A stretch of 64,000 nt of DNA from Schmidtea polychroa (lineage: Eukaryota). Positions 1 to 64,000 of this stretch are shown one piece after another. Under the pieces are notes generated by a model that saw only the letters and a list, made by a program, of their open reading frames with translations, made no database searches and was not told where the DNA came from. The stretch covers positions 141,112,001-141,176,000 of the forward strand of contig CM097886.1 in NCBI GenBank assembly GCA_044892525.1. The letters run 5' to 3'. Within the stretch, counting starts at the first letter, position 1. The number at the start of each line of letters is the position of its first letter. A program made the translations under genes and the position numbers.

Positions 1-1509
1 CTGTGGGAGTTTTATATTGAGTTGGGCATCTCGGAGATCCCACTCATGTTCCATGAGTTTTCCTAATTTCCTTAGGATTTTGTATGTGTCGTTATGATAC
101 TTTGGATCATCTTCGACCTGCGATATCAGTTTTACTACTGTATCTATTTCATGAATTTTAATTTCTGTTTCTCCCAATTTTCCCAATTGTCTGGCCAGCT
201 TCTGCTGGTACTCATATCTGGAATCCACCAGTTTTAAACATTTTGTTAGGGTATCTGACCCTTCTTTTACCATTGCTTTCCCTGGCAAGGTTCTATCGAA
301 CTCGCTTAGTATGGTGGCCATACTAGGTTCATTATCGGAACTCTCCTCTGATTCCGTTTCCTGAAGGTCCTCTCTAACGGAGTCCTTTTTTCTGAGAAAT
401 TCATCTCTTCCAACTTCTACCATAAAGATGGTGCCTTCTTGGTCGGTTAATCTAGCCAACCTATTCTTTTCCTCCTGGATTTCCATTTCCAGTTGTTGCA
501 GATAAGTTAACCCTTGATCCTGGTTAACCATAAAAGTTGTCTTAGGCTGGTTCACATTACCCTTATCGGTATTTTTATTGAACTGACCCGTATTTCCACT
601 CTGATTCTGAGGACATGACCTCATCATATGTCCGAATTTCCCACATCCGTGACATTTTATCTTTCCTGATGAATTTACATCATCTCTTTTAATTGTACTA
701 AAATTATTGCTGTTCTGAGGACTTCTAGTCTTGCAGACCGCAGCAACATGTCCCTTACGTTTACATTTTTCGCATTGCAAATTCTGCACTCTACAATTTT
801 CCGCACCGTGGTTATTCCGTCCACATTTGGTACATTGTATACTTTTGCGATTGTCCATACTTTTCCTGCTGGTACAATCTTTCGCTATATGCCCTTTTCT
901 ATGGCAATTGAAACACTCTACTGGTGTTCTCTCACTGTTTACAAGGAACATGGTTGACTTTTCCAAGCTGCTTTCAATTACAACAGCTTTCCGTGTCAAT
1001 TCATCAAAATCATCACTGGTATGTAATATTAGAGCGTTCCTCATTGTAGGAGTAAGTCCTGCCCATAGCTGATCCTTAACTAACAATTCTGTTGGCTTTG
1101 CCCATGTGGTTTTTGGACCAAATGCTCTTTCAGCAATTAATGATAGCTGGTGTGCAAATTCCCCCACATGTTCATTGGCATTTTGTTTTCGATGATAAAA
1201 TTGTTGTCTAAATATCCTTCCCGCATCTCCGGGCAATATTCGGGCAGTCATTTGTTCTCTCATTTCCGCCCATGTTTTTGGTGCTTGAGCAACTGGTAAT
1301 GCCATTATATCGTTATATTTTTCTCTTGCCAGCCCCTTCAAATATATAGGTAACCTTTGTATCATGATGTTATCTGGATAGGCATATGCTTTGGCCATCT
1401 GATAATATTCAGACATAAACTCGGGGAATTCTCCCGGATCACCGCTGAATGCCTTTACGGGCAGAGCGGGATATCTGGCAAATGCATTTACATTAGCTTC
1501 CTCTACCAT
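1..1509 (-). CDS. gag: Gag(-polyprotein) of a second Ty3/Gypsy family, open reading frame running off the left window edge
   Basis: Manual translation from ATG at 1509 has no stop down to base 1 (503 codons; absent from the ORF track). It contains a retrotransposon capsid-like region (QRLPIYLKGLAREKY...FRQQFYHRKQNANEHVGEFA) and four CX2CX4HX4C knuckles (CFNCHRKGHIAKDC, CTKCGRNNHGAENC, CEKCKRKGHVAAVC, CHGCGKFGHMMRSC). Confidence 0.9.
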   Translation of the reverse strand, partial: MVEEANVNAFARYPALPVKAFSGDPGEFPEFMSEYYQMAKAYAYPDNIMIQRLPIYLKGLAREKYNDIMALPVAQAPKTWAEMREQMTARILPGDAGRIFRQQFYHRKQNANEHVGEFAHQLSLIAERAFGPKTTWAKPTELLVKDQLWAGLTPTMRNALILHTSDDFDELTRKAVVIESSLEKSTMFLVNSERTPVECFNCHRKGHIAKDCTSRKSMDNRKSIQCTKCGRNNHGAENCRVQNLQCEKCKRKGHVAAVCKTRSPQNSNNFSTIKRDDVNSSGKIKCHGCGKFGHMMRSCPQNQSGNTGQFNKNTDKGNVNQPKTTFMVNQDQGLTYLQQLEMEIQEEKNRLARLTDQEGTIFMVEVGRDEFLRKKDSVREDLQETESEESSDNEPSMATILSEFDRTLPGKAMVKEGSDTLTKCLKLVDSRYEYQQKLARQLGKLGETEIKIHEIDTVVKLISQVEDDPKYHNDTYKILRKLGKLMEHEWDLRDAQLNIKLPQ

Positions 1510-1581
1510 TTGATTATCCAGTTTTACTCTAGTTTCTAACGCTATTTTGTTTTATTTCAATATCTACCCGCTGATAATTTT

Positions 1582-1599
1582 ATCACGTCGGGCTCACCA
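1582..1599 (-). promoter_or_regulatory. Primer-binding site, tRNA-Trp type (family-2 element)
   Basis: Plus strand atcacgtcgggctcacca matches the eukaryotic tRNA-Trp 3' end (ATCACGTCGGGGTCACCA) at 17/18 and lies 3 nt from the LTR boundary at 1603. Confidence 0.8.
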
Positions 1600-1602
1600 A
1601 AA

Positions 1603-2463
1603 TGTTAGGTTCGATAGGTAGGTAGTCGAACTAACACAAAAAATCTGACTCCAAATAAATAATTTATGCGTGTAGGTAATAAAGGAAAAAAAACGGTTAT
1701 ACAAACCGTCCTGAAGAATATTTCTAAGAATCAAGGCTGGCCCTAAATGCGCCAACAGCCCGATATAGGTGAACGGAAAAAAGATAGGGAAGTTTACCAA
1801 ATTTTACGCGATAGGGTCAACCCAGAAATTGGTTAACTCTTTTTCAAATAAATATTAATAGCGAAACAACACAAAATACGTGCTGACGCTATGGTTTCCC
1901 TTATTTAAGTTTAATTTAATTTAAACAAATAAGTCTTATGCAAATATTTGATAATTATTTAAATAATTGATAAAACTAACTAATTGGATCTCTTTCTAAA
2001 ATGGCTCCAATGAATATTAAATTCAATTCACGAATATTCAAAATTAATCCCTATTGATCGGTATATCTAATATCACTTGAAATCCTCCCAGAATTGAAGT
2101 TTTTGAATGAAGTAAAATTCCACTTAATTTTCTCTCGCTCGATGAACTATAGTTAAAATTCTAAATTTAGCTCCTGTGGTTTTTTCTTAAATTCACTTAT
2201 CTCGATTTCCGTCCCCTGATCAATGAAATTTTTCTGGTATTTATATGACTTTAGTTATATCAAATCTATTAATAGTAATTATTAATTACTATTTTTATTG
2301 TGTATTTATTTTTAGTAATTATTTATTACTTTTTATATTTTAATTTTAATTTTAGTGTTTAATTTCTATTTTAGGTAATTTTTAAATACTATTTCTATTA
2401 TACTTCTAATTAATTATTATTTAATTTCGAACCTTCAATTCCGGTTCCTACTGAACCCCAACA
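1603..2463 (-). mobile_element. 5' LTR (about 861 bp) of the family-2 Gypsy element
   Basis: Bounded by TGTTAGG...CCCCAACA, adjacent to the PBS and upstream of gag. Homologous pieces occur at 17590-17989 and 53086-53658. Confidence 0.7.
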
Positions 2464-4073
2464 ATTTTATGAATTTGTCTAAAAGCTCATATTCAGAAAT
2501 AATTTTTATATAGAAAAAATTTTTGCATAACTTAAAAATATCAAATATTACGAGTTGGATTTGATTATGTGAGAAAAAGGCAATAAAATTGATGGGATGT
2601 AAATACAATTTCGATAGGAAATAGCTTTGAATCTGGTTCCTCGTGTTCAATAGAAAAATCGAATTTATTTATTGATCATCAAAAAACACTTCGTCCACAA
2701 TAATTATAATTAAGAACCATATAGTAGAAGTTCTAAGGATTTCATCCCTAATATCAATCGGTAATCTGATATTGATTAGTAGTTTATTAATTTTTCTCTT
2801 TGACACTTGGCTGATTACAGTGGTAAATTTCATCGTTTATCATTGTTATAAATATAAATTATTTTCCATTAATCATCTTAGTTAATGGTCTCTGTCAAAA
2901 TGTTAATGGATTTTTCAAAATGGTTTAAGTAACCAATAAATTTGTCAACTTCGAGATTATCCCCATGATTTATGAGTTTTCTTTGAATAATAAATCAGAG
3001 TAGTTAATTAATTAATTGATTTTTCCTTTCGTTTCAGACCTTCCTAGGGACCTCCCATAATTTTAAAATTATTTTATTCGTCTTCAATTTATAATTTGTC
3101 ACTAGTTATCACTTTACCCGCGAAAAATATTAAATTTTACTATTTTGAATATTTTATAAGCTTTTATAAATTTCTTTATAAGCATTTCTTTATTTATATT
3201 TATTATTAATCTCAACAATACGTAGGTTCGTGTTTCTTTACAAATAGGGCGTAAAAACTTATTTTCGATATTTCTAATGAAAAAAGAGTCTATTGAAAGG
3301 GTAAAGTTTCCATAAGATCCTAATGATGACACATCATGACCTTTTCAGATGAATGAAAATAGAGAATCTTTTAATAAAAATTGCATAAATTTGGCAAATT
3401 TTATGGTGGTACTGACAATTCTTTACTTTCTGCAAAAAAGTCGATTTTGGTATTATACTTTTTTAAAGGAGAAAAGCGTAACTTTATTTTCTGTTATATA
3501 ACACTTTTTGTTATACGCAGTATCTCAAGCTCTGCTGAAACTCCAGCATCTCAATCTGCATATATTTGGTTGTCATTTTTTCTTTTTTGTATTTCAATAT
3601 TCCGTTATTCATTTTTTTGTTTTTTTGTTTTATAATTCTTTTTTAACACAAAATTTATCAAGATTTCTAAGTTCTTGTGTTATAGATTTTACTCCCAAGA
3701 CGCAATTTTGAAACGCAATGTGAAATTCTGTATTTATTTCTGTACATAGTTGATTCTTCTTGGGGTAACAAATAGATTAAAACTATGAAAAGTCAGGTTC
3801 AATGTGCCGAGTAGCTCATTTTCTACATCACTTCTAGTTTCAATTGTAATGTTTATGCTGCCTTGGAATTTTCAAGGATTTTAAAAATGTTATATAATCT
3901 ATTATGAATTACCCTAATTTTATTCACTTTAGCACTCTATTCTGCGTTTTTTATTACTTTATCGTTTTTTTGTGCTGCAGTTTTCAGTTGGTATCATCGT
4001 ATGGTTGATAGAAAAATGGATTTTATTAAGCTCAAGATTGGTTGTCGCTATTAACAAAAAGGATGATGTAGAG

Positions 4074-4960
4074 CAGGGGTCGGCAACCTTTTAATACTGG
4101 AGTGCAATTTTTCATGATTTTCTTATTTTTTTATTCTTCGCGTGACGAGAAGGACAACTACATAATTTTAAATGATAGGTACAAAAACACTTCTTGTTGG
4201 AATATTCAAATTTAATGTAAAAAAAATTATAATAATTACATTTTAATATACAAATATTTCATATCAACAAATGATCTTCTAATCATCTAGTCTAGTGTGA
4301 TCCTTGGCCTTGCTTGGCTTTGCTTAGCTTTTGGTTTTTTTCAGACTTTAATTCGGACACATGCTTCAGAGTGATCTGTAGTAAGCCGACTTCGATAGGG
4401 ATTAATAATGAACTTCATATGCGAAAATATTTGTTCACATATATAAGTCGAACCAAGGGATGAAAGCATTGTAAATGCAACTTTCTTGAGACAGTCAAAC
4501 TTTTCGGGGAGAGATGACCAACAATTTAGAATTGAATTTGATTGCTCATAATTGTTGGTAGAATTTTCCAAACTTTTTCGTAGCTCTGCAAATTCATTTA
4601 CCCATAATGAAGATACTTTAAAATCGATTAATTGCATCTCAAATCTTCAATCCATTCAAAGATAAGCAAATCGAAGTTCTCAATACTATATGGTTTTATT
4701 AAAAAAGAAAACATTAGCCCAAATTAATCCAGTTACATCTGGATCTTTACAGTTTTCAATGAAATTTTTCAGATGTTTGAAGTAACGAAGATTCCGTGTT
4801 TTAATATCCTCGTATAGATTTCGATTTTGGAAACAAATGCTTTCCATATCTCATAAAGCTCCATAACCGTTTGTCCAACACCTTGCAGACGTAATTTAAA
4901 CTCGCTGAGGTGAGCTGTGAGGTCAGTTAAAAACATAAGGTTTATAAGCCACTGTGTGTC
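4074..4960 (-). mobile_element. Truncated hAT (SPIN/Charlie/GTF2IRD2-like) transposon with decayed transposase C-terminus
   Basis: CAGGGGTCGGCAACC hAT-type terminus at 4074. ORF 4341-4637 has the hAT dimerisation signature (CWSSLPEKF..LKKVA..MLS..GSTYICEQIFSHMK...RSRLT). Upstream frames are broken by stops. Confidence 0.75.
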
Positions 4961-5743
4961 TTCAAGTTCGGGATATCTTTCAGATATCTTTCAAAACTTT
5001 TATGAATATAGCCAAATTTATTTTACAAAGATATTTTATAAAAGAACTGTTATCAAATCTTTGATAGTGTAATCCTGGCCTTATCAACTTACACGAGGTA
5101 CCTTTGTGATAAATCGCATGGTCTGGTAATCTTTTCACAGCACGCGCAGAGGGGTTCGATATCGCATTATATATTATGTAGGTACGAAATATTTGTGCAG
5201 AATTACACACTGGGCTTTGGGACATTCTTAAAAGTATTTTTCTCTTGATTTTTATCATTATTAGTAGGCCGTGATGTAGAGTAATGAAATCAGGGATGAT
5301 CCCTACTAAAAAAATTAAGAAATTAACCTTGCAACAGAGTTAAGTTTATAAACCTGAAGATAACAGCAGAGCCTGCTAAATCTTTAAGGCTAAATTCACA
5401 TCAATTTCACTATAGGATGTTTCAAACCGATTCACTAATCCGGAAAAGACTACCCAAAAATTCCAGTATGTTTCCGCAGAACGGGACAGTTACAAGACAA
5501 TAAAAATTCAAAACTAAAAAATGAGGGCTGTATCTCCGCGAAAAAATCTAGCAATAATAAAATCACACCACACAACACCGTAGCATGAATTTATTTTAAT
5601 ACATCGGAGTTACATTTGGAGCAAATTAAAATCCTTGTACTCGAGATACCAGCACATAGGTTATTGTTTCAGTAATTAAAAACTCTAAATAAATTGAGAC
5701 GAAGACTCCGGCATTTTCTTTGACTTTTGCCAGTAAAAACAGT

Positions 5744-6257
5744 TTAGTACCCGTACATTAAAGCTCGAGGAATCCAATAAACTGACCAACGGAAACGACT
5801 ATTAATCCCAATGAAATCGATTTTGTCGATTTTGTTAATATTTTTTAGTAATTGATATAATATATTTGTAATTAATATATACTTTTGTTGGGTTGTAAGG
5901 ATCACATTTGCCCACTCTGCCAATGGGAGATATTGGATCCTCGATTGCAATTCGGCATTTGTATAGACATGGGCCTGTAGATATAGTGCAAGATCCTGTT
6001 CTTCTATCAGCCTTCTCTGAGCTCGGCTCTCGTCGAAGAGCACATCCCGAAACATTTTCAGGCGTCGGATCTTTTGTTGAACCTCTTTCATCTGTGTAGA
6101 CGTCAACCATGTTCCTCCCGATTTCTGTGTTTTGGAAACAGATCATCTCATTCTTGTCTGCACATGAGAAGCAGGGTTTGAGCGAAGAATTAGTATCTTC
6201 TATAAAGATGAAATGAATGTAAATTGAATAAACTAAAATATAGTATTGTAACAGCAA
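5744..6257 (-). pseudogene. Frameshifted homolog of the LTR-encoded ORF of the giant element
   Basis: Two overlapping ORFs give SSLKPCFSCADKN, MKEVQQKI and DESRAQRRLIEEQ, matching SALRPCFSCADKN, MKEIQKKL and SESRAQRSLIREQ of ORF 49413-50201. Confidence 0.75.
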
Positions 6258-8379
6258 GGGAAGGATAAGAAAAAAATAAAAAACGCAAAATTTAGGGATC
6301 TAATAAGAATTTACCAAACCTCACATGGTGATTTGGCAAAATTATAGAGTGCTAAAGGTGACACTAATAACAACCCTAGTACGAACTAACCTATTAATAG
6401 TAATGATAATCAGGAGATGGATGAGGATGACAATAACCACGGTAAGAATACCGATAATGAGGGATTCGGTAAGGATTGTTTTGGTGGTCAAATATTTCTC
6501 ATTTTATTAAATTTATACTTCGTCGTAAGGACTTAAAGAATCTCCTAATTGTTCAATGAATACTGATAATGCGAAGAATATCCCTGTGAGTAATAGACCT
6601 ACGGCTATTAATAAGCTTATTGATTGAAATTAATCATAATGATGATATTACTAACTAAGGATTATTAGATTAATAATAATGATGATAACAATAATAATAA
6701 TAACCACAATAATAATTAAAGTAAAATTCATAACAACTATGATAATGAGATACTAATGAGAATAATGAAGAAAATAATCAAATTAATCAATAGTGCTAAA
6801 ATGATTGATAGGACGAATCACGTTAACTCGACTGTGCGGACGTCAATGGTAATCATATGACTATATGTACATACTGATAACATGAGAAAAATTAAGACTA
6901 TGTGGGATAGTCATGTCGATAAGTGGTTTTCGACTAATTGTTAAGTAGTTCTGATGTTGTCATATTGACACTTTATTTTATGATGTTCGAGTTCGAGTAC
7001 CGTCTACTTCCGGGTATTGTAACCACACCTCACACTACTGAGCATGAAACTTCAGTCTCCACCGCTTGATTTTGCGAAATGTCATAATAATACCATCTAT
7101 TTATAAGAATAAAATTATTTATGGACCTGCATTTAAATAATTAGAAATAATTGTAATAATAAAATCGAAGTAAAATGAGCTATTTTACAGAATATAACGA
7201 TATTTTTAAATTAATAGAATTACATGGTTAAACACTAGATTTACGAGTGTTGATTTTATACCTATTTCGTATACCTAATTCGATATGTATCTAAAAACCA
7301 ACATATGTATTCTTTCAACGTAGTTAGTACTAGGAACTAGTAAGTTACAAATTATCTAATCTATTTCCTATTATTTTAAATATAATTAAAAATTAAAATT
7401 ATTTAGGTGTATTTTTATTTGACAGATGTTGTCACTTATGTTAGAATTAGAACGCGTCATTTGAAATTTTGGCCAAAAATTATACATCACAAATTGTTGG
7501 AGAAATATTGTTTTTATTTTTTTGAACGATACATCATAACTTATTCATTCATCACACTTTACAAACATACATTAATAATTAAATAAATATATAAATATTC
7601 TCTTCTCAACTTATATTACGTCTTCAACTGTTTCCGATTGTATCATTGCAGTTCAAAAATTTATATTACGTGAAATGTTTGATTAAGAATACGATTGAAC
7701 TGTGGATATTTTCTTTGAAATTTTCAGTTTATGAACTTTTATTTATGAAAAGAGCACAGACTAATTCAAATCAAAATTGCCAAAGACTGCATTGTGCCAG
7801 ATTAACAGTTTATATGAACTCTAAATATCAATATTTAAAATTATATAGTAATAAAAATTAAAGAATATCAAATAAAATAATACAATAATGAAAGATGTTA
7901 AATTCAAATAACATTAATAAAAGTATAAATAATTTCAATAGTCTTACAATTATACATGTCATTTCTGGGACATCGTAGTTTAGACGCCACAATTACTGTA
8001 CATATTTAGAATAAATCACTAATTAAAATGAAATTATATATTAAAATTTTCCGGAGTTGGATGTTTATTTTTTCTGCTCTTATTCTTTGTGTTAAAACGT
8101 AGTTTGAACACGGAGTTCCGTCCCCAATATTTGTCCAAAATTTTGATAAACTTCCACATGTTCGATTGACTTACAACTTCGTATACATAAGTAGTTTAAG
8201 TTACAGCACAAAAATTTTATTTCGCGGTTAAAATTAGATTTAAAAAAATAGAAAATGTTTTGTAATTGTTATATTTTGCTTTGGATGATTGTTAATATTC
8301 TTACAGAATGGTATATTAATTTAAAGTAATATTATACATTTTTTAAAGCACATTACAAACTTCTAAACTACTAAAAAGT

Positions 8380-9150
8380 ATAATAAAACATTTAAAATCA
8401 ATATTTTTAAAAAAATCACATTTTGCAATATTATTAGAGTTAGTTGTCTGTGGTTTATCAAATCAAAAACTACTCTCTGACTCTGAGCGTGTTTTATTCA
8501 AGAACAATAACAAATTCTAAACAATATAATTTTATTGAATACCACAAATAGTCATAACGATTACAATTACACCAGTTACTAAATGCAAATCAAACGTATT
8601 CGGGCCCTTATTACAACCCTTCGGGAGGAATAGGACTTTGGGAACACTTTAACTATACGACCTCATAACTACTGCTAGTGACTGACACCTCGCACAATTG
8701 ATCCAGTTACTTTTCTGCCTTGACTTAGGAATTTGACAATTTCTGGTGGTTAGTTCGATTTTCAGTGGCTTATTGATTTAACGATATTATTCCATTTTCT
8801 TTTTCTCTTTGCCTGTTTCGTTTTAAGTTTCATTAAATACGGTTTCGATTTCACTTCTTCTCTCTTCGAATTCTTAATATTTTGTCTTCTATAATCTCTC
8901 TAATTCTGTTTTTCCAATAAAATTTCTTCTGTCTTTTGCAATTTCCTGGCACTTATAGATAAGTATTTTGTTTTCCAGCACATTCCGTTGGATATTCCTA
9001 AATCTCACATTATCTCTGACATCTATCAAGATATAATTTTATTCTGTTTTATTTCTTTTTATTTTCTGACAACTCCAGTGATTTATTTATTATCTCGTTT
9101 AAATTCTTAAGATAAGGGTTTTCCATTAGCGAATTGTTTTTGTCTTCTTT
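8380..9150. repeat. Interspersed repeat; diverged inverted copy at about 56080-56780
   Basis: For example ctctgactctgagcgtgttttattcaagaacaata at about 8475 versus tattgttcttgaataaaacacactcagagccagag at about 56635. Boundaries are approximate. Confidence 0.6.
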
Positions 9151-10589
9151 TTCATTTGCACTTATTAATTAAAAACTACCTTGTCACATTTCAATAATCG
9201 ATTTCATTGATATTTTGAGATCATGACATTGTTTATTATAGCTATTTTCCCCTAATCATTTTTATTCATTATGGACATTATTTTATTTTTTTGTTATTCA
9301 GGAATCCTTAACATATCCCCCATAAAGAAATTCCTTTTCCAATTAAAATTAAAATTTGCTATCTCTTATAATTTCCTATCCTGCTACAGTTTAGAGAAAG
9401 TATTTCATCATCACTTTATATTGAGAGCTATGGCAACTGCGTTAAAATACTTCATTATTCGAGGGGTTAATTCGGTTACTGATTACTTTTATTATATCAT
9501 TGTAGCGCGGTTATGATCGTCGCTATTATTAACAATTCGCTGTTTTGATGATCGCGGTTTTGTGCACGTGGTCTTTAACCTCGCGGTATATAGCACGCGG
9601 TTATTAATGTAAACCAATAATTAATACTCTTAATGTTAATTAATATAAAAGTTTATATTTTATCTTAATTTCGAAACTTATTTCCCAGTGTTGACGCTAA
9701 TCAACACGATTAAAGTGGGAAGGTTATCTATTAATTTGCCCAATTTAGATTTTCTTTCTCAGGTCCCATTTTTATCAAATTATAAGCAAACAAAATGCCA
9801 ATTTTCTTGAAAGAACGCTTCGATTTATGCTAACCAATTTGAAAAATAATTGATTCGATTATGTTATGCCATTTATTGATAAAATTAGCAAAGGCTTTTT
9901 TACTATGGCCTAGTTTTCATCTTTTTTGTTGTTTTCATGGAATCCATCAAAAATATTAAAAAACTTGTACCAATTTGTTTTGAGTAAAATTTGAAAGATT
10001 GTAAAATTTTTATTGGGAATCTTTGTTTGGAATATCAAAACAAGCTCCGCGAGAATTTCCCGAACTTTCTATATAAAGTGAAAAGTAATCATTCCACGAA
10101 AAGTGATCATTCTCTCGAAAAAGTGCGTTTTATTATTACATTTCATGATAATAAAAGTTGTTACTTAAATTAACCGTTATTTTTGGTATTATATCCATCA
10201 CACTACATGCATGCACCCCGATTGTCCCACCACATATTTTTATAGGTGACTATATCGGGTTCTGTCACTCTTCTTATTAAACATACACAACATATACATA
10301 TATATTTGGTAATAATTGTTTATAATTTGATAACAACATATAACAGTTATTTTTATAATTTTATATATTTATGTATATTTTTTGCAACTTTTATTTAATT
10401 TTGCAATTTATAATTTTTATTTTATAACTTAAAATCTTACCAAAATTAAATGACCTAAATTAATTTAATTTTAATATTTATAATTTTATAAATTTATATT
10501 ATTTATTTTTTGTTTTAATGATTCATTTTATATTTCTGAGAAATTTCCTTTACATGACTGTTATTATTCTGTCCAAAGCGCACTTGATA

Positions 10590-11080
10590 AGAGTCTCCAT
10601 GAGACAAATGTAAACTATTTTCATTGCTTTCTTTACGAATTCATCGAAAATCCACATTGCACAAAGTCTTTTTGATTTCAGGTTTGCCTCCAATTATAAA
10701 TTGATCTTGAAGCAGTTCCTTTACCTACTTTACAATGTCGACTTGTTCAGGTTAGGCTTCAAATGCTTTGTCAGTTAAAAGGGTTCAATGATACGCAAAC
10801 TTACTGATTCGCTGGGATTCTCTACTCTATTATAGAACTTTTGACGCATTATTCTTTTGATATATCCTTCGACCAACTTAATTGCCATTGCATCTTTCAA
10901 TTTGGCCAAATTATTTCCGTACACTTTTTTTATCAACCTACTGCCAAGGTTCTCTTGCTGCCCCCTTTAGATACAGTGGAAATCTTTGTACCATAATAGC
11001 TTGTGGCCATCGATATGCTGATGCGTTCATATAAGGATATCCCAAAAAGTCTGAAAAATATTTTTACTTTCTGAACGGGT
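10590..11080 (-). pseudogene. Degenerate Gypsy gag relic
   Basis: Broken minus-strand frames give MVQRFPLYLKG, IMRQKFYNRVENPSESV, LLQDQF and DFDEFVKKA. These parallel MIQRLPIYLKG, IFRQQFYHRKQNANEHV, LVKDQL and DFDELTRKA in the Gag at 1-1509. Confidence 0.65.
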
Positions 11081-13615
11081 TCAAGACTACCGATGGACTT
11101 AAGTTGACGTAAAGTACTACGACAATTTTTTGTTAACTACCTAGAAGATAAGATATTTTCTCATCAAGATAATAAAATTACATCTTTATGAAAGGAAATG
11201 TGAATCATTAAAATCATTAATACCAAAAGAAAATGAATTAAGATAAAAATAAATACAACGGAAGCATTTACATTAAAGTAACCAGATATTCTTTATTGGA
11301 TTGCGGGACGTGTTAAAATCAAAACTGCCTAATCTGAGACGTCTGGTTACTTTATATTAGACCTATGTATGAATACACACTAATAATGTATGCATTATAG
11401 AATAATATGACAAGAACACTATTCTTCACTAAAAGAGTGTAAATTGCATATTTTCATTTAAAGAAAGATTGTATACTAATTATCTAACCATATTGTACAC
11501 AACTTACAAAAAACAGAAGGAAGAAGAAGCAAAAAGACCTTTTCGCGGTCACAATTATAAAAAAATTTAAACTTTGCACTTTTGTTTTGTACACTTAAAC
11601 TTTTTAAATTGAAATAGCAATTATAGAAATAGATTTTTTTTAAATACTTAAGCAATGTGAATTCGCCAAAAGCTCATTACATACTTGAATTGAAATAATT
11701 GTTACCAGTTCAACCAAAGCAGTTATTTGGAAAAGTTACTTTACAAATAGATAACAATAATAAGGTAAGATGTGCAATACGGGACACTTTCCGGGACAAT
11801 TTTTAATGCAGGACATACGATTTAAATCCAGGAAAGTCATACAAAATCCTGGAAGTTTGGTCACATTAAATTACATTATACTGTTGGGGATTTTAGAGCT
11901 ACGTAATAATTTAGATAATAAATTATTAATAATAATTAAATATTACTAAACTTAGAATGATGACAGTGATTATTTTCTTAAATTTACATTTAATTACTCT
12001 ATTAAGTTTTTAAACAACAACAATTATATGGTGGTTAGCAACTGCAACGCACTAGTGAGTTTTATCTTTATTTCGTTCTTCGTAGACGACTTGACCTTTG
12101 CCCCGATAATTGTATCAGGTCCTATCCTATCACTCTCGTCGTATATTATTCCGTTTGATTTTTTTTACAGAGAACAACCAATCATTAGACTCATTGGTAA
12201 TTATAACATATGAAGTCGAGTCAGATGTGACATTTGTGAATTCTCATGTAACTAACTGTTTAAATTGGTGACTTTGATCTTCTTTCTGTGTGGATTAATC
12301 ATAGTAATCAGTTTAACAAAAATTCGTGGATCTGCTAATTCGCATGCAAACTTTATAGTTTACGGGTGACTTTATAGACATATTTTTAAATGCCATTTTA
12401 GAGAAAATCGACCACTGAGGGGCTTATAATTGAAATTAATGTGTGCAACAATATTTAATAGAATTAAACTGGCAATTAGAATTTTTTCAACTTGTATACA
12501 ACTTTAATTCAATTAAAGTTGTAATTAGAATTTCCTAATTGATGTTGCCACTTTAATCGAATTACATTTGTAATAATTTTCTATTAAATCGCCATGATCA
12601 CAAAATAGTACCATTTTCCTAGCATTAACCATTTACCACCTCAGCTATTGAGTGAACTACCTCTTTCGCCTTCGTATCAGATTTTTATGAAGTTCATTGG
12701 ATGTTTTAATACTCGTGTTATTTTACTTCACTATGATCAGCTTCTGGTGATTCAAAACTATTTCATGTCAGCAGGATAGAAAGACATGAATGCTTCCTGA
12801 CCTGATGATATGGAAGAATTCCAGAGTCATATATTTATAAATAAATGAAATACATTTAAGGGACCTACACGAAACATAAAATCATAAATCAAAATTATCA
12901 CAAAAACATAAAATGTAGATAGTTAAAATTTAATGAGGAAGAACAAATAAATTTAGGTATTATCAAGTTTGAATTTTTACTATAATTTTACATATGAAAT
13001 ATAACAACAACAAAAACTTCATATAAAATAACTAACATAATTACCGATAGTAGTAGAGTTCCTTCGAGATAAGGTTCCAATTAGAAATTTCTCCACAAAA
13101 TAATACCAAATGGTGCTTGAAAAATAATTGATAATAGCCTCGAAAAATAGATTAAGTAGCTAGGAAAACGTGGTCCAAAGTAAACGAATGGATTATTGAA
13201 TTTGAAAAGTTGTTAAAAAATATTGAAGTTGCTTGAAAATAATAGTAATAGTAGATTGGTTTATAAAAAAGTAGATCAAAGATTTTGAATAAAATGAATG
13301 AAATTTAAAAATAAAAAATTTAAACTTCAAATTGTTCAGAAAAATTGACGACGTTTCTTCTTTCGTTTCTTCCCACAAGACCTAATTAGATATTTCACAT
13401 TGTTAATGTGTGCAAATATTTAACATTTATAACTCTTGATACGTATTTTTGTCAAGCTATGGGGAATTTATTTTTACGGAATAAAAAATATTTGATTAAA
13501 AATGTTTCCTTAATTATGTTTCCCTGTCATAATTAACAGAAATTTGTTTATATAATTTACGACACAATTTATTACCTTTTCACTAGTTATTAAAACAATT
13601 ATTTATTAAGTATAA

Positions 13616-14287
13616 ATGTATTTCAACAATAATCAAATTAATTTCTTCCCAAATAATTATGGTTATGTACCGCAGCCAATTATACAGAATCCTTACCAAG
13701 ATCACTTTTACAATAGATGCAATACACAACCAAAAATTAACCAGAAACGTCATTCCTTAAATACATTTAATTTTTCATCAATCCCTCCAAGAACAAGACC
13801 AGAAATATATTTAAAGCCTCAATTTCCTATTTATATGAATAATGTGGTTAATTCATCGCACAATATTCCTGGTTCGTCCTTTCACAATTTCGAAAATCCT
13901 TACCTAATAAGTACACAGTTACAGGATCCAAAGTTCTTAACAGAAAAACCTATCAACTCAATTATGAATAATGCTTATAAATCAATTTCTAATTTCAACT
14001 CTCCTAAAAGGAAAAATATTTGGAAAGAAAAATTAAAATTTTCCAATAAAAAATTTAAATCTAAAATACATGCACCATATTTAAAAACCGATAGACCCGT
14101 TTTAAGCAATCATTTTTTTTTTGCGACCTCATTCGAAAATATCAAAGTCTGTGATAAAGATAGCGATGATCTTATTCGACTTAAAATGAGAAATTTGAGA
14201 TTTTCAGAAAAACAAATTGAATCTCACTTAAATAATAAACGATCCAACTGGGACAAAATGATAAATGAAATTGGCATAAAATTGTAA
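13616..14287 (+). CDS. Hypothetical 223-aa Asn/Pro-rich, basic protein
   Basis: A 672-nt ATG-initiated ORF in very AT-rich DNA, with no recognisable domain. Confidence 0.35.
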   Translation: MYFNNNQINFFPNNYGYVPQPIIQNPYQDHFYNRCNTQPKINQKRHSLNTFNFSSIPPRTRPEIYLKPQFPIYMNNVVNSSHNIPGSSFHNFENPYLISTQLQDPKFLTEKPINSIMNNAYKSISNFNSPKRKNIWKEKLKFSNKKFKSKIHAPYLKTDRPVLSNHFFFATSFENIKVCDKDSDDLIRLKMRNLRFSEKQIESHLNNKRSNWDKMINEIGIKL

Positions 14288-14372
14288 AATCGTCAATGCT
14301 ACTGACAAAATAAAAACTACAAATGTTTAAAGGGTAATAGTAATAATTTTTAAAAGCGACCACCTCTCTATA

Positions 14373-14720
14373 CAGTGCCCTTATTATCGCAAGTGCAATC
14401 TCACTGGGTCTCCTATTTTTAAGTGGCCCACAAATATTAAATACATTAGAAAAACTCTTCTAGCAGCAAAAAAATATCACGAATTGAAAGAAAAAATAAA
14501 GATGAAAATTTAAAGTTCGTTTAACTTTCAAACAAATCTAGTTGAAAATTGAATGCAATGATATAATTGATGAATTGGTCAGCAAAAAAGCTAGAAAAAT
14601 TGCTTTATAATATCTCTGTATTATTTTTTTTAATTAAAATCAATAAAAATGAATGAATTAAAATTAAAGAAAAATTGTTTGTGTGTGCACAGGCCCCCCA
14701 AAAGTTACAGCACAGCACTG
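14373..14720. mobile_element. hAT-type MITE
   Basis: CAGTGC...GCACTG ends; flanks tctctata and tctctaga (7/8 match, 8-bp TSD). Confidence 0.45.
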
Positions 14721-14729
14721 TCTCTAGAT

Positions 14730-14965
14730 CACAGCTTCTCAAACTTTTTTTAATTAGCGACCTCAATAACCCTAGCAAATATTCTGCCGACCCTAAGTAT
14801 AGATATAAAAAAGATGAAAATAGTAATATAAAATAAAATATTTATTATATTCAAAAAATATTTTATTTTGAAGCCAACCTAATGTTTTTTTAGTTACAAT
14901 CTTCCGTTTTCTTGAAATTTCTACGACCCCATCTGGGATCGCGACCCACACTTTGAGAACCACTG
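14730..14965. mobile_element. hAT-Charlie-type MITE abutting the previous one
   Basis: Ends ca..gcttctcaaa / tttgagaaccactg; flanks ctctagat and ctctaggt (7/8), matching the NTCTAGAN target preference. Confidence 0.55.
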
Positions 14966-16471
14966 CTCTAGGTGATAATGATAATCGGTTTTTCTTGGCT
15001 ATTTTCACTTTCATATTTTATGGATTCTTTTACTTATATAATTATATTTTTTCGTATTTTAATGTATCCTTTATAAAAAGGTTTCTGTTATTGTTTTTAC
15101 TATTAACATTTTTATAATATGTTTTTTGAAATTTTAACAAACCTAAGTGATAATGTTCATTCATATGTACTTTTAATTATTCATTTATCTATATTAAAAT
15201 CTCACTTTATTTTTTGGGTTGCTAATCTTTTTGTTCACTTACTCATAGTATGAGAGTATTTGAAGAAATTATGGAAACAAAAACAATTGTATACGTAAAC
15301 ATTGATTGAATTAGAGGAATAAATATTCAAATTGACAATATTTAATTGTGCAAAACACCCGTTGTTTGACAACGATGCACGCAATATTCTACTGATGAAT
15401 ATCAACTGAATAATTGTTAAGATCAAAAAGTCAGGGTTACGATTTTAACAATAATCTGACTGCAATAGATAAATAATTTATAAATATAAATAATAGATTT
15501 AAATAAAATAAGAATGTTGGTTGTGGTCCGATTTAAAACAATGACCACAATGCAATTATTTATTCATATCTTTTATTTATAAGATAATTTTACATGTTTT
15601 TTGTTGAGGTCTCACTATTCGAGAGTCTCAACTTTACTGGTTCTTTTCTATATATATATGCAGTAGTTAGACTTTTTTGTCGTGTCCCTTTTATTTTGTA
15701 ATTTAATAAGGATTCACCTTTTTAGATATTAAAGCTAATAATTGGAAAAGGAGATGACTATTAAATGTAAGATTTTATTAATTGCAAAATTATCTTCAAC
15801 TCTGTGGATTTGTTCGGTTTGTTCGACTTCAGGATCGATACCAAATGCTTCATAAGTGTTTGAATTTGAAATGTTCGAATAGTTTGAATCGTTTTGATTG
15901 TAAATAAGCTACATAGAAATACATGAATTGGAAATATTTGGATTCAAAATGTTTGATTTAGAAATGTTGTACTTGAGCAAGTTTCTAAAACGTCGTTTTT
16001 TTATATATTTTATATTATTCAAACAAAATACACTCGAAAATTTTAATATACAATCTAATATATTAAATTTAATATAAAAAAGGAGTGTTTCAGCAGGCAC
16101 TTCAAGAGTGGTTAGATTTTTAGGTGAAAACTACTAATTTTGCGCTGCTATTTATATAACTCTTTAGGCAGCTGTTTTTGTAAAAATATTTCTATTTTTC
16201 CTGATTTTTATATTTTATTTTAACTCTATTCAAATGTGCTATTAAAATTTAAATTGTACAGCTGTTTCTTAATTATAATAGTTTTTTTTTGATTTTTTAT
16301 TGCAAATAAGTATTCCAAATTTTAATGCACAATTGATTTTTGTAGATTCTCAATAGACATTTCAAATTTTAATTAAATTTTTTTGCCATTATCTTAATTA
16401 ATTTTTATCTCTTATCCACATTCGTGCAATTAATATCATATGTAGCAAAAAATTAAAATAACAATAATGGC

Positions 16472-16634
16472 CATGGGCGCTCGCAGGGGGAGAGAGGGGC
16501 ACTTGCCCCCGCCTGGATTGATTGAAAATGCTCAAATAATGTACATACAAATACGCTACAGTAAATTAAAACTACATTAAAACATTACGAAAAATATTTT
16601 GCTCTCCCTAGAAAATTATTTGTGGGCGCCCATG
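16472..16634. mobile_element. 163-bp hAT-type MITE
   Basis: TIR CATGGGCGC...GCGCCCATG; flanks ataatggc and ataatgac (7/8). Confidence 0.6.
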
Positions 16635-17068
16635 ATAATGACATAAATAAATTATAAATTACACCCCAATCACCGTCAATGAAAAAATTGTTCATAAAAT
16701 ATTTAATGAATACAATGTAAAATAAATTATTTTAATTAAGGATAGATTGTCATTGTCAGAGTAGATCAAGATAAATTGTTAATTGATTTCGAACTACAGG
16801 GAAATAAAGAATTGAGAGAACGCGAATTGAAACTACTGATTATAGAGGTTATACGGGATCCATGTAAATGTTTACCCGATATTTGTTCGGATCAGTCCTG
16901 TAATATTTGGTTAACTCGAATTCGTTGATTCTCCGACCCCTGTCATCCACCATATCTTTATGTAAATTTGGTGGGTCGCAGGTAATTCACATTTTACCTA
17001 TTCGCGACGGTTTCCCACGCAATCTGATATTAAACGATTTTTTTATTTATTCAATATCCTTTGAGTGG

Positions 17069-17503
17069 TCAACGTTGGTAATGGTTCGCATGGGTGAATA
17101 CTCGAGAGAGGTGAACGTACTTCTGTACACTATAATCGTAGATTATTCGAATGGTTTCTCGGGCTGTCAATAGATGATAAAATTGTTGTCTAAATATTCC
17201 TCCCGCATCTCCGGGCAATATTCGAGCAGTCATTGCTTCTCTCATTTCGGCCCATGTTTTCGGTGCTTGAGCAACTGGTAATGTCATAATGTCATTATAT
17301 TTTTCTCTTGCCAGCCCCTTCAAATATATAGGTAGCCTTTGTATCATGATGTTATCTGGATAGGCATATGCTTTGGCCATCTGATAATATTCAGACATAA
17401 ACTCTGGGAATTCTCCCGGGTCACCGCTGAATGCCTTTACGGGCAGAGCGGGATATCTGGCAAATGCATTTACATTAGCTTCCTCTGCCATTTGATTATC
17501 CAA
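17069..17503 (-). pseudogene. Truncated family-2 gag
   Basis: Nearly identical to the N-terminal 110 aa of the Gag at 1-1509. Homology stops abruptly after FYH at about 17172. Confidence 0.85.
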
Positions 17504-17568
17504 TTTTACTCTGGCTCTAGTTCCTAAAGCTATTTTGTTTATTTCAATTTCTACCCGCTGATAATTGG

Positions 17569-17586
17569 ATCACGTCGGGCTCACCA
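17569..17586 (-). promoter_or_regulatory. Primer-binding site, tRNA-Trp type
   Basis: Same 18-mer as 1582-1599, again 3 nt from TGTTAGG. Confidence 0.75.
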
Positions 17587-17589
17587 AAA

Positions 17590-17989
17590 TGTTAGGTTCG
17601 ATGGGTATGTATTTGAACTAACACAAAAACGTTTTATCTGACTCCAAATAATTTATAATGTGTGTAGGTAAATAAAATAACGAATATGATTTAAATATTT
17701 ATTAACAACAAATAATTTGTTACACAATTGTTTATTTTACACAATTAAACACGCTGCTTTCTAAAGAACAGAAAACGGTTATACAAACCGCCCTAAAGAG
17801 TATTACTAAGAATCAAGGCTGGCCCTAAATGCGCTAACAGCCCGATATAGGTGAACGGAAAAGAGACTCGGGAGTTTACCTAATTTTAACGCGATAGAGT
17901 CAACCCAGAAATTGGTTAACCCTTTTTCAAATAATATTCGTAACGAGACAACACAAAAAGATGCGTGCTGTTTCCCTTGTTAAAATTAG
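17590..17989 (-). mobile_element. Partial family-2 LTR, cut by assembly gap
   Basis: Starts TGTTAGGTTCGAT and aligns with about 1603-1910. Confidence 0.7.
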
Positions 17990-18131
17990 NNNNNNNNNNN
18001 NNNNNNNNNNNNNNNNNNNNNNNNNNNNNNNNNNNNNNNNNNNNNNNNNNNNNNNNNNNNNNNNNNNNNNNNNNNNNNNNNNNNNNNNNNNNNNNNNNNN
18101 NNNNNNNNNNNNNNNNNNNNNNNNNNNNNNN
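17990..18131. other. Assembly gap (142 N)
   Basis: Run of N. Confidence 1.
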
Positions 18132-18325
18132 GCGCACGGTATCTGATTACAATAAACAATAATACCGATGGTAGGGTTACTGTCACATCATAAAAATATT
18201 TCCACTGGCAATGCCGCCACGTGTAAAATATAAATCATAAAGCGCGCACCCACAGATACCGCGCATGGGGGTGCACGGTTTGTAAAAATGCGTATAACGC
18301 GCGCGTTATATGCGCTAAAATACGG
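18132..18325. mobile_element. Right end of a Tc2/pogo-like element or MITE
   Basis: Ends ...gcgctaaaatacgg followed by TA; the reverse complement CCGTATTTT is typical of Tc2-like TIRs. Confidence 0.35.
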
Positions 18326-18327
18326 TA

Positions 18328-18391
<64 letters not shown>
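18326..18391. repeat. (TA)n microsatellite
   Basis: Direct reading. Confidence 0.95.
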
Positions 18392-18394
<3 letters not shown>

Positions 18395-21300
18395 GGTGGT
18401 CCAAAAAATTGAAAGTTAAAAACTAACAACTCTCACCCTTCCAAGTAGTTCCAACGGCTATAAAAATAATTAGTGCAAAATATTTCTGCAATTTGACAAT
18501 ATTTAAAGGTGGCCCACTGGTGATGAAGTTTTGACATGGTGTTTCTTTTGCCGGTAATTCAGGGCGAGTTATTGGTTTGTTATATAGCAGTGACTGAGAG
18601 AGTATGGATGATTAACCTATTTAAGTGTTACTTATTTATTGGTATTTTATTGAATTTATTAGACATTCCTTGCTAATTCTCTTCTGTTTATGTTTATATT
18701 TGTTTTTCATTTTTGAGACAAAAAGTCAGCTATTACTCACCAGTCGAGATGTAATTATGCAATCTTTGTTCTCTTCATGTATTAATAGTCAGTATTTTAC
18801 TTTGCTGAATTACATGCAAAAACACATCGTTGTTGAATGCATTTTACAATGTTAAATGTACTCTTGTACTATACAGCAAATTTAAAAATTTTCAGTTGTT
18901 CATACAATTATGCCTAGTGTTTTGCTTAACCTAATCGTCTCCACTCTCCATGTTATTGTGTTTCAGATTAAACAGAATGGAAACAAGATCTAATGATAAT
19001 GTTTACTTGATTAAATCATATGTTCCTGAAATTCTTGGTACAAAGCTGCCATCGTATTATCAGACATTTGGGTACTTTCTACACCTACATAAAGTAGAAA
19101 AAATGACTCTTCGCGAAGCCAGTAAACTGACAATCAACGTGATAATGGAGTTCTGGAAAAAAGCAAGCATTCCAACAAGAGCAGAACAGCACTGCATTCA
19201 GAAGCTCGAATCAGTCTTTTATGAATGGAAGGGTCTCCAAAAACACAAGTCGAGGTCTGGTGAAGCTCACAAAAAACAGGAGCATGAATTTGTTTCTCAT
19301 CTTGAAGATCTGTTCGACATAGCCCATCAGGATGCACTAACTATCATTAGCAACCCAGAAGACAGGGCATTCCTGTTACGCCAGAGAGAAAAAGGGCGTC
19401 CAGGATCCATTGGTGTCCGGGATAAAGTTACTGAACGTAAAGCTAGAGCAGCTGGTGAACGCAAACAAGCTGAAGCAAGGCGGCGGCAAAGGTCAGTAGA
19501 TGAAATGAATATCAGTGCTTGTTTGACAACTCTCGAATCATCATCTGGTGAAGACAGTGACCATGACCAAGAGCAGATTGTCTTGTGCGATGATGAATAT
19601 AAACCTGTTGCATCCTCATCAACAGATCCTGCTGACTGTATCACAAAGCCAGTGCCAAAGAAAGCTAAGACTGATGTATTGACTCCTGGGCTAATGGCAG
19701 CTCTGGACAGAACACAGACATCCTCCAGAAATGCTGTTTATGTGTTGTGTGAAACAGCATCCAGCCTTGGTCACAATGTTGATTCCCTCAACATCAGCAG
19801 GAACTCAATCCACCGAGCCAGGTGTAAAGTTAGAACAATTGCAGCATCACAGCTGAAATCAGAATTTCTATCTGTAAACCATCTGACTGTCCACTGGGAT
19901 GGAAAGTTATTGGAAAATTTGACAACTAGAGAACACGTCGACAGGTTACCAATTCTCATCTCAGGTGTTGGTTGTGAACAGCTGCTTGTAGTTCCAAAAC
20001 TGTCATCTGGAACTGGTGAATCCCAAGCTACTGCCGTGGTCAACGAGATAAAGCAATGGGGCATCGAAAAGCAGGTTGTGGCTTTGTGTTTTGACACAAC
20101 AAGTTCAAACACTGGTGATAAGCAAGGTGCTTGTGTCTTAATTCAACAGATGTTGGCCAAAGATCTCCTATACTTGGCCTGTCGTCATCACATCATGGAA
20201 CTTATTGTCGGTGGAGCATTTGACCAAATGCTACGAGGTTCATCAAGCCCTGACATATCAATCTTCAAAAGATTCAAGGAGCACTGGAAATTCATAGATC
20301 GTGACAACTACCAGCCGGCAGAAACGGATCCATTCATCGACAATCTCATTGCTAATAGTCGAAATGAATTATTGGAATTTGCTCGCATGCAACTTGAAGT
20401 GCAGCAGCCACGAGATGATTACCGGAAGTTCCTGGAACTGTCTATGATTTACCTTGGCCAGGCTCCTTCCAGGGGGATTCACTTTCAGTCTCCAGGTGCA
20501 ATGCATCGAGCAAGGTGGTTGGCTAAAGTGCTGTACAGTATCAAGATGTGGCTTTTCAGAGCACAATTCAAGATGACACAGAGGAGCTGAAGGGAATCAC
20601 TGCTGTTGCTGCATTTGGTGTGCTTGTCTATCTCAGAGTATGGATAACAGCACCTCTGGCAATAAATGCACCATTGAATGATTTCCTGTTGATGAGACAG
20701 CTCCTTGAATACCCCGATGTAAACATTTCATCTGTAACCAGCAAAAAGCTGGGACTGCATCTGTGGTATATTTCAGAAGAGCTGGTAACACTCGCTCTGT
20801 TTGACTCCAGAGTTCCAGCTGAAACCAAGAAGCTGATGCTTGCAGCCATGGAGAATGCTGCACCTGAGCATCCACCTAAACGTCCCAGAGTGGAAACATC
20901 AGCCTTCACAAACAGCAAGGGTCTCGAACAGTTCTGCACAGCCAATTCAATGACCATGTTTCGTCTTCTGCAGTTACAGACGTCATTTATGTCAAAAGAT
21001 CCATCAGAATGGGATGAGGATGAAACATACCAATGTGCACTGAGAACTGTTAAAGGATTGGCTGTTGTGAATGACAGAGCTGAGAGAGGGTTACCCTCAT
21101 TCAGGACTACAATAAAAAGCTAACCAAGGATGAGGAACAGCTTCAATTCATGTTGCATGTCGTTAGCGAACATCGCCGGCTGTTTCCAGACTGCAGCAAA
21201 TTCGGTCTCATGATGGCCATGTCATCTACGCCAACGACACCTTAACTATCAAACTCGGACTGATCTTAATTAGTAGTTACGACTAAAAACTGTGTTCAAT

Positions 21301-21742
21301 CACCATGTTTTCAGTTTCCATGTTCCTTGCACTGTTGTTATTTTACCCTAATGTGTACTGACTGTGTGACTGATAGTAATGTTCGACTTTTGAGTTTGTC
21401 GACTTTGACTGGCTAGTGACTATAGGCCCAGTGATAAACTAAACTAGTAAACTGCTTCGGTTGTTAGGTGTGTTTATTGTCAAATATGTCTCTGTTTTCA
21501 CTACAGTTAATGTTGTAATAAAAATGAGATAATTTTGCTGCTCATAATTTCGTCAAACACAGTACAAGTAGCAAAAACGTATAAAAATCACTTTAAAATA
21601 TTTGTACTTCAAACTTCTAGATTGTTGGGCCACCTCTAAATGTCGAGAAATTTCAGAAAATATTTCACAGAAAATTTTCTTTTCAACATTGGAACAAGTT
21701 GGAAGGGTGAGGAGGTGAAGTTTAAAACTTTTATTTTTTTGC
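18392..21742 (+). mobile_element. DNA transposon (hAT-like, probably hATm-type) lying between TA tracts
   Basis: TAGGGTGG left end. Long imperfect TIRs: ctcacccttccaa..ttccaa at about 18433 mirrored at about 21690, and tttaaaggtggccc mirrored at about 21628. The extreme right terminus appears lost. Confidence 0.65.
18977..21245 (+). pseudogene. DDE transposase with two frameshifts (about 20580 and 21090)
   Basis: Motifs HWDGKLL, CFDTTSSNTG, ACRHHIMEL (CxxH), RDDYR, HRARW, HLWYISEEL and VVNDRAERG; continues in a third frame as VTLIQDYNKKLTKDEEQLQF. Confidence 0.8.
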
Positions 21743-21760
21743 TATATATATATATATATA

Positions 21761-22574
21761 TGTTGGGTTTTGGATTATTTTAAGTCGGTTCTCTCTGACT
21801 CCTGTGTTCTTTAAATCAAACAATGAACGACCCAACGTATATTGAAACAACAGGTTCACAATTTATTATCACGCTACAATTACCAATCAAAGTTTTATAC
21901 GATTCTCCGCTCGGCGTTGATGCTTTGCAAACAAATAATATTCACCTTTTGATCCTTTAGCTTCTCTCGATTCACGTCTTCCTCGGTTTCTGTTTGGTTT
22001 GATTCCTTGTCACCTCTCCGTATTCTTAATTCTTTTTCTTCTTTTCCCTACTTTCCTAATTCGTCTACCAACTTTTCCTACAGTCTGATTCTTCGAACCC
22101 TAGCTGAGGCAGAATGCCGATTTTCTCTGATTTTCTCTTTGCTTATATACTCCTCGAAATCAGGATGACAAATGGTTATTGCCGAGCCAATCTTTCGTTT
22201 GACATTTTCTCGTACGTGTTTGCTTCGGCTGTCACCCATAATGGTCCAACGAATCCAGATAATTAATGGCCCTACCGGTCTTCCTACGCGCGCTATCTTC
22301 TCCTTACTCTTCCCATTAATCATTGTGTCAAGCTAATGGGCCCAAATCTTCCTTTTGTTTGCCTTTCTTCTTGTTTATCCAGCTCGGGTTTCCTTTATCT
22401 CTCGGGTTCTCCATTGGCTCGGGTTTCCCATTAGCTCGGGTTTTCCATTAGCCAATTAATTAATTAATTAACGTTTTCTGTTTTCATACGTTTGAATGTT
22501 TTTCGACCCTTCCTAACCATTTTCTGATAAATCCCTAATCATCATCTTGTTGACCATTAGCTAATCTATACCTG
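21761..22574. mobile_element. LTR-like segment (third family) that was the target of the giant element; continues at 52751-52946
   Basis: Begins TGTTGGG directly after a TA run and is split by the CCTG TSD. Confidence 0.4.
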
Positions 22575-25500
22575 TGTTGGGGTTACACCTCGGCTGACCA
22601 CTCTACCATGTTGACGGGTCTAAGGGTTGATTGTCCATCTCGAATAAAAGGTGCCACCGATTTGTCAACCTGGAGTGAAACCCCACATAACTTTCTTCCA
22701 ACATAGTGCCCGTGAATCACTTCACGTTGGTACTGCACTATGCAGGCGAGACGCCAGCAAGCAGGTGAGCTTCTGCCTTAAAACTACTCCTTGCTGAGGC
22801 CTCGACTTCCCGTTCACGACTGCCGATAGAAGGGCTTACGTCCATTTCCTTACACAACCACTTATCAGGACTCGCTGAATGCAAAGTGGGAATTTCTCAC
22901 TAGATCTTGCGGGTTCTCTACTCAACCCACTTAATTAAAGTCTAATTATTCATGAACGAAGACGTGTAAGACAACAAGATTTATTAATTTCAATGTTATG
23001 ACACAAGGATTCAGCTGTACACTTTACTAACGTTTGTCGAAAGAAGAGAAAACATCATAATCAACATAGATCGGATCCTTGTTCCTCATCCTGACCGCCA
23101 CTGGGATTTTATTGTTTCTCCCATTCAGTGTCGGCGAATAATTCGTCGAGGTTAAAAAACTCGGAAGCGTTCTCTTCCCACATTACGCCAGCGGCTGATA
23201 TGATTCGTGCCGAGGGTCCCGTTGTTAGGTCGATGGACACGTGAGAGTTGCCACCGTTGGTTGAGTCCTCTATTGATGGGATGTTTGGCTTTGCAGTAGC
23301 GCGCTCGCGCTGTCTCTTCTTGCGCTCTGCACGAGAGAGTTGTTTGCGCTTGGGTTTGCTTGAAGATGCCACTTGCAGAAGGGTGACTGATACAGATGGA
23401 CTAGCAGTGGGGGGCTTACTGGTACCCGTGATGACAACATCTGGTCGCTTGGGGGACAATTCGGTTTCGACGCAGTCTCGGCACGGTCTCTTGAACGGTG
23501 AGTTGGATTCGAGGAACGGTTGTGATGAGGCGGAAAGATGTCATCGGCCTCTCGGATGGGAATTTGCACTATTTTCCGGGTTGTAGCCGCCTGCACGTAA
23601 ACCTTATGCAGTGCCTCGGATTGTTCTCTGATTAGACTTCTTTGGGCACGGCTCTCAGATATTAGCGCGTCCCGGCAATGCTCGCTACGATCGAGCTTCT
23701 TTTGGATCTCTTTCATCCGAGCGGGACTAAACCATGTCCCTTCCAGCTCGTCTATCTTCCTCTTGTAACGTCCAATCTGAGTTTGTAGGTCCTTTATCAC
23801 CGTATTTTTATCCGCGCACGAGAAGCACGGCCGTAATGCTGATTTAGTGGTTGGTAGCATGCTTGCTATAAATAATACTAATGAAATGTAGAACATACGA
23901 TTTTAGAATAAATTAGATACGACCTACGGCCATTCGTGGATGCTTGACCGACGAAAAAAAAAAAAGGAAAACTCATTCTACAATCCGGTTTTACCACGGA
24001 TCTTATTTGTTGAAACAATTTATTTAACCAAATGCCATCGGTTTGACGCATGCTATTAACTTTGACTCTCTATTGATCTAACTGTATACATGAGGGGCGT
24101 AATAATTAATAGGGGGTAAATATAATATTGGTGAAACACTATAATAATGCTTTAGTAGAGGGACATTATAGTATGCGACTACACCTTGCTATAAATTATC
24201 TATTTAAATTTATTGCAAACAAATTACTATCGCTATTCTCAACATATTTTTTGATTCGAAATTTGTTATTGGAAGTGCACTTTTAATTCGGTAGTGAATG
24301 TGATTATCTATATTGTCTACCATTTGTCTGAGAATATGTGATGAGTTTACATCAGCCATTACTTGAACACCCTAATGGGATATCTCATCGGTCATAACAC
24401 ATGTCCAAATTTACGGATACTACTGTCGACTAGTTGATTACATTATCGACCTATTGTGAATGTCACGTGTCGCGACTATTATGTATGCTAGTCTGATATT
24501 TTGTGCTCTCACCACATGGATTCGCGTATGGCTACTATCTTATCTCACTCACTTGGTGTATGCCATTTTCACGGTGATTTTATCGATCCTGCTGTCGTAT
24601 GATTTTCTCTGCACAGTGATTTATTTGAGTTATGATTTATGCTACCGCCAGTTCTCATCGCGGAATTTTACCCTTATCAACTTGTGTGAATGACCATCAT
24701 CGTTTGGAAATTTATTGGATCTTTTCAGTGATCGTCGAGGGAATAATGCTACCAAATACTGAAGCATATTACTACTCTCGTCATTCTACTCGGATTTTCC
24801 TATTCAGATGTAATGCCGTCTCGATGAAACCTGCCCTTAGCCATTCGAAATTTTCTCTCAGGTTCAATAATTTGGATATATACAGTGATGACCTGGCTCT
24901 TATTGTAGAAATAAATGTTATTAATTAAATTTGGTGATATTTTACCTGTTTATAATTTTTGAAATAACTAAGTCTATAAAAACTTTCTGATTATAATACT
25001 AGAGAGGTTTTCGTAGAATCTCGCATTTTATAGTTTCGAGTTAGTTAAAGTTTTTAGAATACTTTCGTAACTTGACATACAATCTGGACAGGTTAGATGA
25101 CATTGGGTCTATGATAACGGAATTTCATACGAAATTAGTTCTACTGAGTCCGGCAAATAGACGTTGTCGCAATTAATTTGATAAAACCATGTTTCCAGAT
25201 GAAGTGTACTATGAGATGTTGTTATTTTTGACGAAGTTCACTAAATCGTGGTCTGGATCTCTTTTTTCAATAGGGGTAAGATTTACGAAAACGACTTGAC
25301 GAAAGAAAAAGGAATGCGACGCCCTCAGTCACTGTGCAAATCCTTGAAAATCCCTTCATTCGTACGACTATCTCTGTGAAAATCATTGTCTGCCAGCGAT
25401 TCTTTTAACCATGACCCCTTGTGATAATTTAGTCGCATCTTCAGCGATAGGACCCGTGAAGAAGCCTTCACATTTCGGCCCAATCTAGCTGCGTGATTGA

Positions 25501-26445
25501 AACACTCCATGTCCACCGGCTGAGCTCCCGAAGGCACCTCATACCATGACATGGAGTATCTCAACTCCACGTTACTCGTTAAATGAAAATTCATAAAATC
25601 TTTAATTCAAATAAAATACGGACATCTGGATAAAAATATTTTATTAATTCTGAAATACTTAGATAATACAAATTCCATCAATACATTAAAGTTATAAAAA
25701 TGGAGAATCAAATGAAGAGAGTTAACCAAAATGTTTAATCGTTAATATTTACCATTACTATTAGCTTTACAAATACTTAAATAAATCTATAAACAAATGA
25801 ACTACCCCTTACTATTGTTTAGGCTGAGTCAAAATTCAATGTTGTTCGTTCCAAATAGTTTGAATGGTGGTCCGTTGGATGTCGATTATTGTGATGAATG
25901 GTATTTCGGTCTCTGAACTGGTTTTGAATAGTCGTGGAGTTTTCTGAATGACGGTTGCTTGGCTAGTAGTGTCGATCCTATGAAATGCTCGGGGTTAACA
26001 GTAAAAACAGTAAACATTTTTCTTACCTATGAAATGCTCGGGGTTAACAGTAAATTTAATGTTTTTGGTAGTTGTATATATATCAAATTCTTATTTGTGC
26101 GGACCAATCAGAGTTGAGTACCGCTTATTTCTATTAATTTAATATAATTTTCTTGTTTTTAGGTTGTTTTTTCCTTATTTTCTTTATTTTTAATATGTTT
26201 TTCTATTTATTTCCTTAATTTCCTTATTATTTCTTGAATTCCTCTTTATTTATTTGTCAACTTGTTCTATTTTAATCTTTTCTTAATTTTATTTTTTGTT
26301 TTAATTCTTATGTCTTAATTATTATTTTCCTTATATCTTATTCTATTTTATTTCTGATTTTATTTATTTTATTATTATTTTTCTTAATGTTCTACTTCCC
26401 TACTTTCTTATTTCTCAACGATTAAATTCTCGACTCAGCCCAACA
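22575..26445 (-). repeat. 3' LTR (3871 bp)
   Basis: TGTTGGGGTTACAC...CAGCCCAACA. Differs from 48879-52750 by a 1-nt deletion at about 23510 and substitutions at about 23580 and 24913 (differences found by eye). Confidence 0.97.
23109..23896 (-). pseudogene. 3'-LTR copy of the LTR-encoded ORF, frameshifted
   Basis: Split into 208-aa and 116-aa ORFs by ggtgagttgg, versus ggtggagttgg in the 5' LTR. Confidence 0.85.
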
Positions 26446-26675
26446 AATCACTCGGGGACCCATCAAAATTGCGTCCCGCAATTGCATAATTAACTTAATT
26501 CATTCATTCAAAAAAAAAGAAATATAACACGAACACGGAAAATTATACAACAATGATAAAAATTTTATTGTAAGATCAAGGTCAAAGCAAGATCAAGCAA
26601 GTATCACTTAAGGTGATAGTTTGTACATACAATAAAAGTTTCCACATATAATAACACAAATGTTTGAGTTAGGGT

Positions 26676-27344
26676 TTATGAACTGTTAACCATTGATGCT
26701 TCTGCTGGCGGCTGTTGGTTGGTTTGGGTATTGATGTTGAGATAGGTCTGACTATTAGATTTCGGCTGGATTGGTTGATTACTCGGGGTTCGAGGTCGGA
26801 ATGGGGTTGGGTTAAGATTTGTCAGGGGCACTTCTTGAGGATTTTGGTTCGAGGTTACTCTTATTGATGTCGAGATTCTACATCTATTTCGAATTTCGTA
26901 AATTTTCATGAATATTGGTAGACATAGGAGGAGGGTCTCTGCGATCACCACATATATGAGATAATGGGTGTCATTGATCTCGGGAGGTGTTTTTGGCTTT
27001 TCTACAAGATTTTCAAAATCCTCTTGTTGCATTTGTTGTTCCAACTGGTCGATCTGTTGGCTTTGTTCGAAGATTTGTTTGTTTATCATTTTACAATTGG
27101 GGTTCTTTTTACACATTGTTTGGATGTTGTTGATGTGGGATCGGGTTGATTGAATGGTTTGGATGATATGGGTTTTCACGGTCATAGGGTATGTGCATTT
27201 GCCGGATTCTTGTTTAGGTTCTTGATTTTGATTGCGGTAATCTCGTACGATTTTCGGTTGGGCGTTTAATTGTTTGTTCTCCATCAGAATCATCAATACC
27301 ATCATTGTTATCATCATCTCGCCTCGCATGATACTATTATACAT
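26676..27344 (-). CDS. Element accessory ORF: putative type I membrane protein (222 aa)
   Basis: Hydrophobic N-terminus MMITMMVLMILM, Cys-containing helical ectodomain, TM-like YLIYVVIAETLLLCLPIFM and a Pro/Gln/Asn-rich tail. Confidence 0.7.
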   Translation of the reverse strand: MYNSIMRGEMMITMMVLMILMENKQLNAQPKIVRDYRNQNQEPKQESGKCTYPMTVKTHIIQTIQSTRSHINNIQTMCKKNPNCKMINKQIFEQSQQIDQLEQQMQQEDFENLVEKPKTPPEINDTHYLIYVVIAETLLLCLPIFMKIYEIRNRCRISTSIRVTSNQNPQEVPLTNLNPTPFRPRTPSNQPIQPKSNSQTYLNINTQTNQQPPAEASMVNSS

Positions 27345-27384
27345 TCATTATGTTTATTTACAATTGGTTTTAATGACCCTTAAT

Positions 27385-28137
27385 TTAATGGTTCTGATTT
27401 GGATTATTTTCACCGATTCTCATCAAGGTGGACTCTGCTTTAATTACCCTGTGTCTTAACTCGGGCAGCATTTCCAATTGTCGGTCTTTTTCACGGGCTT
27501 CTCTCTTTAGATGTCTAATTTCTTTTTCCAAGCGTCTAATTTCTTCCCTTTTCTTTTCAAGGTTTCTTTTTAGCTCGATTTGTAGGAGATCTTGTTCGTT
27601 TTCTTGCAGGTAATTTTGTTGTTGATGTTTTCTTTCTATTTCTCTATATTTGCGGACCCACTTCCTCATTTCTTTACTTTCCCGTTGGTTTTCTTCTAGT
27701 TGTCGTTTTAATTTATTTATAGCTGTTTGGCGCTCCTTCGCCTCAGTTTTCCAGTAGTCTTGGATTACCTCCTTTGCTTTGAAGCTTGCCCTCTCTTTCC
27801 ATAGCTCTTCCGCTATCTTTTCCCAGTTTTTCCCTCGCTTCCTTTGTTCGTGTAGCCATTCATTTTCCTCTTCCGTTTCTCTTTTTATTTCCCCCAACGC
27901 TTCGCACTCTTTCTTTAACACCTTTATCATTTTCCGGTCCTCCAGGTATTTGTTTATTAATCTTCCGTTTTCGTATTTCTCTTCCCGTAACTCGGCCTTT
28001 AGCGTTTGGGTTTCTGTTGTTTCTGCCTCAATCTCTCCCTCTTCTACGTCGCTCATAATTTCTATCGTTTCCTCGATTTTCATATCTATAATATGTACAG
28101 TTAATGGTGCGCTATAGTGCGACTTATACGTATACAT
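27385..28137 (-). CDS. Element accessory ORF: coiled-coil protein (likely start 28083)
   Basis: 250-aa ORF rich in E/K/R with heptad-like periodicity. Confidence 0.75.
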   Translation of the reverse strand: MYTYKSHYSAPLTVHIIDMKIEETIEIMSDVEEGEIEAETTETQTLKAELREEKYENGRLINKYLEDRKMIKVLKKECEALGEIKRETEEENEWLHEQRKRGKNWEKIAEELWKERASFKAKEVIQDYWKTEAKERQTAINKLKRQLEENQRESKEMRKWVRKYREIERKHQQQNYLQENEQDLLQIELKRNLEKKREEIRRLEKEIRHLKREAREKDRQLEMLPELRHRVIKAESTLMRIGENNPNQNH

Positions 28138-28251
28138 TGATATAAAATTTAATAGTTTGGGTTACAGTCCCTTGAATACTTTTACAATACTTTAATTTTT
28201 TTGTTTGGGATATACGTCCCGGTTTTTAGTTTTTCATCTTTTCATCCACCC

Positions 28252-29361
28252 TCATACGAAGGTTTCCTCCTGGCCTACATAACCTTCATCACTATCGACC
28301 GCGGGATGTAACTGTATCGCAATAGGGTCGTATGGTAGGTAATATTGGGGGATTTGAGCTCTCAATTCATTAATTTCGTCTCTTAGAGCTCGAGTGATGT
28401 TCAATTCCTCGTCGAGCAGATAGGTGAGATACCTTGTCTCTTCGTCTTTCGCCTCTATCTGTTTGTCTAGGGCCTTGATTTTCTCGTCGCCCTTCCATTT
28501 TTCAATTTCTATTTCTAAGTTTTTAATATTTTCGGTGTACATTTTCCTTTCGTTTTCTAATTTTCTGTTTTTTCCCGCTAGGACCATGTTTCTTTGTTCC
28601 AGCGATCCTTGTAATCCATTAAGGTCTCTTTTCATCTCTTCTACCTGATTTACTAATTCCACAACCCGTCCCGCTTGTTGGGTTATCATCTCTTCCATTG
28701 CGGCATTCTCGTGCTCTCTTATGTCGCACTTCATTGCCAAATGTCGCTCAAACTCCATAGCCTTTGTTTGCCAGGTTTGGCTTCGGGCGGCGACCTTTCT
28801 CAACCTTTTTAATTCTTCCTTTATTATTAAATTCTCCTCCCATTTACCTTGTTCGCTTTCATATCCGAGTCTCATGGGCAATTCTTTCATCTCTTTTTTC
28901 ATTTCTCTGTTTTGTCTTTTCCATTTTCTCGCTTCTGCCACTAAGTGCATCATTTTCCTGTCTTCTATTTGTTTTTCCGCTTCGCGCTTGGTGTTCTCAT
29001 CGGTAAGTCTTTTTCTCGCTTCCTGCACTAGCTGCTTTAAGTAGTGGCTGTGTGCTTCTTGGCGGGTATTTTCTAGTGACGCCCATTTTGATGCTCTTTT
29101 GCATGCTTCTGCTTCCGCTCTTAAGTTGTGTATTAACCATTGGTATTGACTATTCTCATCTTCTCTAGTTTCTTCGATGTGATTTCGGGTGAGATTAGTT
29201 AGTTGGAACATTACTTTGTTCCATTTTTTATTATGTTCTCGGGGAATTTGTGTCTTGTTGACATTGGTTGGGGCTATCGCAGTTTCGGTTATTTTCTCTT
29301 GTGTCATCTCTAAATCATAGACATCGATTAATCTTTTATTATGAAAAAGGAATTTATTCAT
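28252..29361 (-). CDS. Element accessory ORF: long coiled-coil protein (likely start 29307)
   Basis: 369-aa E/K/R-rich helical ORF. Confidence 0.75.
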   Translation of the reverse strand: MNKFLFHNKRLIDVYDLEMTQEKITETAIAPTNVNKTQIPREHNKKWNKVMFQLTNLTRNHIEETREDENSQYQWLIHNLRAEAEACKRASKWASLENTRQEAHSHYLKQLVQEARKRLTDENTKREAEKQIEDRKMMHLVAEARKWKRQNREMKKEMKELPMRLGYESEQGKWEENLIIKEELKRLRKVAARSQTWQTKAMEFERHLAMKCDIREHENAAMEEMITQQAGRVVELVNQVEEMKRDLNGLQGSLEQRNMVLAGKNRKLENERKMYTENIKNLEIEIEKWKGDEKIKALDKQIEAKDEETRYLTYLLDEELNITRALRDEINELRAQIPQYYLPYDPIAIQLHPAVDSDEGYVGQEETFV

Positions 29362-29499
29362 TATTTACTGTTTCTTGGGGAATTTTCGCATCATTTTTGG
29401 GTTTTCGTATTTAGGGTTTTCATACTATTATTATATAATATTTTATTGGTTATATACACCGATATATACAGATTATTATATACAACATTATTCGATTGG

Positions 29500-30888
29500 T
29501 TATTCCGTTCTACCCTTCTCCTCTTTCCTCACGGTCATCTTGATATATATGGTATCATTTCTCGCCATATCTTCCACTCTTTGTTGTGAGATGAACGTGG
29601 GTGCTCCTGTTGCTGATCCTTCTTCGTTGAGGGGCCTCTGGTAAGCTATTTGATTCCCCGTTGTTTTGAAGCTTTGCTCATGTATACTTTGGTTGTTCAT
29701 CAGAGTAATATCGATTTTTGCCTGGAACGGCCATTCTAATATTTCGTCGTATTCTCCTTTACATAACAGAAAGAAAATCGAAAAGTGCGTGTTTAATCCG
29801 GTTCCGTCCCCGTTGGGATATATCTTCATTTTCATTTTGTACCCATTTTTCCAAGAGTGGAATGTAGGACTTGTTATTCTTGTCTCTTCTCCGGTTTTTG
29901 CTTTTCGTATTCTTTCTTTTACTCCCGTTATTTTCCATATGTAGGGTGCTGTTGGGGTTATCTCATTTAGATTTATTTCCCGTATTTTCTGATGTAGCTC
30001 CTTGGCCTGATTATTACTGATTTCTGTTCGGTTTATTTGCATCTTTATGTTTGCTCGGGCTTCTTCGAACGCTTTCCTTTCTTCTAGTAGTTCTTTGACT
30101 AACACTTTCAACGATGTTATCTCTATCTCCATTTGTTTTACTTTCTCTTCGCTTTCTTGTAACGCAGTCGACCACATTTCTGCGTGAGTTGAAGCATTTT
30201 CTACTAAATGATGTGGTAACTCACCTCGGTGTAGTAATTTCTGACAACCCCATCTACCTAGTACACATGTCATTCTTTTCTTTTCGCATTCCCTTAGATG
30301 CTGTGCCACCTTCATTATTTCCCCTTGGTTACATCCGTTTGGGCATTCCCCACTGAACTCCGCACATACTCTCTCCTCTTGGACATTGTGATGTTTGAGG
30401 GTGAGATTTATCCACGTATCTATTTCTCCACAGTGTTCACATCTTTCTAATCTCTCTTCACACTGCTTTTGATGTTCTTTCTCTTCGCTTGCTCGAATGG
30501 TTTTATGGCACCTTTCACACTGGCCAATTCTGTACATACATTCTCCCATATGTTGTACTACCTTCCATATTACTCCTTTCCATTCGCATGGGGCATTTTT
30601 GCATCCCAGGTTGGTGTTTAACATGTCTTTCACTGCGGCTTTATCCTCGTTAGTGTCTTCTAAACTCGATATTAGTGTCTCTTTACACACCGGGCACCTC
30701 TGTGGTCTATTCTTTATTGCTTCACTGATACATTCTTTACATACTCTGCATCCACATTGCGTTTGGTGAGGTTCCTTTAACAGCTTTTCACATATTCCGC
30801 ACGTAACATGTTTGTGTATTCTGATCGTTGTAGATTTTCGGACTTGCTCGACAATCTCTCTGAACTCTTCTCTTTGTCGTTTATCCAT
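29500..30888 (-). CDS. TRAF: TNF receptor-associated factor (TRAF2/3/5-like), full length, carried by the retroelement
   Basis: N-terminal RING (CGIC...CGCRVCKEC...CPVC), TRAF zinc fingers (CKNAPCEWKG...HMGEC; CPNGC...HLREC), coiled coil and MATH domain (YIWKI, SPTFH, GYKMKMKIYPNGDG, HFSIFFLLCKGEYDEILEWPF, DTIYIKMTV). No introns. Confidence 0.93.
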   Translation of the reverse strand: MDKRQREEFREIVEQVRKSTTIRIHKHVTCGICEKLLKEPHQTQCGCRVCKECISEAIKNRPQRCPVCKETLISSLEDTNEDKAAVKDMLNTNLGCKNAPCEWKGVIWKVVQHMGECMYRIGQCERCHKTIRASEEKEHQKQCEERLERCEHCGEIDTWINLTLKHHNVQEERVCAEFSGECPNGCNQGEIMKVAQHLRECEKKRMTCVLGRWGCQKLLHRGELPHHLVENASTHAEMWSTALQESEEKVKQMEIEITSLKVLVKELLEERKAFEEARANIKMQINRTEISNNQAKELHQKIREINLNEITPTAPYIWKITGVKERIRKAKTGEETRITSPTFHSWKNGYKMKMKIYPNGDGTGLNTHFSIFFLLCKGEYDEILEWPFQAKIDITLMNNQSIHEQSFKTTGNQIAYQRPLNEEGSATGAPTFISQQRVEDMARNDTIYIKMTVRKEEKGRTE

Positions 30889-30973
30889 TCTATAATTATA
30901 TGTACAAATAGTTCTTATCGATACAGGTTCGATATTTTATTTACAATTATTTACATTTTAAGCTAGGTTTGGT

Positions 30974-31357
30974 TTAGGGTTCGGAAGAGTCGGCTTCGTG
31001 TCCGCTCTCCTCTCTATTCATTAGCCATTCCGACCAGTCTTCTATTTCTGTCTGTTCTGCTTCCTCCATCATTCTGTCTATTTCAATTTCCTGTCGACGG
31101 CTATATTGGGTTATCCTCTCTATCTCTCTTTGCATTTGTTCGATTTTTACCCTCTGGTCTTCAATTATCTTCAAATAACTAAATCCTCTGTTCATACTCT
31201 CGATCAGGTTTCTGTGCATCGTCAGTCCTTGTTCTTGCAAATTGGACACTAATTGTGCTAATACGGCACATTGTTGCTTCCATAATTCTTCAGTTACTGT
31301 ATTGTGGTTCATTTCGTTATTTCCTTGATCCATTCCTAATTTATATACACTTTTCAA
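30974..31357 (-). CDS. Element accessory ORF: small coiled-coil protein with acidic tail (likely start 31333)
   Basis: 127-aa ORF in the same sense as the others, bounded by short AT-rich spacers. Confidence 0.65.
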   Translation of the reverse strand: MKSVYKLGMDQGNNEMNHNTVTEELWKQQCAVLAQLVSNLQEQGLTMHRNLIESMNRGFSYLKIIEDQRVKIEQMQREIERITQYSRRQEIEIDRMMEEAEQTEIEDWSEWLMNREESGHEADSSEP

Positions 31358-31494
31358 CTCTTATGTAAATTTAATTTTATTTTATGATTCCCGTTATTGT
31401 ATAATATTGATACCGCGCTTATATAGAGATATAGTACTGTTATATACATTAAGATATACTTACTTTTTACAATTATATACAGTCATATTCCTTT

Positions 31495-34400
31495 CTATAT
31501 ACGTGAGTTTGGAGGGCGCTGAACGTTCCAGGCCTCCACCCACTGTTCTTGTTTGATATCACTTGGTCGTTTCACTCGATGTTGGAAGTTTCTGATTCGG
31601 GTCATTTCTAGTTCTCCGCGATGTCGTTTATCTTTAATTATTTTTATTGTTCCCCCCGTTATGATTAGGAATGCCCCTGTTATTATTATCCCACTGATCC
31701 ACATCATCTGCTTCACGCTTATACTCTCTGGTTTTTCCTTGTTTGTTAATGTTGATATCGCTTCTGTACTTTTCTCGTTTCCTCTTTTGCCATTTCCTTT
31801 CATCATTTCCCGTATTCTTGCTATTTCCTCGTTCATACCCTCCTTTGCCATCTTTTGTATTTTTTCCATCTCTTCCTCCGAAACATAGTTGTCCTGAGCT
31901 TCCTCACCAGTTTTCTTGTGCTTTCCTCCTTCGTTCTTTTCGTCGTGGTTTTTTCTTTTCTTTCCTCTTTTCCCCGGGTATCGTCGGCATTCTCTTTTTG
32001 ATTCGTTTCTCCAGATACAAACCGTATATTCCTTCGGGGGCTGCTGCTGCGTCACATATTGATGGCATCTCTCACCCGGTCCTAATCTTGAAATACAGAC
32101 TTTGTGCTCTTTTCTTGGTTGGAGCTGCGTTATTGCTACTTCGCCACCTTTTCCTAGGTGTACCTCTTTTCCTTTAACGTTCGTTATTCTTTTCCCGTCT
32201 CGGTTTCGGTATGCTTCTTGTATTCTTACTTCTGTTATTGGTTCTGTGTCCTCATTTATTAGTACTAGTTTCTGATACGCTCTAGACATACATCTTCCTA
32301 GTATGCACCTTTCCTTTAAGTCCCATTCTTCCTTTAAGTCCCACTGCTGCTCTTGTGCTTGCTTTTTCTTTTCTTGTTTTAGTTCGTCCTCTTTGCTATC
32401 TTGATTCTCCGCTTCTTTGGTTTCTTTTATCGTCCTCGTCCCTCCATGAGCTGTTACTAACTCTATCATGGTAAGCATAATTATCATTAATATCATATTT
32501 GTCTCTATTTCTTTGTTAGTGAAAGGTAGGCATACCCTCTGTTTTCCATTATTCGGTTTTTCCTCCTCTTTGGTCTTAGTTCCCGGGCTGTTTCCCTCTC
32601 TTTTCGTATCCGAATCCTTGTTTTCCGGTTTACCCTCCTCCTGTTCTCTTTTCTCTTTATCCTCCTTTCGGCCTTTTCCGTTATTGTCATCGTGTTTATC
32701 TCCCCCGCTGTCGTTTAAAATGTCGTCCTCGACATTTATATCGTTCAATAATCTGCGATATGCTGTTAGCACTCTGTTTCTTGCTAATTTTGCTTCGAAT
32801 TCAAACTCTTTTCTACCCGTTGCAGCATGTCTCTTTCTATTCCATTCTTTAACTAACTCTCTCAATTGCATACGACGATGTTTCCCAATTCGTTGTTGCT
32901 CGTTCTGATTTTGCGTGAATTTTAGGTCTTCTCTATTTAATACTATTAAAATTATTTTAGGTGTCCCCCCTTTAGTTAGGGTATTCTTTACCATCGCATT
33001 TTCTCCGTTTTCGTAGAATTCGTTTACATTTATCGCATATTTATTATTTTGTGGTACTCTCCAGGTTAATAATAATTTCATTGCTTCTAGATTTTTCCGT
33101 ACCGTATTCCATTGAAACTGAGATGTGTTTTTGCACATATTTTCAACTTCTTCTTTTGTCGCATTTTTGCAAATAAATCTGATCATTTCTAAGTTTGGCT
33201 GTATGGTTGCCCAGTCCAAGGTGGAATTTCCTTCATTGGACTTTTCGTCTAGTTTCGATCCTGATTGATGTAGGATGTGGAGTGTTTTTGGGTGTATTTT
33301 CGTTATAGCTGCATACATCATGGCGGTTTCACCTTGTTCATTTTTCGTGTTGGTTTCCTCGCCCATCTCTCCAAGGATTCTCACGATCGTTATTGCTCTA
33401 TTTTCTTTCGCCGCTAGTATTGCTTGTTGTAGGGGTGTTCTGGAATCCTTCGTTACCATCGTAAATGCTCGAGGCAAGAAGGTTTTGATTTTCCCGATAT
33501 CTAAATCCGTGGTTTGATCTCTTGCGTATGTGTGTACGGTTTTTATTATTTTGGACAATATTATTTCGTCTGGCAGCTCTAGCATTTCCTCAAAGAACAC
33601 TTCTTTTGCTTTGCGTATTATTGCCTCTTGATCTATACTCATTGATTTGGTTTCGATGACGTTGTTTGTGACCGTTTGGTTCGTTGTTGACTTTGATTCC
33701 CTGGATTTCTCATACCTTATTTTCGTTTTCTTTCCGTTTGGATTATTGATTCGTTCCTCTGCTGTAAGTATTTGGATAATATTCAGGTAATTCTCGCGGA
33801 TGTTATTCATTGTGTCCATCATATATAACACACTTACCGTTTCCCAATATTTATTTCGTACTTGGTTAGTAAATTGGAATAGGGATTTTTCGAATGTGTC
33901 GATTCGCTTTTTTGCTAACTGTTCGTCTTTATGATTTGTGAATTTTATCCCTCGTTCTAGTAATTGATTCGGGATTTCGAATAACTGATGTCCTTTCATA
34001 GCTTCTCTCATCAGCGTGTTCTCTCCTCTCGTGAACGCTTCGTTTACGTTGATCATATAATCGTTTCGAATTGGATTTCTCCATGTGATTAATATTCCGG
34101 TAATTGTCGTCAGTTTTTCTTTGATCGCTGTTAACAATCCATCATACATGTTTCCGACTTCCCGATTGTCCTCATATGATAGTAGTTCCATCAATGACGT
34201 GAACGCCTCGGTACTTCTCCCTTCGATAGCATGGTGTAGAGCGTTTTTCCGCTCGTGGTCTTGTGTAGTTATTTTCGATCCGGTATCGAGTAACGCGGTT
34301 ATAATGTCTTTTGTTTTACCTCTGTTTGCGGCTATCATTAATGGTGTGTAACCTTGGTTGTTTGTTTGTTCTGTTGATCGCTTGCAGTCGTGAAATGCTT

Positions 34401-37400
34401 CTATTGTTTCTAGTATTTGCTCGTTGTTACCTACTTTCATGAGTTTGTGTAATGGTGTGTCTCCGTAATGATCTGTTATTGTAAATAATATTGGCCATTG
34501 GCTTTTGACTACTCGCAATAATGGGTGTGTCCTTTCTCTATTTGCATAGTTCTCGATCATCGTCAATAATCCTCCTAATATTTCGAAATCTAATCGATCT
34601 TTTGCCCATCCAGGTATTTTAATTTTTACCTCCTTTACAATCTTTTCCGCTTCTGATGGTTGGATACCTAATCGTCCAGTGATCGGTTCTGCGAGTTGCT
34701 GCATCATGTTCATTCGGTAGGTTTGCGAACGTGTGGTTAATGTACGGCCTTCTGGTTGACTAGTGGCTGTTTTTGGAATTGATTTGCATCGTGCCACGTT
34801 TACGTATATTGGTCTGGTAAAGGGGTTATTTACCAATTTCACTCTTACATTAGTTTCGCCTACGAATAAGATCTCATATGGTCCTTTTCCGTTGCGTTGT
34901 AACTTTTTTGTGGTTCCTGGAATTAATTCCGGGGTTTCTATCATTACCCAATCACCTGTTTGGAACGTATGTTGCTTCACGTTTTTCTTTCGATCGTGTA
35001 AATCTTTATAACTTTCCTGGTAGAACTTGATATTTAATCCCGCAGTTTCCCAAATTTCTTGCATTCTTTCCTTGAATTTCGTAACATAATCATCGATCTC
35101 CATATACTGCGATATCGGTGGTTGGTATTCCAGGTCCATTGGCATATTACATTCTCTTCCGTACATTAATTTGAATGGGCTCATTTTCGTTGATGCGTGA
35201 ATCGACATTCTGTACGCCATAAGACATAGGTTTATATATTCGTCCCAATCTCGTTGGTGACGGTCAACGTAGTTTGATAACATTTGTATAAGTGTTCCAT
35301 TAAATCTTTCCGTCATCCCATTGGTTTGAGGGTGGTATGGAGATGTTCTTAGTTTTGCTATTTTGAAGTAATTTGTTACTTCGCTCATTATCTCACTCAT
35401 AAAATTTGTTCCCTGATCGGTTAAGATTTGTTTTGGTGTTCCATATCGGCAACATATCTCTTCTACCAAAATTTTTGCGATTGTTTTAGCTTTTTGGTCT
35501 GGCATCGCGAATGCTTCTGGGAATTTCGTAAGAAAGTCTGTGATCACCAGAATGTAAACGTTTCCTTTATCTGACTCTGGTAGTGGACCAACTACGTCCA
35601 TGGATATCATTGTCATTGGTTCTATTGGTACTGGCATTGGCGTTAAAGGTGCTTTCCATTTCGATCCCGTATTCTTCCTGGTTGCACAAGTTAGACAATT
35701 TTTTACCCATTCGGTTACATCTTCCGTTAACGTAGGCCAAAAATATTTCTGTTTCATTCTTGCTAACGTCTTTTTCGATGACATATGTCCTCCCAATCTC
35801 CCATCGTGATATTGCGTTAGTAACTCTTTTCGTCGGTTTTCCGGTATACACATTAATCGTTTTTCCCCATCCATTATCAGCAACCAATCTTTCTCTATAA
35901 TATATCGGTGTCGGTGTTTATCCATATGTTCTTTTAATTTTTGGTCTTTCGCATATACATCTGTCTTTCCGGTTTTTACATAATCGATAATTTGTTTTAA
36001 TTCCGCGTCCTCTTGTTGGTCCTTTCGTAATTGACAGAAATCCAAATCTTCCGCTACTATTAAGCATATGCGTTGCATTTCTGAATCCACCAAATCTGGG
36101 AAAATAAATCTTGACATACAATCGGCGTTGGCATTTGCTCTTCCCGCTTTGAATTTTATAAATGGGGAGTATTCTTGCAATTGCATGGCCCATCGCATCA
36201 GTCTACTGGACGCTTCTTTATGTTGCCCTAACCACACTAATGGTTGATGATCCGTGGTTATGCATATCTCATGTCCCCATAGTAAATATCGGAAGTGTTT
36301 GATAGCTTGTATTATAGCCAATGCTTCTCGTTCTGTTACCGAATAGTTCTTTTCGTGCTTTTTGAATGTTCGACTGTAATACCCGATTACTCTCTCTTTT
36401 CCCTCATCGTCTAATTGTCCCAGAATCGCGCCTGCCGCGTACCCGCTTGCATCCGTTGCCAATAGAAATGGCTTCTTAAAATCTGGGTGTACGAGGATAG
36501 GTGCTTCGATTAGTTTATCTCTCAGCGTTTCGAACGCCTGTTGTTGTTCTTTTTCCCAAATGAACGAAATATCCTTCTTTACTAATTCCTGGATTGGTTT
36601 TGCAATTCCTGCATAATTTTTGATAAATTTGCGATAGTATCCGCATAATCCTAGAAATTCCTGAACTTGGGTGACAGTTTTCGGTGCTGGACATGTTTTT
36701 ATTTTCTCAATGTTTCTTGGATCTGGCTCCTTTCCTTTAGCTGACACTATGTGTCCTAAAAACGTGACTTTTTCCTTTGCCCAATCGCATTTTGATGGTT
36801 TGAGTTTGAGTTTCCACTGTCTTAATCTAATAAATACGTTTCGGATATCTTCTAGATGTTGTTCAAATGTCGCTGAATAGATTAGTAAATCATCAATATA
36901 TACCATACATTGTTTGATTCCATGGGTGACAAAGTTCATACACCGTTGAAATGATGCTGGTGCGTTAGTCAGTCCAAATGGCATTTTCCTGAATTGATAT
37001 AGATCTCGTCCCAACGTGAAAGCTGTTTTCTCTTTGTCCTCATCTTTGACTTTAATCTGCCAGTATCCACTTTTTAGATCTAAAGAAGTAAAATATGCTG
37101 CCCCTTGCAACATCAATAACATCTCATTGATGTCCGGCAATGGATAGGTATCTCTCTTGGTCACTGCGTTTAACTTCCGATAATCGATACAGAATCGTTG
37201 GGTGCCATCTTTCTTTTTTACCATGACCACTGGGAATTGCCAAGGTGAGCAACTTGGTTCGATTACTTTTGCGTCTAGCATCTTTTGTACTTCTGTTTCG
37301 GCTATTTCTTTCTGCATTTCTGCTAGCTTGTATGGTCTCAATGCAATTGGGGTTTCGTCTATGAGTGGTATTGCATGTAAGGTAACATCACATGTACCCA

Positions 37401-40400
37401 AGTCTAAATCTGAGATGGCGAATATATCTTTATATTCTACCAACAATCGGTGCAATTTTTTCTTTTCGTCATTCGTCAACAACATACTATCTATTGTCCA
37501 TAATTCATCATCTTTGATCATCTCGTTGGTCACTTTCGGTAATTCTATGTCCATCATTGGGGTCAATCTTCCCAATTTTTCGTTCTCATAAATGATTTTG
37601 TCTTCCTCTTCGAAATTCGTGATGTTGAGCGGTATCACTCCTTCTTGGTTTATTGTGATTATTTCTCTCGCGAGTGGTAATTCTCGTCGCTTTTCGAATG
37701 ACTTGCTTGGTTCAAAGATAACTTCTCCTTCCATACCCGTATCCACTTTTATCTGACAAATCATCTGCGATTTTGCTGGTACTATTATTTTTTCTGGACA
37801 TCTGATGACTGCATTCATTTTGCATATTCTACCGGTTTTGTCTTTTAAACACATGGTTGTTAAGTCAATTACGACTTCCTTTAACAATTCTGGCATCAAA
37901 TCCGTTCCGATTATGCATGGTACGCTAAGTTTTGGTATTACTGCCAAATACGTTTCAATTTCGTTGTCCTGGTATCTCAATGTAGTCCACCATCTTCCGA
38001 CCACGTCCACTGTTTCTTTACTACATGCTATAATGTGAATTGTTGTTGATTCGATATCCTTCCAGTGTTTACTGGGGATTTGATTAATCGCTATCGCTGA
38101 TACATTAGCTCCGGTGTCTATCATAGCATTGGTTTCTTTACCATTGATTTGAATCATAACTGTTACTGCTGGACCTCCAGGTAAACTCATCGCTGCTATT
38201 GTTCTTACGTCATCTGCTTGATCTACACTTTTGGTACGTCGTGTTGGCATATAATGCATACCGGGTTGACTCGGTAATTGCGGATACATATTTTGTGTCA
38301 TGGTCAAAGCTGTTTGTGGTCCCACGATATCCGGTGGTATATAGCTTCCATTGGCGATCCAGGTGTTTGTCTTTTCCTTTTCCCAATATGGTGCCGTTTC
38401 CATTGGTTTTTCGTTTGGGTTTCTGTTTGGATAAAGACATTTATCGTTCCCGTTATCATCGTCGTCACTATCGCTGTTAGATGATTGGCTTCTAAATCGG
38501 TCCAAGAATTTTGGCTTATTCTTTTTCAATTGTCGTCTTGTCGCTTCATCGTACATTACTTTCCGGAATCGTCTGCCTACTTCCTCGTCGGTTCCTTTAA
38601 TCTTTGTTAATATTTTAATCAATCGCTTTATCCGATGAATGTCTTTTGAGTGGCCATGTAATACCATGGTCTTAGCTAAAAATGGTAAGAAGCCTACTAT
38701 CATTTTCCAATTAACTTTCTTTTCCCGCTTGTATATATCGAAACAAGCTAACATTTGTGTTAGTATTACTCTGACTATCTGAATTATGAGTATGATCCCT
38801 AATATCCCGGCCATCATTTGTCCAAAAACTAAGAATCTTCCCCACATTGCTTTCATCATGTTTGACGTAGCTTGTTGAAAATGGTCTGGCGATAATAGCA
38901 GCTCGTAATTCGGGCCTGATTGATAGTTTGTGCCCCCAGTTATTGTTACCATATTAGACAAAATGGATTCTCGTCTGGCTGGAAAGAGTACGTTAAGTCG
39001 TGCTGTTTCTAGATCTTCCGGGGAATACATACCACCGTTTGACACGTCTATAGGTTTGAAATCCAGCTCTGTGGCGAGTTCTATTAATCCAAATTTCTTG
39101 GGCTCCTCGGATATGGTTTTTCCCGGTAACATCATCCATTTCCCATCGGGCCTTTCATATAAAGGTCCGTATGCATTAGAACAGTTAAAGAGATTTGGGT
39201 AGAAACCCACTGGATTCATAATTCTAGTGACTGGTTGGACGAATCGATTTTGTCCTTTATAACGGATTTCTAATTCATTTGCACATCTCTTTTCGGGTAG
39301 TATGGATTTTTCTGGCATTCGTGCATACGTCTTGGTACACTGGTATGTGTACATCACTTCTCCTACCATTCTACCAAAGTGTCCATCTGGTAATGGGAGT
39401 GATGGCATCGTGTTATCTGGGTGCGTTATCGCAATAGCTAGCTTTGTTTTCAATATTTCTTTATTCAATGAACAATCGTTTTGTATCAGATCGTAATATA
39501 CTTTTTGCAAGGTCGTTTGTCCACGATGAAATAGAAAATCCATTTTATTATTTGCATATAAGTATAGTTTTACGTCCTCCGTTGCTATCTTTCCCACTGC
39601 TCTATCGATTATTTGTCTCGACATATAGATGCCTGCGTAATTGGTTTTATATACTATACTGTCACATTTGGTGGTTTCTTTCTCTTTGATAAACCTCATA
39701 CCTAGATCTGGATCGTCTGTGATTAATGCTGTTGGTGTCTTCTGCGTTGAAAGTCTCTTTTCTCTGGGAGATGGTGGCATTGGTTTTCCATTTCGCATCC
39801 TCACTCTGTCGTTTCCATCCTCGTCGTTCTCGTTCTCATATATTTCTCCTTTTACTTCATTGAACAAAGCACTTTTTAACAGTTGGAGTCGGCATTTTTG
39901 GGTATTAGCTTCATAGATTATAGTTGATACTCCTGTCCTACATACGTTTTCTGTAGCTCTACACGCTGGGTTGGTCTTCATTTGGTAATTATTTGCGTCA
40001 AATTGCGCTTCGTATTCTTTTAATTCGACCGTGTAAGACTCGATCACTACAACTCCCGATATTACCTCGCCTCGGATCGTATACGTACCTCCGTTACATG
40101 ACCCATCTGATGATTTTACTTTTCCGGATACGTAAACACTTTCGGTTTTAATCATTCCAGTTTGTCCGTGAATTGTCACTCCGTTATGCATTTTTAGCGC
40201 TCCGGTTCTAAATAGCTCTTTACAATCCTCTCGTTGTATTGATACGATTTCTTTATCCAGACCGGGTAGTATAAGAGTCGAATACGAATATTGTCCACAG
40301 TAATATGCGAGTACCTTTTTTGATACTACGCATTCCCTTGCTTGCGTTCTGATGAAATCTGATTCTTGATATACATGGTAAGTAACTTTTGTTCTCACGA

Positions 40401-43400
40401 TGTCCAATTTGTTGGGTGAGGCTTGTCTGCATTCTTCTATGTCTCTCAATGAGTATTTATCTCTCATTATCATGTTATCACAATCGTAGATGGTGAAACC
40501 TGTTGCTCCACTTGTGCACAACATCCATATCATCATAGTCATCATTAACGAATTTATTGATGCTTTTCTGCTTGCGGGATCTTTCATCGGTAGTTCCCAT
40601 TCTAGTTCATTTAACAATTTTTTCAATCTAACTTGCATCGACCTTTCTTGCTCATTTTTCCGTGGCGCTTGTATCAGTCTTTTCCATCCTCCTGCACGAA
40701 TAATGTGTGGTTCAATAGTATTCTCTATGATTGAAACGGTCATTTCTACATGATTTGCAAACTGTTTATTTGGTATTTTCCTCGCAGCTAGTCCCATCAA
40801 ATTATACATCAAATAAGTGATTACCACTAGGTGATGCTCGTCATCATTTGCATTTGTCGTGAGCTGCTCAATCACTCTCTTTGTTTCGTCCCAATCCGTT
40901 TTGGTGGTTTTCGTTTTCTCTTTGATTAACTTTGGGATTATCCCCGAAATGGTGTGCCATAATTGTCTAGCTTCCGTACTGGCTACTTTCCGTTGCCACA
41001 AACGTCTAAGTTGTGGGTTTGTTATTATTAACATATCTTTTAACAATTCTCGTATCCATTTTTCTCCTCTTTCGATCGTTGGTTGGGCTTCCTTTAGATC
41101 CCATACTATTTTATCCAATTTTTCTAATCGAACTTGCCCTTGTTCTTGCTTTAATTGTTCTTTGGTTTTGAACTCAGACTTTTCTCCTTGTTTCTTGGGT
41201 CTTCCTTTTGCCCGTTTTTCCATCATCGTTCCTGCTTCTCTGGTATTTTCGTAATTCGGATTTCTTTCGTTATCCGTTCTGGGTAATGAGCTATCGTTAT
41301 TTCTTAGCCACTCATTCCATTCGTCTATTATTTTGTCGGTTTGACTTTCTGGTGTTACTTTCGTTGGTTCTCTTTGCTTCTGGAATTGTTCATCCGTTTC
41401 GGTTTCCGTAGTATTGTCGATGATTTCTTTGATGTTTAGTTTCGTGGGTTGTTGATAACTCGTTGATGGCTGGTTGTTAGTCCACATTTCGGCTCCTGTC
41501 GGCCATCTTACTAATAGCGGTGATCTTTCTCCTGATTCATCGTCACTATCTTCCAGGATTATCTCTTCAACTTCTTCAGTTTCATTAGATTTACTTGGTG
41601 CTTTGTTCGGACTTGGAGTACTCAAACTGCCTTTTGTTGGTTTAATAATTTTACTTTTCCTTTTTAACGGTTTTCCCAACGTTTCTGCCATTGTTAATAC
41701 ATTTGTCTCTTCCAATCTCATGGGTGTTATCCCGACGTCTGCATTATCGTCTAGTGATTTTCCGAACAGTTGCAGATGGAATGGAGTTTCATATGCTAAT
41801 TTCTTTTTTAATTCTCTAATTTTTGTTGTTGGATGCACCTCTAGTTCCTCGATGCTCTTGTCCGGATACTTGATTCGGATGTGATACCTCTCCTGGGTGT
41901 CTTGTGCCCATTCCTGATTTCTCCATTTTCGAATAATTTGTTCTAGCTGTTCTGGATACCATTCATTATATTGCCGGTATTCCTCTATTGCCTTTGCCAT
42001 TCCTCTCAGATTGTGGATATTCTCTGATGTCTTTAAGATGATGTTAGCCAACGCTACTACTTGGCGTTTTTGATTTTTCGCTCCCATTGCTAAGATATCG
42101 CCTAATTGTTTATACCTTTCTGTCTCTTCTCGTTCTCTTGCTTCCGTCGCTTCCTCGCCGTCCATATCAGCATATTCCCGTTCCTTTTTCCTCATTGCAT
42201 GAATATGTCTCGCTTCATTTTCGCTTTCTGATGTGACATCCGTCTCGCTTTCGTCATCTGATGTCTGTCCCCTTGCTTCCTCTTCATATTCTGGGGGTTC
42301 CTCTTCTTCTTCCTCCGATTCACTTTCTGTCTCACCGATGTCTGTTTCTACGAAGGTTCCTTTCCGGATTTCCCATTCCTTACTTTCTGCATTCCACACT
42401 CTTTCCCATGGGGTTCGTCTGCAAGATCTGGTATTTAATTTCGTGATTTTTCCTTGTAGCTCTTTTTCTTTTAACCATTGTTGGTGGATTTCAATTATTT
42501 CTGTAGATTTTCGATATAACGTTTTCATCCGGTCTCGTATTTCTTTTTGATATGTTACATCTCTTGTTCGGAATTCATCCATTGGTACTATCCTGATTAT
42601 CTGATGATTGTCCCACATACCCATTTCGCTTAACGAGGTGTCGTCCTCCGTTCGTAATATTATCTTATCGTACATCATGACTACATCATCCACCATACCA
42701 TCACTACTTTCGCTACGTACCTTTTCCGTTATCTCTTGGTTTATTTTTGATACCAAGTCATCCACTGTACTCTGATTGCTCATTTTTATTCGTCGTTTTT
42801 CTTCGTTCGGTAACCATATGGTTATTTCTAACCTCTGTGGCTGGGTTTCTTTTAACCTTCCATATTTGTGGATCAAATTTATGGTTCTCCAATCACTCAT
42901 TCGGAGCATTTCTGTATCTCGCAACCGGCTCATTAGTTCGTACATGGCTGGGGCTCGTCTGGTGATGAGTAAATCCCAGTTGTCTTCTACTTGTTCTTGA
43001 ATTTGTTTGATCAGCTTATCCAGGTTTCGTCTCAGAGTACATTGTTTTATTTGTTCTAATTTCAATTTGATATTAAAATCATATTCTGCCTTGGCATCTT
43101 TAGCCCAATCGTAAAGGTTGGCTGGTTGTTTTTCTTTATGCAACTTCAGTATTTGCGTTTCTCCTGGCCATATTAGTGCATCTACTAAGTGCATATCTGG
43201 TTTGATCTGTTCTCCTTGGTATTGATACAGATATTCTTTCTTTCTCGACCTTCCCAAATGTTCTCGTATCCAATCGAAAAGTTCGTCGGTGACTGTATTT
43301 TTTATCCACATTCTTTCAAGTCCTCTACTCGTTCCAATTTTTATTACATACCGCGTGGTATCGGCCTGCTTCATTTTTTCCATATAATTTTTTATACTTG

Positions 43401-45348
43401 ATTTCTCCTCGTTTGGTATTAGATCTTTCTCGTTTCTTTCCAATTTCATCACTTTTTGCACGAATCGCCTGAATGGTATTACGTCGATGAACTCTTGGTT
43501 CCTCACTACTACTGGGAGTATTTCGGCTACCTGTTTTATCGCTTCCTCCCTTGCTTTTCTCAACTTTATTTCGATATCTTCGTCTTCACTTTCACTGGTT
43601 ATCTCGTTTCCGCTTTCTTCCTCTTTGATTTCCCCTTTTGGGGGTTCGCTTATTTCATTCGGCTGTAGTATTTCTCCACCCAAACTACTTACATAATCTT
43701 CTTCTTCGTCTGACGATGCTACATCTTTTGTCCTTTTCATCATATTGATTTGCAAGTTTCTCATCCTTGGTACTTTCTTTAGTTTCTTTCTTTCGAATAT
43801 TGTTGTTTCTTCTGGTTCTGATTCTTGTAGCATTTGGTGGTTTAGTTGACTGGTTTGTTCCTTGCTCTTGTTATTTTCATCTTCTGTCTCGGTTTTCGCT
43901 TTATTATGTTCTTTTTCGATTTTATCCTTCATCTTTTTCCAGAATATTTTCTGAATTCTCTGGTTTCCTTTTAAAATCGTGGTTGAATTCTCTGTTTTCA
44001 TTTCCGTTGTTATTTCTTTTACCTTTTCTGGTTCAGTCATGGGTACTACCCTTGGGCTTTTCCCGTAATTGTAGCAATACTGGCTCTTCATGTCTTTTAC
44101 TAACCTCATCATATTTATTCGCAATGGTTGTTCTTGTCGTTGTTGGTTGCGTTCTTGTTTTATCCTCTCTTCCTCGGCCTGTAGCCTTTGCCCTTCTTGT
44201 ACATGTTGATGCACTTCATAATTGTTGAGATTTTCGGTACTCCTCATCATACGTATATTCTGGGTTTGTTGTGGTGCTGATTCTTGTCTTGGTCTCATCA
44301 TTTGCTGCATCATCTGTTTCATCTGCGAAATTTCCTGCATAACGTTCATTTGTTTTCCTTCGTTAGGGTTACTTTGTCGTTGCGGATTCGCTATATAATT
44401 ATTATTTCGCTGTGGTGGTCGTTGTTGTTGGCCCCTTTCTCGGCAATCTCTGGAGATGTGACCTGGCTGACCACAGTTAAAACAGCCTCGCAATTGGCAT
44501 ACATTTTCGGTATGTCCACGCCGTCCGCAACGATTACAATTTGAATTTCTATAACAATCTCTGTCCCAGTGTCCTGGTTTACCGCATGTTCGGCACTGCT
44601 TGTTATCGTTCATATTTCGCCGATTATTGAAATTGTTCTCATTATTCGGGTTGTTACGATTACCATTATTCCCGTTTGATCGTCCTTGTGGTGGTTTGAA
44701 AATTTGGTGCGCTCCTGGTATAAATTGATTCATTTTCGGTTCTTGATTGTTGTTATCTCCGTTATCCGCTTTCGCTATTGCTGTCGCTATCCTTCCCTCC
44801 TCTTGCATAATATTCATTTGAGCTGGAAGGTGGAGCTCGCATCTCGTAGCCCAATCTATGGCTTCCTCTAATGTTTTGCACATTTGACAACCTACTGAGG
44901 CTCTTACTTCTTCTCGGCGTAATCCCTCTATGAAATAACCAATCAGATTTTCTTCGGGTAATTTTCCATTCATTGCTTTCTTCGCTAATCTCCGCAATTC
45001 ACTGGCATATAATGTTATCGATTCGTTTGCTCTTTGTTTCCTATTTGCTAGTTCGCCCAACGCCTGGTTGATTGGCTTACTGGCTCCGAAGGTTTTCTTC
45101 AGGAATGTTTTAATATCTTCCCACTTTTCTAATTTCGTGTCTCTCTCTTTAGCTTCTAAATATACCTCTAATGCACTATCGCACAAAAACAACGGCATCC
45201 TTTTACTAATTGCTTCGGGTGTCCATCCACACACAGTGATATAAACTTCAAAATTAGTTATGAACGTTGCTAGCTTGTTTGCATTTCCGTTGAACGGTTC
45301 TCCTCTGAACTTCTCTTTATACTCGTCGGTTTTTACGACATTCGTCAT
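31495..45348 (-). CDS. 4617-aa Gag-Env-Pol-ankyrin polyprotein
   Basis: Single ORF containing Gag CA and three CCHC knuckles, UBL-like and Bcl-2-like segments, a glycoprotein, protease (IDTGA), RT (PFGL, YIDD), RNase H (TDAS, EREA, TDH), integrase (HHCC, DDE, GPY), ankyrin repeats and a TM. Confidence 0.97.
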   Translation of the reverse strand: MTNVVKTDEYKEKFRGEPFNGNANKLATFITNFEVYITVCGWTPEAISKRMPLFLCDSALEVYLEAKERDTKLEKWEDIKTFLKKTFGASKPINQALGELANRKQRANESITLYASELRRLAKKAMNGKLPEENLIGYFIEGLRREEVRASVGCQMCKTLEEAIDWATRCELHLPAQMNIMQEEGRIATAIAKADNGDNNNQEPKMNQFIPGAHQIFKPPQGRSNGNNGNRNNPNNENNFNNRRNMNDNKQCRTCGKPGHWDRDCYRNSNCNRCGRRGHTENVCQLRGCFNCGQPGHISRDCRERGQQQRPPQRNNNYIANPQRQSNPNEGKQMNVMQEISQMKQMMQQMMRPRQESAPQQTQNIRMMRSTENLNNYEVHQHVQEGQRLQAEEERIKQERNQQRQEQPLRINMMRLVKDMKSQYCYNYGKSPRVVPMTEPEKVKEITTEMKTENSTTILKGNQRIQKIFWKKMKDKIEKEHNKAKTETEDENNKSKEQTSQLNHQMLQESEPEETTIFERKKLKKVPRMRNLQINMMKRTKDVASSDEEEDYVSSLGGEILQPNEISEPPKGEIKEEESGNEITSESEDEDIEIKLRKAREEAIKQVAEILPVVVRNQEFIDVIPFRRFVQKVMKLERNEKDLIPNEEKSSIKNYMEKMKQADTTRYVIKIGTSRGLERMWIKNTVTDELFDWIREHLGRSRKKEYLYQYQGEQIKPDMHLVDALIWPGETQILKLHKEKQPANLYDWAKDAKAEYDFNIKLKLEQIKQCTLRRNLDKLIKQIQEQVEDNWDLLITRRAPAMYELMSRLRDTEMLRMSDWRTINLIHKYGRLKETQPQRLEITIWLPNEEKRRIKMSNQSTVDDLVSKINQEITEKVRSESSDGMVDDVVMMYDKIILRTEDDTSLSEMGMWDNHQIIRIVPMDEFRTRDVTYQKEIRDRMKTLYRKSTEIIEIHQQWLKEKELQGKITKLNTRSCRRTPWERVWNAESKEWEIRKGTFVETDIGETESESEEEEEEPPEYEEEARGQTSDDESETDVTSESENEARHIHAMRKKEREYADMDGEEATEAREREETERYKQLGDILAMGAKNQKRQVVALANIILKTSENIHNLRGMAKAIEEYRQYNEWYPEQLEQIIRKWRNQEWAQDTQERYHIRIKYPDKSIEELEVHPTTKIRELKKKLAYETPFHLQLFGKSLDDNADVGITPMRLEETNVLTMAETLGKPLKRKSKIIKPTKGSLSTPSPNKAPSKSNETEEVEEIILEDSDDESGERSPLLVRWPTGAEMWTNNQPSTSYQQPTKLNIKEIIDNTTETETDEQFQKQREPTKVTPESQTDKIIDEWNEWLRNNDSSLPRTDNERNPNYENTREAGTMMEKRAKGRPKKQGEKSEFKTKEQLKQEQGQVRLEKLDKIVWDLKEAQPTIERGEKWIRELLKDMLIITNPQLRRLWQRKVASTEARQLWHTISGIIPKLIKEKTKTTKTDWDETKRVIEQLTTNANDDEHHLVVITYLMYNLMGLAARKIPNKQFANHVEMTVSIIENTIEPHIIRAGGWKRLIQAPRKNEQERSMQVRLKKLLNELEWELPMKDPASRKASINSLMMTMMIWMLCTSGATGFTIYDCDNMIMRDKYSLRDIEECRQASPNKLDIVRTKVTYHVYQESDFIRTQARECVVSKKVLAYYCGQYSYSTLILPGLDKEIVSIQREDCKELFRTGALKMHNGVTIHGQTGMIKTESVYVSGKVKSSDGSCNGGTYTIRGEVISGVVVIESYTVELKEYEAQFDANNYQMKTNPACRATENVCRTGVSTIIYEANTQKCRLQLLKSALFNEVKGEIYENENDEDGNDRVRMRNGKPMPPSPREKRLSTQKTPTALITDDPDLGMRFIKEKETTKCDSIVYKTNYAGIYMSRQIIDRAVGKIATEDVKLYLYANNKMDFLFHRGQTTLQKVYYDLIQNDCSLNKEILKTKLAIAITHPDNTMPSLPLPDGHFGRMVGEVMYTYQCTKTYARMPEKSILPEKRCANELEIRYKGQNRFVQPVTRIMNPVGFYPNLFNCSNAYGPLYERPDGKWMMLPGKTISEEPKKFGLIELATELDFKPIDVSNGGMYSPEDLETARLNVLFPARRESILSNMVTITGGTNYQSGPNYELLLSPDHFQQATSNMMKAMWGRFLVFGQMMAGILGIILIIQIVRVILTQMLACFDIYKREKKVNWKMIVGFLPFLAKTMVLHGHSKDIHRIKRLIKILTKIKGTDEEVGRRFRKVMYDEATRRQLKKNKPKFLDRFRSQSSNSDSDDDDNGNDKCLYPNRNPNEKPMETAPYWEKEKTNTWIANGSYIPPDIVGPQTALTMTQNMYPQLPSQPGMHYMPTRRTKSVDQADDVRTIAAMSLPGGPAVTVMIQINGKETNAMIDTGANVSAIAINQIPSKHWKDIESTTIHIIACSKETVDVVGRWWTTLRYQDNEIETYLAVIPKLSVPCIIGTDLMPELLKEVVIDLTTMCLKDKTGRICKMNAVIRCPEKIIVPAKSQMICQIKVDTGMEGEVIFEPSKSFEKRRELPLAREIITINQEGVIPLNITNFEEEDKIIYENEKLGRLTPMMDIELPKVTNEMIKDDELWTIDSMLLTNDEKKKLHRLLVEYKDIFAISDLDLGTCDVTLHAIPLIDETPIALRPYKLAEMQKEIAETEVQKMLDAKVIEPSCSPWQFPVVMVKKKDGTQRFCIDYRKLNAVTKRDTYPLPDINEMLLMLQGAAYFTSLDLKSGYWQIKVKDEDKEKTAFTLGRDLYQFRKMPFGLTNAPASFQRCMNFVTHGIKQCMVYIDDLLIYSATFEQHLEDIRNVFIRLRQWKLKLKPSKCDWAKEKVTFLGHIVSAKGKEPDPRNIEKIKTCPAPKTVTQVQEFLGLCGYYRKFIKNYAGIAKPIQELVKKDISFIWEKEQQQAFETLRDKLIEAPILVHPDFKKPFLLATDASGYAAGAILGQLDDEGKERVIGYYSRTFKKHEKNYSVTEREALAIIQAIKHFRYLLWGHEICITTDHQPLVWLGQHKEASSRLMRWAMQLQEYSPFIKFKAGRANANADCMSRFIFPDLVDSEMQRICLIVAEDLDFCQLRKDQQEDAELKQIIDYVKTGKTDVYAKDQKLKEHMDKHRHRYIIEKDWLLIMDGEKRLMCIPENRRKELLTQYHDGRLGGHMSSKKTLARMKQKYFWPTLTEDVTEWVKNCLTCATRKNTGSKWKAPLTPMPVPIEPMTMISMDVVGPLPESDKGNVYILVITDFLTKFPEAFAMPDQKAKTIAKILVEEICCRYGTPKQILTDQGTNFMSEIMSEVTNYFKIAKLRTSPYHPQTNGMTERFNGTLIQMLSNYVDRHQRDWDEYINLCLMAYRMSIHASTKMSPFKLMYGRECNMPMDLEYQPPISQYMEIDDYVTKFKERMQEIWETAGLNIKFYQESYKDLHDRKKNVKQHTFQTGDWVMIETPELIPGTTKKLQRNGKGPYEILFVGETNVRVKLVNNPFTRPIYVNVARCKSIPKTATSQPEGRTLTTRSQTYRMNMMQQLAEPITGRLGIQPSEAEKIVKEVKIKIPGWAKDRLDFEILGGLLTMIENYANRERTHPLLRVVKSQWPILFTITDHYGDTPLHKLMKVGNNEQILETIEAFHDCKRSTEQTNNQGYTPLMIAANRGKTKDIITALLDTGSKITTQDHERKNALHHAIEGRSTEAFTSLMELLSYEDNREVGNMYDGLLTAIKEKLTTITGILITWRNPIRNDYMINVNEAFTRGENTLMREAMKGHQLFEIPNQLLERGIKFTNHKDEQLAKKRIDTFEKSLFQFTNQVRNKYWETVSVLYMMDTMNNIRENYLNIIQILTAEERINNPNGKKTKIRYEKSRESKSTTNQTVTNNVIETKSMSIDQEAIIRKAKEVFFEEMLELPDEIILSKIIKTVHTYARDQTTDLDIGKIKTFLPRAFTMVTKDSRTPLQQAILAAKENRAITIVRILGEMGEETNTKNEQGETAMMYAAITKIHPKTLHILHQSGSKLDEKSNEGNSTLDWATIQPNLEMIRFICKNATKEEVENMCKNTSQFQWNTVRKNLEAMKLLLTWRVPQNNKYAINVNEFYENGENAMVKNTLTKGGTPKIILIVLNREDLKFTQNQNEQQRIGKHRRMQLRELVKEWNRKRHAATGRKEFEFEAKLARNRVLTAYRRLLNDINVEDDILNDSGGDKHDDNNGKGRKEDKEKREQEEGKPENKDSDTKREGNSPGTKTKEEEKPNNGKQRVCLPFTNKEIETNMILMIIMLTMIELVTAHGGTRTIKETKEAENQDSKEDELKQEKKKQAQEQQWDLKEEWDLKERCILGRCMSRAYQKLVLINEDTEPITEVRIQEAYRNRDGKRITNVKGKEVHLGKGGEVAITQLQPRKEHKVCISRLGPGERCHQYVTQQQPPKEYTVCIWRNESKRECRRYPGKRGKKRKNHDEKNEGGKHKKTGEEAQDNYVSEEEMEKIQKMAKEGMNEEIARIREMMKGNGKRGNEKSTEAISTLTNKEKPESISVKQMMWISGIIITGAFLIITGGTIKIIKDKRHRGELEMTRIRNFQHRVKRPSDIKQEQWVEAWNVQRPPNSRI
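33165..34480 (-). other. Ankyrin-repeat region of the polyprotein (two clusters)
   Basis: GDTPLHK, GYTPLMIAA, KNALHHAI; RTPLQQAI, GETAMMYAA, GNSTLDWAT. Confidence 0.85.
34810..38160 (-). other. pol: Pol region: aspartic protease, RT, RNase H, integrase
   Basis: DTG at about 38115, YIDD at about 36895, TDASG at about 36450, H-H-C-C zinc finger at about 35690-35810, D-D-E core and GPY at about 34880. Gypsy domain order. Confidence 0.97.
38640..40560 (-). other. env: Envelope glycoprotein domain (chuvirus/gB-like, class III fusogen type)
   Basis: Signal-like LMMTMMIWMLCTSGATG followed by FTIYDC, YSLRDIEEC, ECVVSKKVLAYYCG, DCKELF, DGSCNGGTY, and C-terminal FGQMMAGILGIILIIQIVRVIL. The Cys spacing resembles chuvirus-like glycoproteins known from invertebrate retroelements. 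Confidence 0.8.
44443..45310 (-). other. gag: Gag capsid-like domain and three CCHC zinc knuckles
   Basis: LFLCDSALEVY...RKQRANESITLYASELRRLA...YFIEGL; CRTCGKPGHWDRDC, CNRCGRRGHTENVC, CFNCGQPGHISRDC. Confidence 0.95.
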
Positions 45349-46659
45349 GATTGGTGTTCTAGGTTCGTCTGTTTCTTTTAAATTGTCTAACGATGTGATT
45401 AAACTTTGGGCTGATAATTCCTCGGTTGACGTTGCTAAACTATTAGTGATATCGGACAGACTTTCTCTACTTCGAGATCGACTAGGGGTATATCCGAGAT
45501 TTTCTTGGTCGAATATGGGTACTTGATTGGTTCTTCTGGATCCTTGTGATATTCCTCTTTGATGTTTAATGGATCGTCCTCTTTTGAGTTGTTGTAATTC
45601 GTCTCCTGAAAATTATACGTCTCCGGGCTTACTAGAAGATCTAAGATTGGGTTTATCCGTGATTCCTTTCTTACGCTTCTTGGTAATTAGCGGCTATTGA
45701 ATTGGACGCGTTCGGTTCTGATTGTGTTTCCTTCGATAAATATTCTGTATGAATCTGCTACTGAGATCCTGAGGAGATTTACTAATCCTTGGCAGATGGC
45801 TGCTAATACTTCTTCCGTTCTGGAGTCTTCCGGTTGCTGTGTCTCTCGGTGCGGGTTCTGAATGGATTTATCCTTGGTTGATTGTCGATTTTCTTCGAAT
45901 TCCTTTTGTGCAGGTTCTGGATTGTCTTGGTTGGCTGGATTGGCTTGATATCTAAAATGAAAAAATGATCTCGTGTTGCATTTGCTTACACGACTTCATC
46001 ATTCTTTCTACAACATTCAAAAACAGACACCTTTTAGGTTTCTGTTTGTGCTTCCCCTATCTTTTGTGAAATCCTTTCTGCGGGTTATAATATCCCATCA
46101 GCCCGTATTTTCCGTCGATTTTAAATTATCTATATGGGGTAGTAACAATTATCTATAAAGTCGTAATAATTATCTATTCGTTATCAATTATAGTAAAAAT
46201 AGGTCGTTGTCGGTCTCTGCTTATTACCCCCCTTCGTTTTCTTATTCCTTTGCGCTGTTGTCGCTGTTTTACTTTTCGTATTTACTATTATCCCACTCGG
46301 TACTACTCTGGAACCGATAAACATACATTTTCCCGGTTTACCCAAAAAAAAATTCCGTAGAGTTTCTCTACTTCACTGGGATCCCTTTAATTAGTTAGTT
46401 ACTTTCCTCTTTACTCATTATCATTGTTTCATCTATTCTTTATTTTCTATTATCTCTTTAATTCGTTTCCTTCTTCCCTTTCCTTTTTCCTTATAATCTT
46501 ATTTTCTTTTCCACGAGCTCGTTTATTTCCTCTCTAAACTCGAATTTTCAAAATTACATTCAATTTGTTCTAGCTAGCTTTAATATTCCATATCACTAGT
46601 AATTTAAATATTATCTCATTGTAGCTTAACTGCTATCTCTCGCTTTTCTAGGCCTTTAC

Positions 46660-47470
46660 GACTGGCTGGCAGCTCAATCTTCTTCTCAGCTCAATCTTCT
46701 TCCTTCTGATCGGTTAGACTATTCAACAACTCGATCTTACGACTGGCTGGCACTATTCAACAGCTCAATCTTCTTCCTTCTGATCGGTTGGACTATTCAA
46801 CAACTCGATCTTACGACTGGCTGGCACTATTCAACAGCTCAATCTTCTTCCTTCTGATCGGTTGGACTATTCGACAACTCGATCTTACGACTGGCTGGCA
46901 CTATTCAACAGCTCAATCTTCTTCCTTCTGATCGGTTGGACTATTCAACAACTCGATCTTACGACTGGCTGGCACTATTCAACAGCTCAATCTTCTTCCT
47001 TCTGATCGGTTGGACTATTCAACAACTCGATCTTACGACTGGCTGGCACTATTCAACAGCTCAATCTTCTTCCTTCTGATCGGTTGGACTATTCAACAAC
47101 TCGATCTTACGACTGGCTGGCACTATTCAACAGCTCAATCTTCCTCCTTCCTGATCGGTTGGACTTTTCACAACTCGACCTTACGACTGGCTGGCACTAT
47201 TCAACAGCTCAATCTTCCTCTTTCCTGATCGGTTGGACTTTTCACAACTCGACCTTACGACTGGCTGGCACTATTCAACAGCTCAATCTTCCTCCTTCCT
47301 GATCGGTTGGACTTTTCACAACTCGACCTTACGACTGGCTGGCACTATTCAACAGCTCAATCTTCCTCCTTCCTGATCGGTTGGACTTTTCACCACTCGA
47401 CCTTACGACTGGCTGGCACTATTCAACAGCTCAGTCTTCCTCCTTGACCGGCTGGATTATTCGACAGCTC
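46660..47470. repeat. 74-bp tandem array (about 10 copies plus partials) in the element leader
   Basis: gactggctgg recurs at 46741, 46815, 46889, 46963, 47037, 47111, 47185, 47259, 47333 and 47407. Confidence 0.97.
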
Positions 47471-48050
47471 GGCTTCAATATTCCTTGCTCTGCATGCTTC
47501 TATTTCTCTTTTCTTCTTTTACTCTAGTTTACCATTTTCTCTGTCTACTTTTAATTTGTCGACTTAATCTTTACCGCTTGGGAGTGTTTCCCCTTTTCCC
47601 CCCTTGCTCAAAACGCACGACGATCGCGATGATCCATTTCTACATTGGCATGGTGATCAGTCATGTCGCAAAAACTTCTCATCATATGCGATGGTACCCC
47701 GCCCTACGCTTCTTACTTGGGTTGATCAGTTATCCCCTCCCAACGGGTTCTTGCAATAAGACGTACCGCCCGAAGGTGGCTCGGTTTGTACCCCTGCAGT
47801 CTATATTGGGACTAATTCCACGTTATTCCACCCTCTCTTCATTTGATTCCAAAAAAAAAATAAAACAAAACAAACACGCAAATATTCATTCGTCATGCAA
47901 ATTTTATTAGTCCTAATCATCAAAACTTTTTAAAGACGAATTTATTTATCATAAACATAAAGATTGAATCATTAACAGTACGTGTTACCTCAACAATTTC
48001 ATGCATTCTTGTTCAAACATCGTATACTTGCTGTTACATCGCCGGCCGTT

Positions 48051-48536
48051 TCATTCGCCATAATAGACCATATGGGTCTCTTTTATTTCATATTTGCACA
48101 TCGTGCATCTTTTTAGGTCTTTTACACACTCTTCACAGTGACTGAGGTGTCCACACGGCAAGAATAATACGCGAATAGGACGGAGTTTGCAGGCTATACA
48201 AGTTCGTAATTGGTTAACTTTTTCCTGTATTTTTTGTTCGATTGCATCTGGTATTGTATTTAGTGAGTCTTTTAGACGCTGATAATCTAGATTTAATGTT
48301 GGGTGGTTCAATCTCTCTTGATACCACTGATATACGGTTTCGGGGTTTATTTTTCCATCTGGGCGACTTAGGCCTGTGGCTAATATCATATGATTAGGTA
48401 CGACTGGTGTTTGTCCGATTGCTTGCAGTAATATCGCGTTGATTTTTTCTCTTTTATGCGTCAGTGTTGTTAGGGAGTCGTTTTCTATATCGATAAACTT
48501 GAGCAGTTGTTGCATTTGGTTCGCGAATTCTGTCAT
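48051..48536 (-). CDS. IAP/MDM2-type C-terminal RING finger protein without BIR (161 aa), upstream of gag
   Basis: CIACKLRPIRVLFLPCGHLSHCEECVKDLKRCTMCKYEIKETHMVY at the extreme C-terminus, matching the IAP RING pattern (C..C....v.F.PCGH..C..C...l..CP.Cr..I). Confidence 0.85.
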   Translation of the reverse strand: MTEFANQMQQLLKFIDIENDSLTTLTHKREKINAILLQAIGQTPVVPNHMILATGLSRPDGKINPETVYQWYQERLNHPTLNLDYQRLKDSLNTIPDAIEQKIQEKVNQLRTCIACKLRPIRVLFLPCGHLSHCEECVKDLKRCTMCKYEIKETHMVYYGE

Positions 48537-48853
48537 AGCTGTTGGAAAAGTAATGTTTTAATAATATGTAGTAAATTAATAGTTAATTCGTTAATTGGTT
48601 TCTTTAACCATTGTTAATTATTTAATTTGACTACTTTATCTCCTTTATTTATATATATCCTTAATTTTCCTATTATCTATATTTTGATTTTCTCTACTTA
48701 GTTCCTAATGTAATTTAATAATCAATAGTCACTTTGCATTCGTCAAGCAATGGTCGGTTGAAAATAGAAAATCGATGTGATAAATCCCTTTAATTTTGTA
48801 TGAAACTCCCGGTGAATTTCGCATTCGTTAATAGAAATTTCGATCGACTGTAG

Positions 48854-48871
48854 ATCCCGGCTGAGCCCCCA
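48854..48871 (-). promoter_or_regulatory. Primer-binding site, tRNA-Pro type
   Basis: Minus strand TGGGGGCTCAGCCGGGAT versus the canonical tRNA-Pro PBS TGGGGGCTCGTCCGGGAT (16/18), 7 nt inside the 5' LTR boundary. Confidence 0.8.
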
Positions 48872-49412
48872 AAAATCATGTTGGGGTTACACCTCGGCTG
48901 ACCACTCTACCATGTTGACGGGTCTAAGGGTTGATTGTCCATCTCGAATAAAAGGTGCCACCGATTTGTCAACCTGGAGTGAAACCCCACATAACTTTCT
49001 TCCAACATAGTGCCCGTGAATCACTTCACGTTGGTACTGCACTATGCAGGCGAGACGCCAGCAAGCAGGTGAGCTTCTGCCTTAAAACTACTCCTTGCTG
49101 AGGCCTCGACTTCCCGTTCACGACTGCCGATAGAAGGGCTTACGTCCATTTCCTTACACAACCACTTATCAGGACTCGCTGAATGCAAAGTGGGAATTTC
49201 TCACTAGATCTTGCGGGTTCTCTACTCAACCCACTTAATTAAAGTCTAATTATTCATGAACGAAGACGTGTAAGACAACAAGATTTATTAATTTCAATGT
49301 TATGACACAAGGATTCAGCTGTACACTTTACTAACGTTTGTCGAAAGAAGAGAAAACATCATAATCAACATAGATCGGATCCTTGTTCCTCATCCTGACC
49401 GCCACTGGGATT

Positions 49413-50201
49413 TTATTGTTTCTCCCATTCAGTGTCGGCGAATAATTCGTCGAGGTTAAAAAACTCGGAAGCGTTCTCTTCCCACATTACGCCAGCGGCT
49501 GATATGATTCGTGCCGAGGGTCCCGTTGTTAGGTCGATGGACACGTGAGAGTTGCCACCGTTGGTTGAGTCCTCTATTGATGGGATGTTTGGCTTTGCAG
49601 TAGCGCGCTCGCGCTGTCTCTTCTTGCGCTCTGCACGAGAGAGTTGTTTGCGCTTGGGTTTGCTTGAAGATGCCACTTGCAGAAGGGTGACTGATACAGA
49701 TGGACTAGCAGTGGGGGGCTTACTGGTACCCGTGATGACAACATCTGGTCGCTTGGGGGACAATTCGGTTTCGACGCAGTCTCGGCACGGTCTCTTGAAC
49801 GGTGGAGTTGGATTCGAGGAACGGTTGTGATGAGGCGGAAAGATGTCATCGGCCTCTCGGATGGGAATTTGCACTATTTTCCGGTTTGTAGCCGCCTGCA
49901 CGTAAACCTTATGCAGTGCCTCGGATTGTTCTCTGATTAGACTTCTTTGGGCACGGCTCTCAGATATTAGCGCGTCCCGGCAATGCTCGCTACGATCGAG
50001 CTTCTTTTGGATCTCTTTCATCCGAGCGGGACTAAACCATGTCCCTTCCAGCTCGTCTATCTTCCTCTTGTAACGTCCAATCTGAGTTTGTAGGTCCTTT
50101 ATCACCGTATTTTTATCCGCGCACGAGAAGCACGGCCGTAATGCTGATTTAGTGGTTGGTAGCATGCTTGCTATAAATAATACTAATGAAATGTAGAACA
50201 T
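49413..50201 (-). CDS. LTR-encoded 262-aa protein of unknown function
   Basis: Hydrophobic N-terminus, CFSC and CRDC pairs, coiled coil, basic KPKRK...RKKRQRER stretch and acidic-aromatic C-terminus. A diverged homolog at 5744-6257 supports coding function. Confidence 0.75.
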   Translation of the reverse strand: MFYISLVLFIASMLPTTKSALRPCFSCADKNTVIKDLQTQIGRYKRKIDELEGTWFSPARMKEIQKKLDRSEHCRDALISESRAQRSLIREQSEALHKVYVQAATNRKIVQIPIREADDIFPPHHNRSSNPTPPFKRPCRDCVETELSPKRPDVVITGTSKPPTASPSVSVTLLQVASSSKPKRKQLSRAERKKRQRERATAKPNIPSIEDSTNGGNSHVSIDLTTGPSARIISAAGVMWEENASEFFNLDELFADTEWEKQ

Positions 50202-52379
50202 ACGATTTTAGAATAAATTAGATACGACCTACGGCCATTCGTGGATGCTTGACCGACGAAAAAAAAAAAAGGAAAACTCATTCTACAATCCGGTTTTACC
50301 ACGGATCTTATTTGTTGAAACAATTTATTTAACCAAATGCCATCGGTTTGACGCATGCTATTAACTTTGACTCTCTATTGATCTAACTGTATACATGAGG
50401 GGCGTAATAATTAATAGGGGGTAAATATAATATTGGTGAAACACTATAATAATGCTTTAGTAGAGGGACATTATAGTATGCGACTACACCTTGCTATAAA
50501 TTATCTATTTAAATTTATTGCAAACAAATTACTATCGCTATTCTCAACATATTTTTTGATTCGAAATTTGTTATTGGAAGTGCACTTTTAATTCGGTAGT
50601 GAATGTGATTATCTATATTGTCTACCATTTGTCTGAGAATATGTGATGAGTTTACATCAGCCATTACTTGAACACCCTAATGGGATATCTCATCGGTCAT
50701 AACACATGTCCAAATTTACGGATACTACTGTCGACTAGTTGATTACATTATCGACCTATTGTGAATGTCACGTGTCGCGACTATTATGTATGCTAGTCTG
50801 ATATTTTGTGCTCTCACCACATGGATTCGCGTATGGCTACTATCTTATCTCACTCACTTGGTGTATGCCATTTTCACGGTGATTTTATCGATCCTGCTGT
50901 CGTATGATTTTCTCTGCACAGTGATTTATTTGAGTTATGATTTATGCTACCGCCAGTTCTCATCGCGGAATTTTACCCTTATCAACTTGTGTGAATGACC
51001 ATCATCGTTTGGAAATTTATTGGATCTTTTCAGTGATCGTCGAGGGAATAATGCTACCAAATACTGAAGCATATTACTACTCTCGTCATTCTACTCGGAT
51101 TTTCCTATTCAGATGTAATGCCGTCTCGATGAAACCTGCCCTTAGCCATTCGAAATTTTCTCTCAGGTTCAATAATTTGGATATATACAGTGATGACCTG
51201 GCTCTTATTGTAGAAATTAATGTTATTAATTAAATTTGGTGATATTTTACCTGTTTATAATTTTTGAAATAACTAAGTCTATAAAAACTTTCTGATTATA
51301 ATACTAGAGAGGTTTTCGTAGAATCTCGCATTTTATAGTTTCGAGTTAGTTAAAGTTTTTAGAATACTTTCGTAACTTGACATACAATCTGGACAGGTTA
51401 GATGACATTGGGTCTATGATAACGGAATTTCATACGAAATTAGTTCTACTGAGTCCGGCAAATAGACGTTGTCGCAATTAATTTGATAAAACCATGTTTC
51501 CAGATGAAGTGTACTATGAGATGTTGTTATTTTTGACGAAGTTCACTAAATCGTGGTCTGGATCTCTTTTTTCAATAGGGGTAAGATTTACGAAAACGAC
51601 TTGACGAAAGAAAAAGGAATGCGACGCCCTCAGTCACTGTGCAAATCCTTGAAAATCCCTTCATTCGTACGACTATCTCTGTGAAAATCATTGTCTGCCA
51701 GCGATTCTTTTAACCATGACCCCTTGTGATAATTTAGTCGCATCTTCAGCGATAGGACCCGTGAAGAAGCCTTCACATTTCGGCCCAATCTAGCTGCGTG
51801 ATTGAAACACTCCATGTCCACCGGCTGAGCTCCCGAAGGCACCTCATACCATGACATGGAGTATCTCAACTCCACGTTACTCGTTAAATGAAAATTCATA
51901 AAATCTTTAATTCAAATAAAATACGGACATCTGGATAAAAATATTTTATTAATTCTGAAATACTTAGATAATACAAATTCCATCAATACATTAAAGTTAT
52001 AAAAATGGAGAATCAAATGAAGAGAGTTAACCAAAATGTTTAATCGTTAATATTTACCATTACTATTAGCTTTACAAATACTTAAATAAATCTATAAACA
52101 AATGAACTACCCCTTACTATTGTTTAGGCTGAGTCAAAATTCAATGTTGTTCGTTCCAAATAGTTTGAATGGTGGTCCGTTGGATGTCGATTATTGTGAT
52201 GAATGGTATTTCGGTCTCTGAACTGGTTTTGAATAGTCGTGGAGTTTTCTGAATGACGGTTGCTTGGCTAGTAGTGTCGATCCTATGAAATGCTCGGGGT
52301 TAACAGTAAAAACAGTAAACATTTTTCTTACCTATGAAATGCTCGGGGTTAACAGTAAATTTAATGTTTTTGGTAGTTG

Positions 52380-52413
52380 TATATATATCAAATTCTTATT
52401 TGTGCGGACCAAT
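52380..52413 (-). promoter_or_regulatory. Putative LTR core promoter (CCAAT box plus TATA-like box)
   Basis: CCAAT at 52409-52413 and TATATATAT at 52380-52388, in the correct order for minus-strand transcription. Mirrored at 26104-26108 and 26075-26083. Confidence 0.4.
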
Positions 52414-52946
52414 CAGAGTTGAGTACCGCTTATTTCTATTAATTTAATATAATTTTCTTGTTTTTAGGTTGTTTTTTCCTTATTTTCTTTATTTTTAATA
52501 TGTTTTTCTATTTATTTCCTTAATTTCCTTATTATTTCTTGAATTCCTCTTTATTTATTTGTCAACTTGTTCTATTTTAATCTTTTCTTAATTTTATTTT
52601 TTGTTTTAATTCTTATGTCTTAATTATTATTTTCCTTATATCTTATTCTATTTTATTTCTGATTTTATTTATTTTATTATTATTTTTCTTAATGTTCTAC
52701 TTCCCTACTTTCTTATTTCTCAACGATTAAATTCTCGACTCAGCCCAACACCTGTCCCGTTTTTCCCATTCGATTTCGATGATTTTTCCATTTATTGATT
52801 TTTCTCGGATTTCCGGATTCTCGCCTTTCGTAATTGCTTTTTGCATTTTCTAATACTGTTTCCATCACACTTTCCTTTACTATTGATTCTGTGCGCAATC
52901 CCGCTTTTATTTGTCTTTTTTTCTTCGCTTACTTTCTATTTGAATT

Positions 52947-53085
52947 NNNNNNNNNNNNNNNNNNNNNNNNNNNNNNNNNNNNNNNNNNNNNNNNNNNNNN
53001 NNNNNNNNNNNNNNNNNNNNNNNNNNNNNNNNNNNNNNNNNNNNNNNNNNNNNNNNNNNNNNNNNNNNNNNNNNNNNNNNNNNNN
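52947..53085. other. Assembly gap (139 N)
   Basis: Run of N. Confidence 1.
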
Positions 53086-53658
53086 ACTAACTAATTTAAT
53101 TTTTTCCTTATTTAAATTCCTCCCAGTAGATAGCCAAAACCACAGATGGGTTGTCGAAATGAACGCTAACAATTTTCTTCTTTTGATCTCTTCTAAATTA
53201 CTCCAAAGAATATTGGAGCTAAGTTACAATTTGACGTGATAATAAATTTCCAAGAGATTGTTAAATTCCTTTTCTTCCGATCGATAAAATGAATACTAAA
53301 ACAGAAATTCGTCCAATTGGAAATTGTTTCCCGATCTAATTTTAATTTTTTCTGATCTGTGATCTTTCTCTCTCGATTTTCTCTGTCCCTTAATCTAATT
53401 TTTCAACTAGTATTTATATAAATTTATTTTATTTTAAATCTATTAATAGTAATTATTTAATTACTATTTTTATTATATATTTTTAAACAATTACTATTTT
53501 TGTTACAAATCTATTTTTAGTAATTATTTATTACTATTTATATTTTAATTCCAATTTTAGTAATTTTTAAATACTATTTATATTATAATTCTAATTTTAG
53601 TAATTAATTATTATTTAATTTCAAAACTTTTGATTTCGGTTCCTACTGAACCCCAACA
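53086..53658 (-). mobile_element. Partial family-2 LTR (distal part)
   Basis: Shares aaatctattaatagtaatt and ggttcctactgaaccccaaca with 2250-2463. Confidence 0.65.
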
Positions 53659-56079
53659 AAATTATACTTGCATGCCTCAGTATTATTATGTCTGTCTACA
53701 ATTTTATAGTAATTTAGAATACAATATTGTCTTCTTTAGTATTAAGATTAGAGGGGGAATGAACTACCCAATAGGTATGCCGGGCAGGAACATTTGGTAC
53801 AACGATGAAGATTTAACCTGGGTAACGATAGCAGTAGAATGGGGAGCGAAATACCCGGAATTGCTATCTTTTCACCATTATGATTATTAAAATAAATTGA
53901 TTGCCAATGTCATAAAATGCACAATGATATTCAATCTCTCTATTTAGGGTTCAAACTAAAGGAAGGCATGCGCCAAGATCGCGAACAGGCACAAAGCGGT
54001 AGAAGGAACGGTGCCAAGAACTGGAGGGCACCTGGTTTGGCCCAGTAAAGATGCAAAAGCGTTTGAAGCTGATCCAACAGCTACAGCTTCAGAACGCCCA
54101 AGATCAGACTGAAATACGGGCTCTTCGCTTAAAATTTAGAAGCTTGGTGGACAAGGACGCGACTGCCATTATCGACCACTGGCGGAACTCATAAATGAAC
54201 CTAGCTTCTCTGTGTCACCTGCGCCGCCAAAGAAGAAGATCCGTCTATGTAAGGCAGCACGGCCCAGGTTGCGACAGGCGAAATAAGCACACGTGCCAGT
54301 TACCCGAGAAAACAAATACTCTGATACCTGTGGTGACTATGACGCTTGTTATAAATTAAATATGATTATATTATCAAATTAAATCTTTGTATTTGTATTA
54401 AACTTGTACGCTTGGGGAGGCTGCATTAATACATGAAATTCGGTAATGCAATCTAAAGTGAAGGAACCAGAATAGTCAGACATAGGCCTTCTAACGGCAA
54501 TCCGTGGATCCAAGTGAGCACTGAAGAACTATAGTATGTCGATCAAGCTCATTTTTTGCCGGCGCTCAAACCCTTTGATACAGTACCAACGTTGATCACT
54601 CAACAGGTATCAAGTGGTCGAACTTTAATTGTTTTCTTTGTTACGCTGGAAACAGCATGACGAGGTAAAATGATTGATTACCTGTAACCCACCACTAACC
54701 TTAAACATTAACAATACTTCGAGAAACCTTTTAAAATATATTTATTGATTTAGTAATTTTATTCGTACTTTCTGTCAATATCTGCTGTATTATTGTGTTG
54801 AGATCTCAATATTTGAGATTCCCAACGTTGCACTGATGACTATATAGGTCTATCAAATATGAAAATACAGTCGGGATAGTGAAATATTTATTTAAAAAAC
54901 ACAAAATATTTACCAATTACAAATTCCGTTTAAAAATCGATTCCCTTGAAAGGTTGTGCATGTTATGTTGTTTGTGAAGCTTTCAATGTTTTTTGATTGT
55001 ACTGTTCGAATTTAAAAACTAATAAGGATCTTCCCTTTTTAGTTTACAGTAGTAACGGTAAAAATGTTTGGGCTATTTTAATATTTAAGGTCCATTAAGT
55101 TTTAGTTTCATTTTTGTATTATTTTTATGATATATGAAATAAATATCTAACTTGTTTTTGTTAAAAAAAATTATTGTGGAATTATTTTACATTGCGCAGG
55201 GAGCCCAAATTTTGAAGTTCCACCATTGCTTATTATTTTAGAAAGTTATTATTTGTTTATTTGAGATGGTGTTTTTCAATCGAACATAGGACCTTTTAAT
55301 CCCACTCAAGCTGTTGCTAATATTTACAAAATATTTTTTAAGTTTAACAAGATTTTATTTTGAGAAAATTATTTTAAGTTAAAGATTATTTTATTATTTA
55401 TTCTTTAAATCATTCAATTTATATACCCCGTAGATTATATATAATTAAGTGTTCATATATAAAAATAAATAGGTCATTAATTTATAATTTTTTCATAACT
55501 AAGATACATTAACAACAAAAATAAATAAATCACTAGTTCTCAAATAAAATATTATAAAGATAACATTAATTGTTCACAAGTTCCCGGCGAGTTCATTGTT
55601 TATATACAAATTGTTGATTTGATATACTGGGGTTGGGTTGAATCGGATGGATTGGATTGCCTGCTTCTGCCATTTTTGTTTATCTGCTTTCCTCATAAAT
55701 ATTGACTCTGTATATGTTAGCTCCTGTTTTATAGCATTTTGTGAGTTCAAAATCTTTGATGACTCTGCCTCTGTCATCCAACAATTGTATTTAATAAACA
55801 TATTGACTTTTTCTAATATTGTTGAGGATACTTGAATAACAAAAAATTAAATAATGTTTCAAAATGATTAAAAATGATCGGGTGAAAATGGTTATAATAA
55901 ATGAGGTCAAATTCGGAAAAATTAATGAAGCGAAGAAATTGGAGAAGGAAAAAGATATAGCAAAAAATCAATGAAATCGAACAATGAAGTGCGACAAGGT
56001 CGTTTTTATATAATAAATGCAAATAGAAATGAAGACCGGACCAATTTGCTATTGGAAAACCCTTATCTTAATAATTTAA

Positions 56080-56780
56080 ACGAGATAATAAATAAATCAC
56101 TGGAGTAGTCGGAAAATAAAAAGAAATAAATCAAAATAAAATCATATATCTTGATAGATGTCAGAGATAATGTGGAAATTAGTAATATCCTTAGGAATAT
56201 GCTGGAAAACAAAATACTTATCTATAAGTGCCAGGAAATTGCAAAAGACAGAAGAAAATTTATTTGAGAAACAGAATTAGAGAGATTATAGAAGACAAAA
56301 CATTAAGAATTCGAAGAGAGAAGAAGTGAAATCGAAACCGCCTAAGATAAAAAGAAAATGGAATAAAATAGTTAAATCAATAAGCCACTGAAAATCGAAC
56401 TAACTTCCAGAAATTGTTAAATTCCTAAGTCAAGGCAGGAAAATAACTGGATCAATTTTGCGAGGTGTCAGTCACTATAGTTAATGTATAGTTAATGTTT
56501 TCCCAAAGAGCGATTCCGCTGGAAGTGTTGTAATAAGCACCCGAATACGATTGATTTACATTTAGTAACTTATTTCATAGTTTTCGTTATAACCATCTGT
56601 GGTATTCAACATAGTTATATTGTTTAGAAATTGATATTGTTCTTGAATAAAACACACTCAGAGCCAGAGATTAGTTATTGATTTAATAAACCCTAAAAAT
56701 ACGGAAAACTCAAATTTAGTTTTAAGTATTTCAATTTGCAATACCATTACTATGGTATTTTCCTGTGTAAATCTGTGCCA
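56080..56780. repeat. Inverted copy of the repeat at about 8380-9150
   Basis: Reverse-complement similarity by eye; boundaries approximate. Confidence 0.55.
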
Positions 56781-57499
56781 CAATATTAATTTTTTTTAGA
56801 AGATCTCTTTTATTATGACTTCGTGTATAAATTTATGCCAATTTTTTCATTTGTCTTATAATTCGTTTTCATAATTTTTACTTTTTAATCTCGTTGTTAA
56901 GTTGTCGAATTTTATGTTAGAAACAAATTACCCTAAAATTACGCAGATAAACCGCATTTATATATTTCTTTAAAATTACACTTTTTTGCAGATAAGTTGC
57001 ATTCATATATTTTTTAAAAATCACTTGACATCTTTTCTAAAAAAATTGACTATTATTTTCAGATAAGCCGCGGCTTATTGCACGATTTAAGGTTAGTTGT
57101 AAATAAAATAAATATAAAATTGTTCATCATCAAACATTGTTTTTTTTAATTAACTCTAACTTCTTTCACTGTTTATAAATATTAATTATTATTCGACTGT
57201 TTAAATATTATTAGAATAATATTTGTCTTATTTTTTCGTAATTAGTTAAATTAAATTATCAATCGATATAAAATAGAAAATCGTGTTTAATAAAAACTGA
57301 AAAATATAGTTTTTAATTATAACCTTTATTTCTTTATATATATAATAAAAATTAAATAACCTTATTAAAAACATTCATTTGATTTTGTTTTATTATAATC
57401 AAGGTCAAACATCTTTGAAGAATTATAATTTAAACTTCGAAGTTCAATAATACTTTGCATTTTTACAGATTATTAAATTATATTTTGTAATCTTGTACA

Positions 57500-58206
57500 A
57501 TGAGAGAAACTCCTATCGGTTGGTATCTATTTGATTTACTATTTGCTTCGTTGAAAAAGAAAAAGAAAGGGTTAAATTTTTGGTTTGTTTTTACAATGAT
57601 TTATTATAATTTACAGTTATAAAGTTGTGATATTCTTCTTCACTTTGTTGATATATACAACATTTCACATGACTCGGAAACCGATCAGTGTTGTTAAGTC
57701 AGTTCTTCACGAAAATTGCACCGATAGAGCTGCAAAAGAGCATAAAATAGTTACTCCTGATAATAATACATTCTGCGACTGGAAACCATTTGGTTTGATT
57801 ATTATGTGAATAAATAACATAATTTTATTTTAATTTTGGTGAAGCATTGATTTTCAAAATTAATTTAATTTATATTTTTTTAGACAAAGATAATTGGACC
57901 GACCTGTTAGGAAATCTGGACATGGCATATTTATTGGCATATGCAGTCAGTATGTTTTTCAGGTTCAGTTTAAAACAAGCAATATTTTTTATTAATTTTT
58001 TTTTCATATTTAGTGGACATATTGCCGAACGAGTAAACATTCGATATTTTCTCACAATCGGCATGTTTCTCTGTGGAGTTTCGACATCTTTATTTGGATT
58101 GGGATTTTATTTACAAATTCATAATTTTTATTATTACCTTTTTGTACAGGTAATTTTAATAAAAAGATTACTTTTAAATTAATTAAATAAAGAATAAATT
58201 TATAAA

Positions 58207-58282
<76 letters not shown>

Positions 58283-61200
58283 AATTGATAAATATGTTAG
58301 TAAGATAATATATTATAAGATTTGTTATTTAATATTAATTTTATTATTAATCTCGGGATTTTTGAAAAAATACATAAAAAATTAATTATTTAAAAAAACC
58401 TAAAAATATTTTCGAAATTAAAAAAATAGATAATAAAATTTATATTTTGATCTAAATTTTTAGTAATTAATTTTTAAAATATTTATTAATTTATTTTTAG
58501 GTTTTTTTCCTAAAACCACATTAATCTTATAAAATATTTTAATAACTAATAATAGAATTTAACAGATTAAATTTAATTAGATTAAATTAAATTTTTTTAT
58601 TAATATTATAATTTTCAAAATATATTATATAGTATTTATTTAATTATTAATATTTATTCGATCGTTAAAATTTATTATATATTTATTATAAATTTTTAAT
58701 TTAATTATTATTCATTTTAATTAATTTTATTATTCAAATTTTATCTTACTAATATTTAAATTAATTATTTAAACTACTAATTATTTATTTTTACACATTA
58801 GTTATTTTTAACTTAGAATATCAAATAGTAAAAATAATAATTGAGAATTTAATGTTTTATAATTATATTTTTGAAAAATACTTAAATTATATTTTTATAT
58901 TAATTAATATTAATATTATTTTTATAATTATTAAAATTTATTACGTTATTCATTTAATTATTATATTTTTGTATTAATATGAATTTTATATTATTTTTTA
59001 CTTTAATGAATCGTTTTTATAGCATTATAAACTTACAATCCTATTATTTTATATTTAATTAAAAATGTGACATAAAAATTATCATTTTTTAATAAATTAT
59101 TCCTAAATGAATTTACAACAAATTACTGAATATTTTTGAAATATATTTCTCTATTAATTTCTCTCCTTTATTTATCTAAGATTATTTATTTAAAAAGCAA
59201 AGGAATTTTTTTTAATAAATTTTAATTCTATCAGTTTTTTTTCAAATTGAAAATTAACCATTTCAAGAATATTTAGTTATTTTTTAGTTAATTTTCAATG
59301 ATAAATAAACAATAAAAAAATTTTCCATTTATTAAAATCTATCTCTCAATTTTAATTCTAGATTTAATTCTAGATCAGTGGTGGTCAACCCAAATCAATC
59401 GAAGGGCCAAATTTTCGGAAAAATACTATCACGGGCCACAATAAATTCATTTAAATAAATATAACTCGTTTTTACGATTCAAGTAAACTTAGAATCAATA
59501 TTTTAAATTAAAAACATGCTTAATTTGAATATGAATTCTAAAAAAGACAATTATTGATTAGATGTTTAAAATTGTGTCCGGGCCACATCAAAACGCTTCG
59601 CGGGCCACCGGTTGGCCATGTCTGTTCTAGTACTGTTATTTAGGTAAAATTTTCTGTATCCCAGTACTAGTGTTAATAAGTGAATCAAAGAAATCCCAGA
59701 AATGACCTATCGACCCTCACATGTGGTAGAGAGACTTTAAAAAACTAAAAAGGATATGTTTTCCATTATTTTAAAACTCTGGGATAGAGTTCATGAACGG
59801 CAAGACACCTAATTAAAATAAAAATATGATATTTATATTTTTCATTATCGATCATTCCTATCCTTGCCCTTTTCTTTAAAGTTAATTTGATAATATCTGT
59901 AATCTTATCCAACAAAATGGAATTCGAAATTGGAATAACCTTAGTTTTTCAACTTTTTCCGTTATCAGTATCAATTTCTACGTCATTTAAGATGTTTAGT
60001 TAAGTTATTTTTTTCTCTTTCATTATTCTAACTCAGCCATAGTCAACCGGTGGCCCGCGAAGCGTTTTGATGTGGCCCGGACACAATTTTAAACATCGAA
60101 TCAATATTTGTCTTTTTTAGAATTCATATTCGAATTAAGCATGTTTTTAATTTAAAAAATTGATTCTAAGTTTACTTGAATCGTAAAAACGAGTTATATT
60201 TATTTAAATGAATTTATTGTGGCCCGTGATAGTATTTTTCCGAAAATTTGGCCCTTCGATTGATTTGGGTTGGCCACCACTGTTCTAACTAGTTAATATA
60301 TGAGTCTTAAATTTACATCTAAGATTCAAGTTTTTCGAACAAATCATTTATGTATGTCATAAACAATTTATAAATCATATATTCTGGACTTAAATCGAAC
60401 CCGATTAGTAGATGCAATTTCGGATGCGGATTATAACCCTGAAAAATTTATAATATATTAAAATGCACTAGAATTCATCATTTTATTTTGTTTATTATAA
60501 TAATTTATTATTATGTATTTTGAAATTTTTTTAAATAAAAATAATGTGTTTTACAAGGATTGCGGAGATATCAAATCTTAAATACTATAGAAAAAAATTG
60601 TCAAAAACAATTAAAAATAGTTAAAAATTTAAAAAACTAAAAAATATCGGAAAAAACTTTAATTTCAAAATCAAATTAGATCCAATCAAAATGCAGATAA
60701 TGCAAATGAAAAAGATCAATCTTCACATTTCATATTCAAATTATTTTCTTATGCAGATTGAAGTGGACTATTTGATATTCTAAAATTGTCATTTTTTTCA
60801 ATAAATTTAAAACCGACATTTAAGGCTTATAAAGTATTATTATTATTAAAAAAAATATAAACACTCATGGGAGCAATTTAATTATCAGAAAGCGCCAATT
60901 TCGTTTTATTTTATATTTCGATATTTTTATTTTTTAAATTATAATTTAAATAACAAAATCATAAATAAACATGTTTTTATTAAAAAGATATAATTAATAA
61001 ATTTGTTCAAAAAAATTTATCCTACATGACAATGACAGAAAAACTATCGAAACATCGTAAAATGAATGTTCGAGTAACACGTTCTTATAATTATTATTAA
61101 TAATTAAAGTAAATATAAAGTTTCGTTTTTTGTGAAAATCTAAAATTTATTTTATATATTCGAGTTCTAAGATATCTAAATAAACATTTCCAGGAACAAA

Positions 61201-62077
61201 ATCTTATATCTAAATATGTATTGTTTAATTTTAATAAAATAATGAACTTTGAATTATTATTTATTTGTGTATATGTAATCCAAATTCTCGTGCATGTTCA
61301 ATTCTGTTACATGATCCGATAGCACAATTAATGATCAGTAATCATTACATTTTATCGATAAAAATTTATTTACCATAAACCCCAATTTGAGAACTTGTAA
61401 TCACTAAGTTCATGATATGATACATCGTTTGTCCGTTCATTAAATGGAAATAGATTGAATTAGTTTTTACATAAAATTATGAAAATTTAATTTAAATATC
61501 ATTAAAAAATAATCTAATAAAATAAATTAAAAATGAAGTGTTTAATTGGCATCTCAAGTTTTTTTATGTCGTAAAGTAATAATAAAACCGGATAATACTT
61601 TAATCGCATATGACGTAATAAATATATTGAGTAATAAAATAATTTTCATTTGAGTGAAAATTTTTCGTTTGAATGAAAAATATTTCAAGTGTTTTTTTAG
61701 AAATTTTTAATATAATAAAGCCTTTATTTATTTGTACTTCAGTGAACTTTTCATAGTTAAACTTTAGTTTAATAGTAAACCTTTTTGCATAGACTCGTCT
61801 CAGTAGTGTTTTCGTAGATCTAAATATTTTTAAAGTAATTTTATTTTTTTTAAATATTTCAAAGTTTCATGTGTTATACATAAACTAAAATCCGTTGTCT
61901 AACATTTAATATAGACAGCGTTAAAGATTTGTGTCATGTTAAGAATTCTATTGATGTATTATCATTTAATAATAAGTTGTATCTTTAATCAATAGTGAGA
62001 ATTAAAATACTTTCAGTGATTAGACGATAAATTATTATATATAAACAAATTAAGTAGTAACTTATTGATTTAAACAC

Positions 62078-62135
<58 letters not shown>

Positions 62136-63744
62136 GGGATTATGACAGTGGCGTATCTAGGGTTCACGGCGCACGGGGCAAAACTTAAAATTGCGCCCCT
62201 CTCCACGTGAATTTTTTCTTTTCCTTATTATTGGTATATTATTTTGCACTAAAGTGACATTTCTTTTTTAAGAAAAAAAAATTATTTAAAAAAAATCAAA
62301 AATTTTCACTCTTTAAAATTGATTTGCAGCAGTTTAAAAAAAAATTAATTTAATTTTGCAACAAGTTAGTTTTAAACTTTATTTATTGTAATAATTTACA
62401 AACAAATTTTTCGTGCTTTAACACTTGCGAACTTGTCAATGACATCATCAAAGTTAATTTTGTTCACGGTGTTTTTCTCAATACTTAATAATGCCAAATT
62501 ATTTAAACGTTCTTCACTCATTGTTGCTCGAAGATATGACAAAATTAATTTTAATTTGCTAAAGGAACGCTCGCATGTTGAAACAGAAATACCAATTGTC
62601 AAAAGAATTTGCAATGAAATTCTTAAATTTGGGAAAACATCTTCACCATAAGATATTAAAAATTTTAAAAGATCTATAGGTGATTTTGGAATTTCATCTT
62701 TTCGAGCATTAAGAAGCATTTTACAGTCAGTAACTTCATTGCATAGTTCGTTTTCATCAATATCTGAATTGTAAAATTTTCCCAAATTTGAACATTTTTC
62801 TTTTAATTTAGCAGGATCATGGCAATTTAGAAAATTTTCAGTGTCAAGGAAATATCCAAAATTTTCGTTCAATGAATTAAGGCGAGTAAATCGAGTTTTT
62901 AATTCTTGAATTAATCTATCAACTGAGCATTTCAACACACGATCTAACTCTTGTTCAGCAGTCAAACCAGAATCAGTCATTTTTTCACCTAATCTAATTT
63001 TTATACGTCGCACTCTTTTCTTTATTTCAACGCCCCATTCAAAACACTTTTTTTTACCTGCTTCAATTGATTGAATGCATAGATCTTCAAGAAATTGCTG
63101 CATATGTATGCTTAATCCTTGTAAATCATCGGAGGCATCTTTAAAATAATCAAAATTCGTTATTTTAATGTTGGTTAAATTTCAAAATCGAAAATCTTTA
63201 AATAAAGTTTAGGTTTCAAAAATCAATTTGGCGCCCCTAAAATCGTGGCGCCCGTGGCAAATGCCCCGCTTGCCCGGCCCTAGATACGCTACTGGATTAT
63301 GATTAATTAATTAATTTTAAAATTTTTATTACTTCTAAAATGAAGAAATATTAACTTATAGATATTTGCTGGTATGGTCCAAGCAACAGGCTGGCCAGCA
63401 GTTGTGTCTTGCATGGGTAATTGGTTTGGAAAGAAACGGTTCTATTTACTAATCTACTATTACTAGTTAATTTTTTTCCTAAAGGCGAGGATTTCTAATG
63501 GGTTTATGGAATGCCCATACAAGTCTTGGAAATATTCTTGGGTCAGTTATTGCTGGGGCTTTTGTTGAAACTGCCTGGGGTCTTTCATTTATCGTTCCTG
63601 GTGGAATAATAATTGGAATGGGAATCATAGTGTTTTTGTTTTTAACGCCATGTAATTTTATAATTTTTGACGTTGGAATTCATTTTTCGAATGATTTCAG
63701 ATCCGGAAGATGTCGGATGTCACGCTGTACCTCAAACGGGAGAG
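57500..63744 (+). CDS. SLC37A2: Host MFS sugar-phosphate exchanger, SLC37A1/A2-like; exons 57500-57570, 57617-57792, 57884-57962, 58014-58149, 63362-63438, 63485-63651, 63701-63744; continues past the window
   Basis: GT-AG introns join in frame to give FHMTRKPISVVKSVLHENC, WKPFDKDNW, AYAVSMFFSGHIAERVNIRYFL, QATGWPAVVSCMGNWFGKKRRGFLMGLWNAHTSLGNILGSVIAG and WGLSFIVPG, all diagnostic of SLC37. A1 versus A2 orthology is not resolvable by eye. Confidence 0.9.
58211..58280. repeat. (TA)n microsatellite
   Basis: Direct reading. Confidence 0.95.
59376..59624 (+). mobile_element. hAT-type MITE (249 bp), intronic
   Basis: CAGTGGTGGTCAACC...GGTTGGCCATGTCTG; flanks ttctagat and ttctagta. Confidence 0.7.
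60034..60282 (-). mobile_element. Same MITE family, inverted copy
   Basis: Reverse complement of 59376-59624, with a perfect 8-bp TSD TTCTAACT. Confidence 0.85.
62078..62134. repeat. (AAT)n microsatellite
   Basis: Direct reading. Confidence 0.95.
62146..63294 (-). mobile_element. Internally deleted hAT transposon (1149 bp) retaining the transposase C-terminus (ORF 62396-63103)
   Basis: TIR CAGTGGCGTATCTAGGG / CCCTAGATACGCTACTG, perfect 8-bp TSD GATTATGA, and dimerisation motif FPNLRISLQILLTI.ISVSTCERSFSKLKLI..YLRATMSEERL. Confidence 0.92.
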
Positions 63745-63816
63745 GTAAATATTTATTGTCACAATTTTTCTTTAACTTGATTTTAAATAATTAAACATTA
63801 AATAAATATATTAAAA

Positions 63817-63997
63817 AGAGACCTTGAAGACTATAAATCAATAATATATCGATGTATTTTTGATACTCATGAATTTTCGGCACTGCCTTTTTCAAGTGAA
63901 AATTCAATTGAAAATTCACTTGAAAAGGCAGTGCCGAAAATCCGTGAGTATCAAAAATACATCGATATATTACTGATTTATAGTCTTCAAGCTCTCT
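63817..63997. repeat. Near-perfect inverted repeat (about 80-bp arms, short loop)
   Basis: ttgaagactataaatca...cggcactgcctttttcaagtgaa mirrored by ttcacttgaaaaggcagtgccg...tgatttatagtcttcaag. Confidence 0.9.
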
Positions 63998-64000
63998 ATT

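Follow-up and report, generated by a model that had tools for sequence, protein, structure and literature searches.

An intact, young 30-kb LTR retrotransposon of probable Burro type, with an in-frame envelope gene, in a dugesiid planarian

Results

The window analyzed here, a 64-kb stretch of planarian DNA, carries one copy of a minus-strand LTR element that is 30,176 bp long without its target-site duplication. Self-BLAST recovered the 5' LTR (48879..52750; 3,872 nt) and the 3' LTR (22575..26445; 3,871 nt) as a single 3,872-column direct repeat with 99.923% identity, and their global alignment contains two substitutions and one single-base indel, near 23499, 23580 and 24913, and no other difference. 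Both LTRs have TG..CA ends, with a 7-bp terminal inverted repeat. Comparison of the flanks identified the target-site duplication CCTG on the element's 5' side (52751..52754) and 3' side (22571..22574); a duplication of 5 bp is not compatible with the sequence. An 18-nt primer-binding site of the tRNA-Pro type (48854..48871, minus strand) lies 7 nt inside from the 5' LTR. Compared by eye with the tRNA-Pro rows of the eLife table, its 12-mer has one mismatch to the dipteran and two to the hymenopteran sequence. The 22,433-bp internal region is 83% coding, and its 5' leader holds a 74-bp tandem array of 10.6 copies (46687..47471, minus strand). A polypurine tract is lacking upstream of the 3' LTR, where purines make up 7 of the final 15 nt. 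A short hairpin sits where the tract would be. Polypurine tracts are usual, yet not strictly defining, for Ty3/gypsy LTR retrotransposons. Rfam had no match inside the element, ARAGORN detected no tRNA within the 64-kb window, and the element has no nucleotide similarity to its own flanks at E<=1e-3.

Burro elements are known to be hard to assemble, and the closest gap begins at 52947, 193 bp beyond the right end of the element. Nevertheless, it is most improbable that LTRs or flanks were mis-joined among near-identical copies: the 4-bp duplications match at the exact ends of both LTRs, the LTRs differ, the primer-binding site is in place, the element contains no N, and its main ORF runs for 13.85 kb without a stop. 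Using the S. polychroa rate (1.31e-8), the LTR divergence of 5.2e-4 corresponds to about 20,000 generations (95% range 2,400-71,000), and the insertion is thus roughly 20,000 generations old or less. An earlier note on this DNA had described a very young, intact 30.2-kb element having 3.87-kb LTRs of about 99.9% identity (one indel and two substitutions), a CCTG duplication, a primer-binding site and a 13.85-kb stop-free ORF; the alignments and the LTR dating bear out this description.

The stop-free ORF (31495..45348, minus strand, as are all genes below) spans 13,854 nt and encodes a Gag-Env-Pol polyprotein of 4,617 aa. It begins with a Gag containing three CCHC knuckles at aa 252, 271 and 289 (44440..45348), followed by a weak ubiquitin-like domain (41668..41880; E 0.004 against Pfam ubiquitin, short of the cut-off, and E 0.027 against a ubiquitin variant in PDB). 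Two more tentative ubiquitin-like candidates occur near aa 660-750 and 835-925. A weak BCL2-like segment (40684..40902; Pfam Bcl-2 E 0.03, below cut-off) lies directly upstream of Env, as in Burro; it had no PDB match and no significant match across nine relatives. Domain searches and catalytic motifs placed an aspartic protease at 37885..38160, reverse transcriptase plus RNase H at 36169..37221, and an integrase with HHCC, D-D-35-E and GPY motifs at 34876..35847. The catalytic motifs of all four enzymes are complete, including the D-35-E spacing. The domain-sized spacer between protease and reverse transcriptase gave no Pfam or relevant PDB match to a dUTPase-like domain, a call that was originally made in Burro with HHpred. 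Downstream of integrase are two ankyrin-repeat blocks (33160..34425; Ank_2 E 3e-16 and 3e-9). A short hydrophobic motif, defined post hoc from its sites, is repeated six times in the polyprotein versus 0.53 in shuffles, and looser versions occur at the protease, RNase H/integrase and integrase borders.

Env (38731..40566) comprises an internal signal peptide, a class III (gB/chuvirus-like) ectodomain with 14 cysteines and a transmembrane helix. It matched Pfam PF24664 with E 1.6e-66 and had no match among PDB sequences. Its predicted structure (pLDDT 71) retrieved herpes gB (E 5e-14) and chu-like G (E 5e-34) with Foldseek. On this modeled structure, Env is a class III, gB-like fusogen placed in frame between Gag and protease. 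The internal signal upstream of Env is found in 14 of 16 pattern-matched sequences, and all 14 cysteines are invariant across 16 sequences. Since signal, transmembrane helix and cysteines are kept among relatives as distant as 27-42% identity, and the model returns the gB fold, purifying selection appears to act on the fusogen fold.

Hydropathy suggests a second membrane protein at the C-terminus of the polyprotein (31495..32508), with a signal-like segment at aa 4281-4304, an ectodomain, and a transmembrane segment at aa 4545-4572. This arrangement recurs in 13 of 15 relatives, in which at least two hydrophobic segments follow integrase. A profile of the relatives' ectodomains, built from nine stretches picked for an FN3-like motif, recovered FN3 receptors (48 PDB sequences at E<=10, the best being neogenin at 2e-4); Pfam FN3 matched none of the nine stretches. 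For the element's own ectodomain, an FN3 fold was a by-eye suggestion and was set aside. The relatives' profile scored the element sequence (P0001) not above 500 shuffles, hhalign gave a probability of 0.08, PDB returned two chance matches only, and the single-sequence model had a pLDDT of 37. The Atlas likewise gave no usable match to this ectodomain, and a search of 1.84 billion representatives found no relatives.

Six accessory ORFs and one LTR-encoded ORF accompany the polyprotein; these and the in-frame envelope gene were absent from the earlier note. The first (48051..48536, 161 aa) carries a C-terminal IAP-type RING (Pfam zf-C3HC4_3 E 4e-11; best PDB matches the BIRC3/BIRC2 RING, E 2e-10). 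No BIR pattern was found on the coding strand, and the tested anti-apoptotic module of Burro1 is therefore incomplete in this element. The 3' cassette starts with a 119-aa ORF that has no recognized domain (30974..31333), followed by an intronless, full-length TRAF of 462 aa (29500..30888) with RING, zinc fingers, coiled coil and MATH (Pfam MATH E 2e-27, plus RING). Its best PDB matches are TRAF3/1/2 (E about 5e-28), and a homolog search, which returned one protein among 3,260 candidates, did not reveal the donor lineage. Two coiled-coil-like ORFs of 369 aa (28252..29361) and 250 aa (27385..28137) and a probable small type I membrane protein of 222 aa (26676..27344) complete the cassette. The LTR ORF (49413..50201, 262 aa) is open in the 5' LTR and frameshifted near 23499 in the 3' copy. 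It encodes a CxxC motif, a coiled coil, a basic stretch and an acidic C-terminus, features from which we infer a transactivator-like product. A divergent homolog lies at 6236-5900 of the window, and no meaningful Pfam, NCBIfam or Atlas match was obtained (best Atlas score 0.80, no family).

Four of the six 3' spacers contain Pumilio-element-like TGTA[ACT]ATA sites, ten in total (27355..31481, minus strand), starting at 31481, 31448, 31349, 30955, 30945, 30906, 29484, 29470, 29458 and 27362. This corresponds to 10 UGUAHAUA sites in 768 nt of spacer versus 0.56 expected, using the consensus of PMC12441121. A serious contender, only somewhat short of an even chance, is that the motif instead provides each accessory gene with an internal promoter resembling a TATA box or with a UGUA signal for cleavage/polyadenylation. 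TATATAA is the top 7-mer of the spacers (seven copies), which also hold AATAAA/ATTAAA and 17 sense TGTA, and some AT-only degenerate 8-mer reached 10 occurrences in 16 of 1000 shuffles. On the other hand, degenerate 8-mers containing G or C reached 6 at most in 1000 shuffles, four of the ten sites read TGTAAATA or TGTACATA, neither of which is a TATA box, and G never occurs at the variable position, where A, C and T all appear, matching the published consensus (PMC12441121).

Discussion

The gene flanking the element is identical to its Schmidtea mediterranea counterpart at 232 of 247 aa (94%), and the host is therefore, judging from this gene, a planarian close to S. mediterranea (Dugesiidae). 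A nematode, which the short introns had brought into consideration as host, was dismissed. The element has the PR-RT-RH-IN order with intact catalytic motifs, TG..CA LTRs, short target-site duplication and tRNA primer-binding site of Ty3/gypsy, and lacks the polypurine tract. In the RT-RH tree, which contained no named reference, it groups with Gag-Env-Pol relatives at 96/74, below the starred level, and the sequence search returned no Burro sequence. It shares with Burro a total length near 30 kb, an internal region above 20 kb, a planarian (Dugesiidae) host, one giant ORF in which Env is encoded in frame after Gag and ahead of protease, and MATH/TRAF and ankyrin domains. The earlier note had called it possibly Burro-related; the domain order, which is as published (PMC6431247, section 7), and the planarian host raise this to Burro-type. 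The best explanation of the locus as a whole, which we consider likely, is a Burro-type Ty3/gypsy element that is autonomous and was inserted recently, an envelope-bearing "Gag-Env-Pol errantivirus" of a dugesiid planarian. Confidence in its identity and classification is high, and the processing, infectivity and Pumilio steps proposed below have about an even chance of being correct.

Burro1 (GYPSM1), Burro-2 to -4 and the Burro-like element of D. tigrina are the closest described systems (PMC6431247, section 7). They likewise have about 30 kb, one very long ORF, three CCHC knuckles in Gag, ankyrins, MATH/TRAF, tandem repeats and a mononegavirus-like Env in frame with BCL2 before and protease after it; their ubiquitin-like and BCL2-like segments have only weak counterparts, below the Pfam cut-offs, at the corresponding position here. 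The present ORF of 4,617 aa compares with 4,873 aa in Burro1 and with 5,140 aa also reported (PMC6431247). The two features specific to Burro1, a BIR+RING gene (B-IAP) and MATH inside its 4,873-aa ORF1, are absent: the RING here lacks a BIR, and TRAF is a full-length gene of its own downstream of pol, whereas it lies inside ORF1 in Burro1 and upstream in D. tigrina.

The HSV/gB-type elements Smed_errantivirus_1-6 (PMC13524379) have the same Gag-Env-Pol order and a clearly alignable Env, and the present element has the gB-type class III Env with signal, transmembrane helix and conserved cysteines that marks this type. In the accessible part of that paper, LTR and primer-binding site are listed as "none" for all six, unlike the defined LTRs and tRNA-Pro site here, and its main text, to the same extent, does not mention Burro, ankyrin, fibronectin or polyprotein. 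Counted by eye over Env domains I-II, 101 of 180 residues (~56%) are identical to Smed_errantivirus_5, the closest of three rows counted, 84 of 180 to Smed_errantivirus_6 and 65 of 180 to the 215-copy Smed_errantivirus_2; the remaining three rows were inspected without counting, and Env is identical to none of the six rows as available. Fourteen polyproteins from environmental contigs (P0063-P0090) are 47-51% identical to the element over RT-IN, form its sister group in the RT-RH tree, and share the single Gag-Env-Pol ORF and the signal, ectodomain and transmembrane segment after integrase. They are shorter (2,627-4,057 aa), and their ectodomains are FN3-like or Ig, whereas that of the element has no match to them. 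Plant Ogre resembles the element in its large size and multi-kb LTRs, and differs by its plant host and its env-less internal region of 11-13 kb (PMC6431247).

We regard the element as a new family within an established class; giant size and an in-frame envelope were already published for Burro. By sequence comparison it appears distinct from the six families catalogued in S. mediterranea, the Burro references having been compared by description. It is somewhat unlikely that it belongs, as copy or ortholog, to a described family, be it Burro-2, -3 or -4 or a member of the 2026 cross-species Burro survey. Burro-2 to -4 do have ankyrin, MATH and BCL2 motifs (PMC6431247), the accessible part of PMC13465017 cites an expansion of Burro in Dugesiidae and Geoplanidae, and the supplements of Grohme 2018 and Lee 2026 may already cover the family or its features. 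Against this stand the unmatched Env domains, the 15 differences from S. mediterranea in the 247 aa of the host gene, and the placement of TRAF and loss of BIR relative to Burro1. The second membrane protein, the Pumilio-type sites, the downstream TRAF, the BIR-less RING and the LTR ORF seem to be undescribed, although some may be in print: section 7 of PMC6431247 does not mention the LTR ORF, the second membrane protein or the spacer motifs, and in the partial literature covered we found no description of a full-length TRAF downstream of pol or of an IAP-type RING without BIR.

In the proposed cycle, tRNA-Pro would prime reverse transcription of an RNA of roughly 26 kb, and integration would duplicate 4 bp of the target. 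Signal peptidase would cut the polyprotein at its two internal signal sequences, releasing Gag, a membrane-anchored Env that initially bears Pol on its cytoplasmic tail, and the second surface protein, and the element's protease may cut at the recurring hydrophobic motif of the domain borders. Because such processing would yield a membrane-anchored Env and a second surface protein, particles could probably bud with an envelope and pass between cells. It is possible, if rather doubtful, that transposition is intracellular only and that both membrane proteins are kept for tethering, assembly or by inertia. This fits a Gag:Env:Pol output of 1:1:1, which is unusual for an infectious particle. Direct virion evidence is also absent from the accounts in PMC6431247 and, as far as accessible, PMC13524379. 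The retention of the Env signal, transmembrane helix and cysteines at such low identity, together with the modeled gB fold, argues instead for the enveloped route. The most likely role of the TRAF, RING, BCL2-like and ankyrin products would be to dampen cell-death and innate-immune signaling in host stem cells, as has been reported for the Burro1 IAP (B-IAP) according to a citing paper, PMC13465017. The 3' accessory genes are probably expressed as subgenomic mRNAs, with the short spacers as 3' UTRs under Pumilio control.

Taken jointly, these steps would make Burro-type elements genuine endogenous viruses with envelopes, resident in planarian stem cells, a reading that we regard as unlikely in its entirety. 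Entry would use two proteins cut by signal peptidase, a gB-like fusogen and a variable FN3/Ig-type attachment protein after integrase; Pol would reach the particle on the Env cytoplasmic tail, replacing Gag-Pol; captured survival genes, including the full-length TRAF, would be tuned to stem cells by clustered Pumilio sites; and the LTR would supply a transactivator.

As an intact and young representative of another family, this copy makes boundaries, primer and cargo cleanly legible. TRAF is now seen in a third position and BIR has been lost, so the anti-apoptotic cargo is modular between families. A total of 99 planarian TRAF/MATH transcripts have been reported (PMC6109357), and if the joint reading were true, some of this TRAF expansion would be element cargo.

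An Intact and Young Burro-Type Element

The Burro-type LTR retrotransposon at 22575-52750 (minus strand) is real, intact and young. It measures 30,176 bp with zero N inside, and self-comparison of the window paired its 3' LTR (22575-26445) with its 5' LTR (48879-52750) at 99.92% identity. Their alignment contained the two substitutions and one single-base indel that the earlier note had seen by inspection. Other features described there were found again: TG..CA termini in both LTRs, CCTG on either side of the element, and a PBS (18 nt, 7 nt inside the 5' LTR), which shows 1-2 mismatches to the tRNA-Pro PBS 12-mers available from the eLife errantivirus table. The 13.85-kb ORF without a stop lies at 45348..31495 (minus strand) and encodes 4,617 aa, in which no catalytic motif of protease, RT, RNase H or integrase is missing. 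A polypurine tract was looked for upstream of the 3' LTR and was absent; its expected place (26446-26485, minus strand) is occupied by a short hairpin-forming, non-purine-rich stretch, which offers no explanation for plus-strand priming.

The LTR alignment, proposed in the same note as a way of dating the insertion, gave K = 5.2e-4 (two substitutions in 3,871 nt). At 1.31e-8 mutations for each site and generation in S. polychroa (PMC10899757), the insertion age is ~20,000 generations (95% range 2,400-71,000). This is an upper bound, as some LTR differences could stem from RT or consensus errors. The flanks (21900-22570 and 52755-52946) have a strand bias like that of the element, with purines enriched on the minus strand; 17-bp tandem repeats lie in the left one. 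Judging by composition, the insertion site may be an older retroelement leader.

Polyprotein, Envelope and Relation to Burro

Pfam placed in order Gag, CCHC knuckles, a Monjiviricetes fusion glycoprotein (E 1.6e-66), protease, RT, RNase H, integrase and ankyrin repeats, and a Pfam scan of sub-regions added weak, below-cut-off matches to ubiquitin (E 0.004) and Bcl-2 (E 0.03) upstream of the glycoprotein. The latter combines an internal signal with a TM helix, and 14/14 of its ectodomain cysteines are invariant across 16 aligned sequences. Comparison of its structural model (pLDDT 71) with the PDB gave herpesvirus gB (E 5e-14), and with BFVD glycoproteins of chu-like viruses (E 5e-34), matches that make the Env a class III fusogen.

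Giant size and an in-frame envelope are already published for Burro. Burro exceeds 30 kb and has a single 4,873-aa ORF ordered as Gag, three CCHC, MATH, ubiquitin-like, BCL2, in-frame mononegavirus-like Env, PR, dUTPase-like, RT, RH, IN, BIR and ankyrins (Arkhipova and Yushenova, 2019; PMC6431247). Our element keeps to this published layout and works like Burro. An eLife survey (PMC13524379) lists GAG-ENV-POL elements of S. mediterranea, six of which have a gB-type Env. Counted by eye over Env domains I-II, the element agrees with number 5 at 101/180 residues, with number 6 at 84/180 and with number 2, which has 215 copies, at 65/180; numbers 1, 3 and 4 were inspected without counting, and none of the six is identical to it. 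The earlier suggestion of a possible Burro relationship is strengthened, by both the domain plan and the gB-type Env, and the element very probably belongs to the Burro group, though not as Burro1. As its Env sequence indicates, it is a new family apart from the six S. mediterranea rows; this family may yet match Burro-2, -3 or -4.

A length-restricted homolog search (157 matches, 4,305 candidates) found the same fusion domain in at least 16 proteins, 16 being among the 120 matches listed, and no annotation of these 16 was informative. An RT-RH tree of 50 rows, drawn from these listed matches with no named reference among them (111/120 were covered well enough and were reduced to 49 at 80% identity), placed the element as sister to 14 fusion-domain relatives (support 96/74). 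Cargo positions shuffle within this Gag-Env-Pol clade. Among its environmental-contig polyproteins, P0066, P0067, P0072, P0074, P0078, P0082, P0084 and P0088 have one or two additional aspartic-protease-like domains, placed after Env, after integrase or both, and in P0063 the ankyrins sit between Env and PR. P0086, another such polyprotein, carries a Flavobacteriaceae MAG label and is most likely eukaryotic contamination in that bin.

Proposed Processing and a Second Membrane Protein

Replication most likely follows the standard gypsy cycle. Env shares the reading frame and brings a signal and a TM of its own, so the polyprotein must cross the membrane. Signal cleavage would free Gag and the accessory domains, with Pol staying on the cytoplasmic tail of Env until the protease acts. 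Of 16 sequences matched by a pattern, 14 have a signal-like segment upstream of Env. A short hydrophobic motif occurs six times in the polyprotein (0.53 in shuffles), and looser versions lie at both protease borders, at the RH/IN border and after IN; these copies, whose motif was defined after the sites were seen, are probably protease sites.

The integrase is followed by a second signal, ectodomain and TM. Among the 15 of 16 env-bearing matches looked at, 13 have at least two post-integrase hydrophobic segments and a 14th has one. The relatives' ectodomain is FN3-like, in stretches chosen in a selection-biased way, and that of P0090 matched Ig (E 1.5e-5). Profile, structure-model and database comparison did not recover an FN3/Ig fold for the element's own ectodomain. 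Our best guess is a putative attachment or immune-modulating surface protein.

Accessory ORFs and Spacer Motif

Six more ORFs, similar in base usage, lie on the element's strand (minus). Upstream of the polyprotein ORF, protein matches identified a 161-aa IAP-type RING protein, in which a BIR was looked for and not found. Downstream come an ORF of 119 aa and a full-length TRAF without introns (Pfam and PDB; its nearest solved structures are TRAF3/1/2), then two coiled-coil-like ORFs and a small membrane protein. From their family functions, the TRAF, RING, BCL2-like and ankyrin products would interfere with death and NF-kB signalling. B-IAP of Burro1 reportedly protects stem cells (Lee, 2026, as cited in PMC13465017). 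Both LTRs also contain an ORF of 262 aa, which in the 3' LTR has a frameshift. A divergent, frameshifted homolog of this ORF at 6236-5900 (minus strand; E 9e-18, 42-46% aa) shows that it is a conserved gene, and implies that another Burro-type family has left a relic LTR there.

The polyprotein and the 3' ORFs are followed by six spacers (768 nt in total), which hold 10 sense-strand TGTA[ACT]ATA sites, spread over four of them, against 0.56 expected in dinucleotide shuffles (0/2,000 reached 10). There is one antisense site; the 13.85-kb polyprotein ORF has none, and the flanking DNA has 0.18 per kb. The motif ranks first among degenerate 8-mers of the spacers. In a selection-aware control of 1,000 shuffles, G/C-containing patterns never exceeded 6 and AT-only patterns got to 10 in 16. 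The motif is the same as the Pumilio response element UGUAHAUA (PMC12441121), which makes the clusters Pumilio-type candidate sites. A planarian Pumilio is expressed in stem cells and required for them (PMC1896013). The sites could well be TATA-like promoters or polyadenylation signals instead.

Neighbouring Sequence

A host SLC37-type sugar-phosphate exchanger gene (57500-63747, plus strand) starts 4.75 kb from the 5' LTR; in its intron lie part of a hAT element (62396-63181) and an inverted-repeat element (59371-60287). One exon matched S. mediterranea best (98% over 58 aa), followed by flukes (56-68%; 12 matches, 16 candidates). Over seven exons, 232/247 residues are identical to S. mediterranea by eye, too divergent for one species, since the sexual/asexual split there is ~0.4 Ma old (PMC13309565). 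This points to another Schmidtea, or a closely related dugesiid, as the most likely host.

An open gag ORF with several CCHC knuckles runs off the left end of the window (1-1551, minus strand). Its 37% identity to P0083 (E 1e-68) places it in the Gag-Env-Pol clade above as a second family, which has a repeated hydrophobic motif of its own. A 91% identical partial copy (17069-17569; 17.1-17.9 kb) and a decayed relic weakly similar to the clade (10550-11080; E 6e-5) lie on the same strand. Overlapping ORFs of 551 aa (no Pfam or NCBIfam match) and 198 aa (no Pfam match) at 18935-21123 (plus strand) look by eye like a frameshifted DNA transposase. The inverted dispersed repeat 8452-9217/55961-56692 (84% identical) is probably a small DNA transposon.

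What the Element Adds

In the literature available to us, with the two main Burro papers outside its scope, we found no report of the TGTA[ACT]ATA motif, second membrane protein or LTR ORF in Burro. To what is known of this group, the element adds three testable features: clusters of Pumilio-type sites, a second membrane protein that is conserved, and a full-length TRAF in a changed position.

What the first reader, a model, noticed from the sequence alone, without database searches (positions are those of the whole stretch)
22575..52750. Enveloped giant retroelement carrying a cell-death / TNF-NF-kB / ubiquitin toolkit
Seen: between the two LTRs lie a full TRAF, an IAP-type RING, a Bcl-2-like segment, ankyrin repeats and three ubiquitin-like folds, alongside gag, env and pol. 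Established: TRAFs and cIAP RING ligases act together in TNF-receptor/NF-kB complexes, Bcl-2 proteins block mitochondrial apoptosis, IkB-like ankyrins inhibit NF-kB, and large DNA viruses capture exactly these functions. Inference: the element has assembled a virus-like kit to keep host cells (for example stem or germ cells) alive or to mute innate immunity, far beyond ordinary Gypsy cargo.
Basis: partly seen in the sequence, partly recalled or inferred. Interest (0 to 1): 0.95.

Follow-up and report, generated by a model that had tools for sequence, protein, structure and literature searches.

The report
Intact planarian-type Burro giant retroelement
This is an intact, recently inserted 30-kb Gypsy-type retrovirus-like element of the already published planarian "Burro" kind, whose envelope gene and TRAF, IAP-type RING, ankyrin and ubiquitin-like cargo are real but were described before and remain functionally untested.

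Summary
The coordinates are right. Two 3.87-kb LTRs (99.92% identical), flanked by a 4-bp target duplication, bound a 30,176-bp element on the minus strand. One unbroken 4,617-aa ORF carries gag, three CCHC knuckles, an in-frame envelope glycoprotein, PR-RT-RNaseH-IN and ankyrin repeats. Separate ORFs encode a full TRAF and a cIAP-type RING protein.

- **Confirmed:** LTRs, gag, env, pol, TRAF, IAP-type RING (no BIR domain) and ankyrin repeats.
- **Ubiquitin-like folds:** one of three is supported by a predicted structure, one only weakly by sequence, and one not at all.
- **Bcl-2-like segment:** inconclusive, with only sub-threshold signals.

This architecture matches the giant "Burro" Gypsy elements of planarians (Jurka 2007; Grohme 2018; Arkhipova & Yushenova 2019, PMC6431247). 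That paper lists MATH/TRAF, BIR, BCL2-like, SUMO-like, ankyrin and in-frame env, and already suggests meddling with host apoptosis and ubiquitination.

This copy differs in arrangement: TRAF is a stand-alone gene downstream of pol. The specific TNF/NF-kB, IkB and TRAF-cIAP readings are not supported. The host and sister copies could not be retrieved. Verdict: real and remarkable, but already known.

The parts
48879..52750 (-). 5' LTR (element reads on the minus strand), 3,872 bp, TG...CA termini
22575..26445 (-). 3' LTR, 99.92% identical to the 5' LTR (2 mismatches, 1 gap)
22571..22574 (.). Target-site duplication CCTG (left copy); the right copy is at 52751-52754
   Evidence: read directly
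52751..52754 (.). Target-site duplication CCTG (right copy)
48853..48871 (-). Primer-binding-site-like 19 nt starting TGG, 7 nt downstream of the 5' LTR; its complement ends in CCA like a tRNA 3' end
   Evidence: read directly; the tRNA was not identified (no tRNA gene in the window)
48051..48536 (-). Accessory ORF of 161 aa upstream of gag. It has a C-terminal cIAP-type RING (residues about 105-156, window 48069-48224). The N-terminal 100 aa have no match and there is no BIR domain
46613..47500 (.). Tandem array of a 74-bp unit (about 10.6 copies by TRF, 46687-47471) in the leader between the RING ORF and gag
31495..45348 (-). ORF1, one uninterrupted 4,617-aa polyprotein (no stops or frameshifts): gag - Ubl/Bcl-2-like region - env - PR - RT - RNase H - IN - ankyrin - unknown C-terminus
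44443..45195 (-). Gag: Retrotrans_gag (residues 52-145) and three CCHC zinc knuckles (252-302)
43129..43359 (-). Candidate ubiquitin-like segment 1 (residues 664-740). Conserved in relative P0014, but no profile or confident structural support
42577..42840 (-). Ubiquitin-like segment 2 (residues 837-924). It is the only confident beta-grasp in the predicted model, which matches ubiquitin, SUMO and Ubl domains by Foldseek. Conserved in P0014
41659..41889 (-). Candidate ubiquitin-like segment 3 (residues 1154-1230). Sub-threshold Pfam ubiquitin hit and weak similarity to segment 2
40669..41124 (-). All-helical Bcl-2-like candidate (residues 1409-1560), with sub-threshold evidence only
38659..40590 (-). 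Env in frame within ORF1 (residues about 1587-2230). It has an internal Met followed by a signal-peptide-like segment (1599-1613), a Monjiviricetes_fusion glycoprotein domain, a furin-like RxKR site and a transmembrane anchor (2178-2196)
37885..38160 (-). Aspartic protease (RVP, residues 2397-2488; DTG motif present)
36745..37221 (-). Reverse transcriptase (RVT_1, residues 2710-2868; YIDD motif present)
36169..36558 (-). RNase H (residues 2931-3060)
35329..35847 (-). Integrase: H2C2 zinc-binding domain and rve core (residues 3168-3340)
33139..34479 (-). Two blocks of ankyrin repeats (residues about 3624-3734 and 3953-4070), of generic ANK type
31498..33138 (-). C-terminal 547 residues of ORF1 with no family match and two moderately hydrophobic segments
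30974..31357 (-). ORF of 127 aa (TTG start as listed) with no family match; coding status uncertain
29500..30888 (-). Full-length TRAF gene (462 aa): RING (30-68), TRAF-type zinc-finger region (to about 155), coiled coil and MATH/TRAF-C (316-453)
28252..29361 (-). Accessory ORF of 369 aa, charged and coiled-coil-like, with no family match
27385..28137 (-). Accessory ORF of 250 aa, charged and coiled-coil-like, with no family match
26676..27344 (-). Accessory ORF of 222 aa with one predicted transmembrane segment and no family match

Best explanation
The region is one complete, recently integrated copy of a Burro-type giant Ty3/Gypsy LTR retroelement. This is an endogenous retrovirus-like element of the kind described in dugesiid planarians.

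Shown:
- It has the full machinery of an LTR retroelement: long LTRs, a tRNA-type primer-binding site, gag with three zinc knuckles, and PR-RT-RNaseH-IN with catalytic motifs present.
- It carries a viral fusion glycoprotein gene fused in frame between gag and pol.
- It carries a full TRAF gene, a cIAP-type RING gene, ankyrin arrays and at least one ubiquitin-like domain.

Inferred:
- It multiplies by transcription from the 5' LTR, tRNA-primed reverse transcription and integrase-mediated insertion. The 4-bp duplication is the footprint of that insertion.
- The polyprotein is cut by its own protease.
- Env reaches the secretory pathway through its internal signal-peptide-like segment. This could happen within the polyprotein or from a shorter message starting at the in-frame Met just upstream.
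- The cargo domains derive from host genes and act on host ubiquitin-dependent survival signalling. TRAF and the RING would act as E3 or adaptor modules, and the Ubl and ankyrin domains as interaction modules. My confidence in this functional step is about 0.4.
For: Structure of the element:
- LTR pair, target duplication and termini.
- Uninterrupted 4,617-aa ORF with the domain order gag-env-PR-RT-RH-IN-Ank.
- CCHC x3, DTG, YIDD and HHCC motifs.
- Pol is 40-51% identical to metazoan Ty3/Gypsy pols.
- Env matches at E 2e-71, with a signal-like segment, a transmembrane anchor and a furin-like site.
- TRAF, cIAP-type RING, Ubl fold, and a 74-bp tandem array in the leader.

Relatives:
- A whole-library HMMER search of residues 401-1600 found only two relatives.
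- P0014 shares the Ubl1-Ubl2 region at 32-34% identity. It carries a MATH domain in frame where this copy has an acidic linker.
- P0015 joins the same region to a TRAF-type zinc finger.
- So the TRAF module belongs to this element lineage, either inside or outside the polyprotein.

Literature:
- PMC6431247 (section 7) describes Burro elements. They exceed 30 kb, have a 4,873-5,140-aa ORF1, three CCHC knuckles and env in frame between gag and pol. Their cargo includes MATH_TRAF, BIR, BCL2-like, SUMO-like and ankyrin domains, plus tandem repeats and accessory ORFs that may alternatively exist as subdomains.
- BURRO1 is transcribed and held down by the PIWI protein SMEDWI-2 (PMC8532177).
- Host TRAFs control cell survival in S. 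mediterranea (PMC7586133).
Against: - The host species was not identified by any tool. No reference Burro sequence was available to compare, and the only relatives found are 32-51% identical and of unknown organism.
- BIR and dUTPase, both reported for Burro1, were not detected here.
- TRAF lies downstream of pol. That is neither the Burro1 arrangement (inside ORF1) nor the D. tigrina arrangement (upstream ORF).
- No polypurine tract is obvious next to the 3' LTR.
- Nothing here bears on whether the cargo proteins are made or what they do.
Confidence: 0.88

Rival explanations
1. A composite locus: an ordinary Gypsy element into, or next to, which host genes (TRAF, a RING gene, an ankyrin gene) happen to lie. 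It would be bracketed by two separate LTRs or joined by misassembly.
For: No sister copy could be retrieved to show the cargo travels with the element. TRAF and RING are separate ORFs with their own start codons.
Against: - The LTRs are 99.92% identical and flanked by the same 4-bp duplication, which marks a single insertion event.
- There are no gaps inside the element.
- All ORFs lie on one strand, tightly packed, with the same A-rich coding bias.
- The ankyrin, Ubl and env parts are in the same unbroken reading frame as gag and pol.
- Relatives P0014 and P0015 carry TRAF modules fused into the homologous polyprotein.
- The published Burro descriptions match (PMC6431247).
Confidence: 0.04
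2. A provirus of a still-circulating, infectious planarian retrovirus-like agent, rather than a purely intragenomic retrotransposon.
For: The env reading frame is intact, with signal-like, fusion-protein and anchor features. The LTRs are near-identical, which indicates very recent integration. PMC6431247 raises the provirus hypothesis.
Against: There is no evidence of particles, of horizontal spread or of env expression. Only one N-glycosylation sequon occurs in env. Env sits inside a cytosolic polyprotein with no stop of its own. Burro is reported in thousands of genomic copies, which intragenomic amplification explains equally well (PMC6431247).
Confidence: 0.3
3. The cargo domains serve the element's own replication (particle assembly, trafficking, polyprotein stability, nuclear import) rather than manipulating host cell death or immunity.
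For: - Ubl, ankyrin and coiled-coil modules are general protein-interaction devices.
- The Ubl1-Ubl2 block lies between gag and env and is conserved at 32% identity in P0014.
- The Bcl-2 assignment is not significant.
- There is no BIR domain.
- The ankyrin repeats are generic.
Against: A complete TRAF (RING, zinc fingers, coiled coil, MATH) and a cIAP-type RING are signalling or E3 modules with no known role in retroelement replication. Host TRAFs govern survival in planarians (PMC7586133).
Confidence: 0.3

Closest known systems
[quoted passage not shown] 2018; Arkhipova & Yushenova 2019, PMC6431247)
   Same: - A Gypsy-like LTR element of more than 30 kb with multi-kb LTRs.
- One giant ORF1 with gag, three CCHC knuckles, env in frame before PR, and PR-RT-RH-IN.
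- Ankyrin repeats, Ubl/SUMO-like and BCL2-like regions.
- A TRAF/MATH module, an IAP-related module and tandem repeats.
   Different: - ORF1 is 4,617 aa here (4,873 aa reported).
- TRAF here is a complete stand-alone gene downstream of pol, not a MATH domain inside ORF1.
- Only the RING of an IAP is present, with no BIR.
- No dUTPase was detected between PR and RT.
- Sequence identity to the reference could not be measured.
Burro-like element of Dugesia (Girardia) tigrina (PMC6431247)
   Same: A giant ORF1 without MATH, and MATH/TRAF encoded by a separate accessory ORF.
   Different: There the accessory ORF is upstream, ORF1 is 5,140 aa with two CCHC knuckles, and a midasin-like region is present. 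Here TRAF is downstream, there are three knuckles, and no midasin match was seen.
Env-bearing Ty3/Gypsy elements of insects (gypsy and other errantiviruses) and env-bearing nematode LTR elements
   Same: An LTR retroelement that has acquired a viral fusion glycoprotein gene.
   Different: In those elements env is a separate ORF downstream of pol. They are 7-10 kb long and carry no signalling cargo.
Ogre elements of plants
   Same: Giant size with very long LTRs and extra ORFs.
   Different: A plant lineage with no env and no TRAF, RING or ankyrin cargo. Much of its size is non-coding.
Large DNA viruses carrying captured IAP, Bcl-2 or ankyrin genes (baculoviruses, herpesviruses, poxviruses)
   Same: Host-derived cell-death and ubiquitin modules carried by a mobile or viral genome. 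This is an analogy of function only.
   Different: There is no common descent. Those are DNA viruses, their IAPs have BIR domains, and their Bcl-2 homologues are structurally proven. Here BIR is absent and Bcl-2 is unproven.

Membership tests
Ty3/Gypsy (Metaviridae-type) LTR retroelement | Domain order PR-RT-RNase H-IN in pol, with catalytic motifs | tested here: met
   Pfam order RVP 2397-2488, RVT_1 2710-2868, RNase H 2931-3060, IN 3168-3340. DTG, YIDD and HHCC motifs present. Pol is 40-51% identical to Ty3/Gypsy pols.
Ty3/Gypsy (Metaviridae-type) LTR retroelement | Direct LTRs with TG...CA ends, a short target duplication and a PBS next to the 5' LTR | tested here: met
   4-bp CCTG duplication and a 19-nt PBS-like segment. 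A polypurine tract is not obvious.
Burro-type giant planarian Gypsy elements | Total length over 30 kb with an internal region up to about 25 kb | tested here: met
   30,176 bp in total, with 22.4 kb internal.
Burro-type giant planarian Gypsy elements | A single giant ORF1 with N-terminal gag plus CCHC knuckles and env in frame between gag and pol | tested here: met
   4,617-aa ORF, gag 52-145, three knuckles, env about 1587-2230.
Burro-type giant planarian Gypsy elements | Cargo: MATH/TRAF, ankyrin, Ubl/SUMO-like | tested here: met
Burro-type giant planarian Gypsy elements | Cargo: BIR, BCL2-like, dUTPase | tested here: inconclusive
   BIR not found. dUTPase not found. Bcl-2 is only sub-threshold.
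Burro-type giant planarian Gypsy elements | Sequence homology to reference Burro/GYPSM1 outside pol | not testable with these tools
   No reference sequence was reachable. The nearest proteins are P0014 and P0015 (32-51% identity, organism unknown).
Burro-type giant planarian Gypsy elements | Host is a dugesiid planarian | not testable with these tools
   The flanks have 18-33% G+C, consistent with the reported >70% A/T of S. mediterranea (PMC11410931). No host gene was identified.
TRAF proteins | N-terminal RING, TRAF-type zinc fingers, coiled coil and C-terminal MATH/TRAF-C | tested here: met
   Pfam RING 30-68 and MATH 316-453. PDB TRAF6 RING-zinc-finger match over residues 28-155. TRAF2 and TRAF3 coiled-coil-plus-TRAF-C match over residues 245-454.
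IAP (BIRC) proteins | At least one BIR domain | tested here: not met
   No BIR in the 161-aa ORF or in any other minus-strand reading frame upstream of gag.
IAP (BIRC) proteins | C-terminal RING of the zf-C3HC4_3 type | tested here: met
   Pfam E 3.4e-11. cIAP2 and cIAP1 RINGs are the best PDB matches.
Bcl-2 family | A Bcl-2 helical bundle with BH1 and BH2 regions recognisable by profile or structure | tested here: inconclusive
   PF00452 at 15.2-15.6 bits against a cut-off of 31.4. Eight predicted helices but pLDDT 48. Foldseek best E is 1.3, with Mcl-1, sponge BHP2 and a herpesvirus Bcl-2 recurring at E 2.6-5. No phmmer hit.
Ubiquitin-like (beta-grasp) domains | A beta-grasp fold matching ubiquitin, SUMO or Ubl structures | tested here: met
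   Segment 2 only, inferred. The model as a whole has pLDDT 46; residues 837-924 are its only confident beta-grasp (pLDDT 60-76). Foldseek gave E 3e-5, TM 0.7-0.77 and 215 hits at E<=1e-3, but reports no query positions. Segment 3 is sub-threshold. Segment 1 is unsupported.
IkB proteins | Ankyrin domain specifically related to IkB or NF-kB-precursor ankyrin domains | tested here: not met
   The best 60 of 192 PDB matches are latrotoxins, ankyrins, Kidins220, NompC, TRPA1 and designed repeat proteins. No IkB is among them.

The most novel reading that the evidence does not exclude
This copy represents an undescribed Burro lineage or arrangement. The TRAF module exists as a complete, separately encoded gene downstream of pol, and an IAP-type RING gene sits upstream of gag. 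In relatives (P0014, P0015) the TRAF parts are fused into the polyprotein. If so, signalling modules are shuffled between polyprotein and accessory-gene positions. It would also mean that part of the reported 'TRAF/MATH expansion' of planarian gene sets (PMC6109357) is element-borne rather than host-owned.
Probability: 0.35. Interest if true: 0.45.

Novelty: already known. Interest (0 to 1): 0.3.

Why it matters
Burro elements are the largest LTR retroelements known. They are the only ones reported with an envelope gene fused between gag and pol, and they carry host-like survival and ubiquitin signalling modules.

An apparently pristine copy such as this one (near-identical LTRs, every reading frame open) is a good descriptive reference for how such an element is organised. 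It also shows how modules move between the polyprotein and separate genes.

What the cargo does is a real open question. This finding does not open it, because it was posed in 2007 and again in 2019. The practical point is for annotation: TRAF, RING and ankyrin 'genes' inside such elements should not be counted as host genes.

Tried and rejected
Searches for sister copies and relatives:
- Exact-sequence look-up of all six proteins found none in the collection.
- A word-indexed search with the whole polyprotein returned only pol-level matches of at most 41% identity.
- A search with the TRAF ORF gave one hit at 35% identity.
- A search with pol alone gave generic Gypsy pols of at most 51% identity, with no host identified.
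- A full HMMER scan of 1.84 billion representatives with residues 401-1600 found only P0014 and P0015. Their contigs are not on record, and they are known only as unnamed UniParc entries.
- Scans of viral contigs with env and of metagenome contigs with the Ubl-region alignment found no relatives.
- As a result, co-occurrence in sister copies and dN/dS could not be tested.

Tests of individual domains:
- Bcl-2: a single-sequence AlphaFold2 model was of low confidence, and Foldseek and phmmer were not significant.
- Ubl: a profile of segments 2 and 3 searched against PDB gave only designed proteins and a non-significant MoaD hit. hhalign among the three segments gave only weak 2-3 similarity.
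- BIR: looked for in all minus-strand frames upstream of gag and in the LTR, and not found.
- dUTPase: looked for between PR and RT, and not found.
- Accessory ORFs of 369, 250, 222 and 127 aa, and the ORF1 C-terminus: no family or PDB match.

Other negative results:
- Rfam and tRNA scans of the window found nothing.
- Grohme et al. 2018 could not be read, so its content is cited only through PMC6431247.

The 'chimeric assembly' reading was rejected because of the matching target duplication, the near-identical LTRs and the unbroken frame.

Full report
**1. What is there**

A self-comparison of the window shows two direct repeats of 3,872 bp at 22575-26445 and 48879-52750. They differ by two mismatches and one gap, which is 99.92% identity.

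Each repeat starts TGTTGG and ends CCAACA. The four bases CCTG flank the pair on both sides, at 22571-22574 and 52751-52754. Seven bases inside the right-hand repeat, on the minus strand, lies a 19-nt stretch beginning TGG whose complement ends in CCA. This is a tRNA-type primer-binding site. No N run lies within the element; the nearest are at 17990-18131 and 52947-53085, and these were left untouched.

G+C is 34-45% inside the element against 18-33% in most of the flanks. The coding strand is strongly A-rich throughout the internal 22 kb.

**2. Genes**

All substantial ORFs lie on the minus strand. In 5'-to-3' order:
- A 161-aa ORF (48536-48051).
- A 74-bp tandem array of about 10.6 units.
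- One uninterrupted ORF of 4,617 aa (45348-31495).
- ORFs of 127 aa, 462 aa (30888-29500), 369 aa, 250 aa and 222 aa.
- The 3' LTR.

None of these reading frames contains a stop or needs a frameshift, so the number of breaks in the element's genes is zero. A 262-aa ORF inside the 5' LTR is 208 aa in the 3' LTR, because of the single indel between the LTRs.

**3. The polyprotein**

Pfam assigns the following, all above the curated cut-offs:
- Retrotrans_gag (residues 52-145) and zf-CCHC.
- Monjiviricetes_fusion viral glycoprotein (two stretches over about 1600-2207; E 1.5e-66 for the whole ORF, 2e-71 for the excised piece).
- RVP (2397-2488), RVT_1 (2710-2868), RNase H (2931-3060), and integrase H2C2 plus rve (3168-3340).
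- Ankyrin repeats (3642-4058).

Three CCHC knuckles and the DTG, YIDD and HHCC motifs are present. Pol is an ordinary Ty3/Gypsy pol, with best database identities of 40-51%.

The env segment has several expected features:
- An in-frame Met followed by a signal-peptide-like hydrophobic stretch (1599-1613), exactly where the glycoprotein match begins.
- A furin-like RxKR site.
- A strong transmembrane anchor (2178-2196).
- A raised cysteine density, but only one N-glycosylation sequon.

**4. The claimed cargo, item by item**

*TRAF: confirmed.* The 462-aa ORF has a RING and a MATH domain (E 2e-27). Against solved structures it matches TRAF2, TRAF3 and TRAF1 coiled-coil plus TRAF-C at E about 5e-28. 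Its residues 28-155 match the TRAF6 RING-zinc-finger region at 1e-14.

*IAP-type RING: confirmed as a RING only.* The match is zf-C3HC4_3 at E 3e-11, and the best solved relatives are the cIAP2 and cIAP1 RINGs. No BIR domain exists in that ORF or in any other minus-strand frame upstream of gag, including the LTR. The protein is therefore not an IAP by the family's defining feature.

*Ankyrin: confirmed, in two blocks.* The nearest solved proteins are latrotoxins, ankyrins, Kidins220, NompC, TRPA1 and designed repeats. No IkB is among the best 60.

*Ubiquitin-like folds: partly confirmed.*
- The region 655-1240 was folded with its only two relatives as the alignment, giving a poor model overall (pLDDT 46).
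- Residues 837-924 reached pLDDT 60-76 with a strand-strand-helix-strand-strand pattern.
- Foldseek returned 215 matches at E<=1e-3, all of the listed ones being ubiquitin, SUMO, ubiquilin, BAG6-Ubl, ISG15 or NEDD8, with target TM-scores of 0.7-0.77.
- The tool does not report which residues matched. I assign the match to this segment because it is the only confident beta-grasp in the model and the aligned lengths (82-95) fit it.
- Segment 1154-1230 has a sub-threshold Pfam ubiquitin hit (E 0.0033, 17.6 bits against 25.4) and weak local similarity to the second segment (hhalign P 7.5e-4).
- Segment 664-740 has no profile support and only a low-confidence secondary-structure pattern.

*Bcl-2-like: inconclusive.*
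- PF00452 scores 15.2-15.6 bits (E 0.025-0.033) against a cut-off of 31.4, although it covers profile positions 28-100.
- The single-sequence model predicts eight helices, but at pLDDT 48.
- Foldseek has no hit better than E 1.3. Mcl-1, a sponge Bcl-2 homologue and a herpesvirus Bcl-2 recur among the non-significant matches.
- phmmer against PDB finds nothing.

*Other parts.* A dUTPase between PR and RT was not detected. The 369-aa and 250-aa ORFs are highly charged and look like coiled coils. The 222-aa ORF has one predicted membrane segment. None of these, nor the last 547 residues of the polyprotein, matches any family.

**5. Relatives**

The exact proteins are not in the 15-billion-sequence collection.

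A full HMMER pass over 1.84 billion cluster representatives, using residues 401-1600, found two proteins only:
- **P0014** (882 aa) aligns at 32-34% identity across the first two Ubl segments and the helical regions around them. It then carries a MATH domain that is 36% identical to the MATH of this element's TRAF ORF. That domain is inserted where this element has a 40% acidic linker. The alignment then resumes before the third Ubl segment.
- **P0015** joins the post-Ubl2 segment (51% identity) to a TRAF-type zinc finger.

P0013, the single hit of the TRAF ORF, is a RING plus zf-TRAF fragment. All three are unnamed UniParc-only entries with no contig on record.

These proteins show that the Ubl block and the TRAF module belong together in this element lineage. 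They also show that the TRAF module can sit inside the polyprotein or outside it. No related locus was found in viral or metagenome contigs. Co-occurrence across full sister copies and selection on the cargo therefore could not be measured.

**6. Comparison with what is known**

Section 7 of Arkhipova & Yushenova 2019 (PMC6431247) describes the Burro elements of the planarian Schmidtea mediterranea (Grohme et al. 2018; first catalogued as GYPSM1 by Jurka in 2007):
- They are Gypsy-like, exceed 30 kb and are present in thousands of copies.
- ORF1 is 4,873 aa and begins with gag and three CCHC knuckles.
- They contain MATH_TRAF_C, BIR, a RING-related motif, Smc-like coiled coil, ankyrin repeats, a BCL2-like motif, a SUMO-like domain and a dUTPase.
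- An env related to mononegavirus fusion glycoproteins lies in frame between gag and pol ('the first case').
- They carry tandem repeats.

[quoted passage not shown] They also say the apoptosis and ubiquitination domains suggest Burro meddles with the host systems.

The element in this window matches that description feature for feature (see the membership table). It differs in having a complete TRAF gene downstream of pol, in the absence of BIR and dUTPase, and in ORF1 length.

Further planarian literature gives context:
- BURRO1 RNA is intestine-enriched and de-repressed when the PIWI protein SMEDWI-2 is depleted (PMC8532177).
- Host TRAFs are needed for cell survival (PMC7586133).
- MATH/TRAF domains are reported as strongly expanded in the S. 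mediterranea transcriptome (PMC6109357).

I could not identify the host with the tools. The A/T-rich flanks fit the reported >70% A/T of S. mediterranea (PMC11410931), but that is weak evidence.

**7. How it most likely works**

*Shown.* This is a structurally complete LTR retroelement whose near-identical LTRs and intact frames indicate a very recent insertion.

*Inferred from established retroelement biology.* It is transcribed from the 5' LTR, reverse transcription is tRNA-primed, and integration leaves the 4-bp duplication. The protease releases the polyprotein's parts.

*Inferred from the sequence.* Env can enter the secretory pathway through its own signal-like segment. It may do so co-translationally within the polyprotein or from a shorter message starting at the Met just upstream.

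*Speculative (about 0.4).* TRAF and the cIAP-type RING act as ubiquitin-ligase or adaptor modules, and the Ubl and ankyrin parts as interaction modules, on host survival signalling. The alternative, that they serve the element's own assembly or trafficking, is not excluded.

The more specific TNF-receptor/NF-kB, IkB and TRAF-cIAP readings have no support here.

**8. Verdict**

The residual novelty is the particular gene arrangement of this copy, and the possibility that element-borne TRAFs inflate planarian TRAF counts.

**Transparency**

For BLAST comparisons my scripts wrote unaltered sub-stretches of the window to scratch files. No repaired, consensus or joined sequence was made. One search was a plain one-frame translation across three neighbouring ORFs with the stops shown, and it was used only to read their composition.

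Noticed in passing
window 49413-50201 (minus; 5' LTR) and 23270-23896 (3' LTR); homolog at window 5900-6236 (minus): The LTR itself holds a 262-aa ORF with no family match, shortened to 208 aa in the other LTR by the single indel between them. A 42-47% identical protein-level match lies about 17 kb away in the left flank. This suggests either a related LTR remnant or a real LTR-borne gene.
   Followed up: partly
window 1191-1885 and 17173-17970: A pair of direct repeats of about 700-800 bp, 88-91% identical and about 16 kb apart, ending at the N gap at 17990. They may be the LTRs of an older element. A CCHC-knuckle-like fragment lies at 613-918 on the minus strand.
   Followed up: partly
window 18950-21123 (+): Two overlapping ORFs (546 and 191 aa) in a stretch richer in G+C than the flanks, just left of the element. 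They have no Pfam match and no similarity to the element's proteins.
   Followed up: partly
window 62396-63103 (-): A 235-aa ORF with a hAT-family C-terminal dimerisation domain (E 1e-11), which is a DNA-transposon remnant.
   Followed up: no
window 59371-59624 / 60034-60287, and 55961-56692 / 8452-9217: An inverted repeat pair of 254 bp (96% identical), and an inverted dispersed repeat of about 750 bp (84% identical) shared between the right and left flanks.
   Followed up: no
proteins P0013, P0014, P0015 (database entries, organism unknown): These unnamed database proteins look like gene models cut out of Burro-like polyproteins, since they join Ubl-region sequence to MATH or TRAF zinc fingers. 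Planarian transcriptome papers report a large TRAF/MATH expansion (PMC6109357). Part of that count may be element-borne.
   Followed up: partly
window 40546-40590 (minus; polyprotein residues about 1587-1601): An in-frame Met lies 12 residues before the signal-peptide-like start of env. A separate shorter env message would be compatible with this, but no splice evidence was sought.
   Followed up: no
window 22381-22452: A 17-bp tandem repeat (4.2 copies) lies immediately outside the left end of the element.
   Followed up: no

Follow-up and report, generated by a model that had tools for sequence, protein, structure and literature searches.

Within the window, that is, the whole stretch of 64,000 nucleotides of Schmidtea polychroa DNA that was analyzed (GCA_044892525.1, contig CM097886.1, positions 141,112,001 to 141,176,000), an LTR element of 30,176 bp is located at positions 22575-52750. 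It encloses a TRAF ORF between its polyprotein and its 3' LTR (Table 1). The LTRs have TG..CA ends, are bordered by the 4-bp target site duplication (TSD) CCTG, and differ at 3 of ~3,872 positions. Because LTRs of 3.87 kb carry just three differences, the insertion is young. An 18-mer resembling a primer-binding site presumably matches tRNA-Pro. The polyprotein contains Gag, CCHC knuckles, a Monjiviricetes-type fusion glycoprotein (Pfam Monjiviricetes_fusion, E 2e-66), protease, RT, RNase H, and integrase in the pol order PR-RT-RH-IN, and ankyrin repeats (Ank_2, E 2e-17). No MATH or BIR domain was found in it with Pfam. TRAF is the second of five ORFs downstream of the polyprotein, and an ORF with an IAP-type RING lies upstream.

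The spacers between the accessory ORFs are short and AT-rich, and operon-like or trans-spliced expression was considered. Positions 26446-46400 were compared with contigs of four runs presumed to be RNA; the entire region was covered by one run and most of it by another, while the remaining two covered little. Among the matches listed, no splice joint and no start at the TRAF ATG was found in these contigs, whose RNA origin is a guess.

Table 1. Features of the LTR element in the window
Feature	Position	Strand	Remarks
3' LTR	22575..26445	-	3,871 bp; TSD CCTG at 22571-22574
222-aa accessory ORF	26676..27344	-	contains two hydrophobic stretches; matches no family above cut-off
250-aa accessory ORF	27385..28137	-	no family above cut-off
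369-aa accessory ORF	28252..29361	-	lies downstream of TRAF; composition resembles a coiled coil; family B has a homologue
TRAF accessory ORF	29500..30888	-	stop-free, 462 aa, full-length
MATH/TRAF-C domain	29530..29943	-	aa 316-453
C-terminal MATH segment	29539..29838	-	codons 351-450; three deeply diverged versions
Coiled-coil helix (predicted)	29971..30195	-	aa 232-306
Zinc-finger modules (~5)	30184..30603	-	aa 96-235; ligands inferred from Cys/His spacing
RING	30685..30801	-	aa 30-68; Cys replaces the usual His
119-aa accessory ORF	30974..31333	-	directly upstream of TRAF; family B has a homologue there too
Polyprotein	31495..45348	-	4,617 aa counted from first ATG
74-nt tandem repeat array in leader	46613..47500	.	
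161-aa ORF	48051..48536	-	IAP-type RING at end (zf-C3HC4_3), without BIR
Primer-binding-site-like 18-mer	48854..48871	-	identical sequence in family B
5' LTR	48879..52750	-	3,872 bp; 262-aa ORF at 49413-50201; CCTG at 52751-52754

The TRAF Gene of a Burro-type Element

The element was matched with known systems on their described layout. It is classed as a Burro/GYPSM1-type family rather than as Burro1. Burro1-4 and GYPSM1 are planarian Ty3/Gypsy elements of giant size (Jurka 2007; Grohme et al. 2018; via PMC6431247), for which MATH_TRAF_C, BIR, ankyrin, and BCL2-like cargo is described in the same text. As described there, they share with the window element a length of >30 kb, multi-kb LTRs, MATH_TRAF_C cargo, ankyrins, and a huge Gag-Env-Pol polyprotein (~4,700-5,100 aa, compared with 4,617 aa here) with an in-frame mononegavirus-like fusion protein. 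The element type and the MATH_TRAF domain cargo are therefore already published. However, the accessible text names only the MATH_TRAF_C domain, located in ORF1 or an "upstream" accessory ORF, and in a Dugesia tigrina element in a separate accessory ORF (PMC6431247), whereas in the window element the gene is complete, with RING, zinc fingers, coiled coil, and MATH, and lies downstream of pol. For the motifs resembling BCL2, SUMO, and dUTPase that are reported for Burro on the basis of HHpred, Pfam gave no match here. Among the papers listed in the literature searches, no account was found of a full-length Burro TRAF gene or of its selection, nor of an adjacency of TRAF and IAP genes or a reshuffling of MATH in Burro; Grohme et al. 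2018 or its supplements may already show the full-length ORF.

A sequence-only reading of the window had described RING, zinc fingers, coiled coil, and MATH as intact, and Pfam, phmmer, AlphaFold2, and Foldseek agree with this. Pfam yielded zf-C3HC4 at aa 30-68 (22.2 bits against a cut-off of 21) and MATH_2/TRAF-mep_MATH at aa 316-453 (E 2e-27); zf-TRAF gave no match in the ORF at E<=0.01. With phmmer, aa 22-155 resembled RING-zinc-finger structures of TRAF5/TRAF6 (E 5e-15) and aa 245-454 resembled TRAF1/2/3, including the TRAF3 coiled coil (E 4e-28). An exhaustive search for protein relatives returned 6,237 at E<=0.001; a word-index search returned only 1. The AlphaFold2 model, built from an alignment of 80 rows, had a mean pLDDT of 93 and a pTM of 0.51, the latter being expected for an elongated chain of several domains. 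It contains a MATH sandwich and a single predicted helix of 75 residues (aa 232-306, pLDDT mostly >90), so that the predicted coiled coil (TRAF-N) sits immediately N-terminal to MATH. The top structural matches of the model in Foldseek, its MATH domain included, were the TRAF domains of vertebrate TRAF3/TRAF2 (E 1e-18).

The A-rich coding bias of the element and the lack of introns, both noted in the sequence-only reading, were also found. The gene consists of a single ORF of 462 aa without a stop, and its coding bias is A-rich, T-poor, and equal to that of the polyprotein: T content is 0.18 and T at four-fold third positions 0.11, compared with 0.20 and 0.12 in the polyprotein. Six host TRAF ORFs differ from it, with T contents of 0.27-0.34 and values of 0.26-0.41 at four-fold third positions. 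In the element protein a basic residue and a Tyr (K/R355 and Y357), which we take to be peptide-groove residues in TRAF function, are retained. Where the groove is usually rich in serine, the element protein has other residues (Q-I/M/L-A/C in place of S-S-S), so the partners of the element TRAF may differ from canonical ones.

Copy Number, Selection, and Recombination

A protein search of the genome yielded, among the matches scored from 2,009 candidates, 92 full-length TRAF matches with 94-100% identity, 91 of them stop-free. Element flanks were present at all 30 loci examined. Because a list based on TRAF favors intact TRAFs, the copies were resampled by integrase; 150 of 8,807 candidates were scored, a sample that leans toward copies with a well kept integrase. 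TRAF sequence was found in 143 of the 150 copies, and in 125 it was full-length and stop-free. In 85 copies an already listed TRAF lay at the expected distance (84 stop-free). For the remaining 65, 10-kb stretches contained 41 full-length TRAFs without a stop, one of which has an internal replaced segment, along with 15 broken and 2 partial ones; 7 copies were TRAF-less, and in 7/7 of these the upstream neighbor ORF was gone as well.

Compared with 11 natural copies, the TRAF gene gave dN/dS values of 0.08-0.16, out to saturated dS, with bootstrap upper bounds <=0.27 in the six comparisons tested. By domain, dN/dS was 0.06-0.12 for the RING, 0.08-0.14 for MATH, and 0.09-0.12 for the zinc fingers where dS was computable. 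The coiled coil had values of 0.06-0.12 except for 0.56 in one comparison (against L110, 10 changes). Integrase and RT were tighter than TRAF (0-0.04), and the other accessory regions were mostly at ~0.1 (0.06-0.35). No candidate zinc ligand is lost in more than one of the 91 intact copies. Among the 91 copies, pN/pS was 0.13 for variants shared between copies and 0.43 for variants in a single copy, the pattern expected if selection acts during replication and decay follows afterwards. The gene is intact and multi-copy and has the element's composition, and selection acts on its RING, its zinc fingers, and its MATH domain. The sequence-only reading had proposed that the element adopted the TRAF, and had named absence from other copies and neutral evolution as observations that would speak against this. 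Both points were checked: most copies carry the gene, and with a dN/dS of ~0.1 it is under purifying selection.

A second family, hereafter family B, came from a Pfam MATH search of the genome, from which the best 150 of 1,551 matches were taken. Its elements are 35 kb long, and their pol region is 56-59% identical to that of the window element. Unlike the window family, family B has a MATH domain in the polyprotein. Its TRAF of 474 aa lies at the same position as the window TRAF, with 29% identity, and has a dN/dS of 0.12-0.20. An ORF for a BIR-RING IAP of 392 aa follows immediately 3' of TRAF, and the upstream ORF, TRAF, and IAP occurred together in 23/23 loci (20 distinct places). Since TRAF is at the same place in both families, the gene was probably present in their common ancestor. 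The MATH domain inside ORF1 and the BIR described for Burro1 are both lacking in the window family, whereas family B has both; with MATH in the polyprotein and a separate TRAF plus IAP, family B fits the published description of Burro1 better (PMC6431247).

A neutral passenger or a recent one-off retrocopy might account for the 15 broken, 2 partial, and 7 TRAF-less copies among the 65 that were re-examined. However, broken copies are expected after insertion, dN/dS stays at ~0.1 up to saturated dS, the composition is of the element type, and TRAF has been kept in two families at only 29% identity. This explanation is refuted by dN/dS, by the pN/pS of shared variants, and by the retention in family B, and we consider it extremely improbable.

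The C-terminal half of MATH occurs in three versions. In 42 young copies, defined by identity at positions 31000-32380, which lowers diversity there, nucleotide diversity was 0.115 in the interval 29500-29799, compared with 0.017-0.069 in the other 32 intervals. Codons 351-450 form three supported lineages, 13-23% apart, that are discordant with the tree of codons 1-340. Recombination reshuffles these old MATH versions among the copies. As a hypothesis, balancing selection could maintain them. The versions differ at K/R355, I/M/L414, and T/S427, presumably groove positions according to a list in TRAF2 numbering. Variable sites were not enriched in the peptide groove, as mapped from TRAF2 numbering, when compared with the rest of MATH (7/18 and 56/123, respectively; p 0.62).

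Host TRAFs and the Origin of the Element Gene

Host TRAFs described for planarians are Dugesia japonica TRAF2-like A, Dendrocoelum TRAF-2/-4/-5, and Smed-TRAF-2A/B (PMC7586133). Host planarian TRAFs share with the element TRAF the domain order, the Cys-for-His RING, the single ORF, and a supported clade. They differ from it in sequence (27-31% identity), and the element gene has an element-type composition, an altered groove, and >100 mobile copies. The host TRAFs at L031-L034, L036, and L038 and two more in L080 each consist of a single ORF and lack coding flanks of Burro. A large cluster of host TRAFs has introns that are confined to the coiled-coil region. Whether annotated host TRAF paralogs sit in LTR elements was a check proposed in the sequence-only reading. 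Near 44 host loci or stretches there were only LTR or 5'-leader remnants and never the flanking ORFs of TRAF itself.

The sequence-only reading had pointed to the Cys in place of His in the RING. The motif QCGCRVC is present in the element TRAF, but it is not specific to the element. Cys-for-His was found in 9/9 matched RING-bearing host ORFs and in 14/14 RING exons of the host cluster, as well as in the named Dendrocoelum TRAFs and one crinoid TRAF. Because it is common in host TRAFs, the exchange is inherited and is not an innovation of the element. A retrocopy had also been proposed, from the contrast with an intron-rich neighboring gene. The nearest host exon found in the window (63483-63791) is a piece of an MFS transporter unrelated to TRAF, and the comparison does not hold. 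The host TRAFs closest to the element gene have a single ORF too, so its lack of introns does not point to a retrocopy.

Two trees were calculated on full-length sequences, a quick tree with a mixture model and a second tree with LG+G4 on 47 selected rows. The element TRAFs formed one clade in both (SH-aLRT 99 in the quick tree, 100/99 in the LG+G4 tree). This clade includes unnamed database proteins, four in the quick tree and three in the LG+G4 tree; P0001, P0004, P0017, and P0022 are called element-type from their placement in the tree alone, and among the 91 genome matches scored for P0004 nothing exceeded 37% identity. The element clade nests inside a planarian clade (100/100) with named Dendrocoelum and Dugesia TRAFs, and the host cluster forms a clade of its own (100/99). 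No sampled host TRAF falls among the element TRAFs. Forcing the cluster inside the element clade was rejected on full-length sequences (p-AU 0.003). The phylogeny suggested in the sequence-only reading has thus placed the element genes within planarian TRAFs, while a tree in which the host planarian TRAFs all group together and the element TRAFs are their sister was not rejected on full-length sequences (p-AU 0.45). The MATH-only tree had too little signal and gave an unclean element clade (80/91, with the unrelated-looking P0091); MATH-only tests of groupings of element TRAFs with the host cluster yielded p values of 0.16 and 0.53 at low power.

The simplest reading of the trees is a single ancient capture, in the direction from host to element, and the donor was likely a member of the intron-poor planarian TRAF family. 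In the reverse case, the intron-poor host TRAFs or the expanded host cluster would descend from element TRAFs. The host TRAFs of the clade are intronless or have introns in the coiled-coil region only, the sister placement of the element TRAFs has its p-AU of 0.45, and MATH-only trees allow a clade of element and cluster. Such seeding nevertheless appears very unlikely, considering that no sampled host TRAF lies inside the element TRAFs, that nesting of the cluster was rejected, that the A-over-T bias of the element is absent from host genes, and that the remnants near host loci never include the TRAF-flanking ORFs.

The host TRAF expansion in this genome, as judged by its separate clade, is not element-derived. 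Of the idea that transposons drove TRAF expansion, what stands is a possible inflation of counts. Among the 150 best of 1,551 MATH matches, 94 were element-type and 56 host-type as read from frame lengths, with flanks examined for a subset, so element-borne genes may inflate planarian TRAF counts. For Schmidtea mediterranea, 121-282 MATH transcripts are reported (PMC7586133, PMC6109357); the accessible parts of these two papers make no link between them and Burro.

Proposed Role of the Element TRAF

Tampering of Burro with apoptosis and ubiquitination was proposed from domain names alone, by Jurka and later by Arkhipova and Yushenova (PMC6431247). Host planarian TRAFs are pro-survival according to RNAi (PMC7586133), and BURRO1 is transcribed in differentiated tissue upon loss of SMEDWI-2 (PMC8532177). 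Our preferred reading, to which we assign a probability of roughly 0.55, is that TRAF is a selected accessory gene of a Burro-type element, captured once from the host, and that it acts as a full pro-survival adaptor. TRAF2/cIAP is a trimeric adaptor system that docks onto receptor peptides and recruits ubiquitin-ligase activity. By analogy with it, the element protein would trimerize through coiled coil and MATH, its MATH groove would dock onto peptides of receptors or adaptors, and its own RING, an IAP, or both would bring in the ubiquitin-ligase activity. The adjacent gene could supply the IAP in family B, and this side-by-side arrangement of TRAF and BIR-RING IAP genes may parallel the vertebrate TRAF2-cIAP complex. 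The window family has only the BIR-less ORF with an IAP-type RING, and a host IAP would be required. Host death or immune signaling would in this way be tilted toward survival of the element-expressing cell, and the element would benefit from a living, non-alarmed cell for long enough to package and integrate its 26-kb RNA.

Purifying selection shows that the element needs the protein; it does not give the direction in which signaling is pushed. A complete, conserved signaling adaptor is typical cargo of large DNA viruses and unusual for a retroelement. The TRAF of ISKNV, a fish iridovirus and hence a large DNA virus, is comparable in that ORF111L is a host-type TRAF in a mobile genetic parasite (PMC3352826). 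ORF111L is vertebrate TRAF2-like, binds TRADD, and alters TNF-receptor signaling (PMC3352826), as the element TRAF may do. As this tested viral TRAF promotes apoptosis (PMC3352826), the sign of the effect of the element TRAF could be opposite to the one proposed here.

Ile32 of the element TRAF aligns with TRAF6 Ile72 and is near-invariant among the 91 intact copies. Glu34 aligns with TRAF6 Leu74, a position required for Ubc13 binding (PMC5702613), and the residue there is Glu or Lys in 91/91 intact element copies. With the Ile72 equivalent kept and that of Leu74 not, a TRAF6-like ligase activity is uncertain; a TRAF2-like scaffold role together with an IAP is plausible by analogy. The same residues bear on the possibility that the protein is a full-length decoy, which would occupy receptor tails or form mixed trimers or RING dimers without signaling and so damp an anti-element response. 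The Glu/Lys in the E2 interface is consistent with this, and TRAF RING heterodimers exist (PMC5702613). Three old, reshuffled versions of the C-terminal half of MATH are what a host-facing surface might show, and the MATH-only module in the polyprotein of family B would be a natural decoy. However, host planarian TRAFs also lack Leu at this position, which is therefore no element-specific loss, the groove is not enriched for variation (see above), and Ile32 and the zinc ligands hardly vary among the copies. The RING and the zinc fingers are as strongly conserved as MATH, which suggests that the whole adaptor matters. We regard the full-length decoy as somewhat unlikely. Dominant-negative TRAFs of the classical kind have neither RING nor zinc fingers. 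The sequence-only reading had considered a decoy; in this truncated sense it is unlikely, given the conservation of both parts.

A role in the life cycle of the element itself was also considered, in which TRAF would serve particle assembly, trafficking, or exit, or the removal of restriction factors, by ubiquitylation or scaffolding. Besides an envelope-like fusion protein, further RING and ankyrin modules are encoded by the element, the dN/dS of TRAF is the same as that of other accessory ORFs, and a TRAF-like ligase of Dictyostelium reportedly coordinates ESCRT (PMC10181826). On the other hand, the canonical trimer-adaptor architecture and the K/R-Tyr pair of the groove are kept, and the adjoining BIR-RING gene of family B fits a module for death signaling better. 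We consider the life-cycle role improbable.

The reading of TRAF as a pro-survival adaptor could be extended, although we hold the extension to be unlikely and speculative. Burro might be a self-contained mimic of a TNF-receptor survival complex that combines a full TRAF and an IAP with ankyrin modules and a decoy made of MATH alone. An arms race would then involve the half of MATH that faces the host, in which balancing selection would maintain several old binding types while copies exchange them. Hundreds of element genes would lie within the reported "TRAF expansion" and among the traf, ankyrin, and E3 transcripts degraded by PIWI, to which "traf-6" genes belong (PMC6824462).

The data on selection, copies, and trees reduce a proposal made from domain names to one concrete gene. 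The proposed interference of Burro with apoptosis and ubiquitination can now be addressed with a gene that is expressible and assayable alone. For work on planarians a caution follows, in that TRAF counts from transcriptomes may include genes of the element.

Sequence versions of the C-terminal MATH segment

The TRAF open reading frame of the Burro-type element was compared among its copies. For the C-terminal MATH segment (window 29539-29838, codons 351-450), three versions were found whose DNA diverges by 13-23%, and the backgrounds carrying them differ by 1-7% (both from loci L001-L030 and L081-L165 of the searched planarian genome, G000). Across 9.9 kb of 42 young copies, diversity was 0.115 in this segment compared with 0.017-0.069 in the remaining 32 intervals; selection of the copies by identity at 31000-32380 lowers diversity there. 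At the sequence level, this pattern clearly shows recombination of the MATH-segment versions among backgrounds.

Organization of the Burro elements and neighboring repeats

Accessory reading frames in window 27344-31500 are separated by AT-rich spacers of 40-161 nt. Most spacers contain AATAAA, and several carry TGTA..ATA..AG immediately 5' of the ATG. The primer-binding-site-like motif is offset by 7 nt from the 5' LTR. No polypurine tract was found before the 3' LTR at window 26446-26470; in both this family and a second Burro family, a partly complementary motif occupies that position. The protein-coding frames of the two LTRs encode 208 and 262 aa, a difference caused by a one-base indel.

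In the second family, the polyprotein contains a MATH domain, and a TRAF of 474 aa is encoded separately, with a BIR-RING IAP of 392 aa directly 3' of it. Among the best 150 BIR matches in the genome, nearly all lie within frames of this family's type.

The two gag-bearing pieces share ~90% identity. Two of the three DNA-transposon remnants have a hAT dimerisation domain, and the third, a pair of long transposase-like frames, had no Pfam match.

Locations of features in the window and in genome G000
Feature	Location	Details
Primer-binding-site-like motif	window 48854-48878	
ORF in each LTR	window 23270-23902, 49413-50207	protein-coding
Remnants related to LTR ORFs	window 5747-6299, near 54003-54191	
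Pieces of another LTR element	window 1-1876, 17072-17958	Retrotrans_gag, CCHC
DNA-transposon remnants	window 4344-4990, 18935-21123, 62396-63181	
Second Burro family	G000:C1:96631283-96666420 (L066-L070); L166	~35 kb, LTRs 4.8 kb
Large cluster of short host TRAFs	G000:C2 ~1-5 Mb, 105-124 Mb (L037-L060)	

Host TRAF genes and piRNA targets

In the host cluster, a single exon encodes the RING and zinc fingers, small exons in tandem repeat supply the coiled coil, and MATH lies in the last exon. As described in a published study, SMEDWI-3 piRNAs lead to degradation of many traf, ankyrin-repeat and E3-ligase mRNAs; these targets correspond to domain classes present in Burro cargo (PMC6824462).

Follow-up and report, generated by a model that had tools for sequence, protein, structure and literature searches.

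A Burro-type Ty3/gypsy retrotransposon of Schmidtea polychroa with a predicted gB-like Env encoded in frame between Gag and protease

The window, a 64,000-nt stretch of the Schmidtea polychroa genome, contains on its minus strand a Burro-type Ty3/gypsy retrotransposon of 30,176 nt (30.2 kb; 22575..52750), in which Gag, a predicted class III, gB-like Env and Pol follow each other in a single frame. We consider it probable (roughly 0.6) that the polyprotein of such an element is split at the endoplasmic reticulum (ER) by the host signal peptidase and by the protease of the element itself. Our analysis establishes the open frame, the order of domains and the family match of Env, and shows that the hydrophobic segments are conserved. 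As the gag-env-pol order has already been published, it will be no surprise for specialists; new here are a conserved signal-like segment with a fixed predicted cut site before Env and a conserved second pair of predicted signal and anchor.

Organization and copies of the element

The features described below are on the minus strand, unless indicated otherwise. Comparison of the terminal repeats and direct reading of their ends delimited a 5' LTR of 3872 nt with TG...CA ends (48879..52750) and a 3' LTR (22575..26445), which are 99.92% identical (two mismatches and one gap), start 26.3 kb apart and are accompanied by a 4-bp target-site duplication at the element ends. An 18-mer read in the sequence 7 nt inside from the 5' LTR (48854..48871) resembles what we take to be a tRNA-Pro primer-binding site (putative), and no purine-rich tract is evident on inspection upstream of the 3' LTR. 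The leader includes a tandem array of a 74-nt unit (repeat family D1; 46613..47500, strand not assigned). The LTR ends, the target-site duplication and the PR-RT-RH-IN order with gypsy-type domains assign the element to Ty3/gypsy (Metaviridae).

Frames of at least 4700 codons are present in 46 of the 73 scored copies, and 18 of the 20 copies retrieved have no break anywhere between the Bcl-2-like end and the protease, Env included. So many intact copies rule out an assembly artefact or the read-through of a broken gene. The element is young, high-copy and abundant in the S. polychroa genome.

The ORF1 polyprotein

ORF1 (31495..45612) comprises 4705 codons from stop to stop and 4617 from the first Met (nt 45348). 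Its translation contains, in order, Gag, ubiquitin-like and Bcl-2-like domains (both weak), Env, protease, RT, RNase H, integrase and ankyrins. The placement of Env between Gag and the protease in one frame, proposed in the first-pass annotation with coordinates accurate to within about 30 nt, is thus borne out by the succession of Retrotrans_gag, PF24664 and RVP matches in this frame. Gag (44440..45195) consists of a capsid-like domain (residues 140-233; Retrotrans_gag, E 3.1e-10) and CCHC knuckles (about 339-391; zf-CCHC, E 9.3e-10), three of which were counted by eye in the translation. The ubiquitin-like segment (41776..41880) is a weak match below the cut-off (E 0.015-0.029), and its counterpart in the relative P0004 matches ubiquitin with an E of 4.4e-5. 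The Bcl-2-like domain (40684..40902), located immediately ahead of the internal signal, is also weak and below the cut-off (E 0.027), as are the Bcl-2 matches in relatives (family 2, 0.0019; P0007, 1.1e-4; P0013, 9.6e-4); a PDB sequence search with this region gave zero matches.

Downstream of Env, the retroviral aspartic protease (37885..38160, residues 2485-2576; RVP, E 2.5e-9) is followed by RT, RNase H and integrase in the Ty3/gypsy order (35329..37221), with Pfam matches to RVT_1 (residues 2798-2956), RT_RNaseH (3044-3148), Integrase_H2C2 (3256-3314) and rve (3331-3428), and by ankyrin repeats (33175..34425; Ank_2, E 2.5e-20). A de novo 3-mer count aimed at the protease-site motif ranked the candidate 8th, with 4 occurrences seen vs. 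0.41 expected, an uncorrected and weak signal.

The Env glycoprotein

The Env ectodomain (38845..40497, 551 residues) matches the Monjiviricetes_fusion family PF24664 with an E of 1.9e-71. Among viral proteins, those most similar to its monomer model (pLDDT 90, pTM 0.75) are glycoproteins of the chu-like type (E 6e-36, with TM values reaching 0.71); in the PDB, the best-scoring match is pseudorabies gB (E 3.1e-13, TM 0.46). All 35 PDB matches listed are herpesvirus glycoproteins, 34 of them titled gB, which excludes an F-type or baculovirus-like Env. Together with the sequence match, the model predicts a class III fusogen of the chuvirus type, with a gB-like ectodomain fold and conserved disulfide cysteines. 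The glycoproteins of chuviruses (Monjiviricetes, PF24664) and herpesvirus gB, with which Env shares its sequence family and predicted fold, are 20-27% identical to it; most of them are separate proteins, about 650 residues long, that begin with their own signal. The description of the ectodomain as Cys-rich had to be amended: its Cys density (14/551, 2.5%) is close to that of Pol (25/1121, 2.2%), and it is rather Cys-conserved, 13 of the 14 residues being kept in at least 90% of a 125-sequence alignment. The ectodomain has one N-glycosylation sequon. A furin-like site at residues 1950-1953 is not conserved among five aligned relatives.

The Env transmembrane segment (38761..38817, residues 2266-2284), with a hydropathy of 2.53, is the hydrophobic maximum of ORF1 and is conserved in all six proteins aligned. 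Charges before and after it number 2 and 3 in this copy and are more numerous after than before in only two of seven proteins, so the positive-inside rule was dropped as support for its orientation. Past it lies a conserved, weakly hydrophobic segment with two charged residues (38659..38715, residues 2300-2318; hydropathy 1.31), which we read as a putative membrane-lying helix; if it spanned the membrane, Pol would face the lumen.

It is conceivable that Env has been kept as cargo and does not serve virus entry but, for instance, cell-surface or vesicle signalling, and that the element moves only intracellularly. The element carries numerous cargo domains of host-modulating character, and particles or infection are unreported in the literature covered. 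Against such a role, which we find highly improbable, stand the full-length ectodomain with its 13 conserved cysteines, the confident gB-like model and the co-divergence of Env with RT: in the trees of 11 proteins (unnamed relatives), all three well-supported splits are common to Env and RT. In a quick Env tree of 36 rows, 20 long-flank rows separate from 16 rows of stand-alone size with an SH-aLRT of 94, which is below star level.

The internal signal-like segment

Between the Bcl-2-like domain and Env, hydropathy windows and the (-3,-1) residue rule, used in place of SignalP/DeepTMHMM, delimit an internal signal-like peptide (40498..40587) whose predicted cut falls after residue 1705, leaving 1706 as the new N-terminus. 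Its core (residues 1689-1699, nt 40548-40516) has a hydropathy of 2.05 over 11 residues and of 1.15 over 19. Both this segment and the transmembrane one, noticed at first pass, are present in frame upstream of the protease. A hydrophobic core at most 36 residues ahead of the first conserved Env Cys occurs in 21 of 22 proteins (P0143 being the one without it), as compared to 54 of 1150 background tiles. Small residues occupy -1 and -3 at the same cut position in 20 of the 21 proteins (background, at any of six positions: 2170 of 4744), and the n-region is positive in 17. The segment and the site are kept across relatives with an Env identity of 26-40%; since these relatives are kin, the counts are not independent. 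The pattern is that of a predicted internal n/h/c signal with a conserved (-3,-1) site. A comparable segment within the first 40 residues is found in 68 of 92 homologues of stand-alone size, so the internal signal looks like a retained glycoprotein leader.

The core of this copy, short and rich in Met, is the weakest of the 21. It might act as a signal-anchor that works poorly or escapes cleavage. A part of the chains would then stay uncut or bypass the signal, giving a covalent Gag-Env-Pol precursor or two topologies, the element's protease alone would separate the products, and the efficiency of the signal would set the Env:Pol ratio. A C-terminal tail anchor is usual for Bcl-2 domains, and in several families the segment does come after the Bcl-2-like domain. 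Moreover, foamy virus Env retains a stable type II leader (PMC7828637), and gB-type ectodomains are described as lying either between a signal peptide and a TM or with a TM on each side (PMC13524379). However, the fixed position of the (-3,-1) site in 20 of 21 proteins and the stronger cores of the relatives (2.15-3.68) make this alternative distinctly unlikely in our opinion.

Accessory ORFs and expression of Env

Apart from ORF1, the element contains a leader ORF with a C-terminal RING finger (48051..48557; zf-C3HC4_3, E 3.7e-11), a TRAF-like ORF of the RING ... MATH type (29500..30936; TRAF-mep_MATH, E 2.4e-27; zf-C3HC4, E 1.3e-4) and three more ORFs of 370, 258 and 222 codons (26676..29364), taken from the ORF list and having no Pfam match above the cut-off. 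The BIR domain and the dUTPase-like domain of Burro, the latter situated between PR and RT, gave zero Pfam matches in the scanned ORFs; the published dUTPase call is based on HHpred.

The env of gypsy elements is usually expressed by splicing. Similarly, spliced subgenomic RNAs could give Env and/or an Env-skipping Gag-Pol here. Their ratio would then depend on splicing, like that of Drosophila errantiviruses, and little of the full polyprotein would be made. A Met lies 13 residues ahead of the signal core in this copy, the accessory ORFs past ORF1 probably need subgenomic RNAs or reinitiation, and in foamy viruses Pol is the product of a spliced RNA (PMC7828637). Yet both junctions, before and after Env, are in frame across the families of 26-40% Env identity, as revealed by the survey of related elements that had been proposed at first pass, and this would be unneeded under pure splicing. 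In addition, a Met up to 30 residues upstream of the core is present in only 9 of the 21 proteins, so that an internal start is not conserved, and in a DNA search for Env-less copies the best 27 of 966 candidates, which were scored, all span the region without deletion. On balance, we regard expression by splicing as rather unlikely. The 1:1:1 synthesis of Gag, Env and Pol put forward at first pass would hinge on how far such splicing occurs.

Contigs from three presumed-RNA runs and one other run were compared with nt 29000-47000. Those of X1, which may be DNA, cover all 30 bins of this range. Five joints are listed, zero of them inside nt 36300-44700; as contigs cannot show absence, this speaks neither for nor against splicing. 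A skip of 1450 nt (29979-31430) is common to the contigs of X1 and X2.

The second membrane protein

The end of ORF1 encodes a second predicted type I membrane protein (31636..32496), delimited by its hydropathy segments: a signal-like segment (residues 4373-4391), an outer domain of about 250 residues, a TM (4641-4659) and a tail of 46 residues. The first-pass annotation does not include this pair of segments. It is present in all eight relatives reaching beyond the integrase, and the pattern of four segments is seen in 9/9 polyproteins of such length. In the text passages covered by our literature search, we found no published description of the pair.

In relatives, the tail protein may be FN3-like, as weakly indicated by several comparisons. 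The family 2 tail gave Atlas hits of 0.83-0.86, with fn3 in 9 of the 10 rows listed, and the best 17 of its 25 PDB profile matches are FN3-containing proteins by name (E 0.1-0.7). A fold search with a low-confidence tail model (pLDDT 44) returned beta-sandwiches with Z up to 6.7, a lead only. Pfam fn3 matched none of the nine tail proteins, no family 2 tail homologue of 205-653 residues was present among 1801 candidates, and the tail of this copy had no Atlas hit and did not score against the profile of its relatives (269 of 300 shuffles were equally good). In a leave-one-out comparison of the relatives' tails, with units chosen by motif, a choice that favours a match, five scored (0-1 of 300 shuffles equally good) and P0005, P0008, P0021 and P0001 did not.

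Proposed processing of the polyprotein

In the processing at the ER that we favour, Gag and the cargo domains would be synthesised in the cytosol, the internal signal (residues 1689-1705) would direct Env to the ER lumen with cleavage after residue 1705, and the TM at 2266-2284 would halt transfer, so that the protease-RT-RNase H-integrase-ankyrin part would fold in the cytosol. The second signal and TM would then produce the type I protein at the frame end. Most retroelements package their enzymes through a Gag-Pol fusion. A cut by signal peptidase in front of Env would make such a fusion impossible, and another route of enzyme packaging would be needed. Gag would be tethered via the remnant of the signal and Pol via the Env tail, both becoming enriched at one face of the membrane, and the aspartic protease would free Gag and Pol during budding. 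That signal peptidase and membrane topology separate the products had been suggested in the first-pass annotation; the conserved signal-like segment, the (-3,-1) site and the predicted class III fusogen speak for it, the cleavage itself being a prediction. The accompanying analogy to flavivirus and alphavirus polyproteins, whose internal signals are read by signal peptidase and whose envelope proteins and genomes are unrelated to this element, is a partial one: signal peptidase would free only the N-terminus of Env, so Pol would need the protease of the element to leave the Env tail.

Possibly, these elements are enveloped and obtain two surface proteins from one polyprotein: the gB-like fusogen, and a rapidly evolving type I protein of FN3-like character that would act in attachment or mimic the host. 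Pol would be packaged via the Env tail instead of a Gag-Pol fusion, and Gag would be anchored to the same membrane by the signal remnant; we propose this tentatively and with some doubt. The conserved second membrane protein is a candidate partner of the gB-like fusogen. The conserved cut site predicts one exact N-terminus, residue 1706. The RNA of the related Burro is up after smedwi-2 knock-down in planarians (PMC8532177). Given this and the youth and abundance of the present family, it should be feasible to collect native material for proteomics.

Relationship to known elements

The first-pass annotation had implied that the gag-env-pol order is novel, which does not hold: an env in frame between gag and pol was described in 2019 for planarian Burro (PMC6431247, where Jurka 2007 and Grohme 2018 are cited as sources for Burro/GYPSM1), and GAG-ENV-POL errantiviruses with HSV/gB-type ENV were reported in 2026 from three phyla, nematodes, bryozoans and flatworms (PMC13524379). 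For the latter, the main text gives the ORF order and leaves unstated whether the three are fused, while here they form one frame; the LTR-spacing filter of that study dropped elements above 14 kb, well below the spacing found here. A precedent for a single polyprotein is Atlas virus of Ancylostoma ceylanicum (Belpaoviridae), in which Gag, Pol and Env form one stop-free frame (PMC9094657). It differs in being a BEL/Pao element with the Gag-Pol-Env order and a class II, phlebovirus-like fusogen (PMC9094657). No lumenal domain separates its Gag from its Pol, whereas in our element the Env ectodomain is predicted to do so. Foamy viruses offer an analogy in the packaging of Pol without a Gag-Pol fusion and in the long cytosolic leader before Env, and differ in their unrelated Env and genome and in the origin of Pol from a spliced RNA (PMC7828637).

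Our assignment to Burro is based on architecture and length in relation to the published description, and not on sequence identity to Burro1/GYPSM1. The common features are a size of more than 30 kb, multi-kb LTRs (3.87 kb here), a single ORF1 some 4.7-5.1 thousand residues long, three CCHC knuckles in Gag, an env that shares the frame and sits behind the BCL2-like region and ahead of the protease, the PR-RT-RH-IN order, ankyrins and MATH/TRAF cargo (PMC6431247). The ubiquitin/SUMO-like and BCL2-like domains of Burro have here weak matches at the right places (E 0.015 and 0.027). The env of Burro was linked by HHpred to gypsy Env and also to mononegavirus glycoproteins (PMC6431247), whereas our model is gB-like, of class III. 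Signal peptides and a C-terminal membrane protein, both predicted here, go unmentioned in the Burro section of that review (PMC6431247). The site of MATH/TRAF also varies: it is a separate ORF downstream of ORF1 in our element, a part of ORF1 in S. mediterranea and an upstream ORF in D. tigrina (PMC6431247).

Element structure and coding content

The LTR element occupies 30,176 nt of the minus strand (22575-52750) and is bounded by LTRs of 3872 nt each, which are 99.92% identical to each other, end in TG...CA and have a 4-bp duplication on both sides. Its ORF1 (45612-31495, minus strand) comprises 4705 codons in one frame, for which Pfam gives the domain order Retrotrans_gag, zinc knuckles, ubiquitin (weak), Bcl-2 (weak), PF24664 (Monjiviricetes_fusion, E 1.9e-71), retroviral protease, RT, RNase H, integrase and ankyrin repeats. 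Among the accessory ORFs are one for a RING protein, located in the leader, and one past ORF1 for a TRAF-like RING-MATH protein. Contigs of sequencing runs X1 and X2 skip 1450 nt at 29979-31430, which would delete most of the TRAF-like ORF plus a 128-codon ORF; the short side is 21 nt, which makes this observation weak, and the skip is possibly a genomic variant. The last accessory ORF (26676-27344, minus strand), without a Pfam match above the cut-off, has on visual inspection the look of a small membrane protein, the third in this element: one hydrophobic stretch is N-terminal and another internal. A 264-codon ORF lies inside the LTR (49413-50207, minus strand); its 3' LTR counterpart (23109-23902, minus strand) is broken into two frames at the sole gap between the LTRs.

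Position of Env in the polyprotein

The first-pass annotation placed Env between Gag and protease within one polyprotein, and this arrangement is real, as the frame is intact in many genomic copies. In a genome search for Env, 73 of 2826 candidates were scored; all 73 are about 100% identical across Env, and 46 lie in frames of at least 4700 codons. Two retrieved copies are 99.1-99.2% identical across all 4705 residues, gap-free, and the stretch from the Bcl-2-like end through the protease is uninterrupted in 18 of 20 loci. The gag-env-pol order is a real feature of the element that has already been published: PMC6431247 reports an in-frame env between gag and pol in planarian Burro, and PMC13524379 describes elements of the GAG-ENV-POL order, with Env of the gB type, from Nematoda, Bryozoa and Platyhelminthes, citing Sacco et al. 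2022 for nematodes. A BEL/Pao element with a single Gag-Pol-Env polyprotein is described in PMC9094657. On the strength of its architecture, we group the element with Burro; a rise of BURRO1 RNA upon smedwi-2 knock-down is shown in PMC8532177.

The same order is found in other proteins. Public assemblies supplied five polyproteins, 2627-4057 residues long, whose Env is 32-40% identical to that of ORF1 and lies upstream of protease and RT. A whole-library Env search gave 1063 matches at E 0.001, 150 of them listed; 18 long matches chosen among those 150, plus two from this genome, were scanned for domains. Env precedes protease or RT in a single chain in 11 of these 20, and the others have a zinc knuckle (1), Bcl-2 (1), Ig domains (1) or DUF5641 (1) before Env, or Env only (5). 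The position in the DUF5641 protein is presumably of the BEL/Pao type. In P0145, a homologous protein of 1000 residues, the PF24664 glycoprotein follows immunoglobulin domains, which may reflect a gene-model fusion.

At least two further related families are present in this genome. One, 17.8 kb long and with LTRs of 1062 nt, has a 3334-codon frame of the same domain order and is found at L062 (G000:C3:85550888-85560887) and L051-L054 as Gag-Bcl2-like-Env-Pol-tail without ankyrins; a genome search with its tail, the region past integrase, scored 110 of 1346 candidates, and the approximately 5.4 kb from its ORF end to the 3' LTR hold no 250-codon ORF. Another, of 14.5 kb, has a broken frame. Trees built for 11 proteins from RT and from Env agree in all three well-supported splits, with deeper nodes unsettled, and this agreement fits a long co-inheritance of RT and Env. 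Several relatives (P0002, P0003, P0005, P0009-P0012 and P0022) have two or three aspartic-protease-like domains, part of them between Env and RT and part past integrase.

Env glycoprotein

The AlphaFold2 model of residues 1706-2256 (pLDDT 90, pTM 0.75) matched herpesvirus glycoproteins in all 35 PDB entries listed, 34 of them gB by title (best match E 3.1e-13, TM 0.46), and among viral proteins it scored best against chuvirus-like glycoproteins (E 6e-36, TM up to 0.71). Because of these matches, Env is a predicted class III fusogen, and an F-type Env was rejected for ORF1; a role of this Env other than entry seems very improbable. The ectodomain had been called Cys-rich, which does not hold by density (14 Cys in 551 residues vs. 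25 in 1121 in Pol), but 13 of the 14 are at least 90% conserved in an alignment of 125 sequences.

Putative internal signal and proposed processing

Hydropathy places a short hydrophobic core at residues 1689-1699, the main Env TM at 2266-2284 and a weaker segment at 2300-2318, in agreement with the coordinates first proposed for the Env segments. We surveyed the ORF1 protein and 21 relatives, selected for long sequence upstream of Env, for an 11-residue window of hydropathy at least 2.0 ahead of the first conserved Env Cys. Such a window lies 6-36 residues ahead of this Cys in 21 of the 22 proteins, which are kin, against a background of 54 in 1150 tiles; P0143 (22% identity) has none before Env and was left out of the cleavage-site counts. 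In 20 of 21, a cut placed at a single shared position would have small residues at -1 and -3, and the n-region is positive in 17; a Met stands within 30 residues upstream in just 9. Sequence farther upstream varies widely from family to family. As 68 of 92 homologues of stand-alone size have a comparable core among their first 40 residues, the internal segment resembles a leader that belongs to the glycoprotein itself and was kept within the polyprotein.

Domain order, frame and conservation are direct observations; the route of processing is probably as follows. Gag and the cargo domains would stay cytosolic, the first signal would move Env across the membrane, with a predicted cut after residue 1705, and the Env TM would send the chain back to the cytosol, where Pol would fold. 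Signal peptidase would thus part Gag from Pol during synthesis; the signal remnant would stay on Gag as an anchor, and Pol would remain on the Env tail until cut by the element's protease. Recurring protease sites gain weak support from a de novo count. The last signal/TM pair would yield a second type I protein. With Pol bound to the tail, packaging would need no Gag-Pol fusion; foamy viruses offer analogies (PMC7828637). Synthesis at 1:1:1 would depend on splicing. As a rival to this route, splicing seems unlikely. An uncleaved or leaky signal-anchor is quite unlikely in view of the residues at -1 and -3, although the core of the window's copy is the weakest in the set, which counts against the signal reading, as does the kinship of the proteins compared. 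Against the proposed topology count the charges flanking the Env TM, without positive-inside bias, and the conservation of the hydrophobic segment after it.

In the literature-search listings and paper passages covered, no description of a processing route or a C-terminal membrane protein turned up. Modest additions made here are the conserved signal site and the four-segment topology that includes a second membrane protein; with them the question of assembly becomes testable.

Predicted second membrane protein at the frame end

The second signal-plus-TM pair (31636-32496, minus strand; residues 4373-4391 and 4641-4659) closes ORF1. In all nine polyproteins extending past integrase (the ORF1 protein, P0002-P0006, P0008, P0009 and P0021; P0023, which ends within integrase, was omitted) the chain ends in a TM that follows a signal-like segment at a distance of 220-390 residues; this topology is well supported. 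Cargo shifts position while the four hydrophobic segments stay put: in P0004 the ankyrin repeats separate Env from protease, and the window's element has them past integrase.

The outer domains diverge fast and have an FN3-like look in relatives. FN3-like motifs number 15 in 2715 tail residues, compared with 21 in 29,004 residues outside the tails. In a leave-one-out test, five tails match the profile built from the others. For the tail of family 2, a related element family, Atlas matches are FN3 clusters (0.83-0.86, a lead), the 17 best PDB profile matches come from proteins containing FN3 by name (E 0.1-0.7), and a low-confidence model has tandem beta-sandwiches. Pfam fn3 is absent from all nine tail-bearing polyproteins. 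FN3 identity is tentative in the relatives; the window's tail has one FN3-like motif and does not score against their profile.

Other repeats in the window

A separate retroelement fragment with weak Retrotrans_gag and zinc knuckles (1-1806) is partly repeated about 16 kb downstream (17069-17934, 86-95% identity). A hAT transposase fragment lies at 62396-63181 (minus strand; Dimer_Tnp_hAT, E 1.2e-11), and a MITE-like pair of 254-nt inverted repeats at 59371-60287.

What the first reader, a model, noticed from the sequence alone, without database searches (positions are those of the whole stretch)
38640..40500. Chuvirus/gB-like class III fusion glycoprotein suggests infectious particles
Seen: a conserved Cys pattern starting YDC and a C-terminal hydrophobic FG...AGILGI helix with an intact frame. 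Established: chuvirus-like and herpes gB-like glycoproteins have been captured by some invertebrate LTR elements. Inference: this element may spread cell to cell or horizontally.
Basis: partly seen in the sequence, partly recalled or inferred. Interest (0 to 1): 0.7.

Follow-up and report, generated by a model that had tools for sequence, protein, structure and literature searches.

The report
Fusion protein of giant flatworm retrotransposon
This is an intact virus-type membrane-fusion (envelope) gene built into a recently inserted 30-kb retrotransposon of a kind already described in planarian flatworms, so it is a new member of a known group, and whether it makes infectious particles is still untested.

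Summary
Bases 40557-38761 (minus strand) encode a class III fusion glycoprotein: Pfam Monjiviricetes_fusion E=7e-72; AlphaFold pLDDT 86; top fold matches are herpes gB among solved structures and chuvirus-like G among viral models. It is not a separate gene. It is residues 1686-2284 of an unbroken 4,705-codon frame (gag, env, protease, RT, RNase H, integrase, ankyrin) in a 30,176-bp LTR element with 99.92% identical LTRs and a 4-bp target duplication. This layout matches the planarian Burro elements, where in-frame env between gag and pol was reported in 2019 (PMC6431247); gB-type gag-env-pol elements of Schmidtea are catalogued in PMC13524379. An internal signal peptide (13 of 13 relatives inspected) and 14 conserved cysteines argue that Env is still translocated and folded. 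Infectious particles are plausible but not shown, and nothing here tests horizontal transfer. One addition: a second signal-plus-transmembrane protein at the polyprotein's C-terminus, also seen in 4 of 4 relatives that run past integrase, a candidate partner of the fusogen. Verdict: real, new member of a known kind.

The parts
22575..52750 (-). Whole Burro-like Ty3/gypsy LTR element, 30,176 bp (internal 22,433 bp), GC 38.8% against 30.0% outside; flanked by a 4-bp duplication CCTG (22571-22574, 52751-52754)
48879..52750 (-). 5' LTR, 3,872 bp, TG...CA ends; holds a 264-codon ORF (49413-50207) with no Pfam match
22575..26445 (-). 3' LTR, 3,871 bp; differs from the 5' LTR by 2 substitutions and 1 indel (99.92%)
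48851..48872 (-). Primer-binding-site-like sequence a few bases inside the 5' LTR, resembling the complement of a tRNA-Pro 3' end
   Evidence: sequence; the tRNA-Pro assignment is recalled, not tested (no tRNA gene in the window)
48051..48557 (-). Accessory ORF in the 3.5-kb leader with a C-terminal RING finger
   Evidence: PF13920 E=3.7e-11
46613..47500 (.). 74-bp tandem array (about 10 units) in the leader
   Evidence: family D1
31495..45348 (-). ORF1 polyprotein, 4,617 aa from the first Met, no stop
44443..45195 (-). Gag: Retrotrans_gag domain and three CCHC knuckles
   Evidence: PF03732 E=8e-10, PF00098; three knuckles
40684..41913 (-). Ubiquitin-like (41680-41913) and Bcl-2-like (40684-40902) segments just upstream of env; both weak
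   Evidence: PF00240 E=0.004 and PF00452 E=0.03, both under the curated cut-offs; same order as reported for Burro
40498..40557 (-). Internal signal-peptide-like segment (aa 1686-1705) ending in small residues A-T-G; cleavage before F1706 is inferred
   Evidence: hydropathy peak; like segment before [YF]DC in 13 of 13 relatives inspected
38827..40497 (-). Class III fusogen ectodomain (aa 1706-2262): 14 conserved Cys, candidate fusion loop CGQYSY (40299-40282), 48-residue central helix (39567-39424), one N-glycosylation sequon, REKR in a flexible loop (39765-39754)
38761..38817 (-). Env transmembrane helix (aa 2266-2284); a weaker conserved hydrophobic stretch (KD 1.31) follows at aa 2300-2318
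35329..38160 (-). Pol in Ty3/gypsy order: protease (DTG), RT (YIDD), RNase H, integrase
33175..34425 (-). Ankyrin repeats after integrase
   Evidence: PF12796 E=2e-17
31498..32496 (-). Predicted second type-I membrane protein at the polyprotein C-terminus: signal-like 32496-32446, Cys-bearing ectodomain, TM 31707-31636; fold not determined
   Evidence: hydropathy; like pair in 4 of 4 relatives that run past integrase; no homolog or fold found
29500..30936 (-). Accessory TRAF-like ORF (RING, zinc fingers, MATH)
   Evidence: PF21355 E=2e-27, PF22486 E=3e-27
26676..29364 (-). Three further accessory ORFs: two charged, coiled-coil-like by eye (28252-29364, 27385-28161) and one with signal-like and TM segments (26676-27344)
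   Evidence: no family match at cut-off

Best explanation
It is the working envelope (class III, gB/chuvirus-type fusogen) of a Burro-like endogenous retrovirus-like element, probably of a dugesiid planarian. Shown: fold class, intact frame, position between gag and pol, recent insertion. Inferred mechanism: one polyprotein is threaded through the ER membrane, as flavivirus or alphavirus polyproteins are. Gag and accessory domains are made in the cytosol; the internal signal at aa 1686-1705 sends the ectodomain into the lumen, where signal peptidase frees its N-terminus and the disulfides form; the helix at aa 2266-2284 stops transfer, so protease, RT and integrase are made back in the cytosol as the tail of Env until the element's protease releases them. 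This ties Gag, Env and Pol to one membrane at equal amounts, lets an enveloped particle bud, and lets Env fuse it with a neighbouring cell of the same animal (stem or germ cells), where the element integrates.
For: PF24664 E=7e-72. Model pLDDT 86 with long strands, a 48-residue helix and a TM helix. Foldseek PDB: all 38 rows shown are herpes gB, best E=4e-14. BFVD: best rows are chu-like and related G, E=1e-39, TM-score up to 0.60. VIA: gB Z 9.8 (434 aligned, rmsd 9.3), then rabies, Chandipura and Bourbon virus glycoproteins at Z 5.6-6.7. Long-term constraint: 14 Cys kept in 93-100% of rows; ectodomain 34-41% identical to three relatives whose protease is only 22-27% and RT 60-63% identical. 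Internal signal before [YF]DC in 13 of 13 relatives inspected. ORF1 has just four strong 11-residue hydrophobic peaks, in signal-TM-signal-TM order, which leaves Pol cytosolic. LTRs 99.92% identical with target duplication and all Pol catalytic motifs present. Contigs of all 4 runs laid cover all 30 bins, env included, with many variants; 19 of the 26 listed variant places in ORF1 are third codon positions. Burro elements are reported among the most active elements in planarian stem cells (PMC6884822, one passage).
Against: No particle, fusion, processing or expression data for this element. Gag has only ~50 residues before the capsid-like domain and starts Met-Thr, so no myristoylated matrix is evident, and only one PPxY motif, at chance level. 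One N-glycosylation sequon only. The second candidate fusion loop is polar. The signal is weaker than those of relatives (11-mer KD 2.05 against 2.15-3.42 in 10 rows). A second, weaker hydrophobic stretch after the TM (KD 1.31) would put Pol in the lumen if it crossed the membrane. The variant count rests on 40 of 1,348 rows shown, with only 3 in env.
Confidence: 0.6

Rival explanations
1. Env is folded and under selection but works without free particles: it fuses intracellular membranes or makes local cell-cell contacts or syncytia through which unenveloped capsids pass, or it blocks superinfection.
For: No matrix or myristoylation signal, sparse late-domain motifs; forced 1:1 Gag:Env:Pol output is unlike budding retroviruses (established knowledge). 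All conservation evidence fits this equally well.
Against: The signal-anchored N-terminal half could replace matrix as a membrane tether (inference, by analogy with HCV core or flavivirus capsid anchors). Drosophila errantiviruses use Env on particles (PMC13524379 section 11).
Confidence: 0.22
2. Env is now a passenger: the element copies itself inside cells, and the env stretch stays stop-free only because it lies in frame upstream of pol.
For: Any stop or frameshift in env would abolish Pol, so an intact frame is by itself no evidence of Env function. No short-term dN/dS could be computed because no genome is held.
Against: Frame constraint does not explain retention of all 14 Cys, the signal, the fusion-loop aromatics and higher identity than protease across lineages only ~60% identical in RT. 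Env could be deleted in frame, yet all env bins are covered in 4 of 4 runs.
Confidence: 0.1
3. The element is a true exogenous virus that moves between individuals or species.
For: Complete fusogen, a predicted second surface protein and TRAF, RING and Bcl-2-like host modulators. The four best-holding runs carry two different organism codes at similar share, 0.70-0.73, which was not resolved.
Against: No test here shows host-element discordance. PMC13524379 (sections 5, 9) finds host-congruent clades. The two organism codes come from one study and may be labels of one taxon.
Confidence: 0.06
4. A chuvirus glycoprotein gene recently integrated by chance into an LTR element (non-retroviral endogenous viral element).
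For: Nearest named folds are chu-like G proteins; such integrations are common in arthropods (PMC7642597, search listing only).
Against: In-frame fusion at both ends; the same position relative to gag or pol in 11 database polyproteins; identity to named viral G only 15-20%; retroelement-linked Envs cluster together (13-row group, support 97).
Confidence: 0.02

Closest known systems
Burro / GYPSM1 giant Ty3/gypsy elements of dugesiid planarians (PMC6431247 section 7, read in full; Grohme 2018 not available)
   Same: >30 kb with multi-kb LTRs; one huge ORF1 (4,617 aa here; 4,873 and 5,140 aa there); gag with three CCHC; ubiquitin-like and Bcl-2-like segments, then env in frame, then PR-RT-RH-IN and ankyrin; MATH/TRAF; tandem repeats.
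   Different: TRAF is a separate ORF downstream of ORF1 (inside ORF1 in S. mediterranea, upstream ORF in D. tigrina); no BIR found; that paper likened env to gypsy Env while noting mononegavirus hits, whereas the fold here is class III. No direct sequence comparison with Burro1-4 was possible.
HSV/gB-type GAG-ENV-POL 'errantiviruses' of Platyhelminthes, esp. Smed_errantivirus_5, Cys type C1a (PMC13524379; sections 5 part 1, 6 part 1, 9 part 1, 11 and supplement rows seen)
   Same: Ty3/gypsy pol, gB-type env between gag and pol. The printed domain I-II sequence of Smed_errantivirus_5 matches 102 of 187 gap-free positions by hand count (about 55%), closer than any full-length database hit (about 40%).
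   Different: A distinct family at ~55% Env identity. That paper's main text has no occurrence of 'Burro', 'single ORF' or 'in-frame', lists no LTR or primer site for the six Schmidtea entries, and leaves the entry mechanism open.
Chuvirus / Monjiviricetes glycoprotein G (PF24664)
   Same: Same family profile, Cys pattern and fold.
   Different: 15-20% identity; those are stand-alone ~650-aa proteins, while this one is cut out of a retroelement polyprotein.
Herpesvirus gB (also rhabdovirus G, thogotovirus Gp)
   Same: Class III architecture in the post-fusion-like form.
   Different: ~10% identity, TM-score ~0.36-0.38; gB needs gD and gH/gL, and no such partners are identified here.
Mosquito BEL/Pao elements with chuvirus-like glycoprotein (PMC7642597, search listing only; also cited in PMC13524379)
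   Same: LTR element with the same glycoprotein family.
   Different: BEL/Pao, not Ty3/gypsy; different host; env not reported inside a giant gag-env-pol frame in the passages seen.

Membership tests
Class III viral fusogen | Fold of gB / rhabdovirus G / gp64 type | tested here: met
Class III viral fusogen | Long central helix between beta-rich domains | tested here: met
   helix 327-374 at pLDDT ~90
Class III viral fusogen | Hydrophobic internal fusion loops on the beta-hairpin domain | tested here: inconclusive
   Loop CGQYSY between strands 64-83 and 89-93 is aromatic and its columns are mostly hydrophobic or aromatic in relatives; the second loop (141-152) is polar. PMC13524379 notes single-loop forms in insects. 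Loop assignment is by analogy.
Class III viral fusogen | Signal peptide and C-terminal TM anchor | tested here: met
   hydropathy and conservation only
Class III viral fusogen | Homotrimer | tested here: inconclusive
   complex prediction gave no verdict
Class III viral fusogen | Membrane-fusion activity | not testable with these tools
   needs a cell assay
Burro-like giant Ty3/gypsy element | Total length over 30 kb with multi-kb LTRs | tested here: met
   30,176 bp; LTR 3.87 kb
Burro-like giant Ty3/gypsy element | Single giant ORF1 with gag, CCHC knuckles, env in frame, PR-RT-RH-IN, ankyrin | tested here: met
Burro-like giant Ty3/gypsy element | MATH/TRAF domain in ORF1 or an accessory ORF | tested here: met
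   ORF 29500-30936
Burro-like giant Ty3/gypsy element | Bcl-2-like, ubiquitin/SUMO-like and dUTPase-like segments | tested here: inconclusive
   Bcl-2 E=0.03, ubiquitin E=0.004, no hit for the PR-RT spacer; the original calls used HHpred, not available here
Named families Burro-1 to -4 | BIR domain | tested here: not met
   no BIR hit in ORF1 or the six accessory ORFs scanned; filed as Burro-like, not as one of the named families
Named families Burro-1 to -4 | Sequence identity to the reference elements; host Schmidtea | not testable with these tools
   references and host genome not held
gB-type GAG-ENV-POL errantivirus (operational term of PMC13524379) | Ty3/gypsy pol, gB-type env between gag and pol, uninterrupted, LTR-flanked | tested here: met
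gB-type GAG-ENV-POL errantivirus (operational term of PMC13524379) | Several intact genomic copies | tested here: inconclusive
   many variant contigs in 4 of 4 runs, none spanning the element
Chuvirus-derived non-retroviral endogenous viral element | Stand-alone viral G sequence independent of the retroelement frame | tested here: not met
   in frame within ORF1, same arrangement in relatives

The most novel reading that the evidence does not exclude
Burro-like elements are enveloped endogenous retroviruses with a membrane-threading polyprotein, flavivirus-style, that yields two surface proteins from one frame: the gB-type fusogen and a C-terminal type-I protein (possibly fibronectin-III-like) acting as attachment or triggering partner. 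The env signal doubles as the membrane anchor of Gag and the Bcl-2-like domain. They spread between stem cells of the planarian body.
Probability: 0.2. Interest if true: 0.75.

Novelty: new member of a known kind. Interest (0 to 1): 0.32.

Why it matters
As it stands, it adds one young, complete element to a described group and settles for this element that the in-frame env is class III rather than gypsy F-type. How gB-type envs of invertebrate retroelements enter cells is stated as unknown (PMC13524379 section 11). An intact, recently inserted copy, probably in a regenerating flatworm with tractable stem cells, makes that testable. If the signal-TM-signal-TM reading is right, it shows a retroelement that makes capsid, envelope and enzymes from one membrane-threaded chain and names a candidate partner for a gB-like fusogen.

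Tried and rejected
Single-sequence search of solved structures: 0 hits; the alignment profile gave only gB, weakly, E 0.009-0.36 (33 of 33 rows). Trimer prediction of residues 315-545: no verdict. No RNA holder listed among runs; run X7 is RNA only by guess, so its cover of env is not used as expression evidence. Metagenome contig scan: 140 pattern matches, 0 confirmed; the viral-contig scan could not run on the alignment; phage records 0. C-terminal membrane protein: no homologs, no Atlas hit, model pLDDT 36, best Z 2.6, no Pfam or PDB hit at a useful level for it or three relatives (weakest hint an FN3-fold family at E=0.07). The FN3-like motif (this element plus 3 of 4 relatives) was written after seeing those sequences, so its shuffle rates are not valid p-values. 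Alignment A3 scattered the query and was not used. Atlas search of the Bcl-2-like region: no hit. The first tree run did not finish; the FastTree tree omits 1 of 110 rows, P0009, and has no outside root. Earlier scan notes: none in 3 look-ups. PMC10309623 (passages): the Cer1 ORF is not an env, so not a parallel. Literature searches for planarian particles, gag-env-pol, class III fusion assays and Burro membrane proteins (listings only, apart from the papers named) showed no functional test of such an Env and no mention of the C-terminal membrane protein; Grohme 2018 and its supplements could not be seen and may bear on this.
Full report
Observation. The stretch 38640-40500 is read on the minus strand. 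YDC begins at 40488 and the FGQMMAGILGI helix at 38826. It has no stop codon, but it is not a gene of its own: it lies inside a 4,705-codon frame from 45612 to 31495, 4,617 aa from the first Met. The 649-aa segment around it matches Pfam PF24664 (Monjiviricetes fusion glycoprotein) at E=7.3e-72. In an alignment with 109 relatives, 14 of its 16 cysteines are conserved, 12 in every row with a residue and 2 in 102 of 109.

The fold. AlphaFold2 with that alignment gave mean pLDDT 86 and pTM 0.65, with long beta-strands, a 48-residue helix (327-374), a beta-rich domain after it and a long C-terminal membrane helix. Foldseek against solved structures returned herpesvirus gB in all 38 rows shown, best E=3.9e-14, identity about 10%, TM-score about 0.36-0.38 for post-fusion forms. 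Against viral models the best rows were chu-like, xinmo-like and related glycoproteins, E down to 1e-39, TM-score up to 0.60, identity 15-20%. The independent aligner ranked HSV-1 gB first (Z 9.8, 434 residues, rmsd 9.3), four more gB entries next, then rabies G, Chandipura G, prefusion gB and Bourbon virus glycoprotein (Z 5.6-6.7), with one unrelated chain among them and unrelated helices just below. A sequence profile alone found only gB in the PDB, weakly. The protein is a class III fusogen by fold. The trimer was not confirmed and fusion cannot be tested here.

The element. Two direct repeats of 3,871 and 3,872 bp (22575-26445, 48879-52750) differ by two substitutions and one indel, begin with TG, end with CA and are flanked by CCTG on both sides: a 30,176-bp LTR element inserted recently, at 38.8% GC in 30.0% GC flanks. 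ORF1 carries gag with three CCHC knuckles, weak ubiquitin-like and Bcl-2-like segments, env, protease, RT, RNase H, integrase and ankyrin repeats, with the catalytic motifs present. A TRAF-like ORF and three unassigned ORFs follow; a RING ORF and a 74-bp array lie in the leader. Contigs of four public runs cover all 30 bins of the 18 kb laid, with many variant contigs; of the 26 listed variant places in ORF1, 19 are third codon positions, and the one indel listed within ORF1 is 3 bases. Only 40 of 1,348 substitution rows and 12 of 29 indel rows were shown, so this is a hint of constraint, not a measurement.

Relatives. A search of 1.84 billion representatives found 1,062 proteins at E<=0.001; the best 150 were listed. 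The closest (33-40% over the full length) are long polyproteins. Eleven carry gag-type or pol domains in frame with env in gag-env-pol order (P0002-5, P0007, P0010, P0015-18, P0152). In a FastTree tree of 109 ectodomains, 9 of the 10 rows I labelled as retroelement-linked fall in one 13-row group (support 97) with four unlabelled rows, the tenth next to it, apart from the ~650-aa stand-alone glycoproteins. The tree has no outside root, so the direction of transfer between viruses and retroelements is not resolved, but a recent chance integration is unlikely. Against three relatives the ectodomain is 34-41% identical, protease 22-27%, integrase about 50% and RT 60-63%.

How it probably works. 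An intact frame proves little here, because a stop in env would also cut off pol. The better evidence is what has been kept. ORF1 has only four strong 11-residue hydrophobic peaks, at aa 1689, 2270, 4373 and 4641. The first precedes YDC and looks like a signal peptide; a like segment stands before [YF]DC in 13 of 13 relatives inspected. I infer a chain threaded through the ER membrane: Gag side cytosolic, ectodomain lumenal after signal-peptidase cleavage, stop-transfer at aa 2266-2284, Pol cytosolic as the Env tail until the protease frees it, then a second signal and TM near the C-terminus. This would tether Gag and Pol to the Env-bearing membrane without a matrix domain, which is not evident. 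Budding and entry into neighbouring cells are inferred, not shown (confidence 0.6). Against: one N-glycan sequon, a polar second loop, a comparatively weak signal, and a second weaker hydrophobic stretch after the TM. Rivals are contact-mediated or intracellular fusion (0.22), passenger (0.1), exogenous horizontal spread (0.06) and chance viral insert (0.02).

A second membrane protein. The signal-plus-TM pair at the C-terminus recurs in 4 of 4 relatives whose records run well past integrase, though the sequences do not match each other significantly. This element and three of the four show a motif that resembles fibronectin type III by eye (motif recalled and fitted after the fact). No search confirmed a fold. 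It is a candidate attachment or triggering partner and nothing more at present.

What is known. PMC6431247 (section 7 read) describes planarian Burro elements: over 30 kb, one ORF1 of 4,873-5,140 aa, MATH, ankyrin, Bcl-2-like and SUMO-like parts, and env in frame between gag and pol with hits to mononegavirus fusion proteins; it already proposes that they are integrated proviruses. PMC13524379 (named sections and supplement rows) lists six Schmidtea elements with gB-type env in gag-env-pol order, 1 to 215 copies, argues for ancient, mainly vertical association, and calls the entry mechanism unknown. Its Smed_errantivirus_5 domain I-II sequence matches this Env at 102 of 187 positions by hand count. 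Single passages report Burro transcripts in stem cells (PMC6884822) and piRNA repression (PMC10558129); PMC11410931 (passages) gives over 70% A/T for the Schmidtea genome. The host is therefore probably a dugesiid planarian (inference). I file the element as Burro-like, not as a named Burro family, since no BIR was found and the references could not be compared.

Verdict. Real, correctly recognised as class III, and part of a known kind of element. Infectivity is open and horizontal transfer untested. The threading model and the second membrane protein did not appear in the searches named under Tried and rejected, but Grohme 2018 could not be read. Interest 0.32; the most novel reading has probability about 0.2 and would deserve 0.75.

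Noticed in passing
window 31498-32496 (-): Second signal-plus-TM unit at the end of ORF1, with a like pair in 4 of 4 relatives that run past integrase; fold unknown, FN3-like by eye only.
   Followed up: partly
window 26676-27344 (-): Accessory ORF with signal-like and TM segments and a few Cys: a possible third membrane protein of the element.
   Followed up: partly
window 40546-40902 (-): The Bcl-2-like segment ends ~45 residues before the env signal, which could double as its tail anchor; a GGW motif lies within 110 residues upstream of the first env Cys motif in 4 of 13 relatives.
   Followed up: partly
window 49413-50207 and 23270-23902 (-): ORF inside the LTR, 264 codons in the 5' LTR and shifted to 210 in the 3' LTR, consistent with the single LTR indel; starts with a signal-like stretch; no Pfam match.
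   Followed up: no
window 26446-26475: The sequence before the 3' LTR is not a typical polypurine tract.
   Followed up: no
P0152, P0003, P0005, P0002: Related polyproteins carry several aspartic-protease-like domains in one chain, up to 7 matched stretches in P0152.
   Followed up: no
P0007: An env-pol polyprotein of this group is deposited as a hypothetical protein of a Flavobacteriaceae metagenome bin (HBK71150.1), probably animal DNA in the bin.
   Followed up: no
window 1-1876 and 17069-17958 (-): Two related copies (89-91% identical) of another gag-bearing LTR element with CCHC knuckles; the second is cut short.
   Followed up: no
window 18935-21123 (+) and 62396-63181 (-): DNA-transposase-like frames: a split one with no Pfam hit for its longer part, which the giant element's 3' flank adjoins, and a hAT C-terminal fragment (PF05699 E=1e-11).
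   Followed up: no
window 59371-60287; 8452-9313 with 55820-56692: A 254-bp inverted repeat pair (MITE-like) and a dispersed ~85% identical inverted repeat.
   Followed up: no

Follow-up and report, generated by a model that had tools for sequence, protein, structure and literature searches.

The 64,000-nucleotide stretch of the Schmidtea polychroa genome analysed here (the window) carries on its minus strand a Bcl-2-like domain (40,666–41,115; polyprotein residues 1500–1650, approximately, from profiles and a structural model) that, judged by profile comparison, is a real, degenerate Bcl-2 homologue under selection. The domain lies within the polyprotein of a Burro-type retroelement, directly ahead of the signal peptide of an Env glycoprotein. 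Our preferred reading, tentatively held at a probability of about 0.45, is that it serves as an ER-tethered, non-canonical modulator of cell death, with the Env signal as its anchor and without the NWGR contact. Most known viral mimics of Bcl-2 come from DNA viruses; in Burro elements one sits in the polyprotein of a reverse-transcribing element, for which the present analysis supplies the borders of the domain, predictions of its cut site and ER location, and five families in one genome with many intact copies.

The host element is a gypsy LTR retroelement of 30,176 bp, and all of its features given below are on the minus strand. LTR comparison delimits a 5' LTR of 3,872 bp (48,879–52,750) and a 3' LTR of 3,871 bp (22,575–26,445), which are 99.92% identical (two mismatches and one gap) and have TG...CA ends; a 4-bp target-site duplication flanks the element (52,751–52,754 and 22,571–22,574). 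The polyprotein frame (31,495–45,612; 4,705 aa, first Met at 45,348) is uninterrupted from stop to stop and encodes, in order, Gag, CCHC knuckles, the Bcl-2-like domain, Env, protease (PR), reverse transcriptase (RT), RNase H (RH), integrase (IN) and ankyrin repeats, as assigned with Pfam. The Gag capsid domain (PF03732) lies at 44,914–45,195 and is followed by three CCHC knuckles seen in the translation. Env (38,761–40,497) is a fusion glycoprotein of the Monjiviricetes type (PF24664, E = 1.6e-66) with a transmembrane segment at 38,761–38,817, and PR, RT, RNase H and integrase follow in gypsy order (35,329–38,160; Pfam), with a first block of ankyrin repeats at 34,186–34,425 (PF12796). About 30 aa ahead of the Bcl-2-like domain is a basic motif (41,191–41,205) that we take to be AT-hook-like; a similar motif occurs in family B and in the metagenomic proteins P0007 and P0012. 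A separate ORF located downstream of the polyprotein (29,500–30,936) encodes a TRAF-like protein with RING, zinc fingers, coiled coil and MATH domain (PF21355, E = 2.4e-27). An upstream accessory ORF (48,051–48,557) ends in a C3HC4 RING (PF13920, E = 3.7e-11) and gave no Pfam match to a BIR. No tRNA genes were found within the 64-kb window.

This element family is young and abundant. In the source genome, 150 copies were scored out of 932 candidates, each 94–100% identical over the Bcl-2-like domain; a stop falls inside the domain in three of the 150, and about 66 of them, by hand count, lie in frames of at least 4,700 aa. Contigs covered 30, 22 and 7 of 30 bins in three runs guessed to be RNA, and 30 in a run of unrecorded kind (runs in the order given). 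In the guessed-RNA runs, depth was zero at each of 15 joints out of 39, a result without bearing on expression or splicing.

The novelty that the sequence-only reading implied for this arrangement does not stand, since planarian Burro/GYPSM1 elements have been described as bearing a BCL2-like motif, with an env resembling that of mononegaviruses placed after BCL2 and before PR (Jurka 2007 and Grohme 2018, as cited in PMC6431247). Like these elements, the one studied here exceeds 30 kb with its LTRs, has a polyprotein in the range of about 4,700–5,100 aa with two to three CCHC knuckles, and combines a BCL2-like domain and an env in frame before PR-RT-RH-IN with ankyrin and MATH/TRAF modules. 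By this plan, it is a Burro-type element. The placement of TRAF differs: it is in a downstream ORF here, inside ORF1 in the Burro element of S. mediterranea, and in an upstream ORF in D. tigrina (PMC6431247). The ubiquitin-like cargo of Burro elements is weakly matched (E = 0.014 in this element, 0.001 in family C), and BIR and dUTPase gave no Pfam match at E ≤ 1 in the eight proteins scanned; the Burro review annotated its further domains with HHpred. BURRO1 has been reported to be expressed upon piwi knockdown (PMC8532177). The function of the Burro BCL2 was left, in the section of the 2019 review that deals with it, as a possibility needing experiment (PMC6431247).

Relatives were sought in the source genome with PF00452, PF24664 and one sister domain as queries. 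Four further polyprotein families were found, B (L064), C (L081), D (L086) and E (L094), and in all five families examined in this genome the Bcl-2-like domain stands directly before the Env signal; the order from Gag to RT was confirmed for families B and C. A stop lies between domain and signal in one sequence (L104). In a Pfam scan of five domains from B, C and D, PF00452 was the top match of each (three at E = 1e-6 to 8e-6, two at 0.002 and 0.01). Scores of the sister families range from 17 to 30 bits, and the sequences reaching the curated PF00452 cut-off of 31.4 bits are one stop-bearing family-B copy (33.3 bits) and the metagenomic P0002 (31.4 bits). A nine-row retroelement profile found 11 proteins among 1.84 billion, five of which carry the domain, the signal and the start of Env in one frame; in P0012 a stop separates Gag and the domain from the Env that follows, and the others are three fragments without context, one full-length cellular-type Bcl-2 and one short stand-alone Bcl-2. 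By sequence, at least six metagenomic relatives hold the domain in the same place; on likeness alone, P0002, P0005 and P0010 are counted among the retroelement-type proteins and P0011 among those of Polinton type. The tally for Env relatives was 0/44 in viral contigs and 1/266 in JGI metagenomes.

Taken alone, the domain of the window is a marginal Bcl-2 candidate. PF00452 is its best or second-best Pfam match at E = 0.023–0.088 (14–16 bits), the match itself being weak and spanning polyprotein residues 1572–1643; a single-sequence phmmer search against the PDB returned no Bcl-2 and one unrelated match, and ESM Atlas searches with this domain and that of family B showed no Bcl-2 cluster. Word-index protein searches yielded 0 of 211, 0 of 738 and 0 of 6,764 candidates, the largest of them missing proteins known to be in the collection, so that these negatives carry little weight. 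A Pfam match to Ribosomal_L17 (E = 0.026) was set aside as chance, being absent from all sister families scanned. Homology is settled through the profiles of relatives. A profile of 14 non-retroelement Bcl-2 rows gave the domain 12.3 bits, versus at best 10.0 in 500 shuffles, and a profile built without the window's family gave it 54.5 bits, versus at best 11.4 in 500 shuffles. Against the PDB, the nine-row retroelement-only profile matched Bcl-2/Bcl-xL at E = 4e-4, and one of 19 rows matched Bcl-xL at E = 7e-8; the best 60 of the 112 matches of the latter are all Bcl-2 or Bcl-xL, and its alignment with cellular Bcl-xL over α4–α6 and BH2 is broken by just one gap of a single residue. Both profiles reproduce the register against Bcl-xL that the sequence-only reading had drawn by eye. 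The Bcl-2-like peptides that it had placed just ahead of the Env signal are indeed there and in frame, TKRV starting at 40,884 and GGW ending at 40,684, and profile matches, whose absence together with a fold other than the Bcl-2 bundle would on its terms undo the idea, were obtained (E = 7e-8; 54.5 vs 11.4 bits).

The modelled fold agrees with the profiles, weakly, and would not stand alone. AlphaFold with 21 retroelement-only rows gave a mean pLDDT of 54.9 (46.6 from the single sequence), with 64–79 over the better modelled core from α4 to BH2 (40,666–40,905) and mostly below 50 over the N-terminal helices; the core has the helix order of the bundle, arranged around a hydrophobic α5–α6 hairpin. 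The 39 best-listed Foldseek rows are all Bcl-2 proteins, the best at E = 0.05, and the top nine of 48,161 chains compared with VIA-align are Bcl-2 proteins (Z = 7.9–8.9). An unrelated designed protein also reaches Z = 7.9 in VIA-align, some poxviral proteins of the Bcl-2 fold are listed at Z = 6.5–7.7, and the Z values here are under the tool's own bar for helical bundles. Bcl-2 proteins thus come first in three structure libraries with non-significant scores (E ≥ 0.05, Z ≤ 8.9).

The Bcl-2-like domain is under strong purifying selection. When the copy in the window is compared with L078, a subfamily copy, pN is 0.035 and 0.041 and pS 0.67 and 0.81 for the two domain halves, a pN/pS of about 0.05, with amino-acid identities of 93–94% in the domain and 88% in Env; comparison with L076 gives the same picture. 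In families B–E the domain is less constrained than Env: it evolves faster in all four informative pairs (dN/dS of 0.05–0.40 for the core and 0.03–0.06 for Env), a fifth pair being saturated.

The binding motifs have fared unequally. The BH1 position (40,834–40,845, from the alignment register and columns) reads DDEH in the window's family, where Bcl-xL has NWGR, as the earlier reading of a degenerate BH1 had it. Among 21 retroelement rows, which are not independent (a single genome, with its five families, supplied 12), the BH1 Trp is found in none, the Gly in one, with Asp or Glu there in 16, and the Arg in two, with Lys there in 10 and His in the window's family. On these alignments, NWGR is lost across the retroelement clade. 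BH2 (40,684–40,713, from the alignment columns) keeps its GGW in 19 of the same 21 rows, the window's family included, and the first Trp of EPWI is Trp in 16 of them and His in the window's family; the earlier view of BH2 as the best-matching part is right as to GGW, but in this family BH2 is worn too. The BH1 Gly and Arg are said to be important for interactions within the family (PMC9027176), and with NWGR absent the domain is not to be filed as a canonical pro-survival Bcl-2. It shares with cellular Bcl-xL and Bcl-2 (PF00452) the alignment over α4–α6 and BH2 and a hydrophobic segment past BH2, but differs from them in the loss of NWGR, the His for the first BH2 Trp, the unrecognised N-terminal helices, a tail that is an internal signal peptide, and its place inside a polyprotein.

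Between BH2 and Env lie a linker of 41 aa, partly helical in the model (40,561–40,683), and the internal Env signal peptide (40,498–40,560), assigned by a rule-based prediction that puts the signal-peptidase cut between 40,498 and 40,497. The rule, von Heijne's (-3,-1) rule, asks for a small residue at -1 and a small or aliphatic one at -3. A hydrophobic stretch followed by a conserved Y/F-D-C motif was seen in 13 sequences, 11 of which have such a site with the cut three residues ahead of Y/F; a site directly before Y/F is found in nine of the 13, and seven other registers gave 0–6. The PF24664 match of the sister families begins at the hydrophobic segment, so the segment is most simply Env's own signal. 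The spacer from BH2 to this segment measures 22 aa in family C, where it is basic, 35 in D, 41–45 in the window's family and 50 in B. With a Kyte-Doolittle value of 1.5, versus 2.4–3.0 in the sister families, the segment of the window's family is the least hydrophobic of those measured. The earlier suggestion that the Env signal could double as a tail anchor is partly supported: the anatomy appears to fit, with a hydrophobic segment after BH2 and a cleavage site in register, but the spacer is long and the hydrophobicity only moderate, and cleavage and retention are predictions. Such a double use would make for an economical polyprotein design.

In flavivirus capsid and HCV core anchors, the cut leaves the upstream chain cytosolic and tethered by the signal. 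The preferred reading of an ER-tethered death modulator would follow the same course here: the internal signal would send Env into the ER lumen, the signal-peptidase cut would leave Gag...Bcl-2-signal on the cytosolic face, and a later cut by the element's own protease would release Gag on the upstream side. Co-translational insertion and the lack of basic residues beyond the cut signal would direct the anchor to the ER rather than to mitochondria; Bcl-xL, to reach mitochondria, requires its transmembrane segment to be flanked by basic residues on either side (PMC2172731). Once anchored, the domain may act on death and stress signalling at the ER, through Bax/Bak there or calcium release by IP3R, and the producing cell would be kept alive, alongside the action of the element's TRAF and RING proteins. 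ER-localised Bcl-2 and Bcl-xL have been reported to act on calcium and on Bax/Bak at the ER (PMC3386223; PMC2172311; PMC2172724), and in one study ER-only Bcl-xL gave no protection from apoptosis (PMC3386223).

It is somewhat unlikely that the domain is instead an ordinary viral Bcl-2, released from the signal through intramembrane cleavage or a cut made in the linker by the element's protease, and binding the BH3 of Bak or Bax through a divergent groove, as F1L, M11L and DPV022 do. Several viral Bcl-2s that lack clear BH motifs bind Bak, Bax or Bim (PMC11209288), the BH1 Arg is replaced by Lys in about half of the rows, and the weak signal and long linker of the window's family would permit release. 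Proteins of host type with a BH3-like motif are present in the source genome (L034); modelling of the domain in complex with a BH3-like stretch of 32 aa from L034, run without an alignment, gave a score of 0.02 and counts neither way. Against this account are the acidic residue that most rows have at the BH1 Gly, the His at the Arg position in the window's family, and the failure to identify a protease site. The poxviral proteins F1L, M11L, DPV022, A52 and B14 have divergent or absent BH motifs in common with the domain, but they are stand-alone products of DNA viruses, and no sequence kinship with it was found.

Wherever a lineage has context, the domain occupies one fixed place, after the Gag region and before the Env signal; this could also mean that it is a structural, matrix-like spacer near the membrane, linking Gag and Env at the ER by way of the signal they share, with no role in death. 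The retention of core residues while those of BH1 binding were lost, and the AT-hook-like motif just upstream in several lineages, suit such a part. We nevertheless find it improbable, since any spacer could do this job, the conservation of BH2 would go unexplained, and the element bears other host-control cargo.

Quite improbable, in our estimate, is a signalling scaffold with a closed-groove Bcl-2 fold acting on innate or TRAF signalling, perhaps together with the element's own TRAF. Vaccinia A52 and B14 keep the fold without the groove and act on NF-κB via TRAF6/IRAK2 or IKK (PMC2494871), and both the clade-wide loss of BH1 and the TRAF ORF in the same element would accord with this. The retention of GGW in nearly all rows and the top profile matches to Bcl-xL and Bcl-2 speak against it, as do single copies of families B and C, which have much shorter LTR-to-LTR spans and still contain the Bcl-2-like domain, with no TRAF match in their scanned parts. 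A decaying relic, or a chance likeness of a helical region, would accord with the single-sequence score under the cut-off and the Atlas searches, but is largely refuted by the profile scores and the pN/pS and is very improbable.

As to where the gene came from, many dispersed Bcl-2-like genes of the source genome (L046–L060) are borne by Polinton-like elements; the three locus pairs examined show PolB motifs together with genes for an A32-type ATPase, an rve integrase and a TBP-like protein. A Tyr in α5 is shared by 19 of the 21 retroelement rows and all five Polinton-type rows and is found in none of nine cellular-type rows, which mostly have Phe; loss of the BH1 Gly is likewise common to the retroelement domains and the Polinton-borne Bcl-2s. 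Of the four best scores against the retroelement profile, three belong to Polinton-type rows (39.0, 31.6 and 23.3) and one to the cellular P0006 (24.6). In an unrooted tree with long branches, built on 122 columns from 25 of the 30 rows (the other five, of half length, were dropped), all 15 retroelement rows fall on a single starred branch (98/94); of the 16 retroelement-type rows in the data set, nine had been recruited by the same retroelement profile. The sampled retroelement copies of the Bcl-2-like domain have, on this phylogeny, one origin. Retroelement and Polinton-type rows stand apart from seven cellular-type rows on an unstarred branch (92/90), and three alternatives with a cellular sister, which left out the L039/L041 pair as sister, survive the AU test (p = 0.127, 0.111 and 0.121). 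A Polinton donor is accordingly a lead only, the grouping being weak; it would mean that a gene had passed from a DNA mobile element to an RNA one. The domain resembles the Bcl2 of Polintons and adintoviruses (PMC8502044; L046–L060) in being mobile-element cargo and in the BH1 and α5 residues just named, but Polinton Bcl-2s are stand-alone genes with a tail of their own, some with an intron, and keep the BH1 Trp.

A fuller scenario, which we hold to be unlikely, is that a retrovirus-like element of the gypsy lineage acquired its Bcl-2 once from a co-resident Polinton or adintovirus and dropped the tail of that gene, the signal of a captured RNA-virus Env becoming the anchor. A single cleavage by signal peptidase would then set the fusion protein on its way and, at the same time, put in place a death inhibitor anchored at the ER and devoid of NWGR. 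The section on Burro elements in PMC6431247 does not deal with anchoring, BH1 loss, selection or origin, and none of the papers retrieved takes up, in its listing or passages, anchoring by the signal peptide, the loss of BH1 or an origin from Polintons; Grohme 2018 or Jurka 2007 may cover anchoring. Not found in print are the clade-wide loss of NWGR, the in-register site of signal-peptidase type, and the single clade that groups weakly with Polinton Bcl-2s. The best viral structure match of the modelled domain is to an adintovirus Bcl2 (E = 0.34).

The polyprotein frame of the retroelement is 4,732 aa long in most of the intact copies from the searched genome, versus 4,705 aa in the window copy (31,495-45,612), and the in-frame difference of 27 aa lies outside the Bcl-2 domain. 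In two sister families, B (L061-L062) and C (L081-L082), the individual copies looked at are much shorter, with LTRs of about 1.06 kb, spans of about 13.4 and 17.7 kb and polyproteins of 3,053 and 3,334 aa, respectively; the Bcl-2-signal-Env cassette is retained in both. Among the metagenomic relatives, one protein (P0008) has several protease-like repeats downstream of Env, and another relative (L104) has an in-frame stop at 3058-3060 that separates the Bcl-2-like domain from the Env signal and may represent a mutation, an error or a site of read-through.

At its C-terminus, the polyprotein carries a second signal-like segment (32,440-32,496, minus strand) and a final transmembrane segment (31,636-31,692, minus strand). 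About 250 aa of this region (31,636-32,496, minus strand) have no Pfam match and appear by eye to be partly beta-rich. The polyprotein may release this region as a second membrane protein. Three further accessory ORFs lie between the TRAF-like ORF and the 3' LTR (26,676-29,364, minus strand), none of which had a Pfam match reaching the cut-off: two encode coiled-coil products of 370 and 258 aa, and the third a 222-aa protein with signal-like and transmembrane-like segments.

Each LTR contains an ORF on the minus strand (49,413-50,207 and 23,270-23,902), which is 264 aa long in one LTR and, owing to a single one-base difference between the LTRs, 210 aa in the other. A short ORF at 5,835-6,299 has a 'PCFSCADKN' motif similar to one in the LTR-internal ORF. 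The 5' leader includes a tandem array of a 74-bp unit (46,613-47,500), between the RING ORF and Gag. A primer-binding-like stretch (48,849-48,878, minus strand) begins 6 bases inside the boundary of the 5' LTR and may resemble a tRNA-Pro site. Outside the element, two transposase-like ORFs were recognized by eye, at 18,935-21,123 (plus strand) and 62,396-63,181 (minus strand).

Bcl-2-like genes are also present in multiple copies (L046-L060, L111-L122) within Polinton/adintovirus-like elements dispersed in the same genome, some of these genes having an intron and their own tail. The surrounding elements encode PolB motifs, an A32 ATPase, rve and a TBP-like gene, and belong to at least two or three distinct families. 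Seven near-identical host-type Bcl-2-family genes (L031-L037), with both a BH3-like motif and the canonical BH1 motif NWGR, are clustered within 0.9 Mb (C4, about 89.9-90.8 Mb). A Bcl-2 with an intact NWGR, closely resembling vertebrate Bcl-2, is encoded on a 129-kb viral contig (L123:3206-3457).
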